64,000 nucleotides of DNA. It comes from Macrostomum lignano. Lineage: Eukaryota. The stretch is from NCBI GenBank assembly GCA_002269645.1, contig NIVC01002200.1, forward strand, positions 62,001 through 126,000. Reading direction: 5' to 3'. Made by a program: the position numbers and the translations under genes. The notes beneath the pieces are model-generated. The model ran no database searches and had not been told where the DNA came from. It worked only from the letters and a program-made list of their open reading frames with translations. This document shows, piece by piece, positions 1-64,000 of this stretch (the first letter of the stretch is position 1; every line of letters starts with the position of its first letter).

Positions 1-775
1 TGGATAGCTGATTAGTTACCTGGATAGCTAATTAGTTACCTGGATAGCTGATTAGTTTCCTGGATAGCTAATTAGTTACCTGGATAGCAGCTGATTAGTT
101 ACCTGGATAGCTGATTAGTCACCTGGATAGCTGATTAGTTACCTGGATAGCTGATTAGTTACCTGGATAGCTGATTAGTTACCTGGATAGCTAATTAGTT
201 ACCTGGATAGCTGATTAGTTACCTGGATAGCTGATTAGTCACCTGGATAGCTGATTAGTTACCTGGATAGCTGATTAGTTACCTGGATAGCTGATTAGTT
301 ACCTGGATAGCTGATTAGTTACCTGGATAGCTAATTAGTTACCTGGATAGCTGATTAGTCACCTGGATAGCTGATTAGTTACCTGGATAGCTGATTAGTT
401 ACCTGGATAGCTAATTAGTTACCTGGATAGCTGATTAGTTACCTGGATAGCTGATTAGTTACCTGGATAGCTAATTAGTTACCTGGATAGCTGATTAGTT
501 TCCTGGATAGCTAATTAGTTACCTGGATAGCAGCTGATTAGTTACCTGGATAGCTGATTAGTTACCTGGATAGCTGATTAGTTACCTGGATAGCTGATTA
601 GTTTCCTGGATAGCTAATTAGTTACCTGGATAGCAGCTGATTAGTTACCTGGATAGGTGATTAGTTACCTGGATAGCTGATTAGTTTCCTGGATAGCTGA
701 TTAGTTACCTGGATAGCTGATTAGTTACCTGGATAGCTGATTAGTTTCCTGGATAGCTAATTAGTTAGCTAGCTA
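1..775. repeat. 20-nt tandem minisatellite (tggatagctgattagttacc)n
   Basis: Unit read directly with 20-nt periodicity and occasional +3 'cag' variants; runs off the window start. Confidence 0.95.
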
Positions 776-1444
776 GATAATTGGTGACTGCATATTATTT
801 TCAGTATATTTACAAGCAATAGTATGAGTATGTAGTTGAGACATTTTATCCCAGAAATGATGAATGCTATAGGTACAATTTTTGTCACTTAATGTGTACG
901 TACCTAAATAATGATTTTTATTGATTGTCAGTATGGTGTAGTTTTTATATATTATTATTCGAGTTAATCATTATAACAAATATTTTAAATACATTGATTA
1001 TTGCCATAGTGTTTTACTGTCAGTCATTATATGCTAATATGATTTTATGCACTGTTATAACAATAATTATTTTATTCGTCCATTTCACTCACTTGTCTGT
1101 TACTGTATTTTTGTACACAAATTTGGCTTATCTTTTCTGGCAATATTTTTGTTGGCTTTTTCTTTAATGCTTCGAATTACCTAATCGACCCGGTTTGTTT
1201 TATTTTTAAGTATAAATTGCTCGAATATCCATTTGTTTATTCTGATCTGACTGAAGTTTGGCATTCTTGCTTTTGGATCGTTTTGTTTATTTGTACTTTT
1301 AGGCAGCATAGTCATTAGCTGCATAGTGAGCCCTTGGCTGATTCAGCGGCAGTATTGACGGGACTCCTGAGCACATGCAAGCGCGCCAATACTGTACACA
1401 GGCAGGCACTCATGCACACGCTCACACAGGGTGTACAAGCCTTG

Positions 1445-1515
1445 AATGCATTTTTGTGCAAGGAATCGAACCAGGGACCCGGGTGCAAGAGTCAGACGCT
1501 GCTCTGGCCCTGTGT
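1445..1515 (-). other. tRNA-derived / SINE-like fragment with pol III B-box
   Basis: Minus strand reads gcagcgtctgactcttgcacccgggtccctGGTTCGATTCCttgcacaaaaat: a B-box consensus preceded by an anticodon-arm-like gcgtctgactc. No complete cloverleaf. Confidence 0.35.
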
Positions 1516-1821
1516 AGACACTTTAAACATGTTTGAGACGCCTTGAATATTGTTCAGACACTTAAAGTACATTAAGACACTTTACCTGCATAGCAAAATG
1601 ATGTATCCAATATTTTTTGGTTGCAGGAACGTCCTTGAGACATCCAATTTATTTATTAATAAAATTACGTATTGGATACGCAATTTTGCTATCAGGGTTA
1701 GACATTTTTGAGACATTTTGAGCACATCTATCAGTATTTTACACTTTACACTTTAAACATGTGAGACATTTTTGGACATCTGAAATGATTCGGACATATT
1801 TGAGACACTCTAGGGCTAGGC

Positions 1822-2096
1822 CATGAAAGAATAGAATGGAGTGCAAGCAAGTTATTTTATCTCGCTCGATTTTCGCTTTTATTGGCTCGTGACTGCCATA
1901 GACAAAGTATTTTTCGTCTCGTTTTCGCTTTCGTTCCCCTCTAAAAGGTCTGTCCCAGCATAGTTCGAGCTCGCATCAAAATATGCTTTCAGCCAATAGG
2001 AAAGAACGGGGGGGGAAAGGGATGTTAAAAGCGAAAATCGAGCGAGATAAAAATAACTTGCTCAGATTAGCACTCGATTCTATTCTTTCCTCCATG
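1822..2096. mobile_element. MITE (non-autonomous DNA transposon, P- or hAT-like)
   Basis: ~60-70-nt imperfect terminal inverted repeats (CATG..GAAAGAATAGAAT.GAGTGC..AGCAAGTTATTTT(T)ATCTCGCTCGATTTTCGCTTTTA) and an 8-bp direct repeat GGCTAGGC at 1814-1821 and 2097-2104. Confidence 0.8.
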
Positions 2097-2814
2097 GGCT
2101 AGGCACATTTGAGACTGTTTTGGAACATTTTAGACTTTCTATGTAGTTACCTTGTGGTAGTCACCATAGTTGTTGGAATTGGCTTATTATTATTGTGCTT
2201 CTTATAAAATTAATAAGTTAAAGGCAAGTATAGTTAGACAGTACAAGTTAGAACTGGCTACCACTTTTAGATACTTAATTAAATTTATTGTCTAACATCC
2301 TCATTCGTGTGTGGGGTGGTTGACAGCGGTAGAATTTCTCTTGATACCAGCGTGTACACTTGTAGCACTTGTGTGCCTGTTCTTAACCAAATTTGGCCCT
2401 GCCAAAGACCAGAGACTTTCATAGATATAATCTGGATTGTGGGGTTTATTAAACTAGCTATAGAATCCTTAGCCTTGTCATTAGACACTGTACTAGTGTA
2501 CTATGTTGTGCTTTTGTAGCCTTATCTGCACAAGTTTGCTCAGCCAGTGTGTTTGCTCAAGTGGGGAGCGAGCGAGTAAAGTGTGTAAACAGGGTGCGTT
2601 ATCTATGACCGTTTTCCGTTTACTCATCTATCTCGACTCACGTGTATTAACTTTAATTAAAGTGCAACTTCAATACCTTGCTATTTGCTAACCTAAGCTT
2701 CAGTTTAACTCATTGGTTTATGTATACCTCTGTAGTATTCAGTTTAGAGAGGCGATTATTCCATTGCATAATCATTGCATCTGTTGGTTATCAGAACTTG
2801 AGTGATACCCAATA

Positions 2815-3235
2815 GGTAGATAATCTCAGTAGGTAGATCATCCAGTAGGTAGATAATTCAGTGGGTAGATAATTCAGTGGGTAGATAATTCAGTTAATAG
2901 ATAATTCAGTAGGTAGATGGTACAAAGGTAGATAATCCAGCAGGTAGATAATCCAGCAGGTAGATTATCCAGCAGGTAGATCATCCAGTAGGTAGATAAT
3001 TCAGTGGGTAGATAATTCAGTGGGTAGATAATTCAGTAAATAGATAATTCAGTAGGTAGATGGTACAAAGGTAGATAATCCAGCAGGTAGATCATCCAGT
3101 AGGTAGATAATTCAGTGGGTAGATAATCCAGTGGGTAGATAATTCAGTTAATAGATAATTCAGTAGGTAGATGGTACAAAGGTAGATAATCCAGCAGGTA
3201 GATGGTACAAAGGTAGATAATCCAGCAAGTAGATG
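2815..3235. repeat. Degenerate ~18-nt minisatellite (ggtagataatt/ccag..)
   Basis: Repeated ggtagataat cores just upstream of XPA. Confidence 0.85.
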
Positions 3236-3303
3236 ATACAGAAGAGAAATACACAAACTACTATTAGTAGTAGATACAAAATGGGCAAATCTCCACTTCA
3301 CTC

Positions 3304-5883
3304 ATGCCGCTAACCCAAGAGCAGCTGGCCCGCAGCGAGCGCAACCGCCAGGCTGCCCTCCTGCTGCGCCAGTCGAAGCAGCGCCTGCGCGACCTGCAGG
3401 ACAAATCCGTTGTCGCCCCATCCGCCTCCACAGGCGCAGCCTCCAACGCCGCGCCAGTAGCCGTCGCCGTCGGTTTCGGCGGTGTCGGTGCCGCGGCGAC
3501 TGACTCTTGTGGCGGCTTCATCTACGAGGAGGACGGCAGCGGCGGCGGCAAGCGAGGAAACCAGCAAAAGCCTCGTCGTCTCGTTGTCGAACCCGGACCG
3601 CTGATCGACCCGAACGAGCTGGTGTGCGCCGACTGCGACCTGCCGTTTAATTCGTCGTTTCTCTACGACAGATTTGACGTTGCCGTGTGCGACGCCTGCT
3701 ACGAGACGCAGCGTGAGGATGCGTATGGCCTGTTGGCTCGCAGCGACGCCAAGTCGCGCTACCTGTTGAAGGACGGCGATTTGGACAGGCGAGAGCCGCC
3801 GTTGCGCTGCCTGCTCAGGCGGAACCCGCACAATCCCAGGGGTGGCGACATGCGCCTGTATTTGGAGGCTCAGGTAGGTGCCGGGTTAGGTTAATTAGTG
3901 GCCTGTCGTATTAGTTAAATAATCTAGATAAGAAAAATTATCTCTAGATAATCCATCAGTAGCTAGATAATCCATCAGTAGCTAGATAATCCATCAGTAG
4001 CTAGATAATCCATCAGTAGCTAGATAATCCATCAGTAGCTAGATAATCCATCAGTAGCTAGATAATCCATCAGTAGCTAGATAATCCATCAGTAGCTAGA
4101 TAATCCATCAGTAGCTAGATAATCCATCAGTAGCTAGATAATCCATCAGTAGCTAGATAATCCATCAGTAGCTAGATAATCCATCAGTAGCTAGATAATC
4201 CATCAGTAGATAGATAATCCATCAGTAGCTAGATAATCCATCAGTAGCTAGATAACCCATCAGTAGTTAGATAATCCATCAGTAGCTAGATAATCCATCA
4301 GCAGCTAGATAATCCACCAGCAGGTAGATAATCCATCAGTAGCTAGATTATCCATCAGTAGCTAGATAATCCACCAGTAGCTAGATAATCCATCAGTAGC
4401 TAGATAATCCATCAGTAGTTAGATAAATTCATCGGTAGTTAGATAATTCATCGGTAGTTAGATAATCCATCAGCAGCTAGATAATCCATCAGCAGCTAGA
4501 TAATCCACCAGCAGCTAGATAATCCATCAGTAGCTAGATTATCCATCAGTAGCTAGATAATCCATCAGTATCTAGATAATCCATCAGTATCTAGATAATC
4601 CATCAGTAGCTAGATAATCCATCAGTAGTTAGATAAATTCATCGGTAGTTAGATAATTCATCGGTAGTTAGATAATCCATCAGTAGCTAGATAATCCATC
4701 AGCAGCTAGATAATCCACCAGCAGGTAGATAATCCATCAGTAGCTAGATAATCCACCAGTAGCTAGATTATCCATCAGTAGCTAGATAATCCATCAGTAG
4801 CTAGATAATCCATCAGTAGCTAGATAATCCATCAGTATCTAGATAATCCGTCAGTATTTAGACAATCCATCAGTAGCTAGATAATCCATCAGTAGCTAGA
4901 TAATCCATCAGTAGCTAGATAATCCATCAGTAGCTAGATTATCCATCAGTAGCTAGATAATCCATCAGTAGCTAGATAATCTATCAGTAGCTAGATAATC
5001 CATCAGTAGCTAGATAATCCACCAGTAGCTAGATTATCCATCAGTAGCTAGATAATCCATCAGTAGCTAGATAATCCATCAGTAGTTAGATAAATTCATC
5101 GGTAGTTAGATAATTCATCGGTAGTTAGATAATCCATCAGTAGCTAGATAATCCATCAGCAGCTAGATAATCCACCAGCAGGTAGATAATCCATCAGTAG
5201 CTAGATTATCCATCAGTAGCTAGATAATCCACCAGTAGCTAGATTATCCATCAGTAGCTAGATAATCCATCAGTAGCTAGATAATCCATCAGTAGCTAGA
5301 TAATCCATCAGTATCTAGATAATCCATCAGTATCTAGATAATCCATCAGTATCTAGATAATCCATCAGTAGCTAGATAATCCACCAGTAGCTAGATAATC
5401 CATCAGTAGCTAGATAATCCACCAGTAGCTAGATAATCCACCAGTAACTAGATAATCCACGTCCACCAGTAGCTAGATAATCCTGTTTCTAGATAAAGGA
5501 CAAAGATAAGCATACAAGTACTTCTGCAGATGGAGATAATCCAGCACATTAGAATACTCTACCCAGCATCTGCCTTCCCCATCATTGTCCAGGTGGCCCA
5601 ACGAGCCCTAGAAGTCTGGGGCTCCGAGGAGGCGCTCAACGCTGAGCACGAGAAGCGCGCCGGCGCCCGCGACCGCGCCAAGAAGCGCCAATTCGATAAG
5701 CGAATGAGCGAGTTGCGGCTGCACGTTCGGTCCAGTCTTGCGCCGAAGCGGCAGTACCGACACGAGCACCGGTTCGGCGACGAGGTCCCTGCGGCCTCCG
5801 CCGGTGTTGACGGGGCCGCCGAGGACGAGTTCTGCCGCACCTGTCTGGACTGCGGCTACCAGCAGACTTTCTGCAAAATGTGA
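3304..5883 (+). CDS. XPA: DNA repair protein XPA (2 exons: 3304-3873, 5593-5883; ~286 aa)
   Basis: C4 zinc finger CADC..FLYDRFDVAVCDAC, then SDAKSRYLLKDGDLDRREPPL, NPHNPRGGDMRLYLEAQ|VAQRALEVWGSEEAL and C-terminal HEHRFG..CLDCGYQQTFCKM. Donor cag|gtaggt at 3873/3874, acceptor ccag|gtg at 5592/5593, phase 0 on both sides. Confidence 0.95.
3945..5485. repeat. 19-nt minisatellite (agctagataatccatcagt)n filling the XPA intron
   Basis: Direct reading of the tandem unit. Confidence 0.95.
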
Positions 5884-6142
5884 CTGAAAATAACTGCATT
5901 TTTTGCTTTCGATTTAATTATTTTACTGTATAATCACTCACTAGCTACTGATAGTAGCTTAGGGGCTTGAATTAAGAAAAAAACAAGGTACTAAATTTAT
6001 CAAATTTGTAAGACTTTTTTCTTGTGTAAAATAAATGAAAATAAATTGTTTCTTTCAATTGCAATAAAAGTATCTATTTCGACTTTTCGTTCTAATATTG
6101 GCCTTCTTTGCTAAAACAGATATTTGAGATTAGTCATTATCC

Positions 6143-9100
6143 ATGGTAAATTTCCCTCTCTTATCAGCACTTCACCCACACTGAGAATCTCCTCTTCACC
6201 CACACTGACCATCTCCTCTTCACCCACACTGAGAATCCCTCTTCACACACACTGAGCATCTCCTCTTCACCCACACTGAGAATCTCCTCTTCACCCACAC
6301 TGAGAATCTCCTCTTCACCCACACTGAGAATCCCCTCTTCACCCACACTGAGAATCTCCTCTTCACCCACACTGAGAATCCCCTCTTCACCCACACTGAG
6401 AATCTCCTCTTCACCCACACGGAGAATCTCCTCTTCACCCACCCACACTGAGAATCTCCTCTTCACCCACACTGAGCATCTCCTCTTCACCCACACTGAG
6501 AATCTCCTCTTCACCCACACTGAGAATCCCCTCTTCACCCACACTGAGAATCTCCTCTTCACCCACACTGAGAATCTCCTCTTCACCCACCCACACTGAG
6601 AATCCCCTCTTCACCCACACTGAGAATCTCCTCTTCACCCACACTGAGCATCTCCTCTTCACCCACACTGAGAATCCCTCTTCACCCACACTGAGAATCC
6701 CCTCTTCACCCACACTGAGCATCCCTCTTCACCCACACTGAGAATCTCCTCTTCACCCACACTGAGAATCTCCTCTTCACCCACCCACACTGAGAATCCC
6801 CTCTTCACCCACACTGAGAATCTCCTCTTCACCCACACTGAGAATCTCCTCTTCACCCACACTGAGAATCCCCTCTTCACCCACACTGAGAATCTCCTCT
6901 TCACCCACATTGAGCATCTCCTCTTCACCCACACTGAGAATCCCCTCTTCACCCACACTGAGAATCCCCTCTTCACCCACACTGAGAATCTCCTCTTCAC
7001 CCACACTGAGAATCTCCTCTTCACCCACCCACACTGAGAATCCCTCTTCACCCACACTGAGAATCCCCTCTTCACCCACACTGAGAATCTCCTCTTCACC
7101 CACCCACACTGAGCATCTCCTCTTCACCCACACTGAGAATCCCCTCTTCACCCACACTGGAAATCGTCTCTAACTTTACTCCAAACCTGCACCCGTCAGG
7201 CCAGAGTCGCCCTTCTGCTCATCGCGGCCCTGTTAGCCCAGGTATCAATCGCCTGCGGCGCGAACCACTCCGCCGCCTCACCACCAGGCCGACTGCCCTT
7301 ACTAATCGTCATATTTGATGGATTCCGTCACGACTACCTCGAACTGTACCGCTCTAGAGGCGTTCAACTGCCAAATTTTGAAGCGTTCGCTAGTCAAGGC
7401 GTTCGAGCTAAACGGGTGAAGAACGTGTACCCTACGGAGACTCTGCCCAATCATCAGAGCCTGGTTACCGGACTCTACTCTGAGAGTCACGGTTTCATTT
7501 TGAACACGTTTGCCGATCCCGAATTGCCAGGCAAATTGTTCTCTGTCTTTGACCAGTCCAGTCTGAATGATCCCGACTGGTCTGCTGGCTGGCCGGAGCC
7601 GTTGTGGGTGACCAATCAGAGGCAGGGCGGCCGATCCGCCGTGGTGCTGTACCCGAATTCCGACCTGCCTTACAACGGCTTTTTGCCCTTTGTACAGGTA
7701 GGAGTTGGTATTAGATAACCTAAAACCTTTATTGGCCAACAAAAAATCATTACACTGGGGAAAGTCAATCTAGTAGATCTAGACAAACCAATCTAGTAGA
7801 TCTAGACAGGCCAGTCTAGCAGATCTAGACAAACCAGTCTAGTAGATCTAGATAGGCCAGTCTAGCAGATCTAGACAGGCCAGTTTAATAGATCTAGACA
7901 AGCCAGTCTACGAGCGTAGTAGATCTAGACAAGCCAATCCTAGACAAGCCAGTCTAGTAGATCTAGACAGGCCAGTCTAGCAGATCTAGACAAGCAATAT
8001 ATGGATCTAGACAAGCTAATCTAGCAGATCTAGATAAACCAATCTAGAAGATCTAGACAAGCCAGTCTATCAGATTTTGACAAGCTAGTCTGGTAGACCT
8101 AGACAAGCCAGTCTGGTAGATCTAGACAAGCTAATCTAGTAGATCTAGACAAGCTAATCTATTTTATCTAGACAAGCTAATCTAGTATATCTAGACAAGT
8201 TAATCTAGTATATCTAGACAAGTTAATCTAGTATATCTAGACAAGCTAATCTAGTATATCTAGACAAGCTAATCTAGTATATCTAGACAGCTAATCTAGT
8301 ATATCTAGAAAAGTTAATCTAGTATATCTAGACAAGTTAATCTAGTATATCTAGACAAGTTAATCTAGTATATCTAGACAAGTTAATCTAGTATATCTAG
8401 ACAAGTTAATCTAGTAGATCTAGACAAGCTAATCTAGTAGATCTAGGCAAGCCAACCCACCCCATCCACTCAACCCAGGTGGACCAGTACGCCACCCTGA
8501 ACAATGGCAGCTCAGTCCGCTATCCGTACAGCCGGCGGGTGAGTCGCATGCTGCACTGGCTGGGCCAGCCGCAGCTGTACGGCATTAATCTGGGCCTGTT
8601 GTACTTTGACGAGCCGGATCACACTGCCCACCAGGCTGGCCACCTGAGCGATGATGTTGCCGCCAGGCTAATAGAATTGGACCAACAGCTTGGCCAATTG
8701 ATGACCGGCTTAAAAGAGCTGGGCCTAACTGATCGAATCAATATCGTATTGACAGCCGATCACGGCATGACGACGGGCAATAGTCGAATCTAATTGACTT
8801 GGATCAAATAGTTAATCCGGATTGGTACGTTAATTACTTAGCCGATAAGGCTAATATACACCTGGGCTTAATGCCGAAACCAGGCCGAACTCAAGATATT
8901 ATTAAAGCCGTCTCGGACGCTAAATTGCCCTACCTGCGGGCTAACCTGGCCTCTCACCTGCCCGATTGGATGCACTTTAACGGGTCGCGGCGGACACCGC
9001 CAGTGTATTTGTACGCGGACCCCCCATACGTCATCGTGGTTGGCGGCATACCGCCTGAGCATCCTGCTAAGTTTGGCGTGCACGGCTACGCTAACAATGA

Positions 9101-9527
9101 CACGGATATGTGGCCTCTGTGGCTGGCTAGGGGGCCGGCATTTCAGTCTGGCGGAGTTGAGATTGATCAGCTGATTGAGTCTGTGGATCTTTATCCCCTG
9201 GCTTGCCGACTATTGGGCATCCGAGCTAATCCGAATAATGGCTCCCTAGATCGGATTAGCGCAGTGCTGTCTTCGCCCGACTGGCTATTGGTTGAGCCGA
9301 TACCAACTGGCAATAAGTTTATCGACAAATTTCTCTCAGACCTGTTTGATTGCTGGTTTAATAAATACAGGCCATATACTCCTGCCTTTGTACTTGGTGC
9401 TCTGTGTCTCTTCGTTTTGGCGCTACTGGTTATTGTTAGCTATCTGGCTTGTCAGTGGCGTACGCGATGGCTGAAGCTGCGGATTGATGCTCAATTTTAC
9501 CGCGCTGCTATTAGACTTAACAAGTGA
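6143..9527 (+). CDS. Ectonucleotide pyrophosphatase/phosphodiesterase, ENPP4/5-like, left copy (exons 6143-6145 [ATG only], 7200-7697, 8479-9527) with a 1-nt frameshift at ~8784
   Basis: Signal peptide M|ARVALLLIAALLAQVS; motifs FDGFRHDY, PTETLPNH (catalytic Thr), DEPDHTAH, TADHGM, HGY; C-terminal TM helix. GT-AG phase-0 introns with branch-like ctctaac before 7199. One T is missing versus the right-arm copy (agtcga vs agttcga), giving TAA at 8791-8793. Confidence 0.88.
6168..7160. repeat. 24-nt minisatellite (cacccacactgagaatctcctctt)n in ENPP intron 1
   Basis: Direct reading; source of the spurious WVKRRFSV / SVGEEEIL ORFs. Confidence 0.95.
7770..8450. repeat. ~23-nt TCTAGA-containing minisatellite in ENPP intron 2
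   Basis: Unit tctagacaagctaatctagtaga with variants. Confidence 0.9.
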
Positions 9528-9618
9528 CTAATTCAGTGACTAATTGGCTGCTCTCCTATTAAACAGGAACAGGGAAAGAATTAGAGCGGGGTTGTTGCAG
9601 TCTGTTCTGTTGGTCTTT

Positions 9619-9767
9619 GAGGCGGGGTTGCTACAGTAGCAGTGCGTCCTGCTGCTGCTCTCTTATTGGCTAGGAGGGGAAGGAATTGAGGCGGGGTTGC
9701 TACAGTAGCAGTGTGTCCTGCTGCTGCTCTCTTATTGGCTAGGAGGGGAAGGAATTGAGGCGGGGTT
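9619..9767. repeat. 69-bp minisatellite, part left of the LINE insertion
   Basis: Units start at 9619, 9688 and 9757 (the third is interrupted); unit gaggcggggttgctacagtagcagtgtgtcctgctgctgctctcttattggctaggaggggaaggaatt. Confidence 0.9.
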
Positions 9768-9857
9768 ACTTACTTACTTACTACTGACGGGGGGCGCAGG
9801 CGCCGCGAATAGGCCGCGAGGCCCCTATCGCAACCCCAAGGTAAAAGAGCACAAGGA

Positions 9858-14691
<4,834 letters not shown>

Positions 14692-15434
14692 CTACATGTA
14701 GAGCGTAGAGAAAATCGGAAGCAAAAGAATTGACAGTCTAAGCAGGTTTCCAAAAAGCTGTTGCTTAAAACAGCAATTTTTTACTTTTACGAAAGTTTTT
14801 ATTCTTCGATATTTATCCAATTTTATTTTTAGTTAGCGGCAGTCCGCCGCTGCTTATTTTTGACTGAATCCTTTCTAGCAGGTCTTCTAATAGACAAACA
14901 TCAACTCCCGTATTCCGGTGAACGCAAAGCAATTTTTTGCTTTGATATTTTCTTCTTTTTTAGCCACAGCTCATAGCTATCGATATCTTCGATGCCTTTA
15001 ATTTTTATATTACTCGTACTTCAAGTACTCTTGTATAGATATTCCAGTAGTTAAACAAATCATTTGCGTTGTTTTCTGTTATAATATAATATACGGCTGT
15101 GTTCCAGGTGCCTGCGTGCTGAAAATATATAAGCATATCGTAGTTCAATTTTTTAATTAGCGCGTCATCACACAGAGTGTACACCGGCCCCGACTTTGTG
15201 CACTGGAGAATGTGCACAAGCAACTAGCCGAAGTTTCAAGTTATCCCTATAGTTAATGTACTTTTTCACCAAATCCTCGCACATGTACTATAGACCAGAA
15301 GAAGAGAAGAGTGGATAAGCAGAGAAAAGTCAAACCTTGAGCGGGTCGGATTGCTGTTGTGAAGTGCCGACCCAGGTACACTAGGCAGTTAAGGCATTCA
15401 AATCTGCATGTAACAGATTGCTCGGCTCTTACAG

Positions 15435-16616
15435 TCATCCTCGCCTCGTCGCCACGGCCGCCGCCGCCGTCGTCAAGAAGTCTCGTCGGCAAGCGCCGTC
15501 GTGGCCGCTGCCAGCCTCATCGACGACCCTTTGTCGGCATTCGCTGTCGACGCGTCGAATTCGCCGGCTGTCGATACCGCTAGCGGTCAGCTGGTCTGTC
15601 GTCGAGCTCGGAACCTCGACGTCTGCCTTCGGCCCTGCGCCTTCGACTTGGTCCGGTCGAACATGCGCGACATGTACCGGCGCAGCGCCTGGGGCTGGAG
15701 CGACTCGGCTAAACGCAGAGAGCTGTTCCACCCGAAGGCTTATTTCCTGTTGCTGTTGCCGCTTCCAGAAGAGGCCGCAGGCGTTGCTGACTGCGGCCAG
15801 CAGCAGATTGTCGGGTTGGCCAACTTTCGGTTCGATTTGGAGGATGGCAAACCTGTGCTATATTTGTATGAGATTCAGGTTAGTGCTATGAGATTCAGGC
15901 TAGTGCTATGAGATTCAGGTTAGTGCTATGAGATTCAGGCAAGTGCTATGAGATTCAGGCAAGTGCTATGAGATTCAGGCAAGTGCTATGAGATTCAGGC
16001 AAGTGCTATGAGATTCAGGCAAGTGCTATGAGATTCAGATTAGTGCTATAAGATTCAGGCTAGTGCTATGAGATTCAGGCAAGTGCTATGAGATTCAGGT
16101 AAGTGCTATGAGATTCAGGCTAGTGCTATGAGATTTAAGCAGTTGCTATGAGATTCAGGCAAGTGCTACGATGTCAAACTGTGTTCAGCATTGTTCTATG
16201 AGAGTCAGGCTTTATGCATTCAAGTTTATTTTTGTAACACCGAAATCGAACCCGGGTCTTTCGGCGTCAAATCAACTTCGCTACGTAGGCTTAGTGGGGC
16301 TTTTTAAGTTTCGTTGCAGCTATATTAAAAATAGCAAAAAACTCTATTTTTACTACTATATTGCTGGTAGGTAGCGCCGGACTGTCGCAGGCGCGGCATT
16401 GGCCAACGCCTCCTGGCCTGTCTTCGCCGGGTTGCCACCGGCGCGGGAATGTCCGGCGTGGTGGCCACAGTTTTCAAATTCAATGGCGTTTCGTTGGAAT
16501 TTTTTGCTGCAGCTGGCTTTGAGCAAGAGCAGCCCGCGGCTGCGGCAGATCCCCACTATGCGATTCTGTGGCTTCCCCTGACTCGAGAGACCAATAAAAC
16601 ACGGAAAATAACTTAA
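15435..16616 (+). CDS. NAA40: N-alpha-acetyltransferase 40 (NatD)-like, left copy (exons 15435-15878, 16371-16616; initiator codon not found in the genome)
   Basis: Motifs AASLIDDPLSAF, AFDLVRSNMRDMYRRSAWGWSDSAKRREL, ANFRFDLEDGKPVLYLYEIQ|VAPDCRRRGIGQRLL (GNAT acetyl-CoA motif), ATVFKFN..SLEFF..YAIL. Donor cag|gttagt at 15878, acceptor ggtag|gta at 16370, acceptor ttacag at 15434; all phase 0. Confidence 0.85.
15868..16170. repeat. 20-nt minisatellite derived from the NAA40 exon/intron junction (tatgagattcag|gYWagtgc)
   Basis: The unit contains the last 12 exon nt plus a donor-like hexamer; ~15 copies. Confidence 0.9.
16215..16292 (-). other. Degenerate tRNA-like / SINE-like element in the NAA40 intron
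   Basis: The right-arm homolog (~50899-50960, +) reads gcctacgTAGCGAAGTTGA..ccggGGTTCGATTCCggtgttacaaaaat: A-box-like and B-box motifs, but the anticodon arm is missing. Confidence 0.35.
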
Positions 16617-16832
16617 CTGCGTTAATGCGCAAAAAACGCTACTTATTTTTTTCTCTAAAGTCAGTAGGCATTCGCGAATATGAATCTCAAACTAAATTTT
16701 TTGCATTTATTAGCTGATGCATTGTAGTTATTGTATTCATGTAGTAGGCGAATAGATATCATTATTGATAAATTGTTGCTATATTAAACTTGTCATTGAA
16801 TTTAGCACTAATTTTTCAAACTGAAGATTATC

Positions 16833-16846
16833 GTTGCCATAGCAAC
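16833..16846. promoter_or_regulatory. RFX X-box-like palindrome GTTGCCATAGCAAC
   Basis: Matches the GTNRCC-N0-3-RGYAAC consensus; lies in the convergent 3' region between NAA40 and PDI; retained in the right arm (50343-50356). Confidence 0.4.
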
Positions 16847-16871
16847 GGCGAAGACAAAATCTCGACAAATT

Positions 16872-17096
16872 TCAAAGCTCCTCTTTCTTCTTTGCTGGCT
16901 CGGCGGCTTCTTCCACGGGCTTTTTAGCTGGCTCGCCTGCGGCGCGTTTCTCCAAGAAAGCCAGCAAGCCGCTGGTGGTCACAGGCGACTCGGTGTAGCT
17001 CTCTCCCTTCTTCCCGTCTGCGAACAGCAGCAGCGTTGGAAAGCCTTCGATGTTGTTGTCCACGCAGATGCCTGCGGGTGGGGTGGGGTGGCTTGG

Positions 17097-17181
<85 letters not shown>

Positions 17182-17218
17182 ATATATCTATCTACCTATC
17201 TATCTATCTATCTATCTA

Positions 17219-17254
<36 letters not shown>

Positions 17255-17259
17255 TCTAA

Positions 17260-17339
<80 letters not shown>

Positions 17340-17411
17340 AATCTATCTAATATATCTATCTATCTATCTATCTATCTAACTATCTATCTATCTATCTGTC
17401 TATCTATCTAA

Positions 17412-17483
<72 letters not shown>

Positions 17484-17487
17484 TTAT

Positions 17488-17521
<34 letters not shown>

Positions 17522-17534
17522 GTCTATCTATCTG

Positions 17535-17595
<61 letters not shown>

Positions 17596-17618
17596 TTTTT
17601 TATCTATCTATCTATCTG

Positions 17619-17654
<36 letters not shown>

Positions 17655-20600
17655 ACTATCTATCTATCTGTCTATCTAACTATCAATCTATCTATCCATC
17701 TATCTATCCATCATCTACCTACAGCCCCACAGCACCTTCATTAGCCTTGACATCGCAGTTGACTCCGACCAGCGCAGCTGAGGAGTCCTTGCCGAGCTTC
17801 TCGGCAGCCGCATCGAACTGCGGCTTGGCCCGCTGGCAGTGCGAGCACCAGGGCGCGTAGAACATCGCCAGCACCAGCCGGCTGGACTTGAGCACAGCTG
17901 AGAACTGGTCCTGACCTTCAATTAGCCTGGCATGCTTCATCATATCCTCCGGTTTCTCAGCTTCGCTTTCCTCATCTTCATCCTCGGATTTGCCAGCCTC
18001 GCCGCCGCGGCCCGAACCCATCGACTTCTCCTTGGGCGGATTGGCCAGGAAGTTCAGCAGCTGTTTGGTCTCGATCTCTTCGTCGAATTCCGCCCACGCT
18101 TCGCCCTTCTTCAGTAGGCGAATTGTTGGGTAGCCCTCCACTTTGGCATCTTCGCACAGCTCTGCGGTGGGAATGGCGTTCGGGCTCGCTGTCAGTGCAC
18201 TGATCTCCATGTGTGATTCCCCTGACCCACTGTCAGTGCACTGATTCCCTGTGTGATTCCCCTGACTCACTGTCAGTGCACCGATTCCCCTGTGTGATTC
18301 CCCTGACTCGCTGTCAGTGCACTGATTCCCTGTGTGATTCCACTAACTCGCTGTCAGTGCACCGATTCCCCTGTGTGATTCCCCTGACTCGCTGTCAGTG
18401 CACCGATTCCCCTGTGTGATTCCCCTGACTCGCTGTCAGTGCACTGATTCCCTGTGTGATTCCCCTGACTCTCTCTCTCTCTCTCAGTGTACTGATTCCC
18501 CTGTGTAATTCCCCTGACTGACTGTCAGTGCACTGATTCCCCTGTGTGATTCCCCGTACTCACAGAAACTCTCAGCCGATCATTTCCCTGACTCACAGAA
18601 ACTGTCAGTTAATCATTCCCCCGACTCACTATGATTGTCTTTGACGTCACAATTGACGGCAGCCATCAGAGCAGCTGCTGCCTCGTCAGCCTTGGACTGA
18701 GCGCCCGCCCGCAGAGTCGCGGCCGCCCGAGCGAACTTCGGCTTGGCGTCCTGGCAGTGCGGGCACCAGGGGGCGTAGTAGAACACCAGGGCCAGCTCTC
18801 GGCCTGACAGCGTCTGCGTGTAATTGGCCGCCGTCAGATAGGTCACACCCTCCATGCTGCGGGTGTGGATACCGGCTGGGTTAGTGTGTGCACCCACAGG
18901 GATAGTGTACACCCACAGGGATAGTGTACACCTCAGGGACAGTGTACACCCACAGGGATAGTGTACACCCACAGAGACAGTGTACACCCACAGGGATAGT
19001 GTACACCCACAGGGATAGTGTACACCTCAGGGACAGTGTCCACCCACAGGGATAGTGTACACCCACAGAGACAGTGTACACCCACAGGGACAGTGTACAC
19101 CCACAGGGATAGTGTACACCCACAGAGACAGTGTACACCCACAGGGATAGTGTACACCCACAGGGATAGTGTACACCCACAGGGATAGTGTACACCTCAG
19201 GGACAGTGTCCACCCACAGGGATAGTGTACACCCACAGGGACAGTGTACACCCACAGGGACAGTGTACACCCACAGGGACAGTGTACACCCACAGGGATA
19301 GTGTGCACACACAGGGATAGTGTACATCCACAGGGATAGTGTACACCCATGGGGATAGTGTACACCCACAGAGATTGTGTGCACCCACAATGACGGTGTA
19401 CACCCGCGGGATAGTGTACATGTACACCCACAGCTCACACAGAGTCGGGTTCGGCAGGCCCGTCCTCCTCGGCCGACGAGCTTGGCGGCCGCTTCTCCCC
19501 CTCCTTCGGCGGGTTCCGCATGAAGGTCAGCAGCGCTTTTTCCGTCGATTCTTCCTCGAAGTCCTGCACCTGCTTGCCGCGGCTGTACAGCCGAAATGTT
19601 GGATAGCCTTCGATCTTCTCCTTGTCGCACAAGTCTTTGTTTGGTTGGGGGTTTGGGTTCAGGACTAGTTTCTATTCTACTCTACTTTACTCTACTCTGC
19701 CAATCATCTCTACTCTACCAGTCTATCCCTGCTCTACTCTACACACCAGTCTATTCCTACTCTACTCTACTCTACCAGTCTATTCCTACTCTACTCTACT
19801 CTACCAGTCTATTCCTACTCTACTCTACTCTACCAGTTTATTCCTACTCTACTCTACTCTACCTGTCTATTCCTACTCTACTCTACTCTACCTGTCTATT
19901 CCTACTCTACTCTACACTACCCGTCTGTCCCTACTCTACTCTACTCTACTCTACCAGTCTATTCCTACTCTACTCTACTCTACTAGTCTATTCCTACTCT
20001 ACTCTACTCTACCAGTCTATTCCTACTCTACTCTACTCTACCAGTCTATTCCTACTCTACTCTACACTACCAATCTGTCCCTACTCTACTCTACACTACC
20101 AGTCTGTCCCTACTCTACTCTACTCTACCTGTCTATTCCTACTCTACTCTACACTACCAGTCTGTCCCTACTCTACTCTACTCTACCAGTCTATTCCTAC
20201 TCTACTCTACTCTACCAGTCTATTCCTACTCTACTCTACTCTACCAGTCTATTCCTACTCTACTCTACACTACCAATCTGTCCCTACTCTACTCTACACT
20301 ACCAGTCTGTCCCTACTCTACTCTACTCTACCTGTCTATTCCTACTCTACTCTACACTACCAGTCTGTCCCTACTCTACTCTACTCTACCAGTCTATTCC
20401 TACTCTACTCTACTCTACCAGTCTATTCCTACTCTACTCTACTCTACCAGTTTATTCCTACTCTACTCTACTCTACCTGTCTATTCCTACTCTACTCTAC
20501 TCTACCTGTCTATTCCTACTCTACTCTACACTACCCGTCTGTCCCTACTCTACTCTACTCTACTCTACCAGTCTATTCCTACTCTACTCTACTCTACTAG

Positions 20601-21970
20601 TCTATTCCTACTCTACTCTACTCTACCAGTCTATTCCTACTCTACTCTACTCTACCAGTCTATTCCTACTCTACTCTACACTACCAATCTGTCCCTACTC
20701 TACTCTACACTACCTGTCTATTCCTACTCTACTCTACACTACCAGTCTGTCCCTACTCTACTCTACTCTACCAGTCTATTCCTACTCTACTCTACTCTAC
20801 CAGTCTATTCCTACTCTACTCTACTCTACCAGTCTATTCCTACTCTACTCTACACTACCAATCTGTCCCTACTCTACTCTACACTACCAGTCTGTCCCTA
20901 CTCTACTCTACTCTACCTGTCTATTCCTACTCTACTCTACACTACCAGTCTGTCCCTACTCTACTCTACTCTACCAGTCTATTCCTACTCTACTCTACTC
21001 TACCAGTCTATTCCTACTCTACTCTACTCTACCAGTCTATTCCTACTCTACTCTACACTACCAATCTGTCCCTACTCTACTCTACACTACCAGTCTGTCC
21101 CTACTCTACTCTACTCTACCTGTCTATTCCTACTCTACTCTACACTACCAGTCTGTCCCTACTCTACTCTACTCTACCAGTCTATTCCTACTCTACTCTA
21201 CTCTACCAGTCTATTCCTACTCTACTCTACTCTACCAGTCTATTCCTACTCTACTTTACACTACCAGTCTTCCTACTCTACTCTACTCTACCAGTCTATT
21301 CCTACTCTACTCTACTCTACCTGTCTATTCCTACTCTACTCTACTCTACCAGTCTATTCCTACTCTACTTTACACTACCAGTCTTCCTACTCTACTCTAC
21401 TCTACCAGTCTATTCCTACTCTACTCTACTCTACCAGTCTATTCCTACTCTACTCTACTCTACCAGTCTATTCCTACTCTACTCTACTCTACCAGTCTAT
21501 TCCTACTCTACTCTACTCTACCAGTCTATTCCTACTCTACTTTACACTACCAGTCTTCCTACTCTACTCTACTCTACCAGTCTATTCCTACTCTACTCTA
21601 CACTACCAGTCTATCCGTGCTCTACTCTACTCTACCAGTCTATTCCTACTCTACTCATCCAGTACGCTCTGATCGTGCTCACAAAAGACCCAATTGGCTC
21701 ACCTTTGTTCGCAGCATCCGCGCAGTCGATCATGGCCATCAGTTTGCCCTCCTTTCCAGATTCTTTCTCGATCTCCTTGGCCGCGCTGGCAAACTTCGGC
21801 TTGGCTTTCACGCAATGCGGGCACCAGGGCGCGTAGAACATGACCAGCGCCGCTTCGCTGCTGTCCACAGTCTTGTGGAAGCTGGCAGCGTTCAGGCTTA
21901 GCGCCGCATCAACTCCGCTAGTGGAAAGAGTTGCAACAAATGCAGCAACAAAAAGCAACAAGTTCTTCAT
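16872..21970 (-). CDS. Protein disulfide-isomerase, PDIA5/PDIR-like, three thioredoxin domains, left copy (exons 21970-21703, 19634-19439, 18856-18630, 18161-17736, 17071-16872; 438 aa)
   Basis: Signal peptide; WCPHC, WCPHC and WCSHC active sites each followed by C..IEG(Y/F)PT; C-terminal KKKEEL ER-retention signal. The five exons total 1317 nt with consistent phases 1,2,1,1. Confidence 0.92.
17097..17715. repeat. (CTAT)n microsatellite in PDI intron 4
   Basis: Direct reading. Confidence 0.97.
18200..18600. repeat. ~41-nt minisatellite in PDI intron 3
   Basis: Unit cactgattcccctgtgtgattcccctgactcgctgtcagtg with variants. Confidence 0.9.
18890..19430. repeat. 19-nt minisatellite (gatagtgtacacccacagg)n in PDI intron 2
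   Basis: Direct reading. Confidence 0.93.
19670..21655. repeat. (CTACT)n-based 24-29-nt compound satellite in PDI intron 1
   Basis: Units such as ctactctactctactctaccagtctattc; source of the 334-aa and 759-aa spurious ORFs. Confidence 0.95.
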
Positions 21971-22196
21971 TTCTATGCTTTAAAATAACTTATCTTCTTT
22001 TGCCGAGAAATTTGCAGAGAGGAGTTCAAGGGTTGGGGTTGGAGCATTTTATGCCATTGCTTAAGAATTTAATCTTATAGGGGTCCGTCTATCTGGTCTG
22101 CGATTGGCTGCCTGAGATCGTGATCCCAGAGCTATGCTCAAAACTGCCTACCATAATCTTCATGTGTGCTTGTAAATTGTACACTCAAATCACTAG

Positions 22197-22595
22197 CTAG
22201 ATTCACTCCATAGAGTTCTATTTTTAGAATCGAATCTAAGAGAGTCACTCGCTAGATTCACTCCATAGAGTTCTATTTTTAGAATCGAATCTAAGAGAGT
22301 CACTCGCTAGATTCACTCCATAGAGTTCTATTTTTAGAATCGAATCTAAGAGAGTCACTCGCTAGATTCACTCCATAGAGTTCTATTTTTAGAATCGAAT
22401 CTAAGAGAGTCACTCGCTAGATTCACTCCATAGAGTTCTATTTTTAGAATCGAATCTAAGAGAGTCACTCGCTAGATTCACTCCATAGAGTTCTATTTTT
22501 AGAATCGAATCTGAGAGAGTCACTCGCTAGATTCACTCCATAGAGTTCTATTTTTAGAATCGAATCTAAGAGAGTCACTCCATAGATTCACTCCC
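22197..22595. repeat. 55-bp minisatellite (7 units) ~230 bp upstream of the PDI start
   Basis: Near-identical units starting 22197, 22252 ... 22527; the right-arm homolog has 10 units. Confidence 0.95.
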
Positions 22596-23149
22596 AAAAA
22601 TTGCTTTTAATATAAATCTTTCTGTTCGTCGCGTCCTTGTTGCAGCATCTGGACTGGCAGCTGAGTTTTGTCTTAACCAGTTATGAAATTGTGTAATTTC
22701 TGCCTCTGAATCATCGACATAAACTTATTTCTAGTCCAGATTTCTAGCTTTGAGATGTCCTTGGTTCTGTTTGGCTCTCTTGTCTAAGCCGTTCTTCTAG
22801 CTTCTAAAAGCAGAGACCAAAAAATAGAGGGCACGGTTCGAGTTGGTCAGCGCCCGACAGCTGTTCAGCGACAGAACCGAGGGGGGGGGGTGATTTCAGA
22901 GGGGCGGGTATGGGCACTCCGCACCTGTGGCCAAGGAGCCACAGCTATTACTAAGCATTTCTTTCAGTTCTGAGTAGCCGCCTGCAATAAAGGCCTCTTC
23001 TCTCTCAGCAACTGCTGCAATATTGTAGGAAGTGAAAGTTATAAAATTCTCTGTTAGAATTTGCAATACATGCATATCAATGTCGAGGGGATGGGATTTT
23101 TACGAAACTATCCGTTTTTTAATGAGTTTTCTTCTACATTTATATGTAT

Positions 23150-23505
23150 AACCATTGCATTTGGTGCCACAACTACTGGATATTGAAATTGGCGCCACAA
23201 CTGCTAGGCATTCAAACTGGCGCTACAACTGCTGGACATTCAAATTGGCGCCAAAAATAGACATTCAAATTGGTGCCAAAACTAATTATTTAATTTGGCG
23301 CCAAAACTATAGACATTCAAATTGGCGCCACAACTGCTGGACATTCAAATTGGCGCCACAACTGTTGATTCAAATTGGTTCCAAAACTGCTAGACATTCA
23401 AATTGGCGCCACAACTGCTGGACATTCAAATTGGCGCCACAACTGCTGGACATTCAAATTGGCGCCACAACGGCTGGACATTCAAATTGGCGCCAAAACA
23501 GAGAA
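23150..23505. repeat. Degenerate ~28-nt repeat with TTGGCGCC core
   Basis: caaattggcgccacaactgctggacatt-type units. Confidence 0.85.
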
Positions 23506-23812
23506 TCCATTTAATCGCGCCTCAAACAACTTAACAACTTTGAATTCAATCTCGCAGCTAAAGAAATTAAAGCTAAAAAAAGAAAAAAGAGGTCTGGTTG
23601 TTCCCTTTGACTTCACGTACTATAAGTAGCCAGATTCAAATATTTACAACGTATAAATAGTTGTTCGCATCGTTATGAAAATACTCGTAAATCAAGGTCA
23701 CGTGATCCAACCCGTGAGTCAGACTTGTTAAGCGCTGAGCTGTAAATAAGCTTCACATACTACTAACTAAGCAGCTCTAAATTCCTGAGCTCGGGTCTCA
23801 ACAGAGGAACAA

Positions 23813-25518
23813 TCAATTCTGCAGATCGCTAAACACGTGCTCAATGCCGGCCGGCCTGTCCGGTCTCAGCGGATCCGGCCTGATGTACTCGACGTAGCGC
23901 ATCGCCTCCAGGCTGCCCGGCTGCACGCCTTCCGGCAGTTCGTTCCTGATGAACACGCTCGCCCAGGCTGCGGGACCCGATGCCGCAGCTGCCGGGGGAG
24001 GAGCAGCTCTCTCCGGACGGCGCTGTTGCACCATGGCGGCGGCGGTGGCGGCCTGCGCGGTCCTCAGCATGTCCGCCGTTCGCTCGTCCAGCCTTCGCAT
24101 GCTCTCCAGCTGGTCCGCCCTGGCCTGCTCCAGCCGCTTCCGGTGCTCGTACAGCGGCCGGTTTGACGGCTCGCCAACCATGGAGAACCGGGCGGCGGGC
24201 AGTGACGACTCCAGCGGCTCGAGCCGGCCGTCCGGTGCCAGTCGGTAGCGCCGGAACGGCTGGTCCAGGATGCGCCGCTCCTCCGTCTGGCGTCGAACGG
24301 CCCGACGCTCGGAGTCTGACGGCTTTCTCGATGCCGGCGGCTTCAACACTGGCGGGAGCTGGCCTCCGGCTGGCTGGGATTCCACAATTGTCACCTGCTT
24401 TTTCTTGGCTTTCTTCTTGGCGGTGCTGCTGCATGCAGTTTCTTTGACTTTCGTCAGCGGCGGCAAGTTGAGCTCCGCCAGATATTCAGGCGTCGGGTCG
24501 GCCTCGGCCGGCCGCAGGTTGCCGCTGGCCTCTCGAATGAAACTCTTGCTGCGAGACCGGGTCAGCGCCAGCAGCTCCGGCGCATCTGGCGCGTTGGCAG
24601 CGGCGGCTCTGTAGCCGGCCCGGTCAACTTCCAGCACCTTGGCCGTCAGGGTGACCAGTTCAGATGATGGCGGCGGCGGCTGCTGCTGCGGTTCTTCAAC
24701 CGCCTCCAGCCTCGAAGAAGGAGCTGGCGGCGACTCCGTGGAGTCATCGGCCGCCGTAGCCGCCGAGCTCAACTCCGCCATGGCGCGCTCGATTAGCGCC
24801 AATTCTTGGCGCCAGCGCTGCCTCTCGTCGGCTCGCTGCGCGTCCAGCCTGGCCTCGTCCTGGCGCCGGCGCGCCCGCTCCCGCGCCTGGCGCCGCCTGT
24901 CGAGATGCAGACCGGCAAGACGGCGGCGGGCGACCCGCTGCAAGCCGGCGAGCTTCTCCAGCTGGGAGCGCTGCTCGGCGAACCACTGACGGAGCAGGCG
25001 CTGCGCCTGCCGCTGCACCGACTGGTTTTGACCGACCACAGCCGGCTGGAACTCGGAGCCGCGCCGGTGCGCTTGACCGCGTCGGGGCCGAAGCTGCTGC
25101 GCCCCGCCGCTGTCGTCGGGACCCTCGGCTGAGGACGACGACACGAGAAACTGCCAGTCCGGCAGCCGAGTCGATGCCGACGTAGGCGACGGTTCCTCAT
25201 CGCGTCGATCAAGCTGCCGCTGCAGCAACTCGTAGAGCTGCTCGATGCCGTCGGAGTCCAGCCCGAAGTCGTTGTTGCCGCTGTCATCAATTCGATCTTC
25301 GAAATCCGACTTCGAGCTGCTGTCAGCGGCCAGCGATCGAACTGACGCGGCGGCGGAGACCGATTCCATTCTGTGTTGAAATAGCGTGCAGAGCAAGGTT
25401 TTTATTTGCACAGACTCTCTCTTGAGTTTGAGCTCTGCCTGGCCAGCTACGGAGAATATAAATGAGAGAGAGAGAGAGAGAGAGTGGGGCAACCAGAGCG
25501 GGGCTCCAGCTCCATCAT
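23813..25518 (-). CDS. Uncharacterised coiled-coil / low-complexity protein, left copy (main exon 25446-23813; start either ATG 25369 or a short upstream exon 25518-25494)
   Basis: 559-codon open frame with GC-rich coding-like composition, an Arg/Gln/Glu coiled-coil segment and a lysine cluster; conserved in the right arm. A putative 47-nt intron (25493-25447, acceptor tccgtag) would join MMELEPRS in phase 1. No family recognised. Confidence 0.7.
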
Positions 25519-25859
25519 TTCTTCCGCATCGGCCAATCTCCGGCCAGCGCGGGCTTCCGGCCGCGCATTCTCAGAAGGTTCCTTGAAAGTACAATGATGG
25601 GCTTATGAAAGGGAGATGTGGAATATGTGATAGATTGGATCTTTTCAGTATTGCGCATTCTAAGGCCGCTTCTGCGCTATCGCGTAGGTTTCAGTTCACA
25701 CACCAATATTGAGTTCACACCGTCTCATTTTATTCTTAAATTTCATTATGCCACAATCGAAGCTCTTTCCGCTTTATTTATGACTATGACTCATGACTGC
25801 CTGACCCTCCACGCTCACCGCCTGCACTGCACCTGCTCATCCCATACTGTATCCCGATA

Positions 25860-26420
25860 CCAGCTCCCTTCATCCACTTCACTCTCTCTGCACCTCCCTT
25901 CATCGACTTCATTCTCTCTGCACCTCCCTTGATCCACTTCATTCTCTCTGCACCTCACTTGATCCACTTCACTCTCTCTGCACCTCACTTGATCCACTTC
26001 ACTCTCTCTGCACCTCCCTTCATCGACTTCATTCTCTCTGCACCTCACTTGATCCACTTCACTCTCTCTGCACCTCACTTGATCCACTTCACTCTCTCTG
26101 CACCTCACTTGATCCACTTCACTCTCTCTGCACCTCACTTGATCCACTTCACTCTCTCTGCACCTCCTTTCATCCACTTCACTCTCTCTGCACCTCCCTT
26201 CATCCACTTCATTCTCTCTGCACCTCCCTTCATCGACTTCACTCTCCCTGCACCTCACTTGATCCACTTCACCCTCCTTGCACCTCACTTCATCTAATTC
26301 ACTCTCTTTGCACCTCTATTCATCCACTTCACTCTCTCTGCACCTCCCTTCATTGACTTCACTCTCCCCTCACTGCAACTCCCTTATCCACTTTACTGTC
26401 CCTGCACCTCCCTTCATTCA
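25860..26420. repeat. 30-nt minisatellite (gatccacttcactctctctgcacctcactt)n
   Basis: Direct reading. Confidence 0.93.
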
Positions 26421-26984
26421 CTTATTCTCCCTGCACCCACTGTCCTGTCCCTGCATTATACGACTATTGCAGGGAATTGCAGTATAAAGCTCCATTATAT
26501 CATGCATTCCAAATCTTCCTTTCACAATGGAGGTGCATGGAGATTGCACCAATCGAACTACTTTCAAACAAAAATACAGGAGCATTTGAAATAACATAGC
26601 CGAGTTACAGAGCAGTAGGCTAACGAAGTGACCTGTGACACTTGCACATTACCGGTTGGAAATATTGCACCCAACCTTACCTTAGCAAGGTGTGTCAGTG
26701 CGTGCATCGAAAACAAAAGCTTTTCTGTCATCAATTGAAGCCCAATGTGCGGCATATTCTATTGATGTTTTATTGCTCTCTGAGCATCTCTGTGAAAAAT
26801 TAGCAACTTTTATGCTTACACAAGAAAGTTGATGACCGCGTGAAGAATGCGGGTGTACTTGGTATGCGCTTATTGATGTTGCATGTTGAAGTTCTGTGTG
26901 TACTTTAGATGAATGTAGCATTTCTTATGCAGCCTCGTTTTTACTGTTCCAAACCTGTTGCAGTATAGGAGGAGGTGCAGGGAG

Positions 26985-27840
26985 ATGACAGTGGGTGCAG
27001 GGAGATGACAGTGGGTGCAGGGTGAGAGGACAGTGGGTGCAGGGTGAGAGGACAGTGGGTGCAGGGAGAGAGGACAGTGGGTGCAGGGTGAGAGGACAGT
27101 GGGTGCAGGGAGAGAGGACAGTGGGTGCAGGGAGAGAGGACAGTGGGTGCAGAGAGAGAGGACAGTGGGTGCAGGGAGAGAGGACAGTGGGTGCAGGGTG
27201 AGAGGACAGTGGGTGCAGGGAGAGAGGACAGTGGGTGTAGGGAGAGAGGACAGTGGGTGCAGGGAGAGAGGACAGTGGGTGCAGGGAGAGAGGACAGTGG
27301 GTGCAGGGAGAGAGGACAGTGGGTGCAGAGAGAGAGGACAGTGGGTGCAGGGAGAGAGGACAGTGGGTGCAGGGTGAGAGGACAGTGGGTGCAGGGAGAG
27401 AGGACAGTGGGTGCAGGGTGGGAGGACAGTGGGTGCAGGGAGAGAGGACAGTGGGTGCAGGGAGAGAGGACAGTGGGTGCAGGGAGAGAGGACAGTGGGT
27501 GCAGGGTGAGAGGACAGTGGGTGCAGGGAGAGAGGACAGTGGGTGCATGGTGAGAGGACAGTGGGTGCAGGGAGAGAGGACAGTGGGTGCAGGGTGAGAG
27601 GACAGTGGGTGCAGGGAGAGAGGACAGTGGGTGCAGGGAGAGAGGACAGTGGGTGCAGGGAGAGAGGACAGTGGGTGCAGGGAGAGAGGACAGTGGGTGC
27701 AGGGTGAGAGGACAGTGGGTGCAGGGAGAGAGGACAGTGGGTGCAGGGAGAGAGGACAGTGGGTGCAGGGAGAGAGGACAGTGGGTGCAGGGAGAGAGGA
27801 CAGTGGGTGCAGGGTGAGAGGACAGTGGGTGCAGGGAGAG
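26985..27840. repeat. 22-nt minisatellite (gggtgcagggagagaggacagt)n
   Basis: Direct reading. Confidence 0.95.
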
Positions 27841-28621
27841 AGAGAGAAGACGCGACTTACAACTTTAACAAGAAAAATAACCAAGTCCATAACAGGCCTA
27901 ATTCAAATTGAATTGGTGTAACGTTTTTCATTAGAAAATGCAGAGTTATAATTTATAAAAAATGAGTTTGCAAAGTACAGGATGACGCAGCATGTTCACC
28001 TATACCAGTAATTGAAATATCCAAGAAGCAGAAAGCAGGGCGCATTGTCTTCAAGATTAGCATGCGCTGATATTAGTACACATTAAATATTATACAGTAT
28101 AAAAGCTAGATAACAGTACGAGCTACAGATGCAGTGCATAATCCATCTTTAATAAATCTGTATAATTTAGAAAAGACAGAGACAGTAGGACATCAGGGGA
28201 GGGGAGCCTGACACAAACTTGTCAAAATAAACTTTAGTCTATCAACTCAATCCATACTAGATTACAGTTGAACAATGATATTTCGATTAAATAAATACCG
28301 TTTGTAAAGTTTTAATACGAAATCGCAAGCACTTGAAATGTTTGCAGAGAGACAAGTTATTTTACACTGGTAGGGGGGAAATTGATGTTTAAAATGACGC
28401 TATCTCACTAACAGTAGCATATGGTGAGCACTTTTAATATTTTCGAGTAAAAAGCTAAGTCGACAGCAGCAAGTTAAAGCAGAAAATGATAAAACACCAA
28501 AAGTGCTAAAACAGAGGGAGGAGGCGGCAGACAGAAGAACGGCGCGGCTTCTGGCTTGAGATCGAATTGGGGGCTTGAGTACTGAGCGGTGCTGGAGGAC
28601 GGATGGAGGGGTGGAGAACAT

Positions 28622-28649
28622 GGACAGACAGACAGACAGACAGACAGAA

Positions 28650-28748
<99 letters not shown>

Positions 28749-28749
28749 A

Positions 28750-28792
<43 letters not shown>

Positions 28793-28795
28793 GGC

Positions 28796-28850
<55 letters not shown>

Positions 28851-28855
28851 GAGAC

Positions 28856-28898
<43 letters not shown>

Positions 28899-28903
28899 GA
28901 GAC

Positions 28904-28994
<91 letters not shown>

Positions 28995-28995
28995 A

Positions 28996-29038
<43 letters not shown>

Positions 29039-29041
29039 GGC

Positions 29042-29092
<51 letters not shown>

Positions 29093-29097
29093 GAGAC

Positions 29098-29152
<55 letters not shown>

Positions 29153-29157
29153 GAGAC

Positions 29158-29242
<85 letters not shown>

Positions 29243-29272
29243 GGCAGGCAGGCAGACAGACAGGCAGACAGA
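28622..29272. repeat. (GACA)n microsatellite
   Basis: Direct reading. Confidence 0.97.
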
Positions 29273-29683
29273 AATGGCAGCAAGAAGGTCATCAGGATCA
29301 CCAGCGGAGCCCAAGAGATCCATGGCATCCCCACCAATAGCTACTATACATAAGAAGCTGCAAGCCAAATTTTCATAAAAATCGCAGCTAGTTAAAAAAA
29401 AATACGCAGAATAAAAATTCCACAGACGGATAAACGAAGGACAGGTCTGGCCTGTCCATCTGGCCAAACAGAAGGGAGGGAAGCGGCAGCGAACATTGTC
29501 GTGAATCAGTTTCTGAGCACAATCTTTATATGAATACAAGAAAGGCCAAACAAATACTTGTAATAGGAAGAAAAAATATGCATTATAGCTTTTGTATAAT
29601 ACATACTACTCACAAATTTGTACACGCCAGTAGTATGTAAATAAAGCGCAGATTTAAAAAAGCCGATCTAATAGTCGAGAATC

Positions 29684-32600
29684 TCAAAAATATTGAGGCG
29701 TTTGCGGCGGCCCAGCCTGTTGAGAATAATTCTGCTGCATCGCCATCTGATGATGCTGCTGATGAGGCTGGTAGAACTGCTGCTGATAGCCACCAGAGGC
29801 GTAGGAGGTTGAGTACATCTGTCTCTGGTATTGATGGCTATAAGAAGAATCTGGCGCCAAGTGCTGCTGCTGATGCTGATGATGATGATACTGGTGCTGC
29901 TGCATCATCACGTGATGCGGCTGGTTGGGGTAGCCAGATTCCAGATACTGACCCGTGTACTCGGTGTACTGATGCAGCACTTGCTGTTGCGGATGCTGAG
30001 GCTGCTGTTTCTGCTGCTGTTGAGCAGATTTTGCGGTTGATGAAGCTGCTGCTGCTGCCGATGCGGCCGCTGCGGCTGCTACTGAGGCTGCAGCAACACC
30101 TGGCTGCTGCTGTTGCTGCTTTTGCTGCTGTTGTTGCTGCTGCTGCTGCGGAGTCTGCTGGTTACCGCTGGGTCTGTACTGAATTGTATTGGCGCTTTTA
30201 GCTGAGATTTGCACACCTGCGCTGGTCTGAGGCTGCTGCTGCTGCTGCTGCGGCGGCTCCTGCTGCTGCGGCTGGTTGCTCATCGGAACTGTTGGATAGG
30301 ACATTGCCTGCTGCACCTGCGGCAGGGTGCAAAGGAAAATTGAGATCAATGAGATTACCCGCGCTTCTCAACGGCGATTATCTAGGAATCTAAAGGGGAG
30401 ATTCTCAAAGGCGATTATCTAAGAATCTAAAGGCCGATTCTCAAAGGCGATTATCTAAGAATCTAAAGGGAGATTCTCAAAGGCGATTATCTAAGAATCT
30501 AAAGGCCGATTCTTAAAGGCGATTATCTAAGAATCCAAAGAGAGATTCTCAAAGGCGATTATCTAAGAATCTAAAGGGAGATTCTCAAAGGCGATTATCT
30601 AAGAATCCAAAGAGAGATTCTCAAAGGCGATTATCTAAGAATCTAAAGGGAGATTCTCAAAGGCGATTATCTAAGAATCCAAAGAGAGATTCTCAAAGGC
30701 GATTATCTAAGAATCTAAAGGGAGATTCTCAAAGGCGATTATCTAAGAATCCAAAGAGAGATTCTCAAAGGCGATTATCTAAGAATCTAAAGGGAGATTC
30801 TCAAAGGCGATTATCTAAGAATCCAAAGAGAGATTCTCAAAGGCGATTATCTAAGAATCTAAAGGGAGATTCTCAAAGGCGATTATCTAAGAATCCAAAG
30901 AGAGATTCTCAAAGGCGATTATCTAAGAATCTAAAGGGAGATTCTCAAAGGCGATTATCTAAGAATCTAAAGGCCGATTCTTTAAGGCGATTATCTAAGA
31001 ATCTAAAAGGCTACTCGCAAAGGCGATAGTTTCTTCTAAAGTGAACTTCCAATTGACTATCTAAGTACAACAAGATGGATTTTTTATAACCTGGACCCTC
31101 CTTGCATGCATCTTAGTAAAGTACACTCTTCTAAGATATTCCCTGCAATGATCTGACACTTATAAAGCCAATAAATCACCCCAAAGCGTAACCAACCTGC
31201 ATGTGCGCTTGCGCTCCAACTCCGTTAACAGATTGATAATTCAATTGTTGAACATTTAACTGGGCATTGACAAACGTATTGTTAACAACCATTGGTTGTT
31301 GTGGCTGTTGTTGTTGTTGATTTTGTGGCGAAGGCTGATGCTGAGGCTGAGACTGCTGCTGAGGACTATATTGATGATTTTGATGAAGATGATTATTATT
31401 AGTCATACCAATAGACTGGAATGGCACGCCCATTACTGGCACATCTTTGCTCAGCTTGGCTAAACTGGCCAAGCTGGCGCTGGTGATGTTGGTAGATGCA
31501 GAGCTGCTGGAGCTGCTTGTCCCGATTGATGCGACTGACTGCTCCAGTGCCAGGCCTGACGGCGGCTTCACATCTTGTTGCTGCTGCTGCTGCTGTTGCT
31601 GCTTCTGCTGTTGATCTTTCTTTCGTCTCTTGCTGGCTCCAGAAGCCGGCTTAGGAGCGGCGGCAGGCGTTGGCGTGCTACTAGAAGTAGTAGCTGCAGT
31701 ATTCAAGGTTGTAGGCTGAGCATAGGGATGCTGACGCTTGCCGCCTGGGGCTGGCTGAGCAATCGCTGCTGTAGGTGGCGGAGGCACCGGAGGCGGCTGC
31801 TGCTGCGGAGGCAGACGAGCATGATTCATCATCACGGCATGCGGATACTGATGGTGATACTGAGGAAAGCTGACATTGTCAGGAGGATGCGAATGCAGCT
31901 GAGAAGGCGGCGGCGGAGGCGGCTGCATCTGCTGCGGTGCCAGGCCGGCAGACTGGCCAATTTGCATTATTCGCTGGATTTTCTCCTCCCGTTTGCGCTG
32001 CTGCTCAGCCGTGATGCCGCCAGCTGGCGATGATGGAGGCGGAGGCGGCTGCTGCTGCTGTTGCTGAGGATGATGATGATGAAGAGCCGAAGGCTGAGCC
32101 CGCTGATCCTGTATCCATGGCAACTGTTGCCTATCTAGCCAAGCCTGATGCCACTGGTCCGGTCGCATTGAGTGGCCGCTAGCCGCGCACTGCCTGCTGC
32201 ACTCGTTGGCCATCTGGCTGGCGAATACGCGAACCGGCGGCGGCTGCCTGGCTGGATACTGATAGTGACTGGCGGAGTAGTAGGCTGGGCAGGGCCCGCC
32301 GTTGGGTATTGGGTATTGCTGAGGCTGGGACCTGGATGCTTGGGGCGGCACTGCTGGCTGCTGCGGCTGCTGCTGCCAGGGCGGAGAAGCTGACAGGTAG
32401 TGCTGAAATTGTTGAAAGTCGTGCGACTCGTGCTAGTTCGGCGGCTACAGGCGCGCACTACTATGTGAGTAGCTAAGCAAGGATTTTTATGAAGATTTTT
32501 AGTGTCTTTTCTCAGAAAGAAGGGCTGAAGACGGAAAACATAGAGGGAATAGAGGGAGGGAAGCATTAAAGGGAAATCCTCATTGAGGGGAGAATCAAGC

Positions 32601-35600
32601 CTCATGGAGGAGAACCAATGGGGAATCTTCATGGAGGGGAGAATTAAGGGGAATCTTCATGGAAGGGAGAATCAAGGGGAATCTTCATGGAGGGGAATCC
32701 TCATTGGAGGGGAGAATCAAGGGGAAACCTCATAAAGGGAAATGCTCATTGGAGGGGAAAATCAAGGGGAATCCTCATGGAGGGGAGAATCAAGGGGAAT
32801 CCTCATGGAGGGGAGAATCAAGGGGAATCCTCATGGAGGGGAGAATCAAGGGGAATCCTAATGGAGGGGAGAATCAAGGGGAATCTTTATGAAGGGGAAT
32901 CCTCATGGAGGGGAGAATCAAGGAGAATCCTCATGGAGGGGAGAATCAAGGGGAATCTTTATGAAGGGGAGTCCTCATGGAGGGGAGAATCAAGGGGAAT
33001 CTTTATGAAGGGGAATCCTCATGGAGGGGAGAATCAAGGGAATCTTTATGAAGGGGAATCTTTATGGAGTGGGGAATAAAAAAAGACAGGAATGATTAGA
33101 ACAGCGGGTGGCTGGAATTATTAGAATAGCAGCCATACCATAGACTCGGGCGGGCAATAACTGGAAGCAGGGGAATTAGCAACAAACTGCTGCTGCTGCG
33201 GCAGCTGCATCTGCTGGCGGTCAGCTGGTGCAACAAAGTCAGTTGCTGTTTGCGGTGCGTACGGAGGCTGCGTAATCTGCTGCTGCTGCTGAAAGAAATT
33301 CGTAATGAAAGAAAACTGTTTGCGAAAGTAAATTTATCTACTACTCACAGTAGAGTCGTACGATATTATTAAAAGAATTGGATAATACAAAGCAAGAAAC
33401 ATTGCGACGAAAATATTAAAAATGGGCAATTAGGTGACAAAAAATCTCTGGCCACGCGAGGCTACGAAATCTCAACCTATATGAGTATAAAATTTCTAAT
33501 TATGAAAATCAGAAATTTCAACCCATGAGATCAGGAAATCTCAACCCATGAGACCAGGCAGTCTCAGCCCATGAGATCACGAAATCTCAGCCCATGAGAT
33601 CAGGAAACTTCAGCCCATGAGATCAGGATTCAGGAAGTCTCAGCCCATGAGATCACGAAATCTCAGCCCATGAGATCAGGAAATCTCAGCCCATGAGATC
33701 AGGAAATCTCAGCCCATGAGATCAGGAAATCTCAGCCCATGAGATCAGGAAATCTCAGCCTAGAAGATAACGTTATCCCATTCTCCCAATAAAGTAACAA
33801 CAATGCTGCCCATTAGAAAGGGTACAAATGCTCACCCTGGGATCTCGCGAGGCCACCTGTCGATAGCCGGCCGGGCTGGTCTCAATAGGAGCTGCAGCGG
33901 TATTCACCGGGAACTGCTGCTGTTGCTGAGTTTGCGCAGAAGCAGCAGCAGCAGCAGATGCGCTGCAATTCGAGCCAGGATTCGAGCCGCAGCCTCCGCT
34001 ACCAGGCTGCTGAATCGGCGGAGTTGCTCGTCCAGCTTCCTCTTCTTCATCGGCCGGCACAGGCTCCTTCCTAGCCAATCGCAGCTCCCTGCAGTGCAGG
34101 CGCTCCATTCGGATCAACCGAACCGGATGCAGCTCTTCGTTGCCATGCAGATGGCAGCCCTGCTTCATCTCGTCGATGACCAGCTCGAGCAGGCAGGACT
34201 GCAGGAACACGCCCATGTCCCGCTCGTTCTCGTTCTTCGACGCCGTCATGCGGGCGGTGAACCGCTCCCACTCCTCGGCGCACGGACCGACCACGATCTC
34301 GTACACCTGGTGCGACGAATTCGACTGGCCGCCGGCGGAGCTGCCGTTGCTGGAGCCTCCGCCGCCGTTTCCGACGCTGCCGGCGCCGCCTCCTCCAACG
34401 CCGCTACTGCCGACACCGCCGGAGCCGCTTTCGCCAAGCCGCTGCCTGTACAGTCGGTGATCGTCCAGGTAGAAATGTCGCCGATTGCGCGAGTCGATGC
34501 CGCAGTTGATGGCAACCTGGCCGGTGTCGTCCTGGGCCGACTGTTGCGGCTCGTACTTCATGTCCTGCATCTCCCAGCCTGGGATGACGTCATCGTTTAG
34601 GTAGTCGATCACCTGGAACATTGAATTGAATTGAATTGAATTGGCTTAGCGAATTGGAAGAGTTGAGAGCCCAACAAGCTAATTAGTTGGTCAATTTGAC
34701 AGACACTCAAAAAACTTTTTTAGTCTGCCAATCTATCAATTTATCTATCTACCTATCTACCAATCTACCTATCTATCAATCTACCAATCTGTCAATCTAC
34801 CGATTTATTATTCTATCAATCTCCCAATCTATTATTTTACCAATCTATCAATCTACCAATCTTTCCATCGATCAACCTATCAACCTACTAATCTACCAAT
34901 CTGTCAATCTATCAATCTATCGATCTACTAATCTATCAATCTATCACTCTACCAATCTACCAATCTTTAAATCTATCAACCTACTAATCTACCAATCTAT
35001 CGATCTACTAATCTATCAATCTATCAATCTACCAATCGATCTACTAATCTATCAATCTACCAATCTATCTACTAATCTATCAATCTATCTACTAATCTAT
35101 CAATCTATCACTCTACCAATCTATCAATTTATCAATCGTTAATCTATTAATAAATCCACCAAACTACCAGTAGAAAGTCAAACAAGCCACATTTCAAACG
35201 CGCTAATTACCTTCTTAAGCAGCCGAGCCTTAGACTCAAAGCTGAGATCGTCCAGCTTATTAGCGCCCAACAGTTTGGCAATATGCGGCCGCTTCTCCTG
35301 GAAGTACAGAGCCAGCTGGCGCTCCGCATTGGCCATGGTAACGTTGGGATCGCCGCTGCGCATGACGCGAAGCATTCTAGCCAGGATGTCGCGAACGGCA
35401 CTGGTATCGGCGCTGTCTAGCACCCGTTCCAGATCCGTCAGTCTGACCTTGGCGAATCGAAATCTGCGCTTATGATAAACTAGAAAATACAGCACGCTTG
35501 GCAACTGCCAGTCTTCAAGTTTGCGAACAGTCGACCGACTGGATCCGCTGTCCGAGTGCTGGGCGGACATGTTGGACAGGGGACCGTTTGACAGCGGACC

Positions 35601-35642
35601 ATTGGACATTGGCCCGTTCGATAGCGGTCCGCCATTATCCAT
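29684..35642 (-). CDS. CECR2/RSF1-like chromatin-remodelling accessory protein (DDT-like, WHIM1, WSD) with a long polyQ tail (exons 35642-35211, 34612-33836, 33288-33139, 32402-31197, 30316-29684; ~1065 aa)
   Basis: Segments LEDWQLPSVLYFL..LTDLERVL, LDDLSFESKARLLKK|VIDY, CGIDSRNRRHFYLDDHRLYRQ and EEWERFTARMTASKNENERDM resemble the CECR2/RSF1 N-terminus (recognition from memory, not a search). All four introns are GT-AG and phase 0; exon lengths 432/777/150/1206/633. Confidence 0.7.
30360..31015. repeat. 36-nt minisatellite with alternating 72-nt higher-order unit
   Basis: gattctcaaaggcgattatctaagaatc(t/c)aaag(g/a)ga; intron 4 of the CECR2-like gene. Confidence 0.92.
32570..33075. repeat. ~28-nt purine-rich minisatellite (ggaggggagaatcaaggggaatcctcat)
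   Basis: Direct reading; intron 3. Confidence 0.88.
33520..33760. repeat. 23-nt minisatellite (cagcccatgagatcaggaaatct)n
   Basis: Direct reading; intron 2. Confidence 0.88.
34725..35140. repeat. Degenerate (ATCT/ACCA/ATCA) microsatellite
   Basis: Direct reading; intron 1. Confidence 0.85.
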
Positions 35643-35834
35643 GTCTGCTGTCGCTGTTGAAACAAATCTTCTTTCAATTTAAGAAGATGTTGCAGACTAC
35701 AGGATGCAGAAAAAATATCTCCTTATTAATGGCGCAACGAATGCGCCTGCGGGGGCTCAAATCATTAAATTAAAACAAAATTTGGATGCGCCAATAAGGC
35801 TGCTGCACTTGGAAAAGGCGAGGCTGACTGGATA

Positions 35835-37283
35835 AAACTTAGGATGGATTGCTAATCTAGTCAAAACACTATAATGAATTGTATGGATTGCTAATCTAGT
35901 CAAAACACTATAATGAATAGTATGGATTGCTAATCTAGTCAAAACACTATAATGAATAGTATGGATTGCTAATCTAGTCAAAACACTATAATGAATAGTA
36001 TGAATTGCTAATCTATCAAAACACTATAATGAATAGTATGAATTGCTAATCTAATCAAAACACTATAATGAATAGTATGGATTGCTAATCTAGTCAAAAC
36101 ACTATAATGAATAGTATGAATTGCTAATCTAGTCAAAACACTATAAGAATAGTATGAATTGCTAATCTAGTCAAAACACTATAATGAATAGTATGAATTG
36201 CTAATCTAGTCAAAACACTATAATGAATAGTATGAATTGCTAATCTATCAAAACACTATAATGAATAGTATGAATTGCTAATCTAATCAAAACACTATAA
36301 TGAATTAGTATGATTGCTAATCTAGTCAAAACACTATAATGAATAGTATGAATTGCTAATCTAGTCAAAACACTATAATGAATAGTATGAATTGCTAATC
36401 TAGTCAAAACACTATAATGAATAGTATGGATTGCTAAGCTAGTCAAAACACTATAATGAATAGTATGAATTGCTAATCTAGTCAAAACACTATAATGAAT
36501 AGTATGGATTGCTAAGCTAGTCAAAACACTATAATGAATTGTATGGATTGCTAATCTAGTCAAAACACTATAATGAATTGTATGAATTGCTAATCTAGTC
36601 AAAACACTATAATGAATTGTATGGATTGCTAAGCTAGTCAAAACACTATAATGAATTATGAATTGCTAATCTAGTCAAAACACTATAATGAATAGTATGG
36701 ATTGCTAATCTAGTCAAAACACTATAATGAATTGTATGATTGCTAATCTAGTCAAAACACTATAATGAATAGTATGGATTGCTAATCTAATCAAAACACT
36801 ATAATGAATAGTATGGATTGCTAATCTAGTCAAAACACTATAATGAATTGTATGGATTGCTAATCTAGTCAAAACACTATAATGAATTGTATGAATTGCT
36901 AATCTAGTCAAAACACTATAATGAATAGTATGAATTGCTAATCTAGTCAAAACACTATAATGAATAGTATGGATTGCTAATCTAATCAAAACACTATAAT
37001 GAATAGTATGGATTGCTAATCTAGTCAAAACACTATAATGAATAGTATGGATTGCTAATCTAGTCAAAACACTATAATGAATAGTATGAATTGCTAATCT
37101 AGTCAAAACACTATAATGAATAGTATGGATTGCTAACTAGTCAAAACACTATAATGAATAGTATGGATTGCTAATCTAATCAAAACACTATAATGAATAG
37201 TATGGATTGCTAATCTAGTCAAAACACTATAAGAATAAGTATGGATTGCTAATCTAGTCAAAACACTAAAGGAATAGTATGGA
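35835..37283. repeat. 39-nt satellite (ctaatctagtcaaaacactataatgaatagtatggattg)n running into the gap
   Basis: Direct reading; degrades next to the Ns. Confidence 0.95.
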
Positions 37284-37952
37284 NNNNNNNNNNNNNNNNN
37301 NNNNNNNNNNNNNNNNNNNNNNNNNNNNNNNNNNNNNNNNNNNNNNNNNNNNNNNNNNNNNNNNNNNNNNNNNNNNNNNNNNNNNNNNNNNNNNNNNNNN
37401 NNNNNNNNNNNNNNNNNNNNNNNNNNNNNNNNNNNNNNNNNNNNNNNNNNNNNNNNNNNNNNNNNNNNNNNNNNNNNNNNNNNNNNNNNNNNNNNNNNNN
37501 NNNNNNNNNNNNNNNNNNNNNNNNNNNNNNNNNNNNNNNNNNNNNNNNNNNNNNNNNNNNNNNNNNNNNNNNNNNNNNNNNNNNNNNNNNNNNNNNNNNN
37601 NNNNNNNNNNNNNNNNNNNNNNNNNNNNNNNNNNNNNNNNNNNNNNNNNNNNNNNNNNNNNNNNNNNNNNNNNNNNNNNNNNNNNNNNNNNNNNNNNNNN
37701 NNNNNNNNNNNNNNNNNNNNNNNNNNNNNNNNNNNNNNNNNNNNNNNNNNNNNNNNNNNNNNNNNNNNNNNNNNNNNNNNNNNNNNNNNNNNNNNNNNNN
37801 NNNNNNNNNNNNNNNNNNNNNNNNNNNNNNNNNNNNNNNNNNNNNNNNNNNNNNNNNNNNNNNNNNNNNNNNNNNNNNNNNNNNNNNNNNNNNNNNNNNN
37901 NNNNNNNNNNNNNNNNNNNNNNNNNNNNNNNNNNNNNNNNNNNNNNNNNNNN
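37284..37952. other. Assembly gap (~669 N)
   Basis: Run of N; the end position is fixed by the frame of the flanking ORF. Confidence 0.98.
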
Positions 37953-38437
37953 CAGCGTAACCAGCAGACTCCGCAGCAGCAGCCAAGCAAACACAGCAGC
38001 AAAAGCAGCAACAGCAGCAGCCAGGTGTTGCTGCAGCCTCAGTAGCAGCCGCAGCGGCCGCATCGGCAGCAGCAGCAGCTTCATCAACCGCAAAATCTGC
38101 TCAACAGCAGCAGAAACAGCAGCCTCAGCATCCGCAACAGCAAGTGCTGCATCAGTACACCGAGTACACGGTCAGTATCTGGAATCTGGCTACCCCAACC
38201 ACCGCATCACTGATGATGCAGCAGCACCAGTATCATCATCATCAGCATCAGCAGCAGCACTTGGCGCCAGATTCTTCTTATAGCCATCAATACCAGAGAC
38301 AGATGTACTCAACCTCCTACGCCTCTGGTGGCTATCAGCAGCAGTTCTACCAGCCTCATCAGCAGCATCATCAGATGGCGATGCAGCAGAATTATTCTCA
38401 ACAGGCTGGGCCGCCGCAAACGCCTCAATATTTTTGA
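37953..38437 (+). pseudogene. 3' fragment of the last exon of the CECR2-like gene (second copy), with small indels
   Basis: Ends ...QQAGPPQTPQYF* exactly like 29684; several 1-3-nt deletions near the gap. Confidence 0.75.
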
Positions 38438-38849
38438 GATTCTCGACTATTAGATCGGCTTTTTTAAATCTGCGCTTTATTTACATACTACTGGCGTGTA
38501 CAAATTTGTGAGTAGTATGTATTATACAAAAGCTATAATGCATATTTTTTCTTCCTATTACAAGTATTTGTTTGGCCTTTCTTGTATTCATATAAAGATT
38601 GTGCTCAGAAACTGATTCACGACAATGTTCGCTGCCGCTTCCCTCCCTTCTGTTTGGCCAGATGGACAGGCCAGACCTGTCCTTCGTTTATCCGTCTGTG
38701 GAATTTTTATTCTGCGTATTTTTTTTTAACTAGCTGCGATTTTTATGAAAATTTGGCTTGCAGCTTCTTATGTATAGTAGCTATTGGTGGGGATGCCATG
38801 GATCTCTTGGGCTCCGCTGGTGATCCTGATGACCTTCTTGCTGCCATTT

Positions 38850-39502
<653 letters not shown>

Positions 39503-40284
39503 CCATGTTCTCCACCCTCCATCCGTCCTCCAGCACCGCTCAGTACTCAAGCCCCCAATTCGATCTCAAGCCAGAAGCCGCGCCGTTCTTCTGTCTGCCG
39601 CCTCCTCCCTCTGTTTTAGCACTTTTGGTGTTTTATCATTTTCTGCTTTAACTTGCTGCTGTCGACTTAGCTTTTTACTCGAAAATATTAAAAGTGCTCA
39701 CCATATGCTACTGTTAGTGAGATAGCGTCATTTTAAACATCAATTTCCCCCCTACCAGTGTAAAATAACTTGTCTCTCTGCAAACATTTCAAGTGCTTGC
39801 GATTTCGTATTAAAACTTTACAAACGGTATTTATTTAATCGAAATATCATTGTTCAACTGTAATCTAGTATGGATTGAGTTGATAGACTAAAGTTTATTT
39901 TGACAAGTTTGTGTCAGGCTCCCCTCCCCTGATGTCCTACTGTCTCTGTCTTTTCTAAATTATACAGATTTATTAAAGATGGATTATGCACTGCATCTGT
40001 AGCTCGTACTGTTATCTAGCTTTTATACTGTATAATATTTAATGTGTACTAATATCAGCGCATGCTAATCTTGAAGACAATGCGCCCTGCTTTCTGCTTC
40101 TTGGATATTTCAATTACTGGTATAGGTGAACATGCTGCGTCATCCTGTACTTTGCAAACTCATTTTTTATAAATTATAACTCTGCATTTTCTAATGAAAA
40201 ACGTTACACCAATTCAATTTGAATTAGGCCTGTTATGGACTTGGTTATTTTTCTTGTTAAAGTTGTAAGTCGCGTCTTCTCTCT

Positions 40285-41165
40285 CTCTCCTGCACCCACT
40301 GTCCTCTCACCCTGCACCCACTGTCCTCTCTCCCTGCACCCACTGTCCTCTCTCCCTGCACCCACTGTCCTCTCTCCCTGCACCCACTGTCCTCTCACCC
40401 TGCACCCACTGTCCTCTCACCCTGCACCCACTGTCCTCTCTCCCTGCACCCACTGTCCTCTCACCCTGCACCCACTGTCCTCTCTCCCTGCACCCACTGT
40501 CCTCTCTCCCTGCACCCACTGTCCTCTCACCCTGCACCCACTGTCCTCTCTCCCTGCACCCACTGTCCTCTCACCATGCACCCACTGTCCTCTCTCCTGC
40601 ACCCACTGTCCTCCCACCCTGCACCACTGTCCTCTCTCCCTGCACCCACTGTCCTCTCACCCTGCACCCACTGTCCTCTCTCCCTGCACCACTGTCCTCC
40701 CACCCTGCACCCACTGTCCTCTCTCCCTGCACCCACTGTCCTCTCACCCTGCACCCACTGTCCTCTCTCCCTGCACCCACTGTCCTCTCTCTCTGCACCC
40801 ACTGTCCTCCTGCACCCACTGTCCTCTCTCCCTGCACCCACTGTCCTCTCTCCCTGCACCCACTGTCCTCTCTCCCTACACCCACTGTCCTCTCTCCCTG
40901 CACCCACTGTCCTCTCACCCTGCACCCACTGTCCTCTCACCCTGCACCCACTGTCCTCTCTCCCTGCACCCACTGTCCTCTCTCTCTGCACCCACTGTCC
41001 TCTCTCCCTGCACCCACTGTCCTCTCTCCCTGCACCACTGTCCTCTCACCCTGCACCCACTGTCCTCTCTCCCTGCACCCACTGTCCTCTCACCCTGCAC
41101 CCACTGTCCTCTCACCCTGCACCCACTGTCATCTCCCTGCACCCACTGTCATCTCCCTGCACCTC
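40285..41165. repeat. 22-nt minisatellite (mirror of 26985-27840)
   Basis: Direct reading; more truncated units than in the left arm. Confidence 0.93.
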
Positions 41166-41719
41166 CTCCTATACTGCAACAGGTTTGGAACAGTAAAAAC
41201 GAGGCTGCATAAGAAATGCTACATTCATCTAAAGTACACACAGAACTTCAACATGCAACATCAATAAGCGCATACCAAGTACTCCCGCATTCTTCACGCG
41301 GTCATCAACTTTCTTGTGTAAGCATAAAAGTTGCTAATTTTTCACAGAGATGCTCAGAGAGCAATAAAACATCAATAGAATATGCCGCACATTGGGCTTC
41401 AATTGATGACAGAAAAGCTTTTGTTTTCGATGCACGCACTGACACACCTTGCTAAGGTAAGGTTGGGTGCAATATTTCCAACCGGTAATGTGCAAGTGTC
41501 ACAGGTCACTTCGTTAGCCTACTGCTCTGTAACTCGGCTATGTTATTTCAAATGCTCCTGTATTTTTGTTTGAAAGTAGTTCGATTGGTGCAATCTCCAT
41601 GCACCTCCATTGTGAAAGGAAGATTTGGAATGCATGATATAATGGAGCTTTATACTGCAATTCCCTGCAATAGTCGTATAATGCAGGGACAGGACAGTGG
41701 GTGCAGGGAGAATAAGTGA

Positions 41720-42290
41720 ATGAAGGGAGGTGCAGGGACAGTAAAGTGGATAAGGGAGTTGCAGTGAGGGGAGAGTGAAGTCAATGAAGGGAGGTGCAGA
41801 GAGAGTGAAGTGGATGAATAGAGGTGCAAAGAGAGTGAATTAGATGAAGTGAGGTGCAAGGAGGGTGAAGTGGATCAAGTAAGTGAGGGAGGTGCAGGGA
41901 GAGTGAAGTCGATGAAGGGAGGTGCAGAGAGAATGAAGTGGATGAAGGGAGGTGCAGAGAGAGTGAAGTGGATGAAAGGAGGTGCAGAGAGAGTGAAGTG
42001 GATCAAGTGAGGTGCAGAGAGAGTGAAGTGGATCAAGTGAGGTGCAGAGAGAGTGAAGTGGATCAAGTGAGGTGAGAGAGTGAAGTGGATCAAGTGAGGT
42101 GCAGAGAGAATGAAGTCGATGAAGGGAGGTGCAGAGAGAGTGAAGTGGATCAAGTGAGGTGCAGAGAGAGTGAAGTGGATCAAGTGAGGTGCAGAGAGAA
42201 TGAAGTGGATCAAGGGAGGTGCAGAGAGAATGAAGTCGATGAAGGGAGGTGCAGAGAGAGTGAAGTGGATGAAGGGAGCTGGTATCGGGG
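41720..42290. repeat. 30-nt minisatellite (mirror of 25860-26420)
   Basis: Direct reading. Confidence 0.92.
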
Positions 42291-42624
42291 ATACAGTATG
42301 GGATGAGCAGGTGCAGTGCAGGCGGTGAGCGTGGAGGGTCAGGCAGTCATGAGTCATAGTCATAAATAAAGCGGAAAGAGCTTCGATTGTGGCATAATGA
42401 AATTTAAGAATAAAATGAGACGGTGTGAACTCAATATTGGTGTGTGAACTGAAACCTACGCGATAGCGCAGAAGCGGCCTTAGAATGCGCAATACTGAAA
42501 AGATCCAATCTATCACATATTCCACATCTCCCTTTCATAAGCCCATCATTGTACTTTCAAGGAACCTTCTGAGAATGCGCGGCCGGAAGCCCGCGCTGGC
42601 CGGAGATTGGCCGATGCGGAAGAA

Positions 42625-44329
42625 ATGATGGAGCTGGAGCCCCGCTCTGGTTGCCCCACTCTCTCTCTCTCTCTCTCTCATTTATATTCTCCGTAGCTGG
42701 CCAGGCAGAGCTCAAACTCAAGAGAGAGTCTGTGCAAATAAAAACCTTGCTCTGCACGCTATTTCAACACAGAATGGAATCGGTCTCCGCCGCCGCGTCA
42801 GTTCGATCGCTGGCCGCTGACAGCAGCTCGAAGTCGGATTTCGAAGATCGAATTGATGACAGCGGCAACAACGACTTCGGGCTGGACTCCGACGGCATCG
42901 AGCAGCTCTACGAGTTGCTGCAGCGGCAGCTTGATCGACGCGATGAGGAACCGTCGCCTACGTCGGCATCGACTCGGCTGCCGGACTGGCAGTTTCTCGT
43001 GTCGTCGTCCTCAGCCGAGGGTCCCGACGACAGCGGCGGGGCGCAGCAGCTTCGGCCCGACGCGGTCAAGCGCACCGGCGCGGCTCCGAGTTCCAGCCGG
43101 CTGTGGTCGGTCAAAACCAGTCGGTGCAGCGGCAGGCGCAGCGCCTGCTCCGTCAGTGGTTCGCCGAGCAGCGCTCCCAGCTGGAGAAGCTCGCCGGCTT
43201 GCAGCGGGTCGCCCGCCGCCGTCTTGCCGGCCTGCATCTCGACAGGCGGCGCCAGGCGCGGGAGCGGGCGCGCCGGCGCCAGGACGAGGCCAGGCTGGAC
43301 GCGCAGCGAGCCGACGAGAGGCAGCGCTGGCGCCAAGAATTGGCGCTAATCGAGCGCGCCATGGCGGAGTTGAGCTCGGCGGCTACGGCGGCCGATGACT
43401 CCACGGAGTCGCCGCCAGCTCCTTCTTCGAGGCTGGAGGCGGTTGAAGAACCGCAGCAGCAGCCGCCGCCGCCATCATCTGAACTGGTCACCCTGACGGC
43501 CAAGGTGCTGGAAGTTGACCGGGCCGGCTACAGAGCCGCCGCTGCCAACGCGCCAGATGCGCCGGAGCTGCTGGCGCTGACCCGGTCTCGCAGCAAGAGT
43601 TTCATTCGAGAGGCCAGCGGCAACCTGCGGCCGGCCGAGGCCGACCCGACGCCTGAATATCTGGCGGAGCTCAACTTGCCGCCGCTGACGAAAGTCAAAG
43701 AAACTGCATGCAGCAGCACCGCCAAGAAGAAAGCCAAGAAAAAGCAGGTGACAATTGTGGAATCCCAGCCAGCCGGAGGCCAGCTCCCGCCAGTGTTGAA
43801 GCCGCCGGCATCGAGAAAGCCGTCAGACTCCGAGCGTCGGGCCGTTCGACGCCAGACGGAGGAGCGGCGCATCCTGGACCAGCCGTTCCGGCGCTACCGA
43901 CTGGCACCGGACGGCCGGCTCGAGCCGCTGGAGTCGTCACTGCCCGCCGCCCGGTTCTCCATGGTTGGCGAGCCGTCGAACCGGCCGCTGTACGAGCACC
44001 GGAAGCGGCTGGAGCAGGCCAGGGCGGACCAGCTGGAGAGCATGCGAAGGCTGGACGAGCGAACGGCGGACATGCTGAGGACCGCGCAGGCCGCCACCGC
44101 CGCCGCCATGGTGCAACAGCGCCGTCCGGAGAGAGCTGCTCCTCCCCCGGCAGCTGCGGCATCGGGTCCCGCAGCCTGGGCGAGCGTGTTCATCAGGAAC
44201 GAACTGCCGGAAGGCGTGCAGCCGGGCAGCCTGGAGGCGATGCGCTACGTCGAGTACATCAGGCCGGATCCGCTGAGACCGGACAGGCCGGCCGGCATTG
44301 AGCACGTGTTTAGCGATCTGCAGAATTGA
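42625..44329 (+). CDS. Uncharacterised coiled-coil protein, right copy, with a 1-nt deletion (CCCC to CCC at 43056-43058)
   Basis: Translation matches the left copy on both sides of the frameshift (split ORFs 42651-43349 and 43103-44329). Confidence 0.68.
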
Positions 44330-44639
44330 TTGTTCCTCTGTTGAGACCCGAGCTCAGGAATTTAGAGCTGCTTAGTTAGTAGTATGTGAAGCTTATTTAC
44401 AGCTCAGCGCTTAACAAGTCTGACTCACGGGTTGGATCACGTGACCTTGATTTACGAGTATTTTCATAACGATGCGAACAACTATTTATACGTTGTAAAT
44501 ATTTGAATCTGGCTACTTATAGTACGTGAAGTCAAAGGGAACAACCAGACCTCTTTTTTTCTTTTTTTAGCTTTAATTTCTTTAGCTGCGAGATTGAATT
44601 CAAAGTTGTTAAGTTGTTTGAGGCGCGATTAAATGGATT

Positions 44640-44990
44640 CTCTGTTTTGGCGCCAATTTGAATGTCCAGCCGTTGTGGCGCCAATTTGAATGTCCAGCAG
44701 TTGTGGCGCCAATTTGAATGTCCAGCAGTTGTGGCGCCAATTTGAATGTCTAGCAGTTTTGGAACCAATTTGAATCAACAGTTGTGGCGCCAATTTGAAT
44801 GTCCAGCAGTTGTGGCGCCAATTTGAATGTCTATAGTTTTGGCGCCAAATTAAATAATTAGTTTTGGCACCAATTTGAATGTCTATTTTTGGCGCCAATT
44901 TGAATGTCCAGCAGTTGTAGCGCCAGTTTGAATGCCTAGCAGTTGTGGCGCCAATTTCAATATCCAGTAGTTGTGGCACCAAATGCAATG
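44640..44990. repeat. TTGGCGCC-core repeat (mirror of 23150-23505)
   Basis: Direct reading. Confidence 0.85.
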
Positions 44991-45554
44991 GTTATACATA
45001 TAAATGTAGAAGAAAACTCATTAAAAAACGGATAGTTTCGTAAAAATCCCATCCCCTCGACATTGATATGCATGTATTGCAAATTCTAACAGAGAATTTT
45101 ATAACTTTCACTTCCTACAATATTGCAGCAGTTGCTGAGAGAGAAGAGGCCTTTATTGCAGGCGGCTACTCAGAACTGAAAGAAATGCTTAGTAATAGCT
45201 GTGGCTCCTTGGCCACAGGTGCGGAGTGCCCATACCCGCCCCTCTGAAATCACCCCCCCCCCTCGGTTCTGTCGCTGAACAGCTGTCGGGCGCTGACCAA
45301 CTCGAACCGTGCCCTCTATTTTTTGGTCTCTGCTTTTAGAAGCTAGAAGAACGGCTTAGACAAGAGAGCCAAACAGAACCAAGGACATCTCAAAGCTAGA
45401 AATCTGGACTAGAAATAAGTTTATGTCGATGATTCAGAGGCAGAAATTACACAATTTCATAACTGGTTAAGACAAAACTCAGCTGCCAGTCCAGATGCTG
45501 CAACAAGGACGCGACGAACAGAAAGATTTATATTAAAAGCAATTTTTGGGAGTG

Positions 45555-46113
45555 AATCTATGGAGTGACTCTCTTAGATTCGATTCTAAAAATAGAACTC
45601 TATGGAGTGAATCTAGCGAGTGACTCTCTCAGATTCGATTCTAAAAATAGAACTCTATGGAGTGAATCTAGCGAGTGACTCTCTTAGATTCGATTCTAAA
45701 AATAGAACTCTATGGAGTGAATCTAGCGAGTGACTCTCTTAGATTCGATTCTAAAAATAGAACTCTATGGAGTGAATCTAGCGAGTGACTCTCTTAGATT
45801 CGATTCTAAAAATAGAACTCTATGGAGTGAATCTAGCGAGTGACTCTCTTAGATTCGATTCTAAAAATAGAACTCTATGGAGTGAATCTAGCGAGTGACT
45901 CTCTTAGATTCGATTCTAAAAATAGAACTCTATGGAGTGAATCTAGCGAGTGACTCTCTTAGATTCGATTCTAAAAATAGAACTCTATGGAGTGAATCTA
46001 GCGAGTGACTCTCTTAGATTCGATTCTAAAAATAGAACTCTATGGAGTGAATCTAGCGAGTGACTCTCTTAGATTCGATTCTAAAAATAGAACTCTATGG
46101 AGTGAATCTAGCT
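45555..46113. repeat. 55-bp minisatellite (10 units)
   Basis: tatggagtgaatctag recurs at 45601, 45656 ... 46096. Confidence 0.95.
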
Positions 46114-46337
46114 AGTGATTTGAGTGTACAATTTACAAGCACACATGAAGATTATGGTAGGCAGTTTTGAGCATAGCTCTGGGATCACGATCTCAGGCAG
46201 CCAATCGCAGACCAGATAGACGGACCCCTATAAGATTAAATTCTTAAGCAATGGCATAAAATGCTCCAACCCCAACCCTTGAACTCCTCTCCGCAAATTT
46301 CTCGGCAAAAGAAGATAAGTTATTTTAAAGCATAGAA

Positions 46338-50317
<3,980 letters not shown>

Positions 50318-50999
50318 AATTTGTCGAGATTTTGTCTTCGCCGTTGCTATGGCAACGATAATCTTCAGTTTGAAAAATTAGTGCTAAATTCAATGACAAG
50401 TTTAATATAGCAACAATTTATCAATAATGATATCTATTCGCCTACTACATGAATACAATAACTACAATGCATCAGCTGATAAATGCAAAAAATTTAGTTT
50501 GAGATTCATATTCGCGAATGCCTACTGACTTTAGAGAAAAAAATAAGTAGCGTTTTTTGCGCATTAACGCAGTTAAGTTATTTTCCGTGTTTTATTGGTC
50601 TCTCGAGTCAGGGGAAGCCACAGAATCGCATAGTGGGGATCTGCCGCAGCCGCGGGCTGCTCTTGCTCAAAGCCAGCTGCAGCAAAAAATTCCAACGAAA
50701 CGGCATTGAATTTGAAAACTGTGGCCACCACGCCGGACATTCCCGCGCCGGTGGCAACCCGGCGAAGACAGGCCAGGAGGCGTTGGCCAATGCCGCGCCT
50801 GCGACAGTCCGGCGCTACCTGCCAGCAATATAGTAGTAAAAATAGAGTTTTTTGCTATTTTTAATATAGCTGCAACGAAACTTAAAAAGCCCCACTAAGC
50901 CTACGTAGCGAAGTTGATTTGACGCGAAAGACCGGGGTTCGATTCCGGTGTTACAAAAATAAACTTGAATGCATAAAGCCTGACTCTCATAGAACAATG

Positions 51000-51360
51000 C
51001 TGAACACAGTTTGACATCGTAGCACTTGCCTGAATCTCATAGCAACTGCTTGAATCTCATAGCACCTGCTTGAATCTCGTAGCACTTGCCTGAATCTCAT
51101 AGCACCTGCTTAAATCTCATAGCACTTGCCTGAATCTCATAGCACCTGCTTAAATCTCATAGCACTTGCCTGAATCTCATAGCACTTGCCTGAATCTCAT
51201 AGCACCTGCTTGAAACTCATAGCACTAGCCTGAATCTCATAGCACTAACCTGAATCTCATAGCACTTGCCTGAATCTCATAGCACTAACCTGAATCTCAT
51301 AGCACTTGCCTGAATCTCAAAGCACTTGCCTGAATCTCATAGCACTTGCCTGAATCTCAT
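51000..51360. repeat. 20-nt exon-junction minisatellite (mirror of 15868-16170)
   Basis: Direct reading. Confidence 0.9.
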
Positions 51361-51489
51361 ACAAATATAGCACAGGTTTGCCGGCCTCCAAATCGAACCG
51401 AAAGTTGGCCAACCCGACAATCTGCTGCTGGCCGCAGTCAGCAACGCCTGCGGCCTCTTCTGGAAGCGGCAACAGCAACAGGAAATAAG

Positions 51490-52388
51490 TGTTGTAACCC
51501 GGGTCGGCTTGGGTGCCCAGTCCCGAGTACAATATATATTATATGTGATATAACAGGCGTTGTGACGCTCTGTCTGTACTTTTATGAATACGACGAGCAG
51601 GCGTGGCGACGCTCTGCGATAATAATTCGATCCCTCTGGTGTTGTGACACTCAGAGTTCACGCTGCGGCTCGAGGTGTGGTGACACTCTCGAGTGCTTCT
51701 ATTCTCTATACCGTAGGGCGTACGCAATATATATGGTAAACGGTACCGTACTACAGAAGCTATATGGTCTCCCGGCGTTATGACGCTCTGGCAAGAATTC
51801 GGCCTAGCAAGCTTCCCGGAAAGAAAGGACTCAAACAGCAGGCGGCTTACCAGTGGCCAGATGACTGTTCACCGTTTATTATTCGCAGGTCTCAAGCGCA
51901 GTTTCCGACTTCTTCTTAATTCTCCAAGACTCTTCTCAATTAGGCTATTGTGTTTCTTTTATCGAAGTAGCTAATGTTGCTGTTTCTTTTATCGAAGTAG
52001 CTAATGTTGCTGTTTCTTTTATCAGGTCTCGCGCTTGCACTCTCGGAGCACACCAAAACACAAAAAGCACGCCGGTGGCGGGCAAGAGCCAGAGTCGCAC
52101 CATAAATAGCACCCAAACCCTGGGGCAGACGGCCCCACCGGCTAAGCTCACCAAAACAAACCACGCCGGCCCAGCCAATCAAAACCCCGCCTAAGGGGGG
52201 AGGGGCTGCACCCGCGCCAAAGCTGGCCCGGCCGCAGCCAACCAGCCCTGAGCACGGGGCAGGGGCACGGCTGGGGAGGGGCACGCGCAAAGCCCGGCCG
52301 GGGCCAGACCCTGCCACGCCCGCCAACCCCCCCAACCAGCCCCAAAGTGCAACGCGCCCTGCCAACTGACAAGGGCGCATGCACTACA
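51490..52388 (-). repeat. 3' LTR
   Basis: No difference seen by eye from 57581-58479; sense-strand TATTTAT (52102-52108) and AATAAA (51875-51880); internal 30-nt tandem duplication at ~51951-52023. Confidence 0.95.
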
Positions 52389-52399
52389 CCCTCCCTCCT
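52389..52399 (-). other. Polypurine tract AGGAGGGAGGG
   Basis: Abuts the 3' LTR on the sense strand. Confidence 0.85.
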
Positions 52400-52654
52400 A
52401 CAAAAAAAACAGGGCGGAGCTCGAACCACGGCGACTGGGATTCCAAATTTTTTAAATAACAAAGCAAAAAAAATCAAAAACAACAAAAAAAATTGGGAAC
52501 AAACTAATGCAACAGGGAAAAGCAAAAAAAAGGTTGCCGCAAGAGAAATATGAAAAAGGTACTAGTATTCTGCACGCGAGTTCGTCAGGAGCAACCACGG
52601 GGCACGGAATAGGCCTTCAAAGCTGGCGGCACAGAAAACCATCGCAGGCGGCCG

Positions 52655-53110
52655 GCAGGACGAGCAGATGGCCGGGCGGGACGCGCAAGTTGCCGACAGG
52701 ACACGCAGGTGGCCAGCAGGAAGCGCAGATGGCCGGGCGGGAAGCGCAGGTTGCCGACAGGACGCGCAGATGGCCGGGCAGGAAGCGCAGGTTGCCGACA
52801 GGACGCGCAGATGGCCGACAGGGCACGCAGGTTGCCGACAGGACGCGCAGATGGCCGACAGGGCACGCAGGTGGCCGGCAAGACGCGAAGGCGGCCGGGC
52901 GAGGCGCGCAGATGGCCGGGCGGGAAGCGCACGTGGCCGCCGCAGAAGCCGGCAGGAAGCGCAGGTGGCCGCCGCAGAAGCCGGCAGGAAGCGCAGGTGG
53001 CCGCCGCAGAAGCCGGCAGGAAGCGCACGTGGCCGCCGCAGAAGCCGGCACGAAGCGCACGTGGCCGCCGCAGAAGCCGGCAGGAAGCGCACGTGGCCGC
53101 CGCACAGCTG
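52655..53110. repeat. GC-rich tandem array (~20-nt and 32-nt units) in the Gypsy 3' region
   Basis: Cores gcagatggcc / gcaggtggcc / gcacgtggcc. Confidence 0.85.
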
Positions 53111-53141
53111 CTGAGCCATTCCCCCAGGAAGCTTGACCCCA

Positions 53142-54917
53142 CTAGCATGCAAATAAACCCATACAGTACGAGCGTAACCACATACATACAAGTAAGCAGA
53201 AAATACAGTATGAATCGGAACTGGGCACCCTAGCGAACCCGAAGTCCAGGGACGCCAGATTGCCGGCTGAGAATCGTTCAAATTCGACTGCATTTAGTCC
53301 TTCTGGATGCTGCGCACATGCCGGGCATGTCTCCGCTCCGAAATGTCTCCGTACTGGCTTCCTCGACATTGCGTCCGCGTTGCCATGCGATCGACCTGGT
53401 CTGTGAACGATGCGGTACTGAAATGGAGCCAACTTCTCCAACCAGCGAGCAACCTGTCCCTCGGCGTCACTGAAGTTTTTTAACCATTGCAGGCTGCTGT
53501 GGTCCGTTCGCAGACAGAACGCTTTTCCAAGCAGATAGTATCTGAACTTCATGATGAAAGTCACAACCGCTAGTAGTTCTAAACGAGTCGTACAATAGTT
53601 GCGTTCGGCTTGATTTAGTGTCTTGGACCCATAGGCGATCACTCGTTCTGCTCCATCTGGCTGGACTTGAGAAAGTACCGCTCCTATGCCCATCTTCGAA
53701 CTGCCATCAGTATCGAGGATAAACTCTCCGGCATCCGGGGAGAAATCCGGATGAGCCATAACCTCTGAACTTGTCATTCGTTCCTTCAATGTTTCGAACG
53801 CCAGCTGCTGTTCCGTTTTCCATTCAAACTTTGCGTCTTTTGTTGTCAATCGAGTTAGAGGCGCTGCTATTGCGGCGAAATCTTTAATAAACTTTCTGTA
53901 ATAGCCACACAGGCCCAAGAATGAATGCAGCTCCGTCGAGGATCGCGGTGTTGGCCAGTTCTTCACTTCTTGAACTTTCTCCTCATCGGTACTGATGCCA
54001 GCAGCCGACAGCGTGTGACCGAGAAATTTCACTTGCTTTTGCAAAAAGTGACACTTCTGGGGCTTCAGGCACAAATTTGCTTGCCGCAACTTGCTGAATA
54101 TTTCCTCCAGTCTTCTCAGGTGTTCATCCACGTCGGTTGACCAAACCAGTAGATCGTCGATGTAGACGAGACAGGTTTTCCACATCTGCTTGTCCAGAAC
54201 GGCTGCCATCAACCTGGTGAATGTTGCTGGGCTGTTCACTAAGCCGAACGGCATAACCTTCCATCGAAATTGTCCGCGATGCGGCACTGCAAACGCCGTC
54301 TTGTCCTGATCCTGAGGTCTCACCCCTACTTGCCAAAACCCGCTGTGAAGGTCCATTGTCGAGAAGATCTTGGCGCCGTGTACTGCCTCCAGCGCATCAT
54401 CGACCCTCGGCATCGGCACTGCATCCTTGACGGTGACCTCATTCAACTTCCGATAATCGACGCACATCCTCATTTCCCCTGATTTCTTCTTTACACACAC
54501 CAAAGGAAAGCACCATGGTGACTGTGCTTCTTCGATCTGCCCCTTTTCCAGCAACTCGTTGACTTGACGATCTACTTCTGGCTGTAAGTGGGGAGGCAGA
54601 CGACGCGGTGGGATCTTGATTGGGCGCGCATTCTCGGTGTTAATTTCATGCTCCACCACGGTAGTTAACTTGCTTGAAGTCTGCTTGGTCGTGAACACAT
54701 CGCTGTAACTCCGGACAAGGATTCTAAATTCTTCGTCTTCTTTCGTCGACAGTCCACAGTCGCCGTACGAGTTTGGTAGCAAGTCTGCTTCCGAAGGGCT
54801 GTTGCTGCCTTGGACCTTCGGCTCTTCCTGTGGATCGTCTCCTGACTCTACGGCTAAGAGCTTGATGGTGTTCAACGGTTCGGTGGATTCTAGGGGCAGA
54901 ACCACCCGAGCGTACAA
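53142..54917 (-). CDS. pol: Gypsy Pol: reverse transcriptase and RNase H
   Basis: Motifs RMCVDYRKLN, FSTMDLHSGFWQV, MPFGLVNSPATF, YIDDLL, VKFLGH, FLGLCGYYRKFI, LDTDGS..GIGAVLSQ, NYCTTRLELLAV, RWLEKL..HRPG..NADAMSR. Confidence 0.95.
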   Translation of the reverse strand: MYARVVLPLESTEPLNTIKLLAVESGDDPQEEPKVQGSNSPSEADLLPNSYGDCGLSTKEDEEFRILVRSYSDVFTTKQTSSKLTTVVEHEINTENARPIKIPPRRLPPHLQPEVDRQVNELLEKGQIEEAQSPWCFPLVCVKKKSGEMRMCVDYRKLNEVTVKDAVPMPRVDDALEAVHGAKIFSTMDLHSGFWQVGVRPQDQDKTAFAVPHRGQFRWKVMPFGLVNSPATFTRLMAAVLDKQMWKTCLVYIDDLLVWSTDVDEHLRRLEEIFSKLRQANLCLKPQKCHFLQKQVKFLGHTLSAAGISTDEEKVQEVKNWPTPRSSTELHSFLGLCGYYRKFIKDFAAIAAPLTRLTTKDAKFEWKTEQQLAFETLKERMTSSEVMAHPDFSPDAGEFILDTDGSSKMGIGAVLSQVQPDGAERVIAYGSKTLNQAERNYCTTRLELLAVVTFIMKFRYYLLGKAFCLRTDHSSLQWLKNFSDAEGQVARWLEKLAPFQYRIVHRPGRSHGNADAMSRKPVRRHFGAETCPACAQHPEGLNAVEFERFSAGNLASLDFGFARVPSSDSYCIFCLLVCMWLRSYCMGLFAC

Positions 54918-54993
54918 CCTTGGCGAATTCTGACTGGCTCCTCCGTGATATTGATGAGTCGAGTCGGCAGACGGCTGCCGCTATTTGGGATCA

Positions 54994-56505
54994 CTAAGGC
55001 CTTAGCAAGCCAGCGGCCAGCTGCCAAATCGTTCGCCCGAGATTCTCAGTTAGGCCGACACACCCTCTGTTCCGTCGTCCTTTGCTCTCCAGCCTTGCTG
55101 ACAGAACTGCTTGATGACCTGGCGGTATTGTGCTGGACCTTGTCGCCAAAATTCTGCAAACGATCGGGCGCTCAGCTTGCCATCGGAACGGGATTGCAGT
55201 GTCCTGCACTGAAAAGACAGCTGTCTTGTAGTCGATGACGCAACTGTTGTCCCTGCAGAAGTCGGATCCCAATACCAGTTGGTACTTCACTCCGCTGACT
55301 ACCAAGGCTGGAGTATCTATTACTTTATCAGCGATTGACAGTCGCAACAGGACTGTTCTCTCGATTTCGATCGGGCTGCCGTTTGCTAAGCTAACGTAGC
55401 CTTCAGCACCGGCCAAATCTCTGACGCTCTGTTTCGGCATACTTTGGTAAGCTTCCCGTGAGATAATGGTGCAGGAAGCTCCCGAGTCCACTAGCGCGTT
55501 CACCCTCCGCCCTGCGATTGAGGCCGTAACATATATCGACGCAGGATTGATTTGAATTGACTGAGGTGCGTTGACGGTGATTGGGCGCTGCGACTGTGCA
55601 AAACCGGCTAGTTGATGGTGAGGTGCAGTACCGGACGCTGGAGGCTGATGAGGCACTGTAACGGACACTGGATGCTGATGAGACTCAGTACCGGACACTG
55701 TAGGCTGATGAGGCGCAGTACCGGACACTGGAGGCTGATGAGGCACTGTACCGGACACTGGATGCTGATGAGACACAGTACCGGACACTGGATGCTGATG
55801 AGGCACTGTACCGGACACTGGAGGCTGATGAGGCGCAGTACCGGACACTGGATGCTGATGAGGCGCAGTACCGGACGCTGGAGGCTGATGAGGCGCAGTA
55901 CCGGACACTGGATGCTGATGAGGCGCAGTACCGGACACTGAATGCTGATGAGGCGCAGTACCGGACACTGGAGGCTGATGAGGCACTGTACCGGACACTG
56001 GATGCTGATGAGACACAGTACCGGACACTGGATGCTGATGAGACTCAGTACCGGACACTGTAGGCTGATGAGGCGCAGTACCGGACACTGGAGGCTGATG
56101 AGGCACTGTACCGGACACTGGATGCTGATGAGACACAGTACCGGACACTGGAGGCTGATGAGACGCTGTACCGGACGCTGGAGGCTGATGAGGCGCAGTA
56201 CCGGACACTGAATGCTGATGAGGCGCAGTACCGGACACTGGATGCTGATGAGGCGCAGTACCGGACACTGGAGGCTGATGAGATGAAGTACCGGACACTG
56301 GATGCTGATGAGGCGCAGTACCGGACACTGGAGGCTGATGAGACGCAGTACCGGGCGTTTGATGATGATGAGATGAGATGACGACTTGTTCGGAGGCTGA
56401 CGAATTGCAGGGGCTCACTTGCCTCCAGCTGGTGGGCCCCTCTAGCCTTTTCCCGGCTTTGGGCACTGGAATGAGAGATGGCCTATCTCCCCGCAGTTGT
56501 AGCAC
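54994..56505 (-). CDS. Gypsy Pol N-terminus: 24x10-aa repeat linker plus aspartic protease (entered by a -1 frameshift)
   Basis: ALVDSGASCTIIS retropepsin motif and LVLGSDF; two apparent 1-nt losses (~55030, ~54905) separate it from the RT frame. Confidence 0.88.
   Translation of the reverse strand: MLQLRGDRPSLIPVPKAGKRLEGPTSWRQVSPCNSSASEQVVISSHHHQTPGTASHQPPVSGTAPHQHPVSGTSSHQPPVSGTAPHQHPVSGTAPHQHSVSGTAPHQPPASGTASHQPPVSGTVSHQHPVSGTVPHQPPVSGTAPHQPTVSGTESHQHPVSGTVSHQHPVSGTVPHQPPVSGTAPHQHSVSGTAPHQHPVSGTAPHQPPASGTAPHQHPVSGTAPHQPPVSGTVPHQHPVSGTVSHQHPVSGTVPHQPPVSGTAPHQPTVSGTESHQHPVSVTVPHQPPASGTAPHHQLAGFAQSQRPITVNAPQSIQINPASIYVTASIAGRRVNALVDSGASCTIISREAYQSMPKQSVRDLAGAEGYVSLANGSPIEIERTVLLRLSIADKVIDTPALVVSGVKYQLVLGSDFCRDNSCVIDYKTAVFSVQDTAIPFRWQAERPIVCRILATRSSTIPPGHQAVLSARLESKGRRNRGCVGLTENLGRTIWQLAAGLLRP
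55619..56352. repeat. 30-nt coding tandem repeat (24 units; T-A/V-P/S-H-Q-H/P-P-V-S-G)
   Basis: Perfect 30-nt period without indels. Confidence 0.95.
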
Positions 56506-57335
56506 TTGACACCGCTACGCTGCTTCGAGCTGGACGGAGCCGCCTGCTTGGATTGTTGCTTGTCTTGAAGACCGGGTTCGGGCGGCTCCTGCTGGCCCTG
56601 CTGGATCTGCTCCATCCGTCGGATCTTTTCTTCTATTTCCTTTACTTTTTGACGCAGTTGCCGTAGCTCCTCGTCTTTGCCGGTGTCACCTGTCGACGTT
56701 TCGGTGGCAAAGGCATTCAGCCCAGCCCTGGGTCTGGCTTTGGACTGGGTCGAAGACGCCTTCTGGGCTGCTTCAAGTTGTCTTACTGTTCGAATGGCAT
56801 CGGTGAGGTTGGCCGGCTGCTGCAGGTACAGTCTTTCTCGGACAGTGTCGGTTACTCGAACGCCTTTTAGAAATCTGTCTTTCGCCAGCTCTGTCCTGGT
56901 GTCGGCATCCGCGGTGGGGAAGGCATTGCGCACCAACTCCAGCAGCTCGTCCCCGTAGGTCTCCACAGACTCCTTGTCTAGCTGATCTCGATTCGATAAT
57001 TCAAAACGGTAGTCCTGGGCTGTTCTGTTCATGGTGAACCGCGCCAGCAGTGCATCCGTGAATTCCCCGTACTCGATGTCGTCTGCCAAGTCCAGCTTAT
57101 CAACGGCAGCGTAGGCTGTTGTGAGGTCGAGTAGGCCGATCAGGTGCGGCCGCCTGGCTTCTTCTTCTATACCGACAGCCTCGCAGTACTCGTTGAAACT
57201 CTGCAGCCATAGGCTGAAATTCATCGTTGGTATGTACTTGGGCGGCTTCGAGAGTCGTGGCGCTGCTCGGTCGGCGTTGGCTCTGAGGCGCGCAGCCAGC
57301 GCATCGATCAGTTGGTCCATAGCTTGATCACCCAT
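56442..57335 (-). CDS. gag: Gypsy Gag with CCHC zinc knuckle
   Basis: First ATG at 57335; capsid-like helical region and CYNCGEIGHLSFQC; TAG at 56444-56442. Confidence 0.92.
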   Translation of the reverse strand: MGDQAMDQLIDALAARLRANADRAAPRLSKPPKYIPTMNFSLWLQSFNEYCEAVGIEEEARRPHLIGLLDLTTAYAAVDKLDLADDIEYGEFTDALLARFTMNRTAQDYRFELSNRDQLDKESVETYGDELLELVRNAFPTADADTRTELAKDRFLKGVRVTDTVRERLYLQQPANLTDAIRTVRQLEAAQKASSTQSKARPRAGLNAFATETSTGDTGKDEELRQLRQKVKEIEEKIRRMEQIQQGQQEPPEPGLQDKQQSKQAAPSSSKQRSGVKCYNCGEIGHLSFQCPKPGKG

Positions 57336-57559
57336 GGCCGAAGTCACTGAATACCGTTGCTACTCTTTACTCTGAGGTGGTGATAGCTATCAATCTCTGA
57401 TAACCAATCAGTTGTCTGTCACCGTGATCAATGTCTTTTGCGGTAGGGCAATAGCCGCAAGCGATAAGCAACAGTCGTTTTAATAAGAAAAAACGCTCAC
57501 AATATGACAGCAATTTTCATAGAAAGCAACTGAGCCGACTTTCAATCTTTGGGGACAGG

Positions 57560-57577
57560 GTCCCTGTTCGGGCGCCA
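57560..57577 (-). other. Primer-binding site TGGCGCCCGAACAGGGAC (tRNA-Lys UUU, 'Lys3')
   Basis: 18-nt perfect complement of the 3' end of tRNA-Lys3, 3 nt downstream of the 5' LTR. Confidence 0.92.
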
Positions 57578-57580
57578 ATT

Positions 57581-58479
57581 TGTTGTAACCCGGGTCGGCT
57601 TGGGTGCCCAGTCCCGAGTACAATATATATTATATGTGATATAACAGGCGTTGTGACGCTCTGTCTGTACTTTTATGAATACGACGAGCAGGCGTGGCGA
57701 CGCTCTGCGATAATAATTCGATCCCTCTGGTGTTGTGACACTCAGAGTTCACGCTGCGGCTCGAGGTGTGGTGACACTCTCGAGTGCTTCTATTCTCTAT
57801 ACCGTAGGGCGTACGCAATATATATGGTAAACGGTACCGTACTACAGAAGCTATATGGTCTCCCGGCGTTATGACGCTCTGGCAAGAATTCGGCCTAGCA
57901 AGCTTCCCGGAAAGAAAGGACTCAAACAGCAGGCGGCTTACCAGTGGCCAGATGACTGTTCACCGTTTATTATTCGCAGGTCTCAAGCGCAGTTTCCGAC
58001 TTCTTCTTAATTCTCCAAGACTCTTCTCAATTAGGCTATTGTGTTTCTTTTATCGAAGTAGCTAATGTTGCTGTTTCTTTTATCGAAGTAGCTAATGTTG
58101 CTGTTTCTTTTATCAGGTCTCGCGCTTGCACTCTCGGAGCACACCAAAACACAAAAAGCACGCCGGTGGCGGGCAAGAGCCAGAGTCGCACCATAAATAG
58201 CACCCAAACCCTGGGGCAGACGGCCCCACCGGCTAAGCTCACCAAAACAAACCACGCCGGCCCAGCCAATCAAAACCCCGCCTAAGGGGGGAGGGGCTGC
58301 ACCCGCGCCAAAGCTGGCCCGGCCGCAGCCAACCAGCCCTGAGCACGGGGCAGGGGCACGGCTGGGGAGGGGCACGCGCAAAGCCCGGCCGGGGCCAGAC
58401 CCTGCCACGCCCGCCAACCCCCCCAACCAGCCCCAAAGTGCAACGCGCCCTGCCAACTGACAAGGGCGCATGCACTACA
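57581..58479 (-). repeat. 5' LTR
   Basis: 899 bp, TGTAGTG...ACAACA on the sense strand. Confidence 0.95.
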
Positions 58480-59592
58480 TAAGCCTCCGGGTGGAACAGC
58501 TCTCTGCGTTTAGCCGAGTCGCTCCAGCCCCAGGCGCTGCGCCGGTACATGTCGCGCATGTTCGACCGGACCAAGTCGAAGGCGCAGCGCCGAAGGCAGA
58601 CGTCGAGGTTCCGAGCTCGACGACAGACCAGCTGACCGCTAGCGGTATCGACAGCCGGCGAATTCGACGCGTCGACAGCGAATGCCGACAAAGGGTCGTC
58701 GATGAGGCTGGCAGCGGCCACGACGGCGCTTGCCGACGAGACGTCTTGACGACGGCGGCGGCGGCCGTGGCGACGAGGCGAGGATGACTGTAAGAGCCGA
58801 GCAATCTGTTACATGCAGATTTGAATGCCTTAACTGCCTAGTGTACCTGGGTCGGCACTTCACAACAGCAATCCGACCCGCTCAATGTTTGACTTTTCTC
58901 TGCTTCTCCACTCTTCTCTTCTTCTGGTCTATAGTACATGTGCGTGGATTTGGTGAAAAAGTACATTAACTATAGGGATAACTTGAAACTTCGGCTAGAT
59001 GCTTGTGCACATTCTCCAGTGCACAAAGTCGGGGCCGGTGTACACTCTGTGTGATGATGCGCTAATTAAAAAAAATCAAACTACGATATGCTTATATATT
59101 TTCAGCACGCAAGCACCTGGAACATATATATTATATTATAACAGAAAACAACGCAAATGATTTGTTTAACTACTGGAATATCCATACAAGAGTACTTGAA
59201 GTACGAGTAATATAAAAATTAAAGGCATCGAAGATATCGATAGCTATGAGCTGTGGCTAAAAAAGAAGAAAATATTGAATATTAATATCAGAGCAAAAAA
59301 TTGCTTAGGGCTCACCGGAATACGGCAGTTGATGTTTGTCTATTAGAAGACCTGCTAGAAAGGATTCAGTCAAAAATAAGCAGCGGCGGACTGCCGCTAA
59401 CTAAAAAATAAAATTGGATAAATGTCGAAGAATAAAAACTTTCGTAAAAGTAAAAAATAACTTTTTAGCAACAGCTTTTTGGAAACCTGCTTAGACTGTC
59501 AATTCTTTTGCTTCAGATTTTCTCCACGCTCTACATGTAGTATAGAGCGTTTCTATCTCGGCCATTTCTTCGCCGGACCAATCAGAGATCAA

Positions 59593-59957
59593 CTGTAGCA
59601 ACCCCGCCTCAATTCCTTCCCCTCCTAGCCAATAAGAGAGCAGCACCAGGACACGCTGCTACTGTAGCAACCCCGCCTCAATTCCTTCCTCTCCTAGCCA
59701 ATAAGAGAGCAGCACCAGGACACGCTGCTACTGTAGCAACCCCGCCTCAATTCCTTCCTCTCCTAGCCAATAAGAGAGCAGCAGCAGGACACACTGCTAC
59801 TGTAGCAACCCCTCCTCAATTCCTTCCCCTCCTAGCCAATAAGAGAGCAGCAGCAGGACACACTGCTACTGTAGCAACCCCTCCTCAATTCCTTCCCCTC
59901 CTAGCCAATAAGAGAGCAGCAGCAGGACACACTGCTACTGTAGCAACCCCGCCTCAA
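59593..59957. repeat. 69-bp minisatellite, uninterrupted (5 units); empty site for the LINE
   Basis: Mirror of 9619-14640 without the element. Confidence 0.92.
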
Positions 59958-60048
59958 AGACCAACAGAACAGACTGCAACAACCCCGCTCTAATTCTTTC
60001 CCTGTTCCTGTTTAATAGGAGAGCAGCCAATTAAAGTCACTGAATTAG

Positions 60049-62013
60049 TCACTTGTTAAGTCTAATAGCAGCGCGGTAAAATTGAGCATCAATCCGCAGC
60101 TTCAGCCATCGCGTACGCCACTGACAAGCCAGATAGCTAACAATAACCAGTAGCGCCAAAACGAAGAGACACAGAGCACCAAGTACAAAGGCAGGAGTAT
60201 ATGGCCTGTATTTATTAAACCAGCAATCAAACAGGTCTGAGAGAAATTTGTCGATAAACTTATTGCCAGTTGGTATCGGCTCAACCAGTAGCCAGTCGGG
60301 CGAAGACAGCACTGCGCTAATCCGATCTAGGGAGCCATTATTCGGATTAGCTCGGATGCCCAATAGTCGGCAAGCCAGGGGATAAAGATCCACAGACTCA
60401 ATCAGCTGATCAATCTCAACTCCGCCAGACTGAAATGCCGGCCCCCTAGCCAGCCACAGAGGCCACATATCCGTGTCATTGTTAGCGTAGCCGTGCACGC
60501 CAAACGTAGCAGGATGCTCAGGCGGTATGCCGCCAACAACGATGACGTATGGGGGGTCCGCGTACAAATACACTGGCGGTGTCCGCCGCGACCCGTTAAA
60601 GTGCATCCAATCGGGCAGGTGAGAGGCCAGGTTAGCCCGCAGGTAGGGCAATTTAGCGTCCGAGACGGCTTTGATAATATCTTGAGCTCGGCCTGGTTTC
60701 GGCATTAAGCCCAGGTGTATATTAGCCTTATCGGCTAAGTAATTAACGTACCAATCCGGATTAACTATTTGATCCAAGTCAATTAGATTCGAACTATTGC
60801 CCGTCGTCATGCCGTGATCGGCTGTCAATACGATATTGATTCGATCAGTTAGGCCCAGCTCTTTCAAGCCGGTCATCAATTGGCCAAGCTGTTGGTCCAA
60901 TTCTATTAGCCTGGCGGCAACATCATCGCTCAGGTGGCCAGCCTGGTGGGCAGTGTGATCCGGCTCGTCAAAGTACAACAGGCCCAGATTAATGCCGTAC
61001 AGCTGCGGCTGGCCCAGCCAGTGCAGCATGCGACTCACCCGCCGGCTGTACGGATAGCGGACTGAGCTGCCGTTGTTCAGGGTGGCGTACTGGTCCACCT
61101 GGGTTGAGTGGATGGGGTGGGTTGGCTTGCCTAGATATACTAGATTAGCTTGTCTAGATATACTAGATTAGCTTGTCTAGATCTACTAGTTTAGCTTGTC
61201 TAGATCTGCTATACTGGCTTGTCTAGATCTGCTATACTGGCTTGTCTAGATCTGCTAGACTGGCTTGTCTAGATCTGCTAGACTGGCCTGTCTAGATCTG
61301 CTAGACTGACCTGTCTAGATCTGCTAGACTGACCTGTCTAGATCTACTAGATTGGTATGTCTAGATCTGCTAGACTGACCTGTCTAGATCTACTAGATTG
61401 GTATGTCTAGATTTGCTAGACTGGCTTGTCTAGATCTGCTAGATTGACTTTCCCCAGTGTAATGATTTTTTTGTTGGCCAATAAAGGTTTTAGGTTATCT
61501 AATACCAACTCCTACCTGTACAAAGGGCAAAAAGCCGTTGTAAGGCAGGTCGGAATTCGGGTACAGCACCACGGCGGATCGGCCGCCCTGCCTCTGATTG
61601 GTCACCCACAACGGCTCCGGCCAGCCAGCAGACCAGTCGGGATCATTCAGACTGGACTGGTCAAAGACAGAGAACAATTTGCCTGGCAATTCGGGATCGG
61701 CAAACGTGTTCAAAATGAAACCGTGACTCTCAGAGTAGAGTCCGGTAACCAGGCTCTGATGATTGGGCAGAGTCTCCGTAGGGTACACGTTCTTCACCCG
61801 TTTAGCTCGAACGCCTTGACTAGCGAACGCTTCAAAATTTGGCAGTTGAACGCCTCTAGAGCGGTACAGTTCGAGGTAGTCGTGACGGAATCCATCGAAT
61901 ATGACGATTAGTAAGGGCAGTCGGCCGGGTGGTGAACCGGCGGAGTGGTTCGCGCCGCAGGCGATTGACACCTGGGCTAACAGGGCCGCGATGAGCAGAA
62001 GGGCGACTCTGGC
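60049..62013 (-). CDS. ENPP4/5-like phosphodiesterase, right copy, intact frame (exons 62013-61516, 61098-60049; ATG exon beyond the window end)
   Basis: Continuous 349-aa last exon (GNSSNLIDLD); same splice sites as the left copy. Confidence 0.9.
61130..61450. repeat. TCTAGA-containing minisatellite (shorter mirror of 7770-8450)
   Basis: Intron length 417 bp versus 781 bp in the left arm. Confidence 0.88.
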
Positions 62014-62054
62014 CTGACGGGTGCAGGTTTGGAGTAAAGTTAGAGACGATTTCC

Positions 62055-64000
62055 AGTGTGGGTGAAGAGGGGATGCTCAGTGTGGGTGGAGGGGATTCTC
62101 AGTGTGGGTGAAGAGGGGATGCTCAGTGTGGGTGAAGAGGGGATTCCCAGTGTGGGTGAAGAGGGGATGCTCAGTGTGGGTGAAGAGGGGACTCAGTGTG
62201 GGTGAAGAGGAGATTCTCAGTGTGGGTGAAGAGGAGATTCTCAGTGTGGGTGAAGAGGAGATTCTCAGTGTGGGTGAAGAGGGGATGCTCAGTGTGGGTG
62301 AAGAGGAGATTCTCAGTGTGGGTGAAGAGGGGATTCTCAGTGTGGGTGAAGAGGGGATTCTCAGTGTGGGTGAGAGGAGATTCTCAGTGTGGGTGAAGAG
62401 GGGATTCTCAGTGTGGGTGAAGAGGAGATTCTCAGTGTGGGTGAAGAGGAGATTCTCAGTGTGGGTGAAGAGGGATTCTCAGTGTGGGTGAAGAGGAGAT
62501 TCTCAGTGTGGGTGAAGAGGAGATTCTCAGTGTGGGTGAAGAGGAGATTCTCAGTGTGGGTGAAGAGGAGATTCTCAGTGTGGGTGAAGAGGGGATTCTC
62601 AGTGTGGGTGAAGAGGGGACTCAGTGTGGGTGAAGAGGAGATTCTCAGTGTGGGTGAAGAGGGGATTCTCAGTGTGGGTGAAGAGGAGATTCTCAGTGTG
62701 GGTGAAGAGGGGATCCCAGTGTGGGTGAAGAGGGGATTCTCAGTGTGGGTGAAGAGGAGATTCTCAGTGTGGGTGAAGAGGAGATTCTCAGTGTGGGTGA
62801 AGAGGGGATTCTCAGTGTGGGTGAAGAGGGGATTCTCAGTGTGGGTGAAGAGGGGATGCTCAGTGTGGGTGAAGAGGGGATTCTCAGTGTGGGTGAAGAG
62901 GAGATTCTCAGTGTGGGTGAAGAGGAGATTCTCAGTGTGGGTGAAGAGGGGATTCTCAGTGTGGGTGAAGAGGGGATTCTCAGTGTGGGTGAAGAGGAGA
63001 TTCTCAGTGTGGGTGAAGAGGGGATTCTCAGTGTGGGTGAAGAGGAGATTCTCAGTGTGGGTGAGAGGGGATTCTCAGTGTGGGTGAAGATGGGATTCTC
63101 AGTGTGGGTGAAGAGGAGATTCTCAGTGTGGGTGAAGAGGGGATTCTCAGTGTGGGTGAGAGGGGATTCTCAGTGTGGGTGAAGAGGGGATGCTCAGTGT
63201 GGGTGAAGAGGGGATCCTCAGTGTGGGTGAAGAGGGGATTCTCAGTGTGGGTGAAGAGGGGATTCTCAGTGTGGGTGAAGAGGAGATTCTCAGTGTGGGT
63301 GAAGAGGGGATTCTCAGTGTGGGTGAAGAGGGGATTCTCAGTGTGGGTGAAGAGGGGATGCTCAGTGTGGGTGAAGAGGGGATTCTCAGTGTGGGTGAAG
63401 AGGAGATTCTCAGTGTGGGTGAAGAGGAGATTCTCAGTGTGGGTGAAGAGGGGATTCTCAGTGTGGGTGAAGAGGGGATTCTCAGTGTGGGTGAAGAGGA
63501 GATTCTCAGTGTGGGTGAAGAGGGGATTCTCAGTGTGGGTGAAGAGGAGATTCTCAGTGTGGGTGAGAGGGGATTCTCAGTGTGGGTGAAGATGGGATTC
63601 TCAGTGTGGGTGAAGAGGAGATTCTCAGTGTGGGTGAAGAGGGGATTCTCAGTGTGGGTGAGAGGGGATTCTCAGTGTGGGTGAAGAGGGGATGCTCAGT
63701 GTGGGTGAAGAGGGGATCCTCAGTGTGGGTGAAGAGGGGATTCTCAGTGTGGGTGAAGAGGGGATTCTCAGTGTGGGTGAAGAGGAGATTCTCAGTGTGG
63801 GTGAAGAGGGGATTCTCAGTGTGGGTGAAGAGGGGATTCTCAGTGTGGGTGAGAGGAGATTCTCAGTGTGGGTGAAGAGGGGATTCTCAGTGTGGGTGAA
63901 GAGGAGATTCTCAGTGTGGGTGAAGAGGAGATTCTCAGTGTGGGTGAAGAGGGGATTCTCAGTGTGGGTGAAGAGGAGATTCTCAGTGTGGGTGAAGAGG
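62055..64000. repeat. 24-nt minisatellite (mirror of 6168-7160, at least twice as long)
   Basis: Direct reading; runs off the window end. Confidence 0.95.

What the first reader, a model, noticed from the sequence alone, without database searches (positions are those of the whole stretch)
5883..7230. Candidate XPA-ENPP operon with a trans-splice acceptor just past the XPA poly(A) signals
Seen: the XPA stop (5883) is followed by AATAAA at 6030, 6040 and 6063. Next come a branch-like ctaat, a pyrimidine tract and aaaacAG (6118-6119), then the ENPP ATG at 6143. This leaves essentially no room for a separate promoter. Established: in operons resolved by SL trans-splicing, the downstream acceptor sits ~100 nt after the upstream 3' end. 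Inference: a DNA-repair gene and an ectonucleotidase are co-transcribed; NAA40 (same strand, ~1.2 kb further in the LINE-free arm) might be a third cistron.
Basis: partly seen in the sequence, partly recalled or inferred. Interest (0 to 1): 0.7.

Follow-up and report, generated by a model that had tools for sequence, protein, structure and literature searches.

The report
Flatworm XPA–ENPP operon, acceptor misplaced
This is a stretch of the Macrostomum lignano (flatworm) genome where a DNA-repair gene and a nucleotide-cleaving enzyme gene are already annotated as one transcription unit resolved by spliced-leader trans-splicing.

Summary
The window is identical to Macrostomum lignano assembly Mlig_3_7, contig NIVC01002200.1. 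This flatworm has one 35-nt spliced leader (SL) ending in ATG. About 30% of its genes are reported as trans-spliced and about 15% as lying in operons. The operon idea is supported and is already in the public annotation: XPA is Mlig026438.g1 and ENPP is Mlig026438.g2, two genes named from one transcriptional unit. Two paralogous loci are annotated the same way.

The proposed acceptor (AG 6118-6119) and start codon (ATG 6143) are probably wrong. Two public annotation sets start the ENPP coding sequence without a methionine at base 7200, or 3 nt later in two NCBI copies, just after CAG 7197-7199. An in-frame stop lies at 7171-7173. The SL's terminal AUG joined at 7200 gives MARVALLLIAALLAQ…, a signal peptide. 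An SL joined at 6120 would put its AUG out of frame.

The XPA-ENPP spacer is 1316 nt, of which 990 nt is a 24-bp satellite. NAA40 also starts without a Met at an acceptor (TTACAG|, 15435), so it is plausibly trans-spliced too. No RNA reads could be examined, so trans-splicing and co-transcription remain inferred.

The parts
3304..3873 (+). XPA coding exon 1. ATG is at 3304; the NCBI CDS of BOX15_Mlig026438g1 begins at 3307. The exon ends at donor CAG|GTAGGT.
   Evidence: Pfam XPA_N and XPA_C; 98% identity to M. lignano A0A1I8G7R7; PAA60043.1 is identical apart from the Met.
3874..5592 (+). XPA intron, mostly a 19-bp satellite (3944-5459, about 80 copies).
5593..5883 (+). XPA coding exon 2, ending ...CGYQQTFCKM with stop TGA at 5881-5883.
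5884..6095 (+). Predicted XPA 3' UTR. AATAAA occurs at 6030-6035, 6040-6045 and 6063-6068, followed by a T-rich stretch (6074-6092). The cleavage site is inferred at about 6080-6095 and was not observed.
   Evidence: P(>=3 AATAAA) = 0.007. The region is conserved in the two paralogous loci.
6113..6119 (+). Probably not the main 5' end of ENPP mRNA.
   Evidence: one of three AGs here; does not fit [T/C]TNCAG; the paralogs have AAACTCAG at this place (an indel); the SL-AUG would be out of frame.
6143..6151 (+). ATG|GTAAAT, a possible 3'-terminal ATG of a mini-exon plus a donor. Absent from both public gene models; function unproven.
   Evidence: Conserved in L002 and L003. It is the only donor-like GT between 6069 and 7199.
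6170..7159 (+). 24-bp satellite (CTTCACCCACACTGAGAATCTCCT, about 41 copies) that fills the XPA-ENPP spacer. It contains no GT, no ATG and no CAG or TAG, only 39 GAG.
   Evidence: It is about 2.4 kb (about 100 copies) in the paralogous loci.
7170..7199 (+). 3' splice region of the annotated ENPP 5' end. It holds a branch-like CTAAC (7170-7174), an in-frame TAA (7171-7173), a pyrimidine-rich tract and the acceptor CAG (7197-7199).
7200..7697 (+). First genomic coding exon of the ENPP4/5-like gene (BOX15_Mlig026438g2). It begins GCC AGA GTC (ARVALLL...) with no ATG and ends at donor CAG|GTAGGA.
   Evidence: Pfam Phosphodiest, 6e-65; the NCBI CDS starts exactly here.
7698..8478 (+). ENPP intron containing a 23-bp satellite (7767-8452).
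8479..9527 (+). ENPP last coding exon, with a C-terminal transmembrane segment and stop at 9525-9527. In this copy a 1-nt deletion at about 8784 (AGTTCG to AGTCG) shifts the frame. ATTAAA is at 9558.
   Evidence: (PAA60044.1 stops at ...GNSRI).
15428..15878 (+). NAA40 acceptor cTTACAG| (ends at 15434) and first coding exon (15435-15878). The exon starts SSSPRRHG... with no ATG, and an in-frame TAA lies 24 nt upstream. Candidate third cistron.
   Evidence: UniProt A0A1I8IMC5 starts at the same residue; GNAT domain.
16371..16616 (+). NAA40 second coding exon, through to the stop.

Best explanation
This is the Mlig026438 locus of Macrostomum lignano. XPA (g1) and an ENPP4/5-like ectonucleotidase (g2) lie head to tail and are most likely transcribed as one precursor.

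Proposed mechanism:
- XPA mRNA is cleaved and polyadenylated behind three AATAAA signals, at about 6080-6095.
- The ENPP mRNA 5' end is made by trans-splicing the single 35-nt M. lignano spliced leader onto CAG 7197-7199.
- The SL ends in AUG and the exon starts GCC AGA GTC in frame. The SL therefore donates the start codon, giving M-ARVALLLIAALLAQVSIAC..., a signal peptide.
- The 1.1-kb piece between the XPA 3' end and this acceptor is discarded. About 990 nt of it is a satellite with no GT, ATG, CAG or TAG, so it adds length but no competing splice or start signals.
- NAA40 downstream starts the same way (TTACAG|TCA, no genomic ATG). It may be a further cistron.

Shown: sequence identity to the assembly, gene content, the annotated CDS boundaries, the reading-frame logic, and the distances. 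Inferred: that SL-bearing reads underlie the annotated 5' end, the position of the poly(A) site, and co-transcription from one promoter.

My sub-estimates:
- SL joined at 7199|7200 with an SL-AUG start: about 0.8.
- True co-transcription with XPA: about 0.65.
- NAA40 in the same unit: about 0.35.
For: (1) Identity. The window has 0 mismatches over 18,793 bases against NIVC01002200.1 of GCA_002269645.1.

(2) Annotation. NCBI names XPA BOX15_Mlig026438g1 and ENPP BOX15_Mlig026438g2. The paralogous pairs are Mlig015453g1/g2 and Mlig004330g2/g3. The authors' naming rule is that a transcriptional unit MligN.1 contains genes MligN.g1 and MligN.g2, with boundaries defined by SL and poly(A) read signals (Suppl. 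Fig. 5a of PMC5730564; methods).

(3) ENPP 5' end. The CDS is 5'-partial and starts at window 7200, right after CAG. The UniProt models A0A1I8GMT0 and A0A1I8G8X4 start at the same residue, ARVALLL. I take these UniProt entries to derive from the older ML2 annotation and so to be independent. That attribution is from memory, not a tool result.

(4) Control. The neighbouring thioredoxin-domain gene is annotated with a normal ATG. Missing Mets are therefore not a general habit of the annotation.

(5) No genomic start is possible in this exon. TAA lies in frame at 7171-7173 and there is no ATG between it and the catalytic domain.

(6) The SL is CGGTCTCTTACTGCGAAGACTCAATTTATTGCATG. SL plus 7200 onward translates to MARVALLL....

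(7) Flatworm SL AUGs are a documented source of initiator Met (Cheng et al. 2006, as cited in PMC9851317 and PMC12582326). The terminal ATG is noted for Macrostomum in PMC10468722.

(8) Distance. Stop to acceptor is 1316 nt. It is 326 nt after subtracting the satellite, and about 120 nt from the predicted cleavage site. The published operon criterion is under 1 kb after repeat subtraction, with a mode near 100 bp, and repeats are reported to inflate operon spacers.

(9) The satellite has 0 GT, 0 ATG and 0 CAG/TAG.
Against: - No RNA read was seen here. The SL junction at 7200 is inferred from annotation boundaries.
- The CAG context CGTCAG fits [T/C]TNCAG only in part.
- Two of the three NCBI copies start the CDS 3 nt later (RVALLL). 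I cannot explain this.
- Reads multi-map among three copies that are 98-99% identical, so evidence for this particular copy may be borrowed from the others.
- The ATG|GTAAAT at 6143 is a donor-like site in cis. By the Conrad et al. 1993 rule (quoted) such a site would favour cis-splicing of the 7199 acceptor.
- A transcriptional unit assembled from short reads can merge neighbours through read-through without a shared promoter. About 60% of trans-spliced M. lignano genes are not in operons.
- This copy of ENPP carries a frameshift.
Confidence: 0.6

Rival explanations
1. ENPP is trans-spliced at 7199|7200 and uses the SL-AUG, but it is transcribed from its own promoter inside the 1.1-2.5 kb spacer. 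The pair is then not an operon, and the shared transcriptional unit reflects read-through or merging by the assembler.
For: - The spacer is 1316 nt here and about 2.7 kb in the paralogs, far longer than a classical ~100-nt intercistronic region.
- Only about 40% of trans-spliced M. lignano genes are assigned to operons.
- The operon call in the literature is a distance criterion, not a measurement.
- XPA-ENPP adjacency is not seen around XPA in Cichlidogyrus or around ENPP5 in Clonorchis.
Against: - The unique (non-satellite) part of the spacer is only 326 nt, and most of that is XPA 3' UTR.
- All three loci have XPA and ENPP under one transcriptional-unit name.
- Gene predictors also fused XPA, ENPP and NAA40 into single models (P0062, P0022).
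Confidence: 0.2
2. The acceptor is used in both modes. CAG 7199 is trans-spliced to the SL and is also cis-spliced from a short upstream exon ending in ATG (6143-6145)|GTAAAT. Because both 5' partners end in AUG, both mRNAs encode the same protein.
For: - ATG|GTAAAT is the only donor-like GT in the spacer.
- It is conserved in all three copies.
- It is expected only 0.04-0.14 times by chance.
- In parasitic flatworms 20-95% of SL acceptors are also used in cis (PMC12582326).
- In L003 the XPA acceptor is annotated as cis-spliced to an upstream gene's exon (P0065).
Against: - Neither public annotation contains this exon or a Met-initiated ENPP CDS.
- GTAAA does not fit the dominant donor motif GT[G/A]AG.
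- The three copies are recent duplicates, so their conservation says little.
Confidence: 0.13
3. One reading: the SL is trans-spliced at AG 6118-6119, a 26-nt exon carries the ENPP ATG at 6143, and the satellite lies in a cis-spliced intron (6146-7199).
For: - The motifs are present.
- A branch-like CTAAT lies 23 nt upstream of the AG, and the 40 nt before it are 68% pyrimidine.
- An upstream donor in cis should divert the 7199 acceptor to cis-splicing (Conrad et al. 1993, as quoted).
Against: - Under this model the CDS would be complete and start with Met. In both annotations and all copies it is 5'-partial at or near 7200.
- The SL-AUG would sit 26 nt upstream of ATG 6143, out of frame, opening a 21-codon ORF that overlaps the ENPP start.
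- AAACAG misses the [T/C]TNCAG motif at two positions.
- The AG lies only about 30-50 nt from the poly(A) signals.
Confidence: 0.07

Closest known systems
Macrostomum lignano SL-resolved operons, i.e. transcriptional units with several trans-splice sites (Wudarski et al. 2017, PMC5730564; Ustyantsev & Berezikov 2021, PMC8629364)
   Same: Same organism and same assembly. The genes are adjacent on the same strand and named g1/g2 of one unit. The downstream gene begins at a CAG acceptor. A repeat-inflated spacer shrinks to about 120-330 nt after repeat subtraction. There is a single SL.
   Different: Nothing in kind. This pair has not been singled out in a paper that I could find. The acceptor context matches the published motif only partly.
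Flatworm mRNAs that take their initiator Met from the 3'-terminal AUG of the SL (Cheng et al. 2006 J Biol Chem, as cited in PMC9851317 and PMC12582326; 'slORFs')
   Same: The first genomic exon has no ATG, an in-frame stop lies upstream of the acceptor, and the SL-AUG is in frame with a conserved protein. The same is true of NAA40, and of XPA in the L003 copy.
   Different: Translation from the SL-AUG was shown for Schistosoma mansoni. Here it is inferred from reading frames and annotation only.
Caenorhabditis elegans SL2-type operons
   Same: A poly(A) signal of the upstream gene is followed by a trans-splice acceptor of the downstream gene on one precursor.
   Different: M. lignano has one SL and no specialised SL2. 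The raw spacer is 1.1-2.7 kb rather than about 100 nt. The leader supplies the start codon, which nematode SLs are not built to do.
Gene-prediction chimeras across flatworm operons (PMC12582326)
   Same: UniProt A0A1I8GAV0 fuses XPA exon 2, ENPP and NAA40. A0A1I8IWQ8 fuses ENPP and NAA40. PAA92718.1 fuses an upstream gene to XPA. That paper treats such chimeras as signs of polycistronic pre-mRNA.
   Different: A chimera can also be a pure prediction artefact. One intron I inferred from the A0A1I8GAV0 protein junction (5880 to 7204) looks invented to keep a frame open.

Membership tests
M. lignano SL-resolved operon (criteria of PMC8629364) | Immediately adjacent genes on the same strand, with no opposite-strand gene between them | tested here: met
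   XPA is at 3304-5883 (+) and ENPP at 7200-9527 (+). Only a satellite lies between them.
M. lignano SL-resolved operon (criteria of PMC8629364) | The downstream gene is SL trans-spliced, with SL-containing reads at its first exon | tested here: inconclusive
   No reads are available. Indirect evidence: the CDS is 5'-partial at an acceptor in two annotation sets, there is no genomic ATG, the SL-AUG is in frame, and the gene has a g2 name.
M. lignano SL-resolved operon (criteria of PMC8629364) | Repeat-adjusted intergenic distance under 1 kb (mode about 100 bp) | tested here: met
   1316 nt from stop to acceptor, minus the 990-nt array, leaves 326 nt. The distance is about 120 nt from the predicted cleavage site.
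M. lignano SL-resolved operon (criteria of PMC8629364) | One promoter and a polycistronic precursor RNA | not testable with these tools
   The only evidence is the shared transcriptional-unit name in three loci.
M. lignano trans-splice acceptor motif [T/C]TNCAG (found at 44% of sites) | The six bases before the junction | tested here: inconclusive
   At 7199, CGTCAG matches 5 of the 6 motif positions (the T is missed). At 6119, AAACAG matches 4 of 6. At the NAA40 acceptor (15434), TTACAG is a full match. The motif is present at under half of true sites.
SL-AUG-initiated mRNA (flatworm slORF) | No usable genomic start, and the SL 3' AUG in frame with the conserved ORF | tested here: met
   TAA at 7171-7173 is in frame, and SL plus the exon translates to MARVALLL....
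SL-AUG-initiated mRNA (flatworm slORF) | Translation actually starts at the SL AUG | not testable with these tools
   This needs ribosome profiling or N-terminal proteomics.
C. elegans SL2-type operon | A specialised downstream leader (SL2) and a spacer of about 100 nt | tested here: not met
   M. lignano has a single SL. The raw spacer is 1.1-2.7 kb.
XPA | XPA_N zinc-finger and XPA_C domains | tested here: met
   Pfam PF01286 (2.8e-7) and PF05181 (1.8e-17). 40-43% identity to vertebrate, Ciona and mollusc XPA.
ENPP / type I phosphodiesterase-nucleotide pyrophosphatase | Full Phosphodiest domain with the catalytic motifs | tested here: met
   PF01663 at 6.3e-65 over profile positions 1-341 of 342. 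The named hits are mostly ENPP5 or AP3A hydrolase (ENPP4-type) entries. The motifs FDGFR, YPTETLPNH, DEPDHTAH and ADHGM are read directly from the sequence. This copy carries a frameshift.
NAA40 (N-alpha-acetyltransferase 40) | GNAT domain and orthology to NAA40 | tested here: met
   PF00583 at 2.7e-11. UniProt A0A1I8IMC5, named N-alpha-acetyltransferase 40, is 93% identical.

The most novel reading that the evidence does not exclude
The short stretch ending in ATG|GTAAAT (6143-6151) is a genome-encoded stand-in for the spliced leader. It would be a cis exon that, like the SL, ends in AUG and splices to the same acceptor (7199). ENPP could then be made with an identical reading frame either from the XPA-driven precursor by trans-splicing or from a local start site by cis-splicing. 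Such 'SL-mimic' first exons would be a general solution for flatworm genes whose start codon lives in the leader.
Probability: 0.12. Interest if true: 0.45.

Novelty: already known. Interest (0 to 1): 0.15.

Why it matters
The biology is routine for this animal. Operons resolved by a single spliced leader, spacers bloated by repeats, and leader-donated start codons are all published for M. lignano or for flatworms in general. This pair is already split as g1/g2 in the public annotation.

The practical value is as a caution for sequence-only reading of flatworm genomes:
- A gene's first exon can lack a start codon altogether.
- The nearest upstream ATG is therefore a trap.
- Raw intergenic distances mislead unless satellites are subtracted.
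- Gene predictors fuse such neighbours. Three chimeric proteins from this locus family are in the public databases.

The locus also shows three consecutive genes (XPA, ENPP, NAA40) that all appear to rely on the leader's AUG.

Tried and rejected
- SL sequence search: the 35-nt SL with up to 3 mismatches gave no match in the window, and no 3' fragment of the SL of 8 nt or more is present. The ATG|GTAAAT is therefore not an SL RNA gene.
- Rfam at gathering thresholds over the whole window, and tRNA search over 1-20000: nothing.
- Gene ids Mlig026438, Mlig015453 and Mlig004330 in the supplements of PMC5816591 and PMC5730564: not found. I could not read a per-gene trans-splicing flag.
- XPA, ENPP and NAA40 among the conserved operons of parasitic flatworms (supplements of PMC12582326): not found.
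- Transcript contigs of M. lignano from public read assemblies: none in the protein clusters. The Logan contigs holding XPA relatives (L006, L007) are from other, unidentified samples and were not pursued.
- Synteny: in Cichlidogyrus the gene after XPA is on the opposite strand. The Clonorchis ENPP5 locus shows a second ENPP downstream and no XPA. The Calicophoron protein was not on record.
- Pfam on three ORFs of the gene upstream of XPA in L003: no hits.
- Splice-site motifs could not discriminate the two acceptors. Even the certain donors here (GTAGGT, GTAGGA, GTTAGT) miss the published GT[G/A]AG motif.
- Bacterial promoter and terminator scans were not run because they do not apply to an animal genome.

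Full report
**What the window is.** The XPA protein assembled from the window is 98% identical to a Macrostomum lignano UniProt entry. The DNA matches contig NIVC01002200.1 of assembly GCA_002269645.1 (Mlig_3_7) with 0 mismatches over 18,793 compared bases. Window position equals record position minus 62,000. M. lignano is a free-living flatworm with one 35-nt spliced leader (SL), CGGTCTCTTACTGCGAAGACTCAATTTATTGCATG. About 30% of its genes are reported as SL trans-spliced and about 15% as organised in operons. After repeats are subtracted, operon spacers peak near 100 bp. The authors set an operon threshold of 1 kb and note that repeats inflate these spacers (PMC8629364).

**Checking the observation.** Every motif is at the stated place: TGA at 5881-5883, AATAAA at 6030, 6040 and 6063, CTAAT at 6092, AG at 6118-6119, and ATG at 6143.
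- Three AATAAA in 259 nt is above chance. The expected number is 0.4, and P(>=3) = 0.007.
- The AG is one of three in the 74 nt before the ATG. Its context, AAACAG, does not fit the published trans-splice motif [T/C]TNCAG.
- The ATG is followed directly by GTAAAT, and reading straight on hits a stop after 13 codons. It can begin ENPP only through a splice from 6145 to 7200.
- ATGGT[AG]A occurs 0.109 times per kb per strand in this window. One copy in the 326 nt of non-satellite spacer is suggestive, not compelling.

**Gene models.**
- XPA is 3304-3873 plus 5593-5883, 286 aa, with Pfam XPA_N and XPA_C. Its intron is mostly a 19-bp satellite.
- ENPP is 7200-7697 plus 8479-9527. It has a full Phosphodiest domain (6e-65) and its named database hits are mostly ENPP5 or AP3A hydrolase (ENPP4-type) entries. 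It has an N-terminal signal-like segment and a C-terminal transmembrane segment.
- Upstream of 7200 there is an in-frame TAA at 7171-7173. There is no ATG between that stop and the catalytic core. The start codon therefore cannot lie in this exon.

**What the public annotation says.** NCBI lists XPA here as BOX15_Mlig026438g1 (PAA60043.1) and ENPP as BOX15_Mlig026438g2 (PAA60044.1). Two further copies are named Mlig015453g1/g2 (same contig, inverted) and Mlig004330g2/g3 (another contig).

The authors assembled 'transcriptional units' from RNA-seq. They then cut them into genes where SL-containing reads and poly(A)-adjacent reads gave boundaries. [quoted passage not shown] So XPA and ENPP are already annotated as two genes under one unit name, in all three loci.

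The annotated ENPP CDS is 5'-partial and begins at window 7200, the first base after CAG 7197-7199. UniProt models A0A1I8GMT0 and A0A1I8G8X4 begin at the same residue, ARVALLL. I believe these come from the older ML2 annotation and are therefore independent, but that attribution is from memory. As a control, the neighbouring thioredoxin-domain gene is annotated with an ordinary ATG start.

**How it most likely works.** The SL ends in ATG. Joined to 7200 it reads ATG GCC AGA GTC..., that is MARVALLLIAALLAQVSIAC..., a typical signal peptide.

All reported flatworm SLs end in AUG. Use of this AUG as initiator Met was shown for Schistosoma mansoni by Cheng et al. 2006 (as cited in PMC9851317 and PMC12582326). 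The Macrostomum genome paper PMC10468722 also notes that the final ATG of the leader is probably the start codon.

If the SL were joined at 6120 instead, its AUG would lie 26 nt before ATG 6143. It would be out of frame and would open a 21-codon ORF overlapping the ENPP start. In that case the annotations would also show a complete, Met-initiated CDS, which they do not.

My model has four steps:
1. XPA is cleaved and polyadenylated at about 6080-6095. This is inferred from the AATAAA cluster and the T-rich stretch behind it.
2. The SL is spliced to 7199|7200.
3. The leader supplies the AUG.
4. The intervening 1.1 kb is discarded.

**The spacer.** Of the 1316 nt from stop to acceptor, 990 nt (6170-7159) is a 24-bp satellite. 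It contains no GT, no ATG and no CAG or TAG, only 39 GAG. It adds length without adding competing donors, good acceptors or start codons.

After subtraction the distance is 326 nt from the stop and about 120 nt from the predicted cleavage site. That is inside the published operon criterion and close to its mode. In the two paralogous loci the same satellite is about 2.4 kb, while the unique flanks are nearly identical.

**NAA40.**
- NAA40 exon 1 starts at 15435, behind cTTACAG, a full match to the trans-splice motif.
- An in-frame TAA lies 24 nt upstream.
- UniProt A0A1I8IMC5 starts at the same residue, SSSPRRHG, without Met.
- In this copy an antisense LINE of about 4.8 kb sits between ENPP and NAA40.
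- In the inverted copy (ENPP 62013 to 60049, NAA40 from 58787, minus strand) the spacer is 1261 nt, about 370 nt of it a 69-bp array.
- That leaves roughly 850-900 nt of unique sequence. This is below the 1-kb threshold but far from the mode, and it is enough room for a promoter.
- I give co-transcription of NAA40 about 0.35.

**What remains uncertain.**
- I saw no RNA reads. The junction at 7200 and the co-transcription are inferred from annotation boundaries, names and frames.
- Two of the three NCBI copies start the CDS 3 nt later (RVALLL). I cannot explain this.
- The three copies are 98-99% identical, so reads may multi-map. The annotation of this copy may be borrowed from the others.
- This copy's ENPP has a 1-nt deletion (AGTTCG to AGTCG at about 8784) that truncates the annotated protein to 270 aa. 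It may be a real pseudogene or an assembly error.
- The donor-like ATG|GTAAAT is conserved in all copies and is the only donor-like GT in the spacer. In parasitic flatworms many SL acceptors are also used in cis. A dual cis/trans use of the 7199 acceptor is therefore possible, and it is the most novel reading left open.
- A separate promoter in the spacer cannot be excluded.

**Comparison and novelty.** The locus meets the published M. lignano operon criteria that can be tested on sequence. It is not a C. elegans SL2-type operon: there is a single leader and the raw spacer exceeds 1 kb. XPA-ENPP adjacency was not seen in the parasitic flatworm loci I could fetch, so the arrangement looks lineage-specific. 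Nothing here is new in kind, and the pair is already split as g1/g2 in the public annotation. I rate it as already known, with low interest.

**Verdict.** The operon inference is supported. The acceptor and start codon are relocated from 6119/6143 to 7199/SL-AUG.

Noticed in passing
window 3296-3309; L002 about 5825-5840; L003 about 5415-5430: The XPA 5' end differs among the three copies exactly at the trans-splice junction. L003 has ...CACTGCAG|CCG, an acceptor with no genomic ATG and in-frame TAG TAG upstream. The window has ...CACTCATGCCG and L002 has ...CATGCATGCCG, whose last 6 nt equal the end of the SL. NCBI starts the XPA CDS at CCG (3307) in the window copy. Mlig_3_7 was Pilon-polished with RNA-seq reads. 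This may therefore be leader sequence imprinted on the assembly rather than a real CAG-to-CATG change.
   Followed up: partly
window 8780-8790: ENPP of this copy lacks one T (AGTTCG to AGTCG) relative to L002 and L003. This shifts the frame, and NCBI ends the protein at ...GNSRI (270 aa). According to the annotated protein, the L003 copy has a different frameshift further on (P0060). Either could be a real pseudogene or a long-read indel error.
   Followed up: partly
window 9858-14685 (minus strand); arrays 9617-9767 and 14144-14640: An antisense non-LTR retrotransposon lies between ENPP and NAA40. Its ORFs look like endonuclease, reverse transcriptase and RNase H by eye; no domain search was run. 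It appears to have inserted into a 69-bp tandem array, which now flanks it on both sides. The array is continuous and LINE-free in the paralogous loci L002 and L003.
   Followed up: no
window 50621-64000 (minus strand): A second, inverted copy of the locus lies within the same window. ENPP runs from 62013 to 60049 and is intact (514 aa, PAA60048.1). The spacer satellite runs from 62014 to the window end. NAA40 starts at 58787, and its first exon is interrupted by about 7 kb (58473 to about 51530).
   Followed up: partly
L003 1843-5430: PAA92718.1 (400 aa) joins an out-of-frame piece of the last exon of an upstream gene to the XPA acceptor. That gene has an ORF at L003 1992-2684 with no Pfam hit. 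XPA is g2 of unit Mlig004330 there, so the unit may begin with a gene that lies just upstream of the window.
   Followed up: partly
UniProt A0A1I8GAV0 (P0062) and A0A1I8IWQ8 (P0022): These are chimeric predicted proteins. The first fuses XPA exon 2, ENPP and NAA40 (1067 aa). The second fuses the ENPP C-terminal part, antisense LINE sequence and NAA40 (896 aa). Gene predictors ran across this gene row.
   Followed up: yes
window 1-767, 2809-3241, 3944-5459, 6170-7159, 7767-8452, 15867-16168: Nearly every intron and spacer of these genes carries its own 16-24-bp satellite of 0.3-1.5 kb. Copy numbers differ between the paralogous loci.
   Followed up: no
window 36001-38000: A 2-kb stretch with only 18.6% G+C, made of a tandem repeat (…TGGATTGCTAATCTAGTCAAAACACTATAATGAATTGTA…), stands out from the roughly 50% G+C surroundings.
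   Followed up: no

Follow-up and report, generated by a model that had tools for sequence, protein, structure and literature searches.

The window analysed here, 64,000 bp of the Macrostomum lignano assembly Mlig_3_7 (NIVC01002200.1:62001-126000, on a scaffold of 194,215 bp in total), contains a single run of Ns, a scaffolding gap of 669 N at 37284-37952 (record 99284-99952), with a left contig on one side and a right contig on the other. On the left, an outer part (1-6169) carries XPA exons on the plus strand (3304-3894 and ~5497-5880; Pfam XPA_N/XPA_C) together with minisatellites. The left arm, 6170-30170 within the window, holds ENPP (7137-9524, plus strand; Pfam Phosphodiest), a NAA40-like GNAT gene (15414-16613, plus strand; Pfam Acetyltransf_1), PDI (16872-21970, minus strand), whose 438-aa model exactly equals PAA60045.1, a coiled-coil ORF (23816-25570, minus strand) and the last exon of a Gln-rich gene (29687-30367, minus strand), which runs from the arm into the centre. 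The centre (30171-37283) consists of the upstream exons of this Gln-rich (osa-like) gene, also on the minus strand (32432-31179, 34645-33776 and 35678-35181), and then of a 39-bp AT-rich minisatellite, a TRF array at 35840-37283 inside which the left contig ends. UniProt entries of M. lignano under the name DEK_C/osa match the exon at 33776-34645 with 97% identity. Searches with the coiled-coil ORF and with an ENPP exon gave no more than a 36% M. lignano paralogue and matches in molluscs; XPA matches M. lignano at 98%.

Beyond the gap lies the right arm (37953-64000), the reverse complement of the left one, with its own coiled-coil ORF (~42571-44329, plus strand, with a 1-bp deletion at 43058), PDI (46338-50317, plus strand; PAA60047.1) and ENPP (~60049-62050, minus strand). 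The two copies each of ENPP, NAA40, PDI and the coiled-coil gene listed in the first-pass annotation are indeed present, one per arm, the right NAA40 being split by a Gypsy LTR retrotransposon. This element (51490-58479, minus strand; Pfam gag, protease, RT and RNase H) occurs in the right copy only. Its LTRs (51490-52388 and 57581-58479) are 899 bp each and 100% identical, its target-site duplication is 4-5 bp long, (A)TAAG, and it interrupts a coding exon of NAA40, with the empty site at ~15743 in the left arm. Only the left copy has a LINE (9771-14141, minus strand) with an 848-aa endonuclease and reverse transcriptase ORF (Pfam RVT_1, Exo_endo_phos_2), placed within a 69-bp minisatellite. 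The Gypsy element was not found in a third copy of the region, on NIVC01000041.1, and the LINE was found neither there nor in the right arm.

Extent and divergence of the inverted match

A blastn comparison of 1-37283 with 37953-64000 returned 543 HSPs, 543/543 of them in minus orientation and none direct, which form a colinear chain: 6170-8069 with 63018-61141 and 8133-9770 with 61445-59804 at the outer end, 14275-15743 with 59957-58479 and 15869-20618 with 51319-46652 in the middle, and 22190-30170 with 45953-37953 at the inner end. This inverted-only chain bears out the initial observation that 6170-30170 reappears reverse-complemented at 37953-64000. A single colinear chain in which every HSP is inverted excludes a chance or low-complexity match, and with ~16 kb aligned at ~97% a chance origin is impossible. 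A hairpin artefact, from a missed SMRTbell adapter or an MDA chimera that lets a single molecule be read two times over, is likewise excluded, as the arms differ in transposable element (TE) insertions and SNPs.

The mirrored block is larger than was first thought. An arm of 24-26 kb with four genes proves too small an estimate: each arm spans 36 kb or more, XPA included. The apparent outer end at 6170 was set by the window edge; the right arm exits the window within a longer copy of a 24-bp minisatellite, and the mirror goes on outside through XPA, for at least 9 kb further. The second XPA is PAA60049.1, on the minus strand at record 126707-128163 (window-equivalent 64707-66163), and upstream of XPA the homology between the loci L002 and L003 amounts to 97.9% across 7.8 kb.

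Raw arm identities of 93-96% are distorted by minisatellite length differences, and outside tandem repeats the aligned segments carry 0.10-2.3% substitutions. Overall, 47 substitutions separate the arms in 9793 bp outside repeats (~0.5%), and the arms also differ in the private LINE and Gypsy insertions and in minisatellite copy numbers. The inner 8 kb are ~99.9% identical, and identity drops outward. Within this inner tract (22190-30170 in the left arm) left and right differ by 5 substitutions in 5048 non-repeat bp, 2 of which fall in the last 40 bp. The centre itself (30171-37283) has no blastn match to the right arm. Its description as single-copy holds within the window and fails elsewhere, since at least the arm-proximal part has two further copies, seen over ~1.8 kb of NIVC01003884.1 and ~0.8 kb of NIVC01000041.1.

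The gap and the other copies of the region

The size of the 669-N gap is an SSPACE estimate from read pairs. Its left flank is the non-coding AT-rich 39-bp minisatellite, and its right flank begins 197 bp into the Gln-rich gene's last exon. Neither homology nor a reading frame was found to extend across 37284-37952, and the ORFs listed over the gap are translations of N. Homology of the right contig to the left arm reaches the first base after the gap, so that no end of homology is visible there. The inner end of the right contig (37953-38212, plus strand), within the last exon of the Gln-rich gene, is error-rich: in its last 260 bp the differences consist solely of three single-base deletions and a garbled final stretch of 40 bp, and further in the identity is 100%. 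In a four-way alignment, 1-bp indels unique to the right contig lie 6587, 5086, 1562, 259, 249 and 218 bp from its end, and at every one that was checked the other three copies agree; an extra 1-bp deletion 5 bp from the end was seen only in the alignment of left with right. Homopolymer 1-bp errors in the right contig become commoner towards the gap. The right arm does start mid-exon with clustered indels, as first noted, and this pattern bears the mark of a contig end that dangles at low coverage rather than of a biological breakpoint.

Two other scaffolds cover parts of the region, and we refer to the four copies as L (left contig), R (right contig), F (NIVC01003884.1) and T (NIVC01000041.1). 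L, F and T each pass colinearly from arm into centre over 30170, with no alternative junction at that point among these three contig copies, and T has an intact annotated 1063-aa gene over the equivalent of 30170. F is a redundant contig of the left haplotype, which it matches in one 15.5-kb HSP with 35 mismatches and the same minisatellite lengths. F cannot supply the continuation that the right contig lacks, as it has the minisatellite lengths and variants of the left arm. A search with the centre exon against 1.84 billion representatives found no orphan contig continuing the right arm; it matched only UniProt (ML2) records that have no contig attached.

GenBank lists exactly three members of the XPA cluster, one of them on T and the other two on NIVC01002200.1, and the older ML2 assembly likewise has three XPA genes. 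PDI is found on L, R and T and again on F, which is redundant, and its coding sequence is identical among the subgenome copies; a bacterial protein of 56 aa, on a Logan contig of 48 kb, had been mis-clustered with PDI. These copy counts point to three distinct haplotypes, in agreement with the published S/L1/L2 organisation, so that the number of distinct copies equals the known number of subgenomes, three. In line DV1, S stands for the small chromosomes, and the large chromosome occurs in two variants, L1 and L2. The colinearity of L, R and T extends from at least 9 kb upstream of XPA to the Gln-rich gene, their indels being TEs and minisatellites.

Relationships among the copies change along this stretch. 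In the inner tract, four-way site patterns place L, F and R together as one haplotype, from which T differs by 0.9%. In the XPA-3'/ENPP segments, 20 non-repeat sites group R with T against L and 1 groups L with R against T, and in NAA40-5' R and T are 99.7% identical vs 96.2% for L and R. The grouping of L with R is limited to the inner tract and one upstream segment; over their full length the two arms are not each other's closest relatives. Such mosaic site patterns indicate that the three copies act as recombining haplotypes, unlike a duplicated pair with an outgroup.

Origin of the head-to-head arrangement

Mlig_3_7 was built by Canu 1.4 from PacBio reads; polishing by Pilon came next, then scaffolding by SSPACE on paired-end reads and 6-8 kb mate pairs (PMC5730564). 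REAPR scored only 63.95% of its bases as error-free. About 85% of the M. lignano genome is present in three copies, 93% of read pairs map to more than one place, scaffolds chimeric between S and L make up 36% of the length of Mlig_3_7, and four-copy blocks mostly show threefold depth (PMC10733133; the supplement of that paper has no per-scaffold subgenome table). Against this background, we consider the inverted duplication to be probably a chimeric scaffold, in which two of three colinear genome copies were falsely joined head-to-head, at a probability of about 0.8.

The steps could have been as follows. L (record 1 to 99283 if there is no other gap) and R (99953 to 194215) are Canu contigs of PacBio reads that represent two of the three copies of the XPA, ENPP, NAA40, PDI, coiled-coil and Gln-rich region. 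Inward from ~22190 both haplotypes become indistinguishable; R would reach ~8 kb, about one read length, into this common tract on thinning reads and stop mid-exon, while L would run on through the centre and end in the 39-bp minisatellite. SSPACE would then have linked both contig ends head-to-head with a 669-N gap, by a link that was probably spurious, producing a palindrome-like scaffold. A gap between duplicated copies on one scaffold is a hallmark of false duplications (PMC9516828), which NIVC01002200.1 fits with its 669-N SSPACE gap directly between centre and right arm.

Some observations count against such a join. The SSPACE link and its 669-bp estimate need several concordant pairs, so some data did connect both ends, and read pairs from simple colinear haplotypes would not yield a head-to-head orientation. 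False heterotype duplications usually take the form of tandem overlaps instead of inverted copies. The divergence of the arms outside repeats, 0.5%, is also below the published genome-wide subgenome divergence of 1.9-2.4%.

A head-to-head link would also arise if the junction were real and belonged to the other haplotype. The centre would be inverted there, one breakpoint lying near 30170 and the other within the 39-bp minisatellite or after it; a collapsed centre would have been entered from the left haplotype and left via the junction of the right one, and the arms would lie on different chromosomes. This would account for genuine read-pair support for the head-to-head join and for the small gap, as well as for R stopping near a possible end of homology, and inversions have been proposed as keeping L1/L2 and S apart in M. 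lignano. However, it needs a breakpoint within the final exon of a gene that the other copies have intact, its reciprocal junction is in no contig, and the tapering end of R speaks against extension by haplotype-specific junction reads. We regard it as unlikely.

Could the palindrome itself be real? A true palindrome or inverted segmental duplication would have both arms on one chromosome around a spacer of ~7.8 kb, with an inner 8 kb homogenised by gene conversion between the arms, and it would place the boundary of the right arm within the 669-bp gap. The scaffolder did join the ends with a finite gap estimate, the near-identity of the inner 8 kb is as expected of gene-converting palindromes, and inversions between large and small chromosomes have been reported in M. 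lignano. However, the junction has no sequence continuity in the assembly, although at 130x PacBio coverage Canu should have crossed a real junction over a gap of this size. The apparent boundary of the right arm is a contig end with indels of the read-error type, the 20:1 grouping of R with T in the ENPP region runs counter to a local pair, and the divergence and TE insertions of the arms resemble ordinary differences between subgenomes. If both arms lay on one haplotype, moreover, one of the three expected XPA-ENPP haplotypes would be missing in both assemblies. The first-pass annotation had offered a palindrome or a join of haplotypes or homeologues as alternatives: the join is favoured, the gap lying at a dangling contig end, and the palindrome finds no support in the mosaic relationships and the colinear copies. 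We therefore rate a true palindrome as very unlikely. Quite as improbable is its grander form, a giant homeologous palindrome on one chromosome with blocks of at least 36 kb (possibly ~92 kb), derived from the fusions and rearrangements that built the large chromosome, MLI1; if true, it would be a relic or an ongoing product of these rearrangements, and gene conversion would homogenise the 8 kb that adjoin the spacer.

Under the preferred reading of a false join, the biological import is small, as this would be one case of a familiar problem in an assembly known to be difficult. Splitting NIVC01002200.1 at record 99284-99952 is probably advisable, and the paired XPA, ENPP, NAA40, PDI and coiled-coil genes should not be taken as a local duplication or palindrome. 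The locus can serve as a clean worked example of the three M. lignano subgenome copies, with their mosaic relationships and private young TE insertions, and the disruption of NAA40 by a TE in a single copy bears on knock-out design in this species.

Comparison with known systems

The human Y palindromes P1-P8, which Skaletsky et al. and Rozen et al. reportedly described in 2003, are said to have arms that are ~99.97% identical throughout and each other's closest relatives, with continuous clone or long-read support. The arrangement here resembles them in its inverted arms of tens of kb, with gene pairs around a unique spacer and near-identity beside it. Unlike in the Y palindromes, identity falls outward, the arms have private TEs, the right arm is partly nearer to a third copy, and the junction lies in an unsequenced gap of the scaffold.

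In structure the scaffold also resembles false "heterotype" duplications, in which haplotype or homeologue contigs that were not collapsed come to lie beside their partner with a gap between (Ko et al. 2022, PMC9516828) and which purge_haplotigs and purge_dups are meant to remove. As in those, diverged copies lie on one scaffold around a gap, with differences in SNPs, TEs and the lengths of minisatellites, one of them ends mid-gene at the end of a contig, and the result is an apparent gain of genes (ENPP, NAA40, PDI, the coiled-coil gene and XPA). The usual case is a tandem overlap from a heterozygous diploid, whereas the copies here are inverted and come from a three-subgenome neopolyploid.

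With regard to that source, the chimerism measured in M. lignano (Zadesenets et al. 2023, PMC10733133) was between S and L classes, without head-to-head joins of paralogous blocks, and in this the present scaffold differs. In other respects it fits the S/L1/L2 organisation: three colinear copies (left/F, right and T) show low SNP divergence with large TE and tandem-repeat indels, a scaffold mixes copies, and the redundant fourth contig F is as expected of four-copy blocks with threefold depth (PMC10733133).

Two inverted arms around a single gap

The window holds a single run of N (37284-37952, 669 N), and when all sequence to its left is aligned with all sequence to its right, 543 of 543 high-scoring segment pairs (HSPs) are inverted. 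Dropping the many off-register minisatellite matches leaves one colinear chain, in which left-arm positions 6170-8069 pair with right-arm positions 63018-61141 (93.7% identity), 8133-9770 with 61445-59804 (95.4%), 14275-15743 with 59957-58479 (96.2%), 15869-20618 with 51319-46652 (96.1%) and 22190-30170 with 45953-37953 (98.9%). The chain is broken by two private insertions, a LINE on the left and a Gypsy LTR retrotransposon on the right, and it confirms the mirrored arrangement observed in the first-pass annotation. The raw arm identities of 93-96% mostly reflect minisatellite length variation; without repeats, substitutions between the arms amount to 0.85%, 0.61%, 2.3%, 0.26% and 0.10%, given in order from the outermost part of the arms to the innermost. 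A second XPA gene lies just beyond the window end, on the opposite strand (scaffold positions 126707-128163), and mirror homology (97.9% over 7.8 kb) carries on outward for at least another 9 kb, as far as the fetched sequence reaches. The arms thus measure at least 36 kb each; the mirrored arrangement is present in the assembled sequence, and the 24-26 kb first assigned to it was too small. The boundary at 6170 is a product of the window edge: the partner of 1-6169 falls outside because a 24-bp minisatellite is longer in the right arm (at least 81 copies vs 40 in the left). On the scaffold, the gap (99284-99952) sits near the midpoint (97108) of 194,215 bp.

The left copy of XPA occupies 3304-3894. 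The ENPP exons match the Pfam family Phosphodiest, and a GNAT acetyltransferase gene carries the NAA40-like motif KRRELF...FRFDLEDGKPVLYLYE. The PDI-like gene (16872-21970 on the left, 46338-50317 on the right) was rebuilt from five GT-AG exons; the 438-aa product bears a signal peptide and three thioredoxin CxxC sites and ends in KEEL. Between the arms the gene is identical over its coding sequence (1317/1317 nt). Its introns hold long minisatellites of varying copy number, a 29-bp unit being present in 67 copies in the left arm vs 31 in the right. Minisatellite density is extreme over the whole window (55 TRF rows at a score of at least 200 in 1-64000), with units of 16-69 bp and arrays of up to 2 kb, mostly in introns and intergenic DNA. 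A coiled-coil ORF of 585 aa (23816-25570, minus strand) lacks annotation in the assembly; the one relative that could be detected, an M. lignano hypothetical protein encoded on NIVC01002287.1, shares 36% identity with it, and the ORF appears to belong to a lineage-restricted gene family. The annotated 307-aa "gene" at 28400-29323 (minus strand) is an open frame through a (GACA)n microsatellite, with a 285-aa counterpart on another contig, NIVC01003884.1 (positions 2659-3516 of fetched locus L005), and is probably a spurious gene model.

The LINE (9771-14141), found in the left haplotype only, matches RVT_1 and an endonuclease domain. It has an intact 848-aa ORF for endonuclease and reverse transcriptase and a (TACT)n-type tail; its insertion point, downstream of ENPP, lies in a 69-bp minisatellite. 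The Gypsy element (51490-58479), present in the right copy only, encodes gag, protease, reverse transcriptase and RNase H in apparently open ORFs. The 899-bp LTRs at its two ends match each other at 100% identity, a target-site duplication is present, the empty site at about 15743 of the left arm is clean, and the element was not found in the third copy of the locus (NIVC01000041.1). It sits in the coding exon of the NAA40-like gene; the insertion is very young and disables one of the three copies of this gene.

Other copies of the locus

The window's XPA shares 98% identity with an M. lignano UniProt entry, and its cluster at 90% identity holds three GenBank proteins of the Mlig_3_7 assembly (GCA_002269645.1), two on NIVC01002200.1, which contains the window (62001-126000, 100% identity), and one on NIVC01000041.1. 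The rebuilt PDI protein likewise exactly equals PAA60045.1 and PAA60047.1 (both NIVC01002200.1) and PAA92716.1 (the third copy, at 10001-14481 of fetched locus L007), one protein under three accessions. A variant of 436 aa, PAA49414.1, is encoded on NIVC01003884.1. This contig matches the beginning of the centre and the left arm through a single 15.5-kb HSP (window 31011 to 15512, 35 mismatches) and has the minisatellite lengths of the left arm; it redundantly represents the left haplotype. In its fetched stretch (L005, NIVC01003884.1:17148-42170) the copy spans the equivalent of 31945 to 15512 and stops at a scaffold gap of 4240 N, beyond which the sequence is unrelated; redundancy or faulty scaffolding is probably again at work in this locus. 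Distinct haplotypes number three (left with its redundant contig, right, and third copy), as expected for the M. lignano genome.

The left, redundant and third-copy contigs, three of three, go straight from the arm into the centre (30171-37283). The third copy is colinear across 30170, and the stop codon of its annotated 1063-aa gene coincides with that of the Gln-rich gene in the window. The upstream exons of the latter lie in the centre, on the minus strand, and its last exon (30367-29687) spans the arm boundary, so the right arm begins 197 bp inside that exon, in keeping with the mid-exon start first noticed. None of these three contigs has an alternative junction at 30170; the right contig alone stops there.

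The inner end of the right contig

To the left of the gap lies a non-coding, AT-rich 39-bp minisatellite (35840-37283, 37 copies) and to its right CAG-rich coding sequence on the opposite strand. Both contig ends lie in or adjoin repeats. Comparison of the flanks and their ORFs found neither continuity nor a reading frame across the gap; ORFs listed across it (e.g. 37279-38283) were rejected as translations of N.

Arm homology extends to the first base after the gap. At base level the arms are 100% identical over 29300-29910, after which the right contig has three single-base deletions and a final 40 bp garbled by 1-2 bp indels and substitutions, the clustered indels that the first-pass annotation had noticed. 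Tandem repeats apart, the innermost 8 kb of the two arms show three substitutions and 1-bp indels only; marker SNPs of the right arm lie at 43978 and 43231. The 1-bp indels unique to the right contig, where checked by four-way alignment, fall mostly in short homopolymer runs at which the left, redundant and third copies agree; their distances from the contig end are 6587, 5086, 1562, 259, 249 and 218 bp, and a further deletion 5 bp from it is seen in the two-way alignment only. The apparent frameshift in the right coiled-coil ORF is due to one such error, at 43058. Judged by its sequence, the inner end of the right contig looks like a dangling contig end, as if the contig ran about one read length into sequence common with another contig and then lacked assigned reads. 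At 130x PacBio coverage, assembly should have gone through a true junction some 669 bp away.

Origin of the head-to-head join

For Mlig_3_7 (PMC5730564), PacBio reads were assembled with Canu 1.4 and the result polished with Pilon; SSPACE v3 then did the scaffolding, with 6-8 kb mate-pair libraries and paired-end reads from Illumina and 454. This gave 5980 contigs in 5270 scaffolds, with 63.95% of bases error-free by REAPR; the authors of the assembly put its redundancy at 180-312 Mb. Of the DV1 genome, about 85% is present as three paralogous copies (Zadesenets et al. 2023, PMC10733133): the small chromosomes carry the S subgenome, and two variants of the large chromosome carry L1 and L2; the copies diverge by 1.9-2.4% in SNPs, indel differences are very large, most four-copy assembly blocks have threefold depth only, and 93% of read pairs have multiple mapping places (PMC10733133). 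On the most economical reading, the arms represent one region in two of its three subgenome copies, which would have been assembled as separate contigs where they differ and merged where they are identical, and which SSPACE would then have linked head-to-head. Most probably, the inverted adjacency has no biological reality.

Could the junction nevertheless be real? A head-to-head link is not what ordinary colinear pairs of the right haplotype would give, and two rivals therefore remain. One, which we consider unlikely, is an inversion junction truly present in the right haplotype and reached by the scaffold through a haplotype switch in the collapsed centre. The other, a genuine palindrome, which the first-pass annotation had set beside a scaffolder's joining of haplotypes or homeologues, is slightly less likely still, given the dangling end, the colinear other copies and arms that are not mutually closest along their entire length, as a one-off inverted duplication would leave them.

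The closest pair among the three copies shifts along the region, from left-right to right-third to mixed (fetched loci L002/L003/L004 and L005-L008). At non-repeat sites of the inner tract (22190-30170) the left, redundant and right contigs agree and the third copy differs by 0.9%. In the NAA40-5' region, right and third copies are 99.7% identical vs 96.2% for left and right. In the XPA-3' and ENPP segments, 20 non-repeat sites group right with third against left and one groups left with right against third; over about 8 kb upstream of XPA, nine group left with right against third and two show other patterns. This points to earlier recombination or gene conversion between the subgenome copies, and three recombining colinear haplotypes would explain the mosaic directly.

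The proposed joining of subgenome copies by the scaffolder is nothing new: artefacts of this kind are known, earlier reports describe the assembly as chimeric and redundant, and the locus matters mainly for curation. The published hallmarks of false duplications (PMC9516828) include read depth, k-mers and discordant pairs, and also a gap that separates the duplicated copies within a single scaffold, which is the arrangement found on NIVC01002200.1.

What the first reader, a model, noticed from the sequence alone, without database searches (positions are those of the whole stretch)
15376..15665. NAA40 has no genomic start codon: candidate for AUG donated by a flatworm spliced leader
Seen in both arms: the conserved NAA40 frame opens right after a phase-0 acceptor (ggctcttacag|TCA TCC.., 15434/15435) and encodes a basic N-terminal stretch (SSSPRRHGRRRRRQE). 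The first in-frame ATG comes only ~76 codons later, inside the conserved domain. The nearest upstream donor (cccag|gtacac, 15375) leads to a frame with no ATG before TAA at 15316-15318. Established: flatworm spliced leaders end in AUG, and in Schistosoma this AUG can initiate translation. Inference: SL trans-splicing at 15435 would supply the Met exactly in frame.
Basis: partly seen in the sequence, partly recalled or inferred. Interest (0 to 1): 0.75.

Follow-up and report, generated by a model that had tools for sequence, protein, structure and literature searches.

The report
NAA40 start codon supplied by spliced leader
A conserved flatworm enzyme gene (NAA40 of Macrostomum lignano) has no start codon of its own in the genome and most likely borrows the AUG at the end of the trans-spliced leader RNA; this mechanism is already known in flatworms, so it is a neat but ordinary example.

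Summary
The window is Macrostomum lignano. Its NAA40 reading frame opens at a TTACAG| acceptor (15434/15435). An in-frame TAA lies 7 codons upstream. The first in-frame ATG is codon 77 (15663-15665), deep inside the GNAT fold. The frame aligns with human NAA40 from residue 6 (human residue 12). All 20 aligned orthologues either start with Met 1-19 residues before the equivalent position or are themselves N-terminally partial, so the true N-terminus must lie at or near the acceptor. A search of the upstream sequence found no ATG-bearing exon with a credible donor. The published M. lignano spliced leader (35 nt) ends in ATG, and the acceptor fits the published trans-splice motif [T/C]TNCAG. About 45% of conserved M. 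lignano genes are trans-spliced. The public UniProt model of this gene begins, without Met, at exactly the same codon. SL trans-splicing donating an in-frame AUG is therefore the best explanation (about 0.75). No RNA evidence could be reached with these tools. The mechanism has been established in Schistosoma since 2006, so this is a new member of a known kind. One correction: the second (inverted) copy shares the 5' end, but its exon 1 is split by a 7-kb LTR retrotransposon.

The parts
15411..15413 (+). In-frame TAA that closes the NAA40 frame 7 codons upstream of the acceptor. It directly follows an ATG at 15408-15410.
15417..15434 (+). End of the putative outron: a pyrimidine-rich tract (attgctcggctcttacag) ending in TTACAG. 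This matches the M. lignano trans-splice acceptor motif [T/C]TNCAG. A second, weaker AG at 15415-15416 (gtaacag|att) would also be in frame.
   Evidence: motif from PMC8629364
15435..15878 (+). NAA40 coding exon 1 (148 codons, no initiator ATG). It begins SSSPRRHGRRRRRQE and ends LYLYEIQ at the donor CAG|gttagt.
15663..15665 (+). First in-frame genomic ATG (codon 77). It aligns with the nearly invariant Met of the NM..Y motif inside the catalytic domain.
15879..16370 (+). Intron 1. Its 5' part is a tandem array of about 15 20-bp units (15867-16171) that copy the exon/intron junction itself.
   Evidence: junction EIQ|VAPD confirmed by the public model
16371..16616 (+). NAA40 coding exon 2 (81 codons plus stop TAA 16614-16616). 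It carries the acetyl-CoA motif RRRGIG.
58479..58787 (-). Inverted second copy: the 5' part of exon 1 (codons 1-103), with the same acceptor and start. It has three nonsynonymous differences (E15D, P67R, K101E).
51490..58478 (-). Ty3/gypsy-type LTR retrotransposon inserted in exon 1 of the second copy. It encodes gag/zinc knuckle, aspartyl protease, RT and RNase H. The 300-nt LTR segments compared (51490-51789 and 57581-57880) are 100% identical, and the 5-bp target duplication is CTTAT.
50573..50818 (-). Second copy, exon 2 (one substitution, NGV to NAV).
8479..9527 (+). 3' exons of an ENPP-like (type I phosphodiesterase, PF01663) gene on the same strand. Its stop is TGA 9525-9527, with ATTAAA at 9558-9563. 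It is a possible upstream partner of NAA40 in an operon.
9771..14141 (-). Non-LTR retrotransposon (endonuclease + RT) inserted into a 69-bp tandem array between the ENPP-like gene and NAA40. It is absent from the second copy.

Best explanation
The pre-mRNA of Macrostomum lignano NAA40 is SL trans-spliced at the TTACAG| acceptor (15434/15435). The 35-nt spliced leader ends in AUG, and the exon starts in phase 0. The mature mRNA therefore reads ...UUGCAUG|UCA UCC UCG..., and the leader's AUG starts a 230-residue protein, M-SSSPRRHGRRRRRQE.... The genome itself encodes no usable start codon for the conserved N-terminal 76 residues. Shown here: the gene structure, the phase, the absence of a genomic ATG, the homology of the N-terminal stretch, and the match to the acceptor motif. 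Taken from the literature: the SL sequence and how common trans-splicing is in this species. Inferred: that this particular acceptor receives the SL, and that ribosomes start at that AUG.
For: (1) Species: the protein is identical to UniProt A0A1I8IMC5 of M. lignano outside one frameshifted stretch. (2) The M. lignano SL is CGGTCTCTTACTGCGAAGACTCAATTTATTGCATG, and the trans-splice acceptor motif is [T/C]TNCAG. 30% of all genes and 45.3% of human-conserved genes are trans-spliced (PMC8629364). The terminal ATG is conserved in Macrostomum SLs and is called a translation start codon in PMC10468722. (3) The acceptor is TTACAG|, has 10 of 16 upstream pyrimidines, and is in phase 0. (4) An in-frame TAA lies 7 codons upstream, and the first ATG is codon 77. 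(5) Human NAA40 aligns from query residue 6 to human residue 12, E = 7.9e-28. In a 21-sequence alignment, 19 of 20 orthologues begin with Met 1-19 residues before the column of S1, and one is a partial entry. Met77 sits on a nearly invariant internal Met. (6) Every GT donor giving an ATG-initiated, stop-free join to any AG acceptor between 15300 and 15500 was enumerated. None scored above 3 of 7 against the donor consensus in the sequence shared by both copies. (7) The public model starts at exactly S1 without Met and uses the same intron. That is the expected result when SL-bearing transcripts are mapped to the genome. (8) Two genomic copies and a model from a different assembly agree on the 5' sequence. 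(9) The mechanism is established: in S. mansoni, more than 40 cDNAs need the SL AUG (Cheng et al. 2006, as summarised in PMC9851317).
Against: No RNA read, cDNA or peptide was seen. The acceptor motif is short (about 1 in 512 positions by chance) and fits only 44% of known sites. The argument from where the public model starts is indirect, because I could not read how that annotation was made. A cis exon further upstream, or one with an unusual donor, cannot be formally excluded. No other flatworm NAA40 was available for comparison.
Confidence: 0.75

Rival explanations
1. A conventional cis-spliced 5' exon carrying ATG (perhaps a micro-exon encoding something like MG(R/K)K) lies upstream, was missed, and splices to the 15435 acceptor.
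For: Nearly all metazoan orthologues start MG(R/K)KS... a few residues before the position aligned with S1, so a short missing exon would restore the usual N-terminus. Acceptors can be shared between cis- and trans-splicing in flatworms (PMC12582326).
Against: The enumeration covered the shared upstream 1.3 kb and the 240 bp after the ENPP-like stop. It found only ATG 14992 with the donors GTACTT/GTACTC (score 3/7), which would encode MPLIFILL.., and no better combination for any nearby acceptor. The other candidates lie inside a LINE that the second copy lacks. Further upstream the strand is occupied by another gene. The public model has no such exon.
Confidence: 0.1
2. Translation starts on the genomic sequence itself. 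It would begin either at Met77 (15663), giving a truncated protein, or at a near-cognate codon such as ATT 15417 on non-trans-spliced RNA.
For: ATG 15663 is the first in-frame ATG. ATT 15417 lies just after the TAA and in frame.
Against: A start at Met77 would remove residues that align with human NAA40 residues 12-82, including the conserved AA..DPL..F and AFDL segments. These are present in the crystallised core constructs, whose alignment starts at query residues 12-20 (4u9w, 7kd7, 4u9v). The 76 codons stay open and homologous, which would be unexpected for a 5' UTR. On unspliced RNA, seven upstream ATGs with short ORFs precede the frame.
Confidence: 0.07
3. The locus is a decaying duplicate that lost its start codon, and the functional NAA40 lies elsewhere in this polyploid genome.
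For: The region is an inverted duplication full of transposon insertions. The sister copy is clearly broken by an LTR element, and its three differences are all nonsynonymous.
Against: The copy at 15435 keeps an uninterrupted 229-codon frame with all 11 invariant columns of the family alignment and the RRRGIG motif. The only M. lignano NAA40 in a 5.8-billion-protein collection is this same sequence, with the same Met-less start.
Confidence: 0.05
4. An assembly error (an indel in the GC-rich CGCCGCCGCCG stretch or upstream) hides a genomic ATG.
For: The public ML2-derived protein does contain a frameshifted stretch, which shows that indel errors occur in assemblies of this genome.
Against: Two copies in this window and the independent public model agree on the first 50 residues and on the start. 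None of the ATGs within 800 nt upstream, in any frame, opens an ORF longer than 20 codons.
Confidence: 0.03

Closest known systems
Schistosoma mansoni mRNAs that use the SL 3'-terminal AUG as initiator methionine (Cheng, Cohen, Ndegwa & Davis 2006, J Biol Chem 281:733; cited in PMC12582326, PMC9851317, PMC5832876)
   Same: A flatworm SL ending in AUG. The acceptor is placed so that the AUG is in frame with a conserved ORF that has no start codon of its own. The recipient is an ordinary housekeeping gene.
   Different: The species and clade differ (a free-living macrostomorph, not a parasitic trematode), as does the SL sequence. Here the junction and its translation are inferred, not shown by cDNA or reporter assays.
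slORFs: ORFs created by start codons within spliced leaders (slORFfinder, PMC9851317)
   Same: The start codon comes from the leader and the rest of the ORF from the recipient exon. It is the in-frame class, sharing the stop codon with the main ORF.
   Different: Those were called from SL-containing RNA-seq reads plus ribosome footprints in nematodes, Oikopleura and trypanosomes. No such data were available here, and M. lignano was not analysed there.
Human NAA40 / NatD (PDB 4U9W, 4U9V, 7KD7, 9RG7)
   Same: Full-length homology (E about 1e-27, query residues 6-200 against human 12-194). It has a basic N-terminal stretch, the AA..DPL..F segment, a GNAT core and the R-x-x-G-x-G acetyl-CoA motif.
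   Different: The near-universal metazoan start MG(R/K)KS is absent. The predicted N-terminus is M-SSSPRRHG, 5-6 residues shorter and without Gly2. It also lacks the Cys/His-rich C-terminal tail.

Membership tests
Flatworm mRNAs initiated at the SL-donated AUG | The organism has an SL RNA whose leader ends in AUG directly before the donor. | not testable with these tools
   No SL RNA gene lies in the window. The feature is taken from the literature for M. lignano (PMC8629364; PMC10468722). The species assignment was tested.
Flatworm mRNAs initiated at the SL-donated AUG | The SL is joined to the acceptor at the 5' end of the ORF in mature mRNA. | not testable with these tools
   No RNA data could be reached. 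Indirect support: the acceptor matches [T/C]TNCAG, and the public model starts at that base.
Flatworm mRNAs initiated at the SL-donated AUG | The donated AUG is in frame with the conserved ORF. | tested here: met
   The exon starts at 15435 in phase 0 of the NAA40 frame. The alternative AG at 15416/15417 is also in frame.
Flatworm mRNAs initiated at the SL-donated AUG | No genomic in-frame AUG can encode the conserved N-terminus. | tested here: met
   TAA lies 7 codons upstream and the first ATG is codon 77. No credible ATG-bearing cis exon was found.
Flatworm mRNAs initiated at the SL-donated AUG | Translation actually begins at the SL AUG. | not testable with these tools
   This needs Ribo-seq, N-terminal proteomics or a reporter assay.
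NAA40 / NatD N-terminal acetyltransferase | A GNAT fold with the acetyl-CoA binding motif Q/R-x-x-G-x-G/A. | tested here: met
   PF00583 E = 2.7e-11, PF13508 E = 3.9e-8, and motif RRRGIG in exon 2.
NAA40 / NatD N-terminal acetyltransferase | Family-specific homology over the whole length, including the N-terminal segment preceding the GNAT core. | tested here: met
   The best PDB hits are all NAA40 (E = 7.9e-28 to 1.3e-26, query residues 6-200). All 11 invariant columns of a 21-sequence NAA40 alignment are kept. Named database hits are NAA40.
NAA40 / NatD N-terminal acetyltransferase | Acetylates the Ser-Gly-Arg-Gly N-termini of histones H4 and H2A. | not testable with these tools
   This is a biochemical property and is only inferred from homology.
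M. lignano operon (Ustyantsev & Berezikov 2021 criterion) | Same-strand neighbour, downstream gene SL trans-spliced, repeat-adjusted intergenic distance under 1 kb. | tested here: inconclusive
   The ENPP-like gene ends at 9527 on the same strand. The distance to 15435 is 5907 bp, or about 883 bp after subtracting the LINE and the 69-bp arrays. In the second copy it is 1261 bp, or about 895 bp adjusted. Trans-splicing of NAA40 itself has not been shown.

The most novel reading that the evidence does not exclude
NAA40 in Macrostomum has lost the near-universal metazoan start (ATG-GGN..., MG(R/K)KS) and depends entirely on SL trans-splicing for its start codon. Production of the full-length histone H4/H2A N-terminal acetyltransferase would then be gated by trans-splicing, which is strongly enriched among neoblast genes. 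RNA that is not trans-spliced could yield at most a truncated product starting at Met77. Annotation pipelines that trim the SL would also systematically lose or truncate such genes.
Probability: 0.15. Interest if true: 0.5.

Novelty: new member of a known kind. Interest (0 to 1): 0.3.

Why it matters
If confirmed, this is a clean case in a free-living model flatworm of a conserved chromatin-modifying enzyme that cannot be translated correctly without SL trans-splicing. The practical consequences are for annotation and for transgenesis. The public protein entry for this gene lacks its Met, and this gene's only representative found in the searched collection is a Met-less UniProt model. Any expression construct or rescue transgene built from genomic sequence would need an ATG added. 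The example would also help in counting how many M. lignano genes rely on the SL AUG; none of the M. lignano papers read here reports that figure. It does not reveal a new mechanism.

Tried and rejected
- **Transcript look-ups.** The public model P0001 is on no contig in the collection.
- **Junction 30-mer.** An exact search for SL 3' end plus exon start in metagenome contigs gave 0 hits.
- **Literature and supplements.** No paper combines M. lignano and NAA40. NAA40 is absent from the held supplements of Wudarski 2017, Grudniewska 2016 and Grudniewska 2018. Wasik et al. 2015, the source of the public model, is not held.
- **SL RNA gene in the window.** None was found by pattern search with 3 mismatches, and Rfam gave no hits.
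- **Orthologues from other flatworms.** The exhaustive representative search found 1819 homologues, but only P0001 above 50% identity. The profile search listed no named flatworm NAA40 other than P0001. Whether the SL-dependent start is conserved therefore could not be tested.
- **dN/dS between the two copies.** There are only three differences in 103 codons, all nonsynonymous, which is too few to interpret.
- **Rejected explanations.** Assembly error, pseudogene, a start at Met77, and a cis micro-exon; see the rival explanations.

Full report
**What is there**

A pyrimidine-rich stretch ends in ctcTTACAG (AG at 15433-15434). From 15435 an open frame encodes SSSPRRHGRRRRRQEVSSASAVVAAASLIDDPLSAF... 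and runs to a phase-0 donor, CAG|gttagt, at 15878/15879. A second exon (16371-16613, stop TAA 16614-16616) completes a 229-codon frame that carries the GNAT acetyl-CoA motif RRRGIG. Pfam assigns it to the GNAT acetyltransferases (PF00583, E = 2.7e-11). The best solved-structure matches are all human NAA40 (E = 7.9e-28 to 1.3e-26).

Seven codons upstream of the acceptor the frame is closed by TAA (15411-15413), which directly follows an ATG. The first in-frame ATG downstream is codon 77, at 15663-15665. The donor-like site cccag|gtacac (15375/15376) is real. Its phase-0 frame runs back to TAA 15316-15318 without an ATG.

**Organism**

The assembled protein is identical to UniProt A0A1I8IMC5, annotated as N-alpha-acetyltransferase 40 of Macrostomum lignano. 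The exception is one 17-residue stretch where the public entry reads a shifted frame. In that stretch the window's frame (LVCRRARNLD) matches human NAA40 (IECKRVSGLE). The public entry therefore carries the error, not the window. The window is M. lignano, and the 'flatworm' guess was right.

**Is the stretch before Met77 really coding, and where is the N-terminus?**

HMMER aligns query residues 6-200 with residues 12-194 of full-length human NAA40. I aligned the protein with 20 orthologues found by an exhaustive search. Nineteen begin with Met 1-19 residues before the column that holds S1 of the M. lignano frame; the twentieth is a partial entry. The basic stretch, the AA..DPL..F segment and the AFDL..NM..Y segment are all shared. 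Met77 falls on a nearly invariant internal Met.

Most metazoan orthologues start MG(R/K)KS(A)K.KEKK. The M. lignano frame begins within the equivalent basic stretch, and the predicted protein would be 5-6 residues shorter than the human one. The protein's true N-terminus must therefore lie at, or a few residues before, the acceptor. A start at Met77 would delete about a third of the conserved protein.

**Is there a genomic way to supply a Met?**

- On unspliced RNA there is none. TAA blocks the frame, and the seven ATGs in the 800 nt upstream each run into a stop within 20 codons.
- For cis-splicing, I enumerated every GT between the end of the upstream gene (9528) and the acceptor that would join an ATG-initiated, stop-free frame to 15435.
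- I then repeated this for every AG acceptor between 15300 and 15500, in all phases.
- In the sequence shared by both copies of the locus, only ATG 14992 with the donors GTACTT/GTACTC qualifies. These match 3 of 7 consensus positions and would encode MPLIFILL.
- No combination reached 4 of 7. The better-scoring candidates all lie inside a LINE element that the sister copy lacks.

**What the literature says about this species**

- M. lignano has one 35-nt spliced leader, CGGTCTCTTACTGCGAAGACTCAATTTATTGCATG, followed by GTAAG in the SL RNA gene.
- The motif at trans-splice acceptors is [T/C]TNCAG.
- 30% of all genes and 45.3% of genes conserved with human are trans-spliced.
- About 40% of trans-spliced genes lie in operons, defined by a repeat-adjusted intergenic distance under 1 kb (PMC8629364).
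- The terminal ATG is conserved in the SLs of M. cliftonense and M. hystrix and is labelled a translation start codon (PMC10468722).
- All reported flatworm SLs end in ATG (PMC12582326).
- In Schistosoma mansoni, more than 40 cDNAs need that AUG to start translation in the right frame (Cheng et al. 2006, as summarised in PMC9851317; also PMC5832876).

**Putting it together**

The acceptor here, TTACAG|, fits the motif exactly and is in phase 0. Trans-splicing would therefore give ...UUGCAUG|UCAUCCUCG... and a 230-residue protein beginning M-SSSPRR. An alternative AG 18 nt upstream (gtaacag|ATT, 15416/15417) lies just after the TAA and is also in frame, so the conclusion does not depend on which AG is used.

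The public gene model gives independent, if indirect, support. It uses the same intron and begins, without Met, at exactly S1 rather than at the upstream end of the open frame. That is what is expected when SL-bearing transcripts are aligned to a genome that lacks the SL.

I rate SL donation of the start codon at about 0.75. The rivals are:
- a missed cis exon (0.10);
- initiation at Met77 or a near-cognate codon (0.07);
- a decaying duplicate (0.05);
- an assembly error (0.03).

**Context**

- *Upstream gene.* On the same strand lies an ENPP-like phosphodiesterase gene (PF01663). It ends at TGA 9525-9527, with ATTAAA at 9558-9563.
- *Intergenic distance.* The 5.9-kb gap contains a 4.4-kb non-LTR retrotransposon on the opposite strand, inserted into a 69-bp tandem array. 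Without the repeats the distance is about 0.9 kb in both copies. By the published criterion the pair would count as an operon if NAA40 is trans-spliced. This is an inference only.
- *Inverted duplication.* The locus is one arm of a large inverted duplication: 8133-9770 matches 61445-59804, 14275-15743 matches 59957-58479, and 15739-20618 matches 51489-46652, at about 95-96% identity.
- *The second copy.* The sister NAA40 copy has the same acceptor and start (58787, minus strand). Its exon 1 is split after codon 103 by a 7-kb Ty3/gypsy-type LTR retrotransposon. The 300-nt LTR segments compared are 100% identical, and the target duplication is 5 bp, CTTAT. 'Seen in both arms' is therefore true for the 5' end, but only one copy is intact.

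**What could not be done**

No tool gave access to M. lignano RNA data, so the SL-exon junction itself was not observed.
- The Met-prefixed protein could not be looked up.
- The public model is on no contig in the collection.
- The junction 30-mer is absent from the metagenome contigs.
- NAA40 does not appear in the supplements held for three M. lignano papers.
- The paper behind the public annotation is not held.
- No named NAA40 from another flatworm appeared in either large protein search. Conservation of this arrangement across flatworms remains untested.

**Verdict**

The mechanism has been known in flatworms for two decades, and the terminal ATG of the Macrostomum SL has already been flagged as a start codon. 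This is a new, well-defined example of a known kind. Its value is mainly for annotation and for construct design in this model organism. Interest: 0.3.

Noticed in passing
window 15867-16171 (and 51017-51361 in the inverted copy): Intron 1 of NAA40 opens with about 15 tandem 20-bp units that duplicate the exon 1/intron 1 junction itself (TATGAGATTCAG|GTTAGTGC). Some units keep GT at the donor position (GTTAGT, GTAAGT) and others have GC. Using a downstream unit as donor would shift the frame unless three units were skipped.
   Followed up: partly
window 51490-58478 (- strand): A recently inserted Ty3/gypsy-type LTR retrotransposon lies inside exon 1 of the second NAA40 copy. It encodes gag with a zinc knuckle, aspartyl protease, RT and RNase H. 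It has LTRs identical over at least 300 nt, a 5-bp target duplication CTTAT, and an internal 30-bp tandem array at 55466-56485.
   Followed up: yes
window 9771-14141 (- strand): A non-LTR retrotransposon (848-aa ORF with endonuclease and RT domains) with a (GTAA)n tail at 9767-9781. It is inserted into a 69-bp tandem array and is present in only one arm of the duplication.
   Followed up: partly
window ~6170-20618 versus ~64000-46652: A large inverted duplication (about 95-96% identity) flanks a ~26-kb unique centre. Each arm carries ENPP-like, NAA40 and thioredoxin-domain genes and many mini-satellite arrays (24-bp, 69-bp, 20-bp, 8-bp and 19-bp units). It was not determined whether this is a real palindrome or an assembly join of homeologous copies.
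   Followed up: no
UniProt A0A1I8IMC5 (P0001) versus window 15585-15640: The public M. lignano NAA40 entry contains a frameshifted stretch (AGLSSSSEPRRLPSA instead of GQLVCRRARNLDVCLRP). The window's frame is the one that matches human NAA40, so the public entry probably carries two compensating indel errors as well as lacking its Met.
   Followed up: yes
window 3304-3894 (+), 17719-18270 (-): Other conserved genes in the window: an XPA-like ORF (PF05181/PF01286) that begins with its own ATG, and a thioredoxin-domain (PDI-like) gene on the minus strand converging on the NAA40 3' end. Their 5' ends were not examined for SL-type starts.
   Followed up: no
PDB entries 9rg7 (chain N4) and 9syr (chain Nd): Full-length human NAA40 now appears as chains N4 and Nd in two newer PDB entries. 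Whether the basic N-terminal stretch, which the M. lignano frame retains from its first residue, makes contacts in them was not examined.
   Followed up: no
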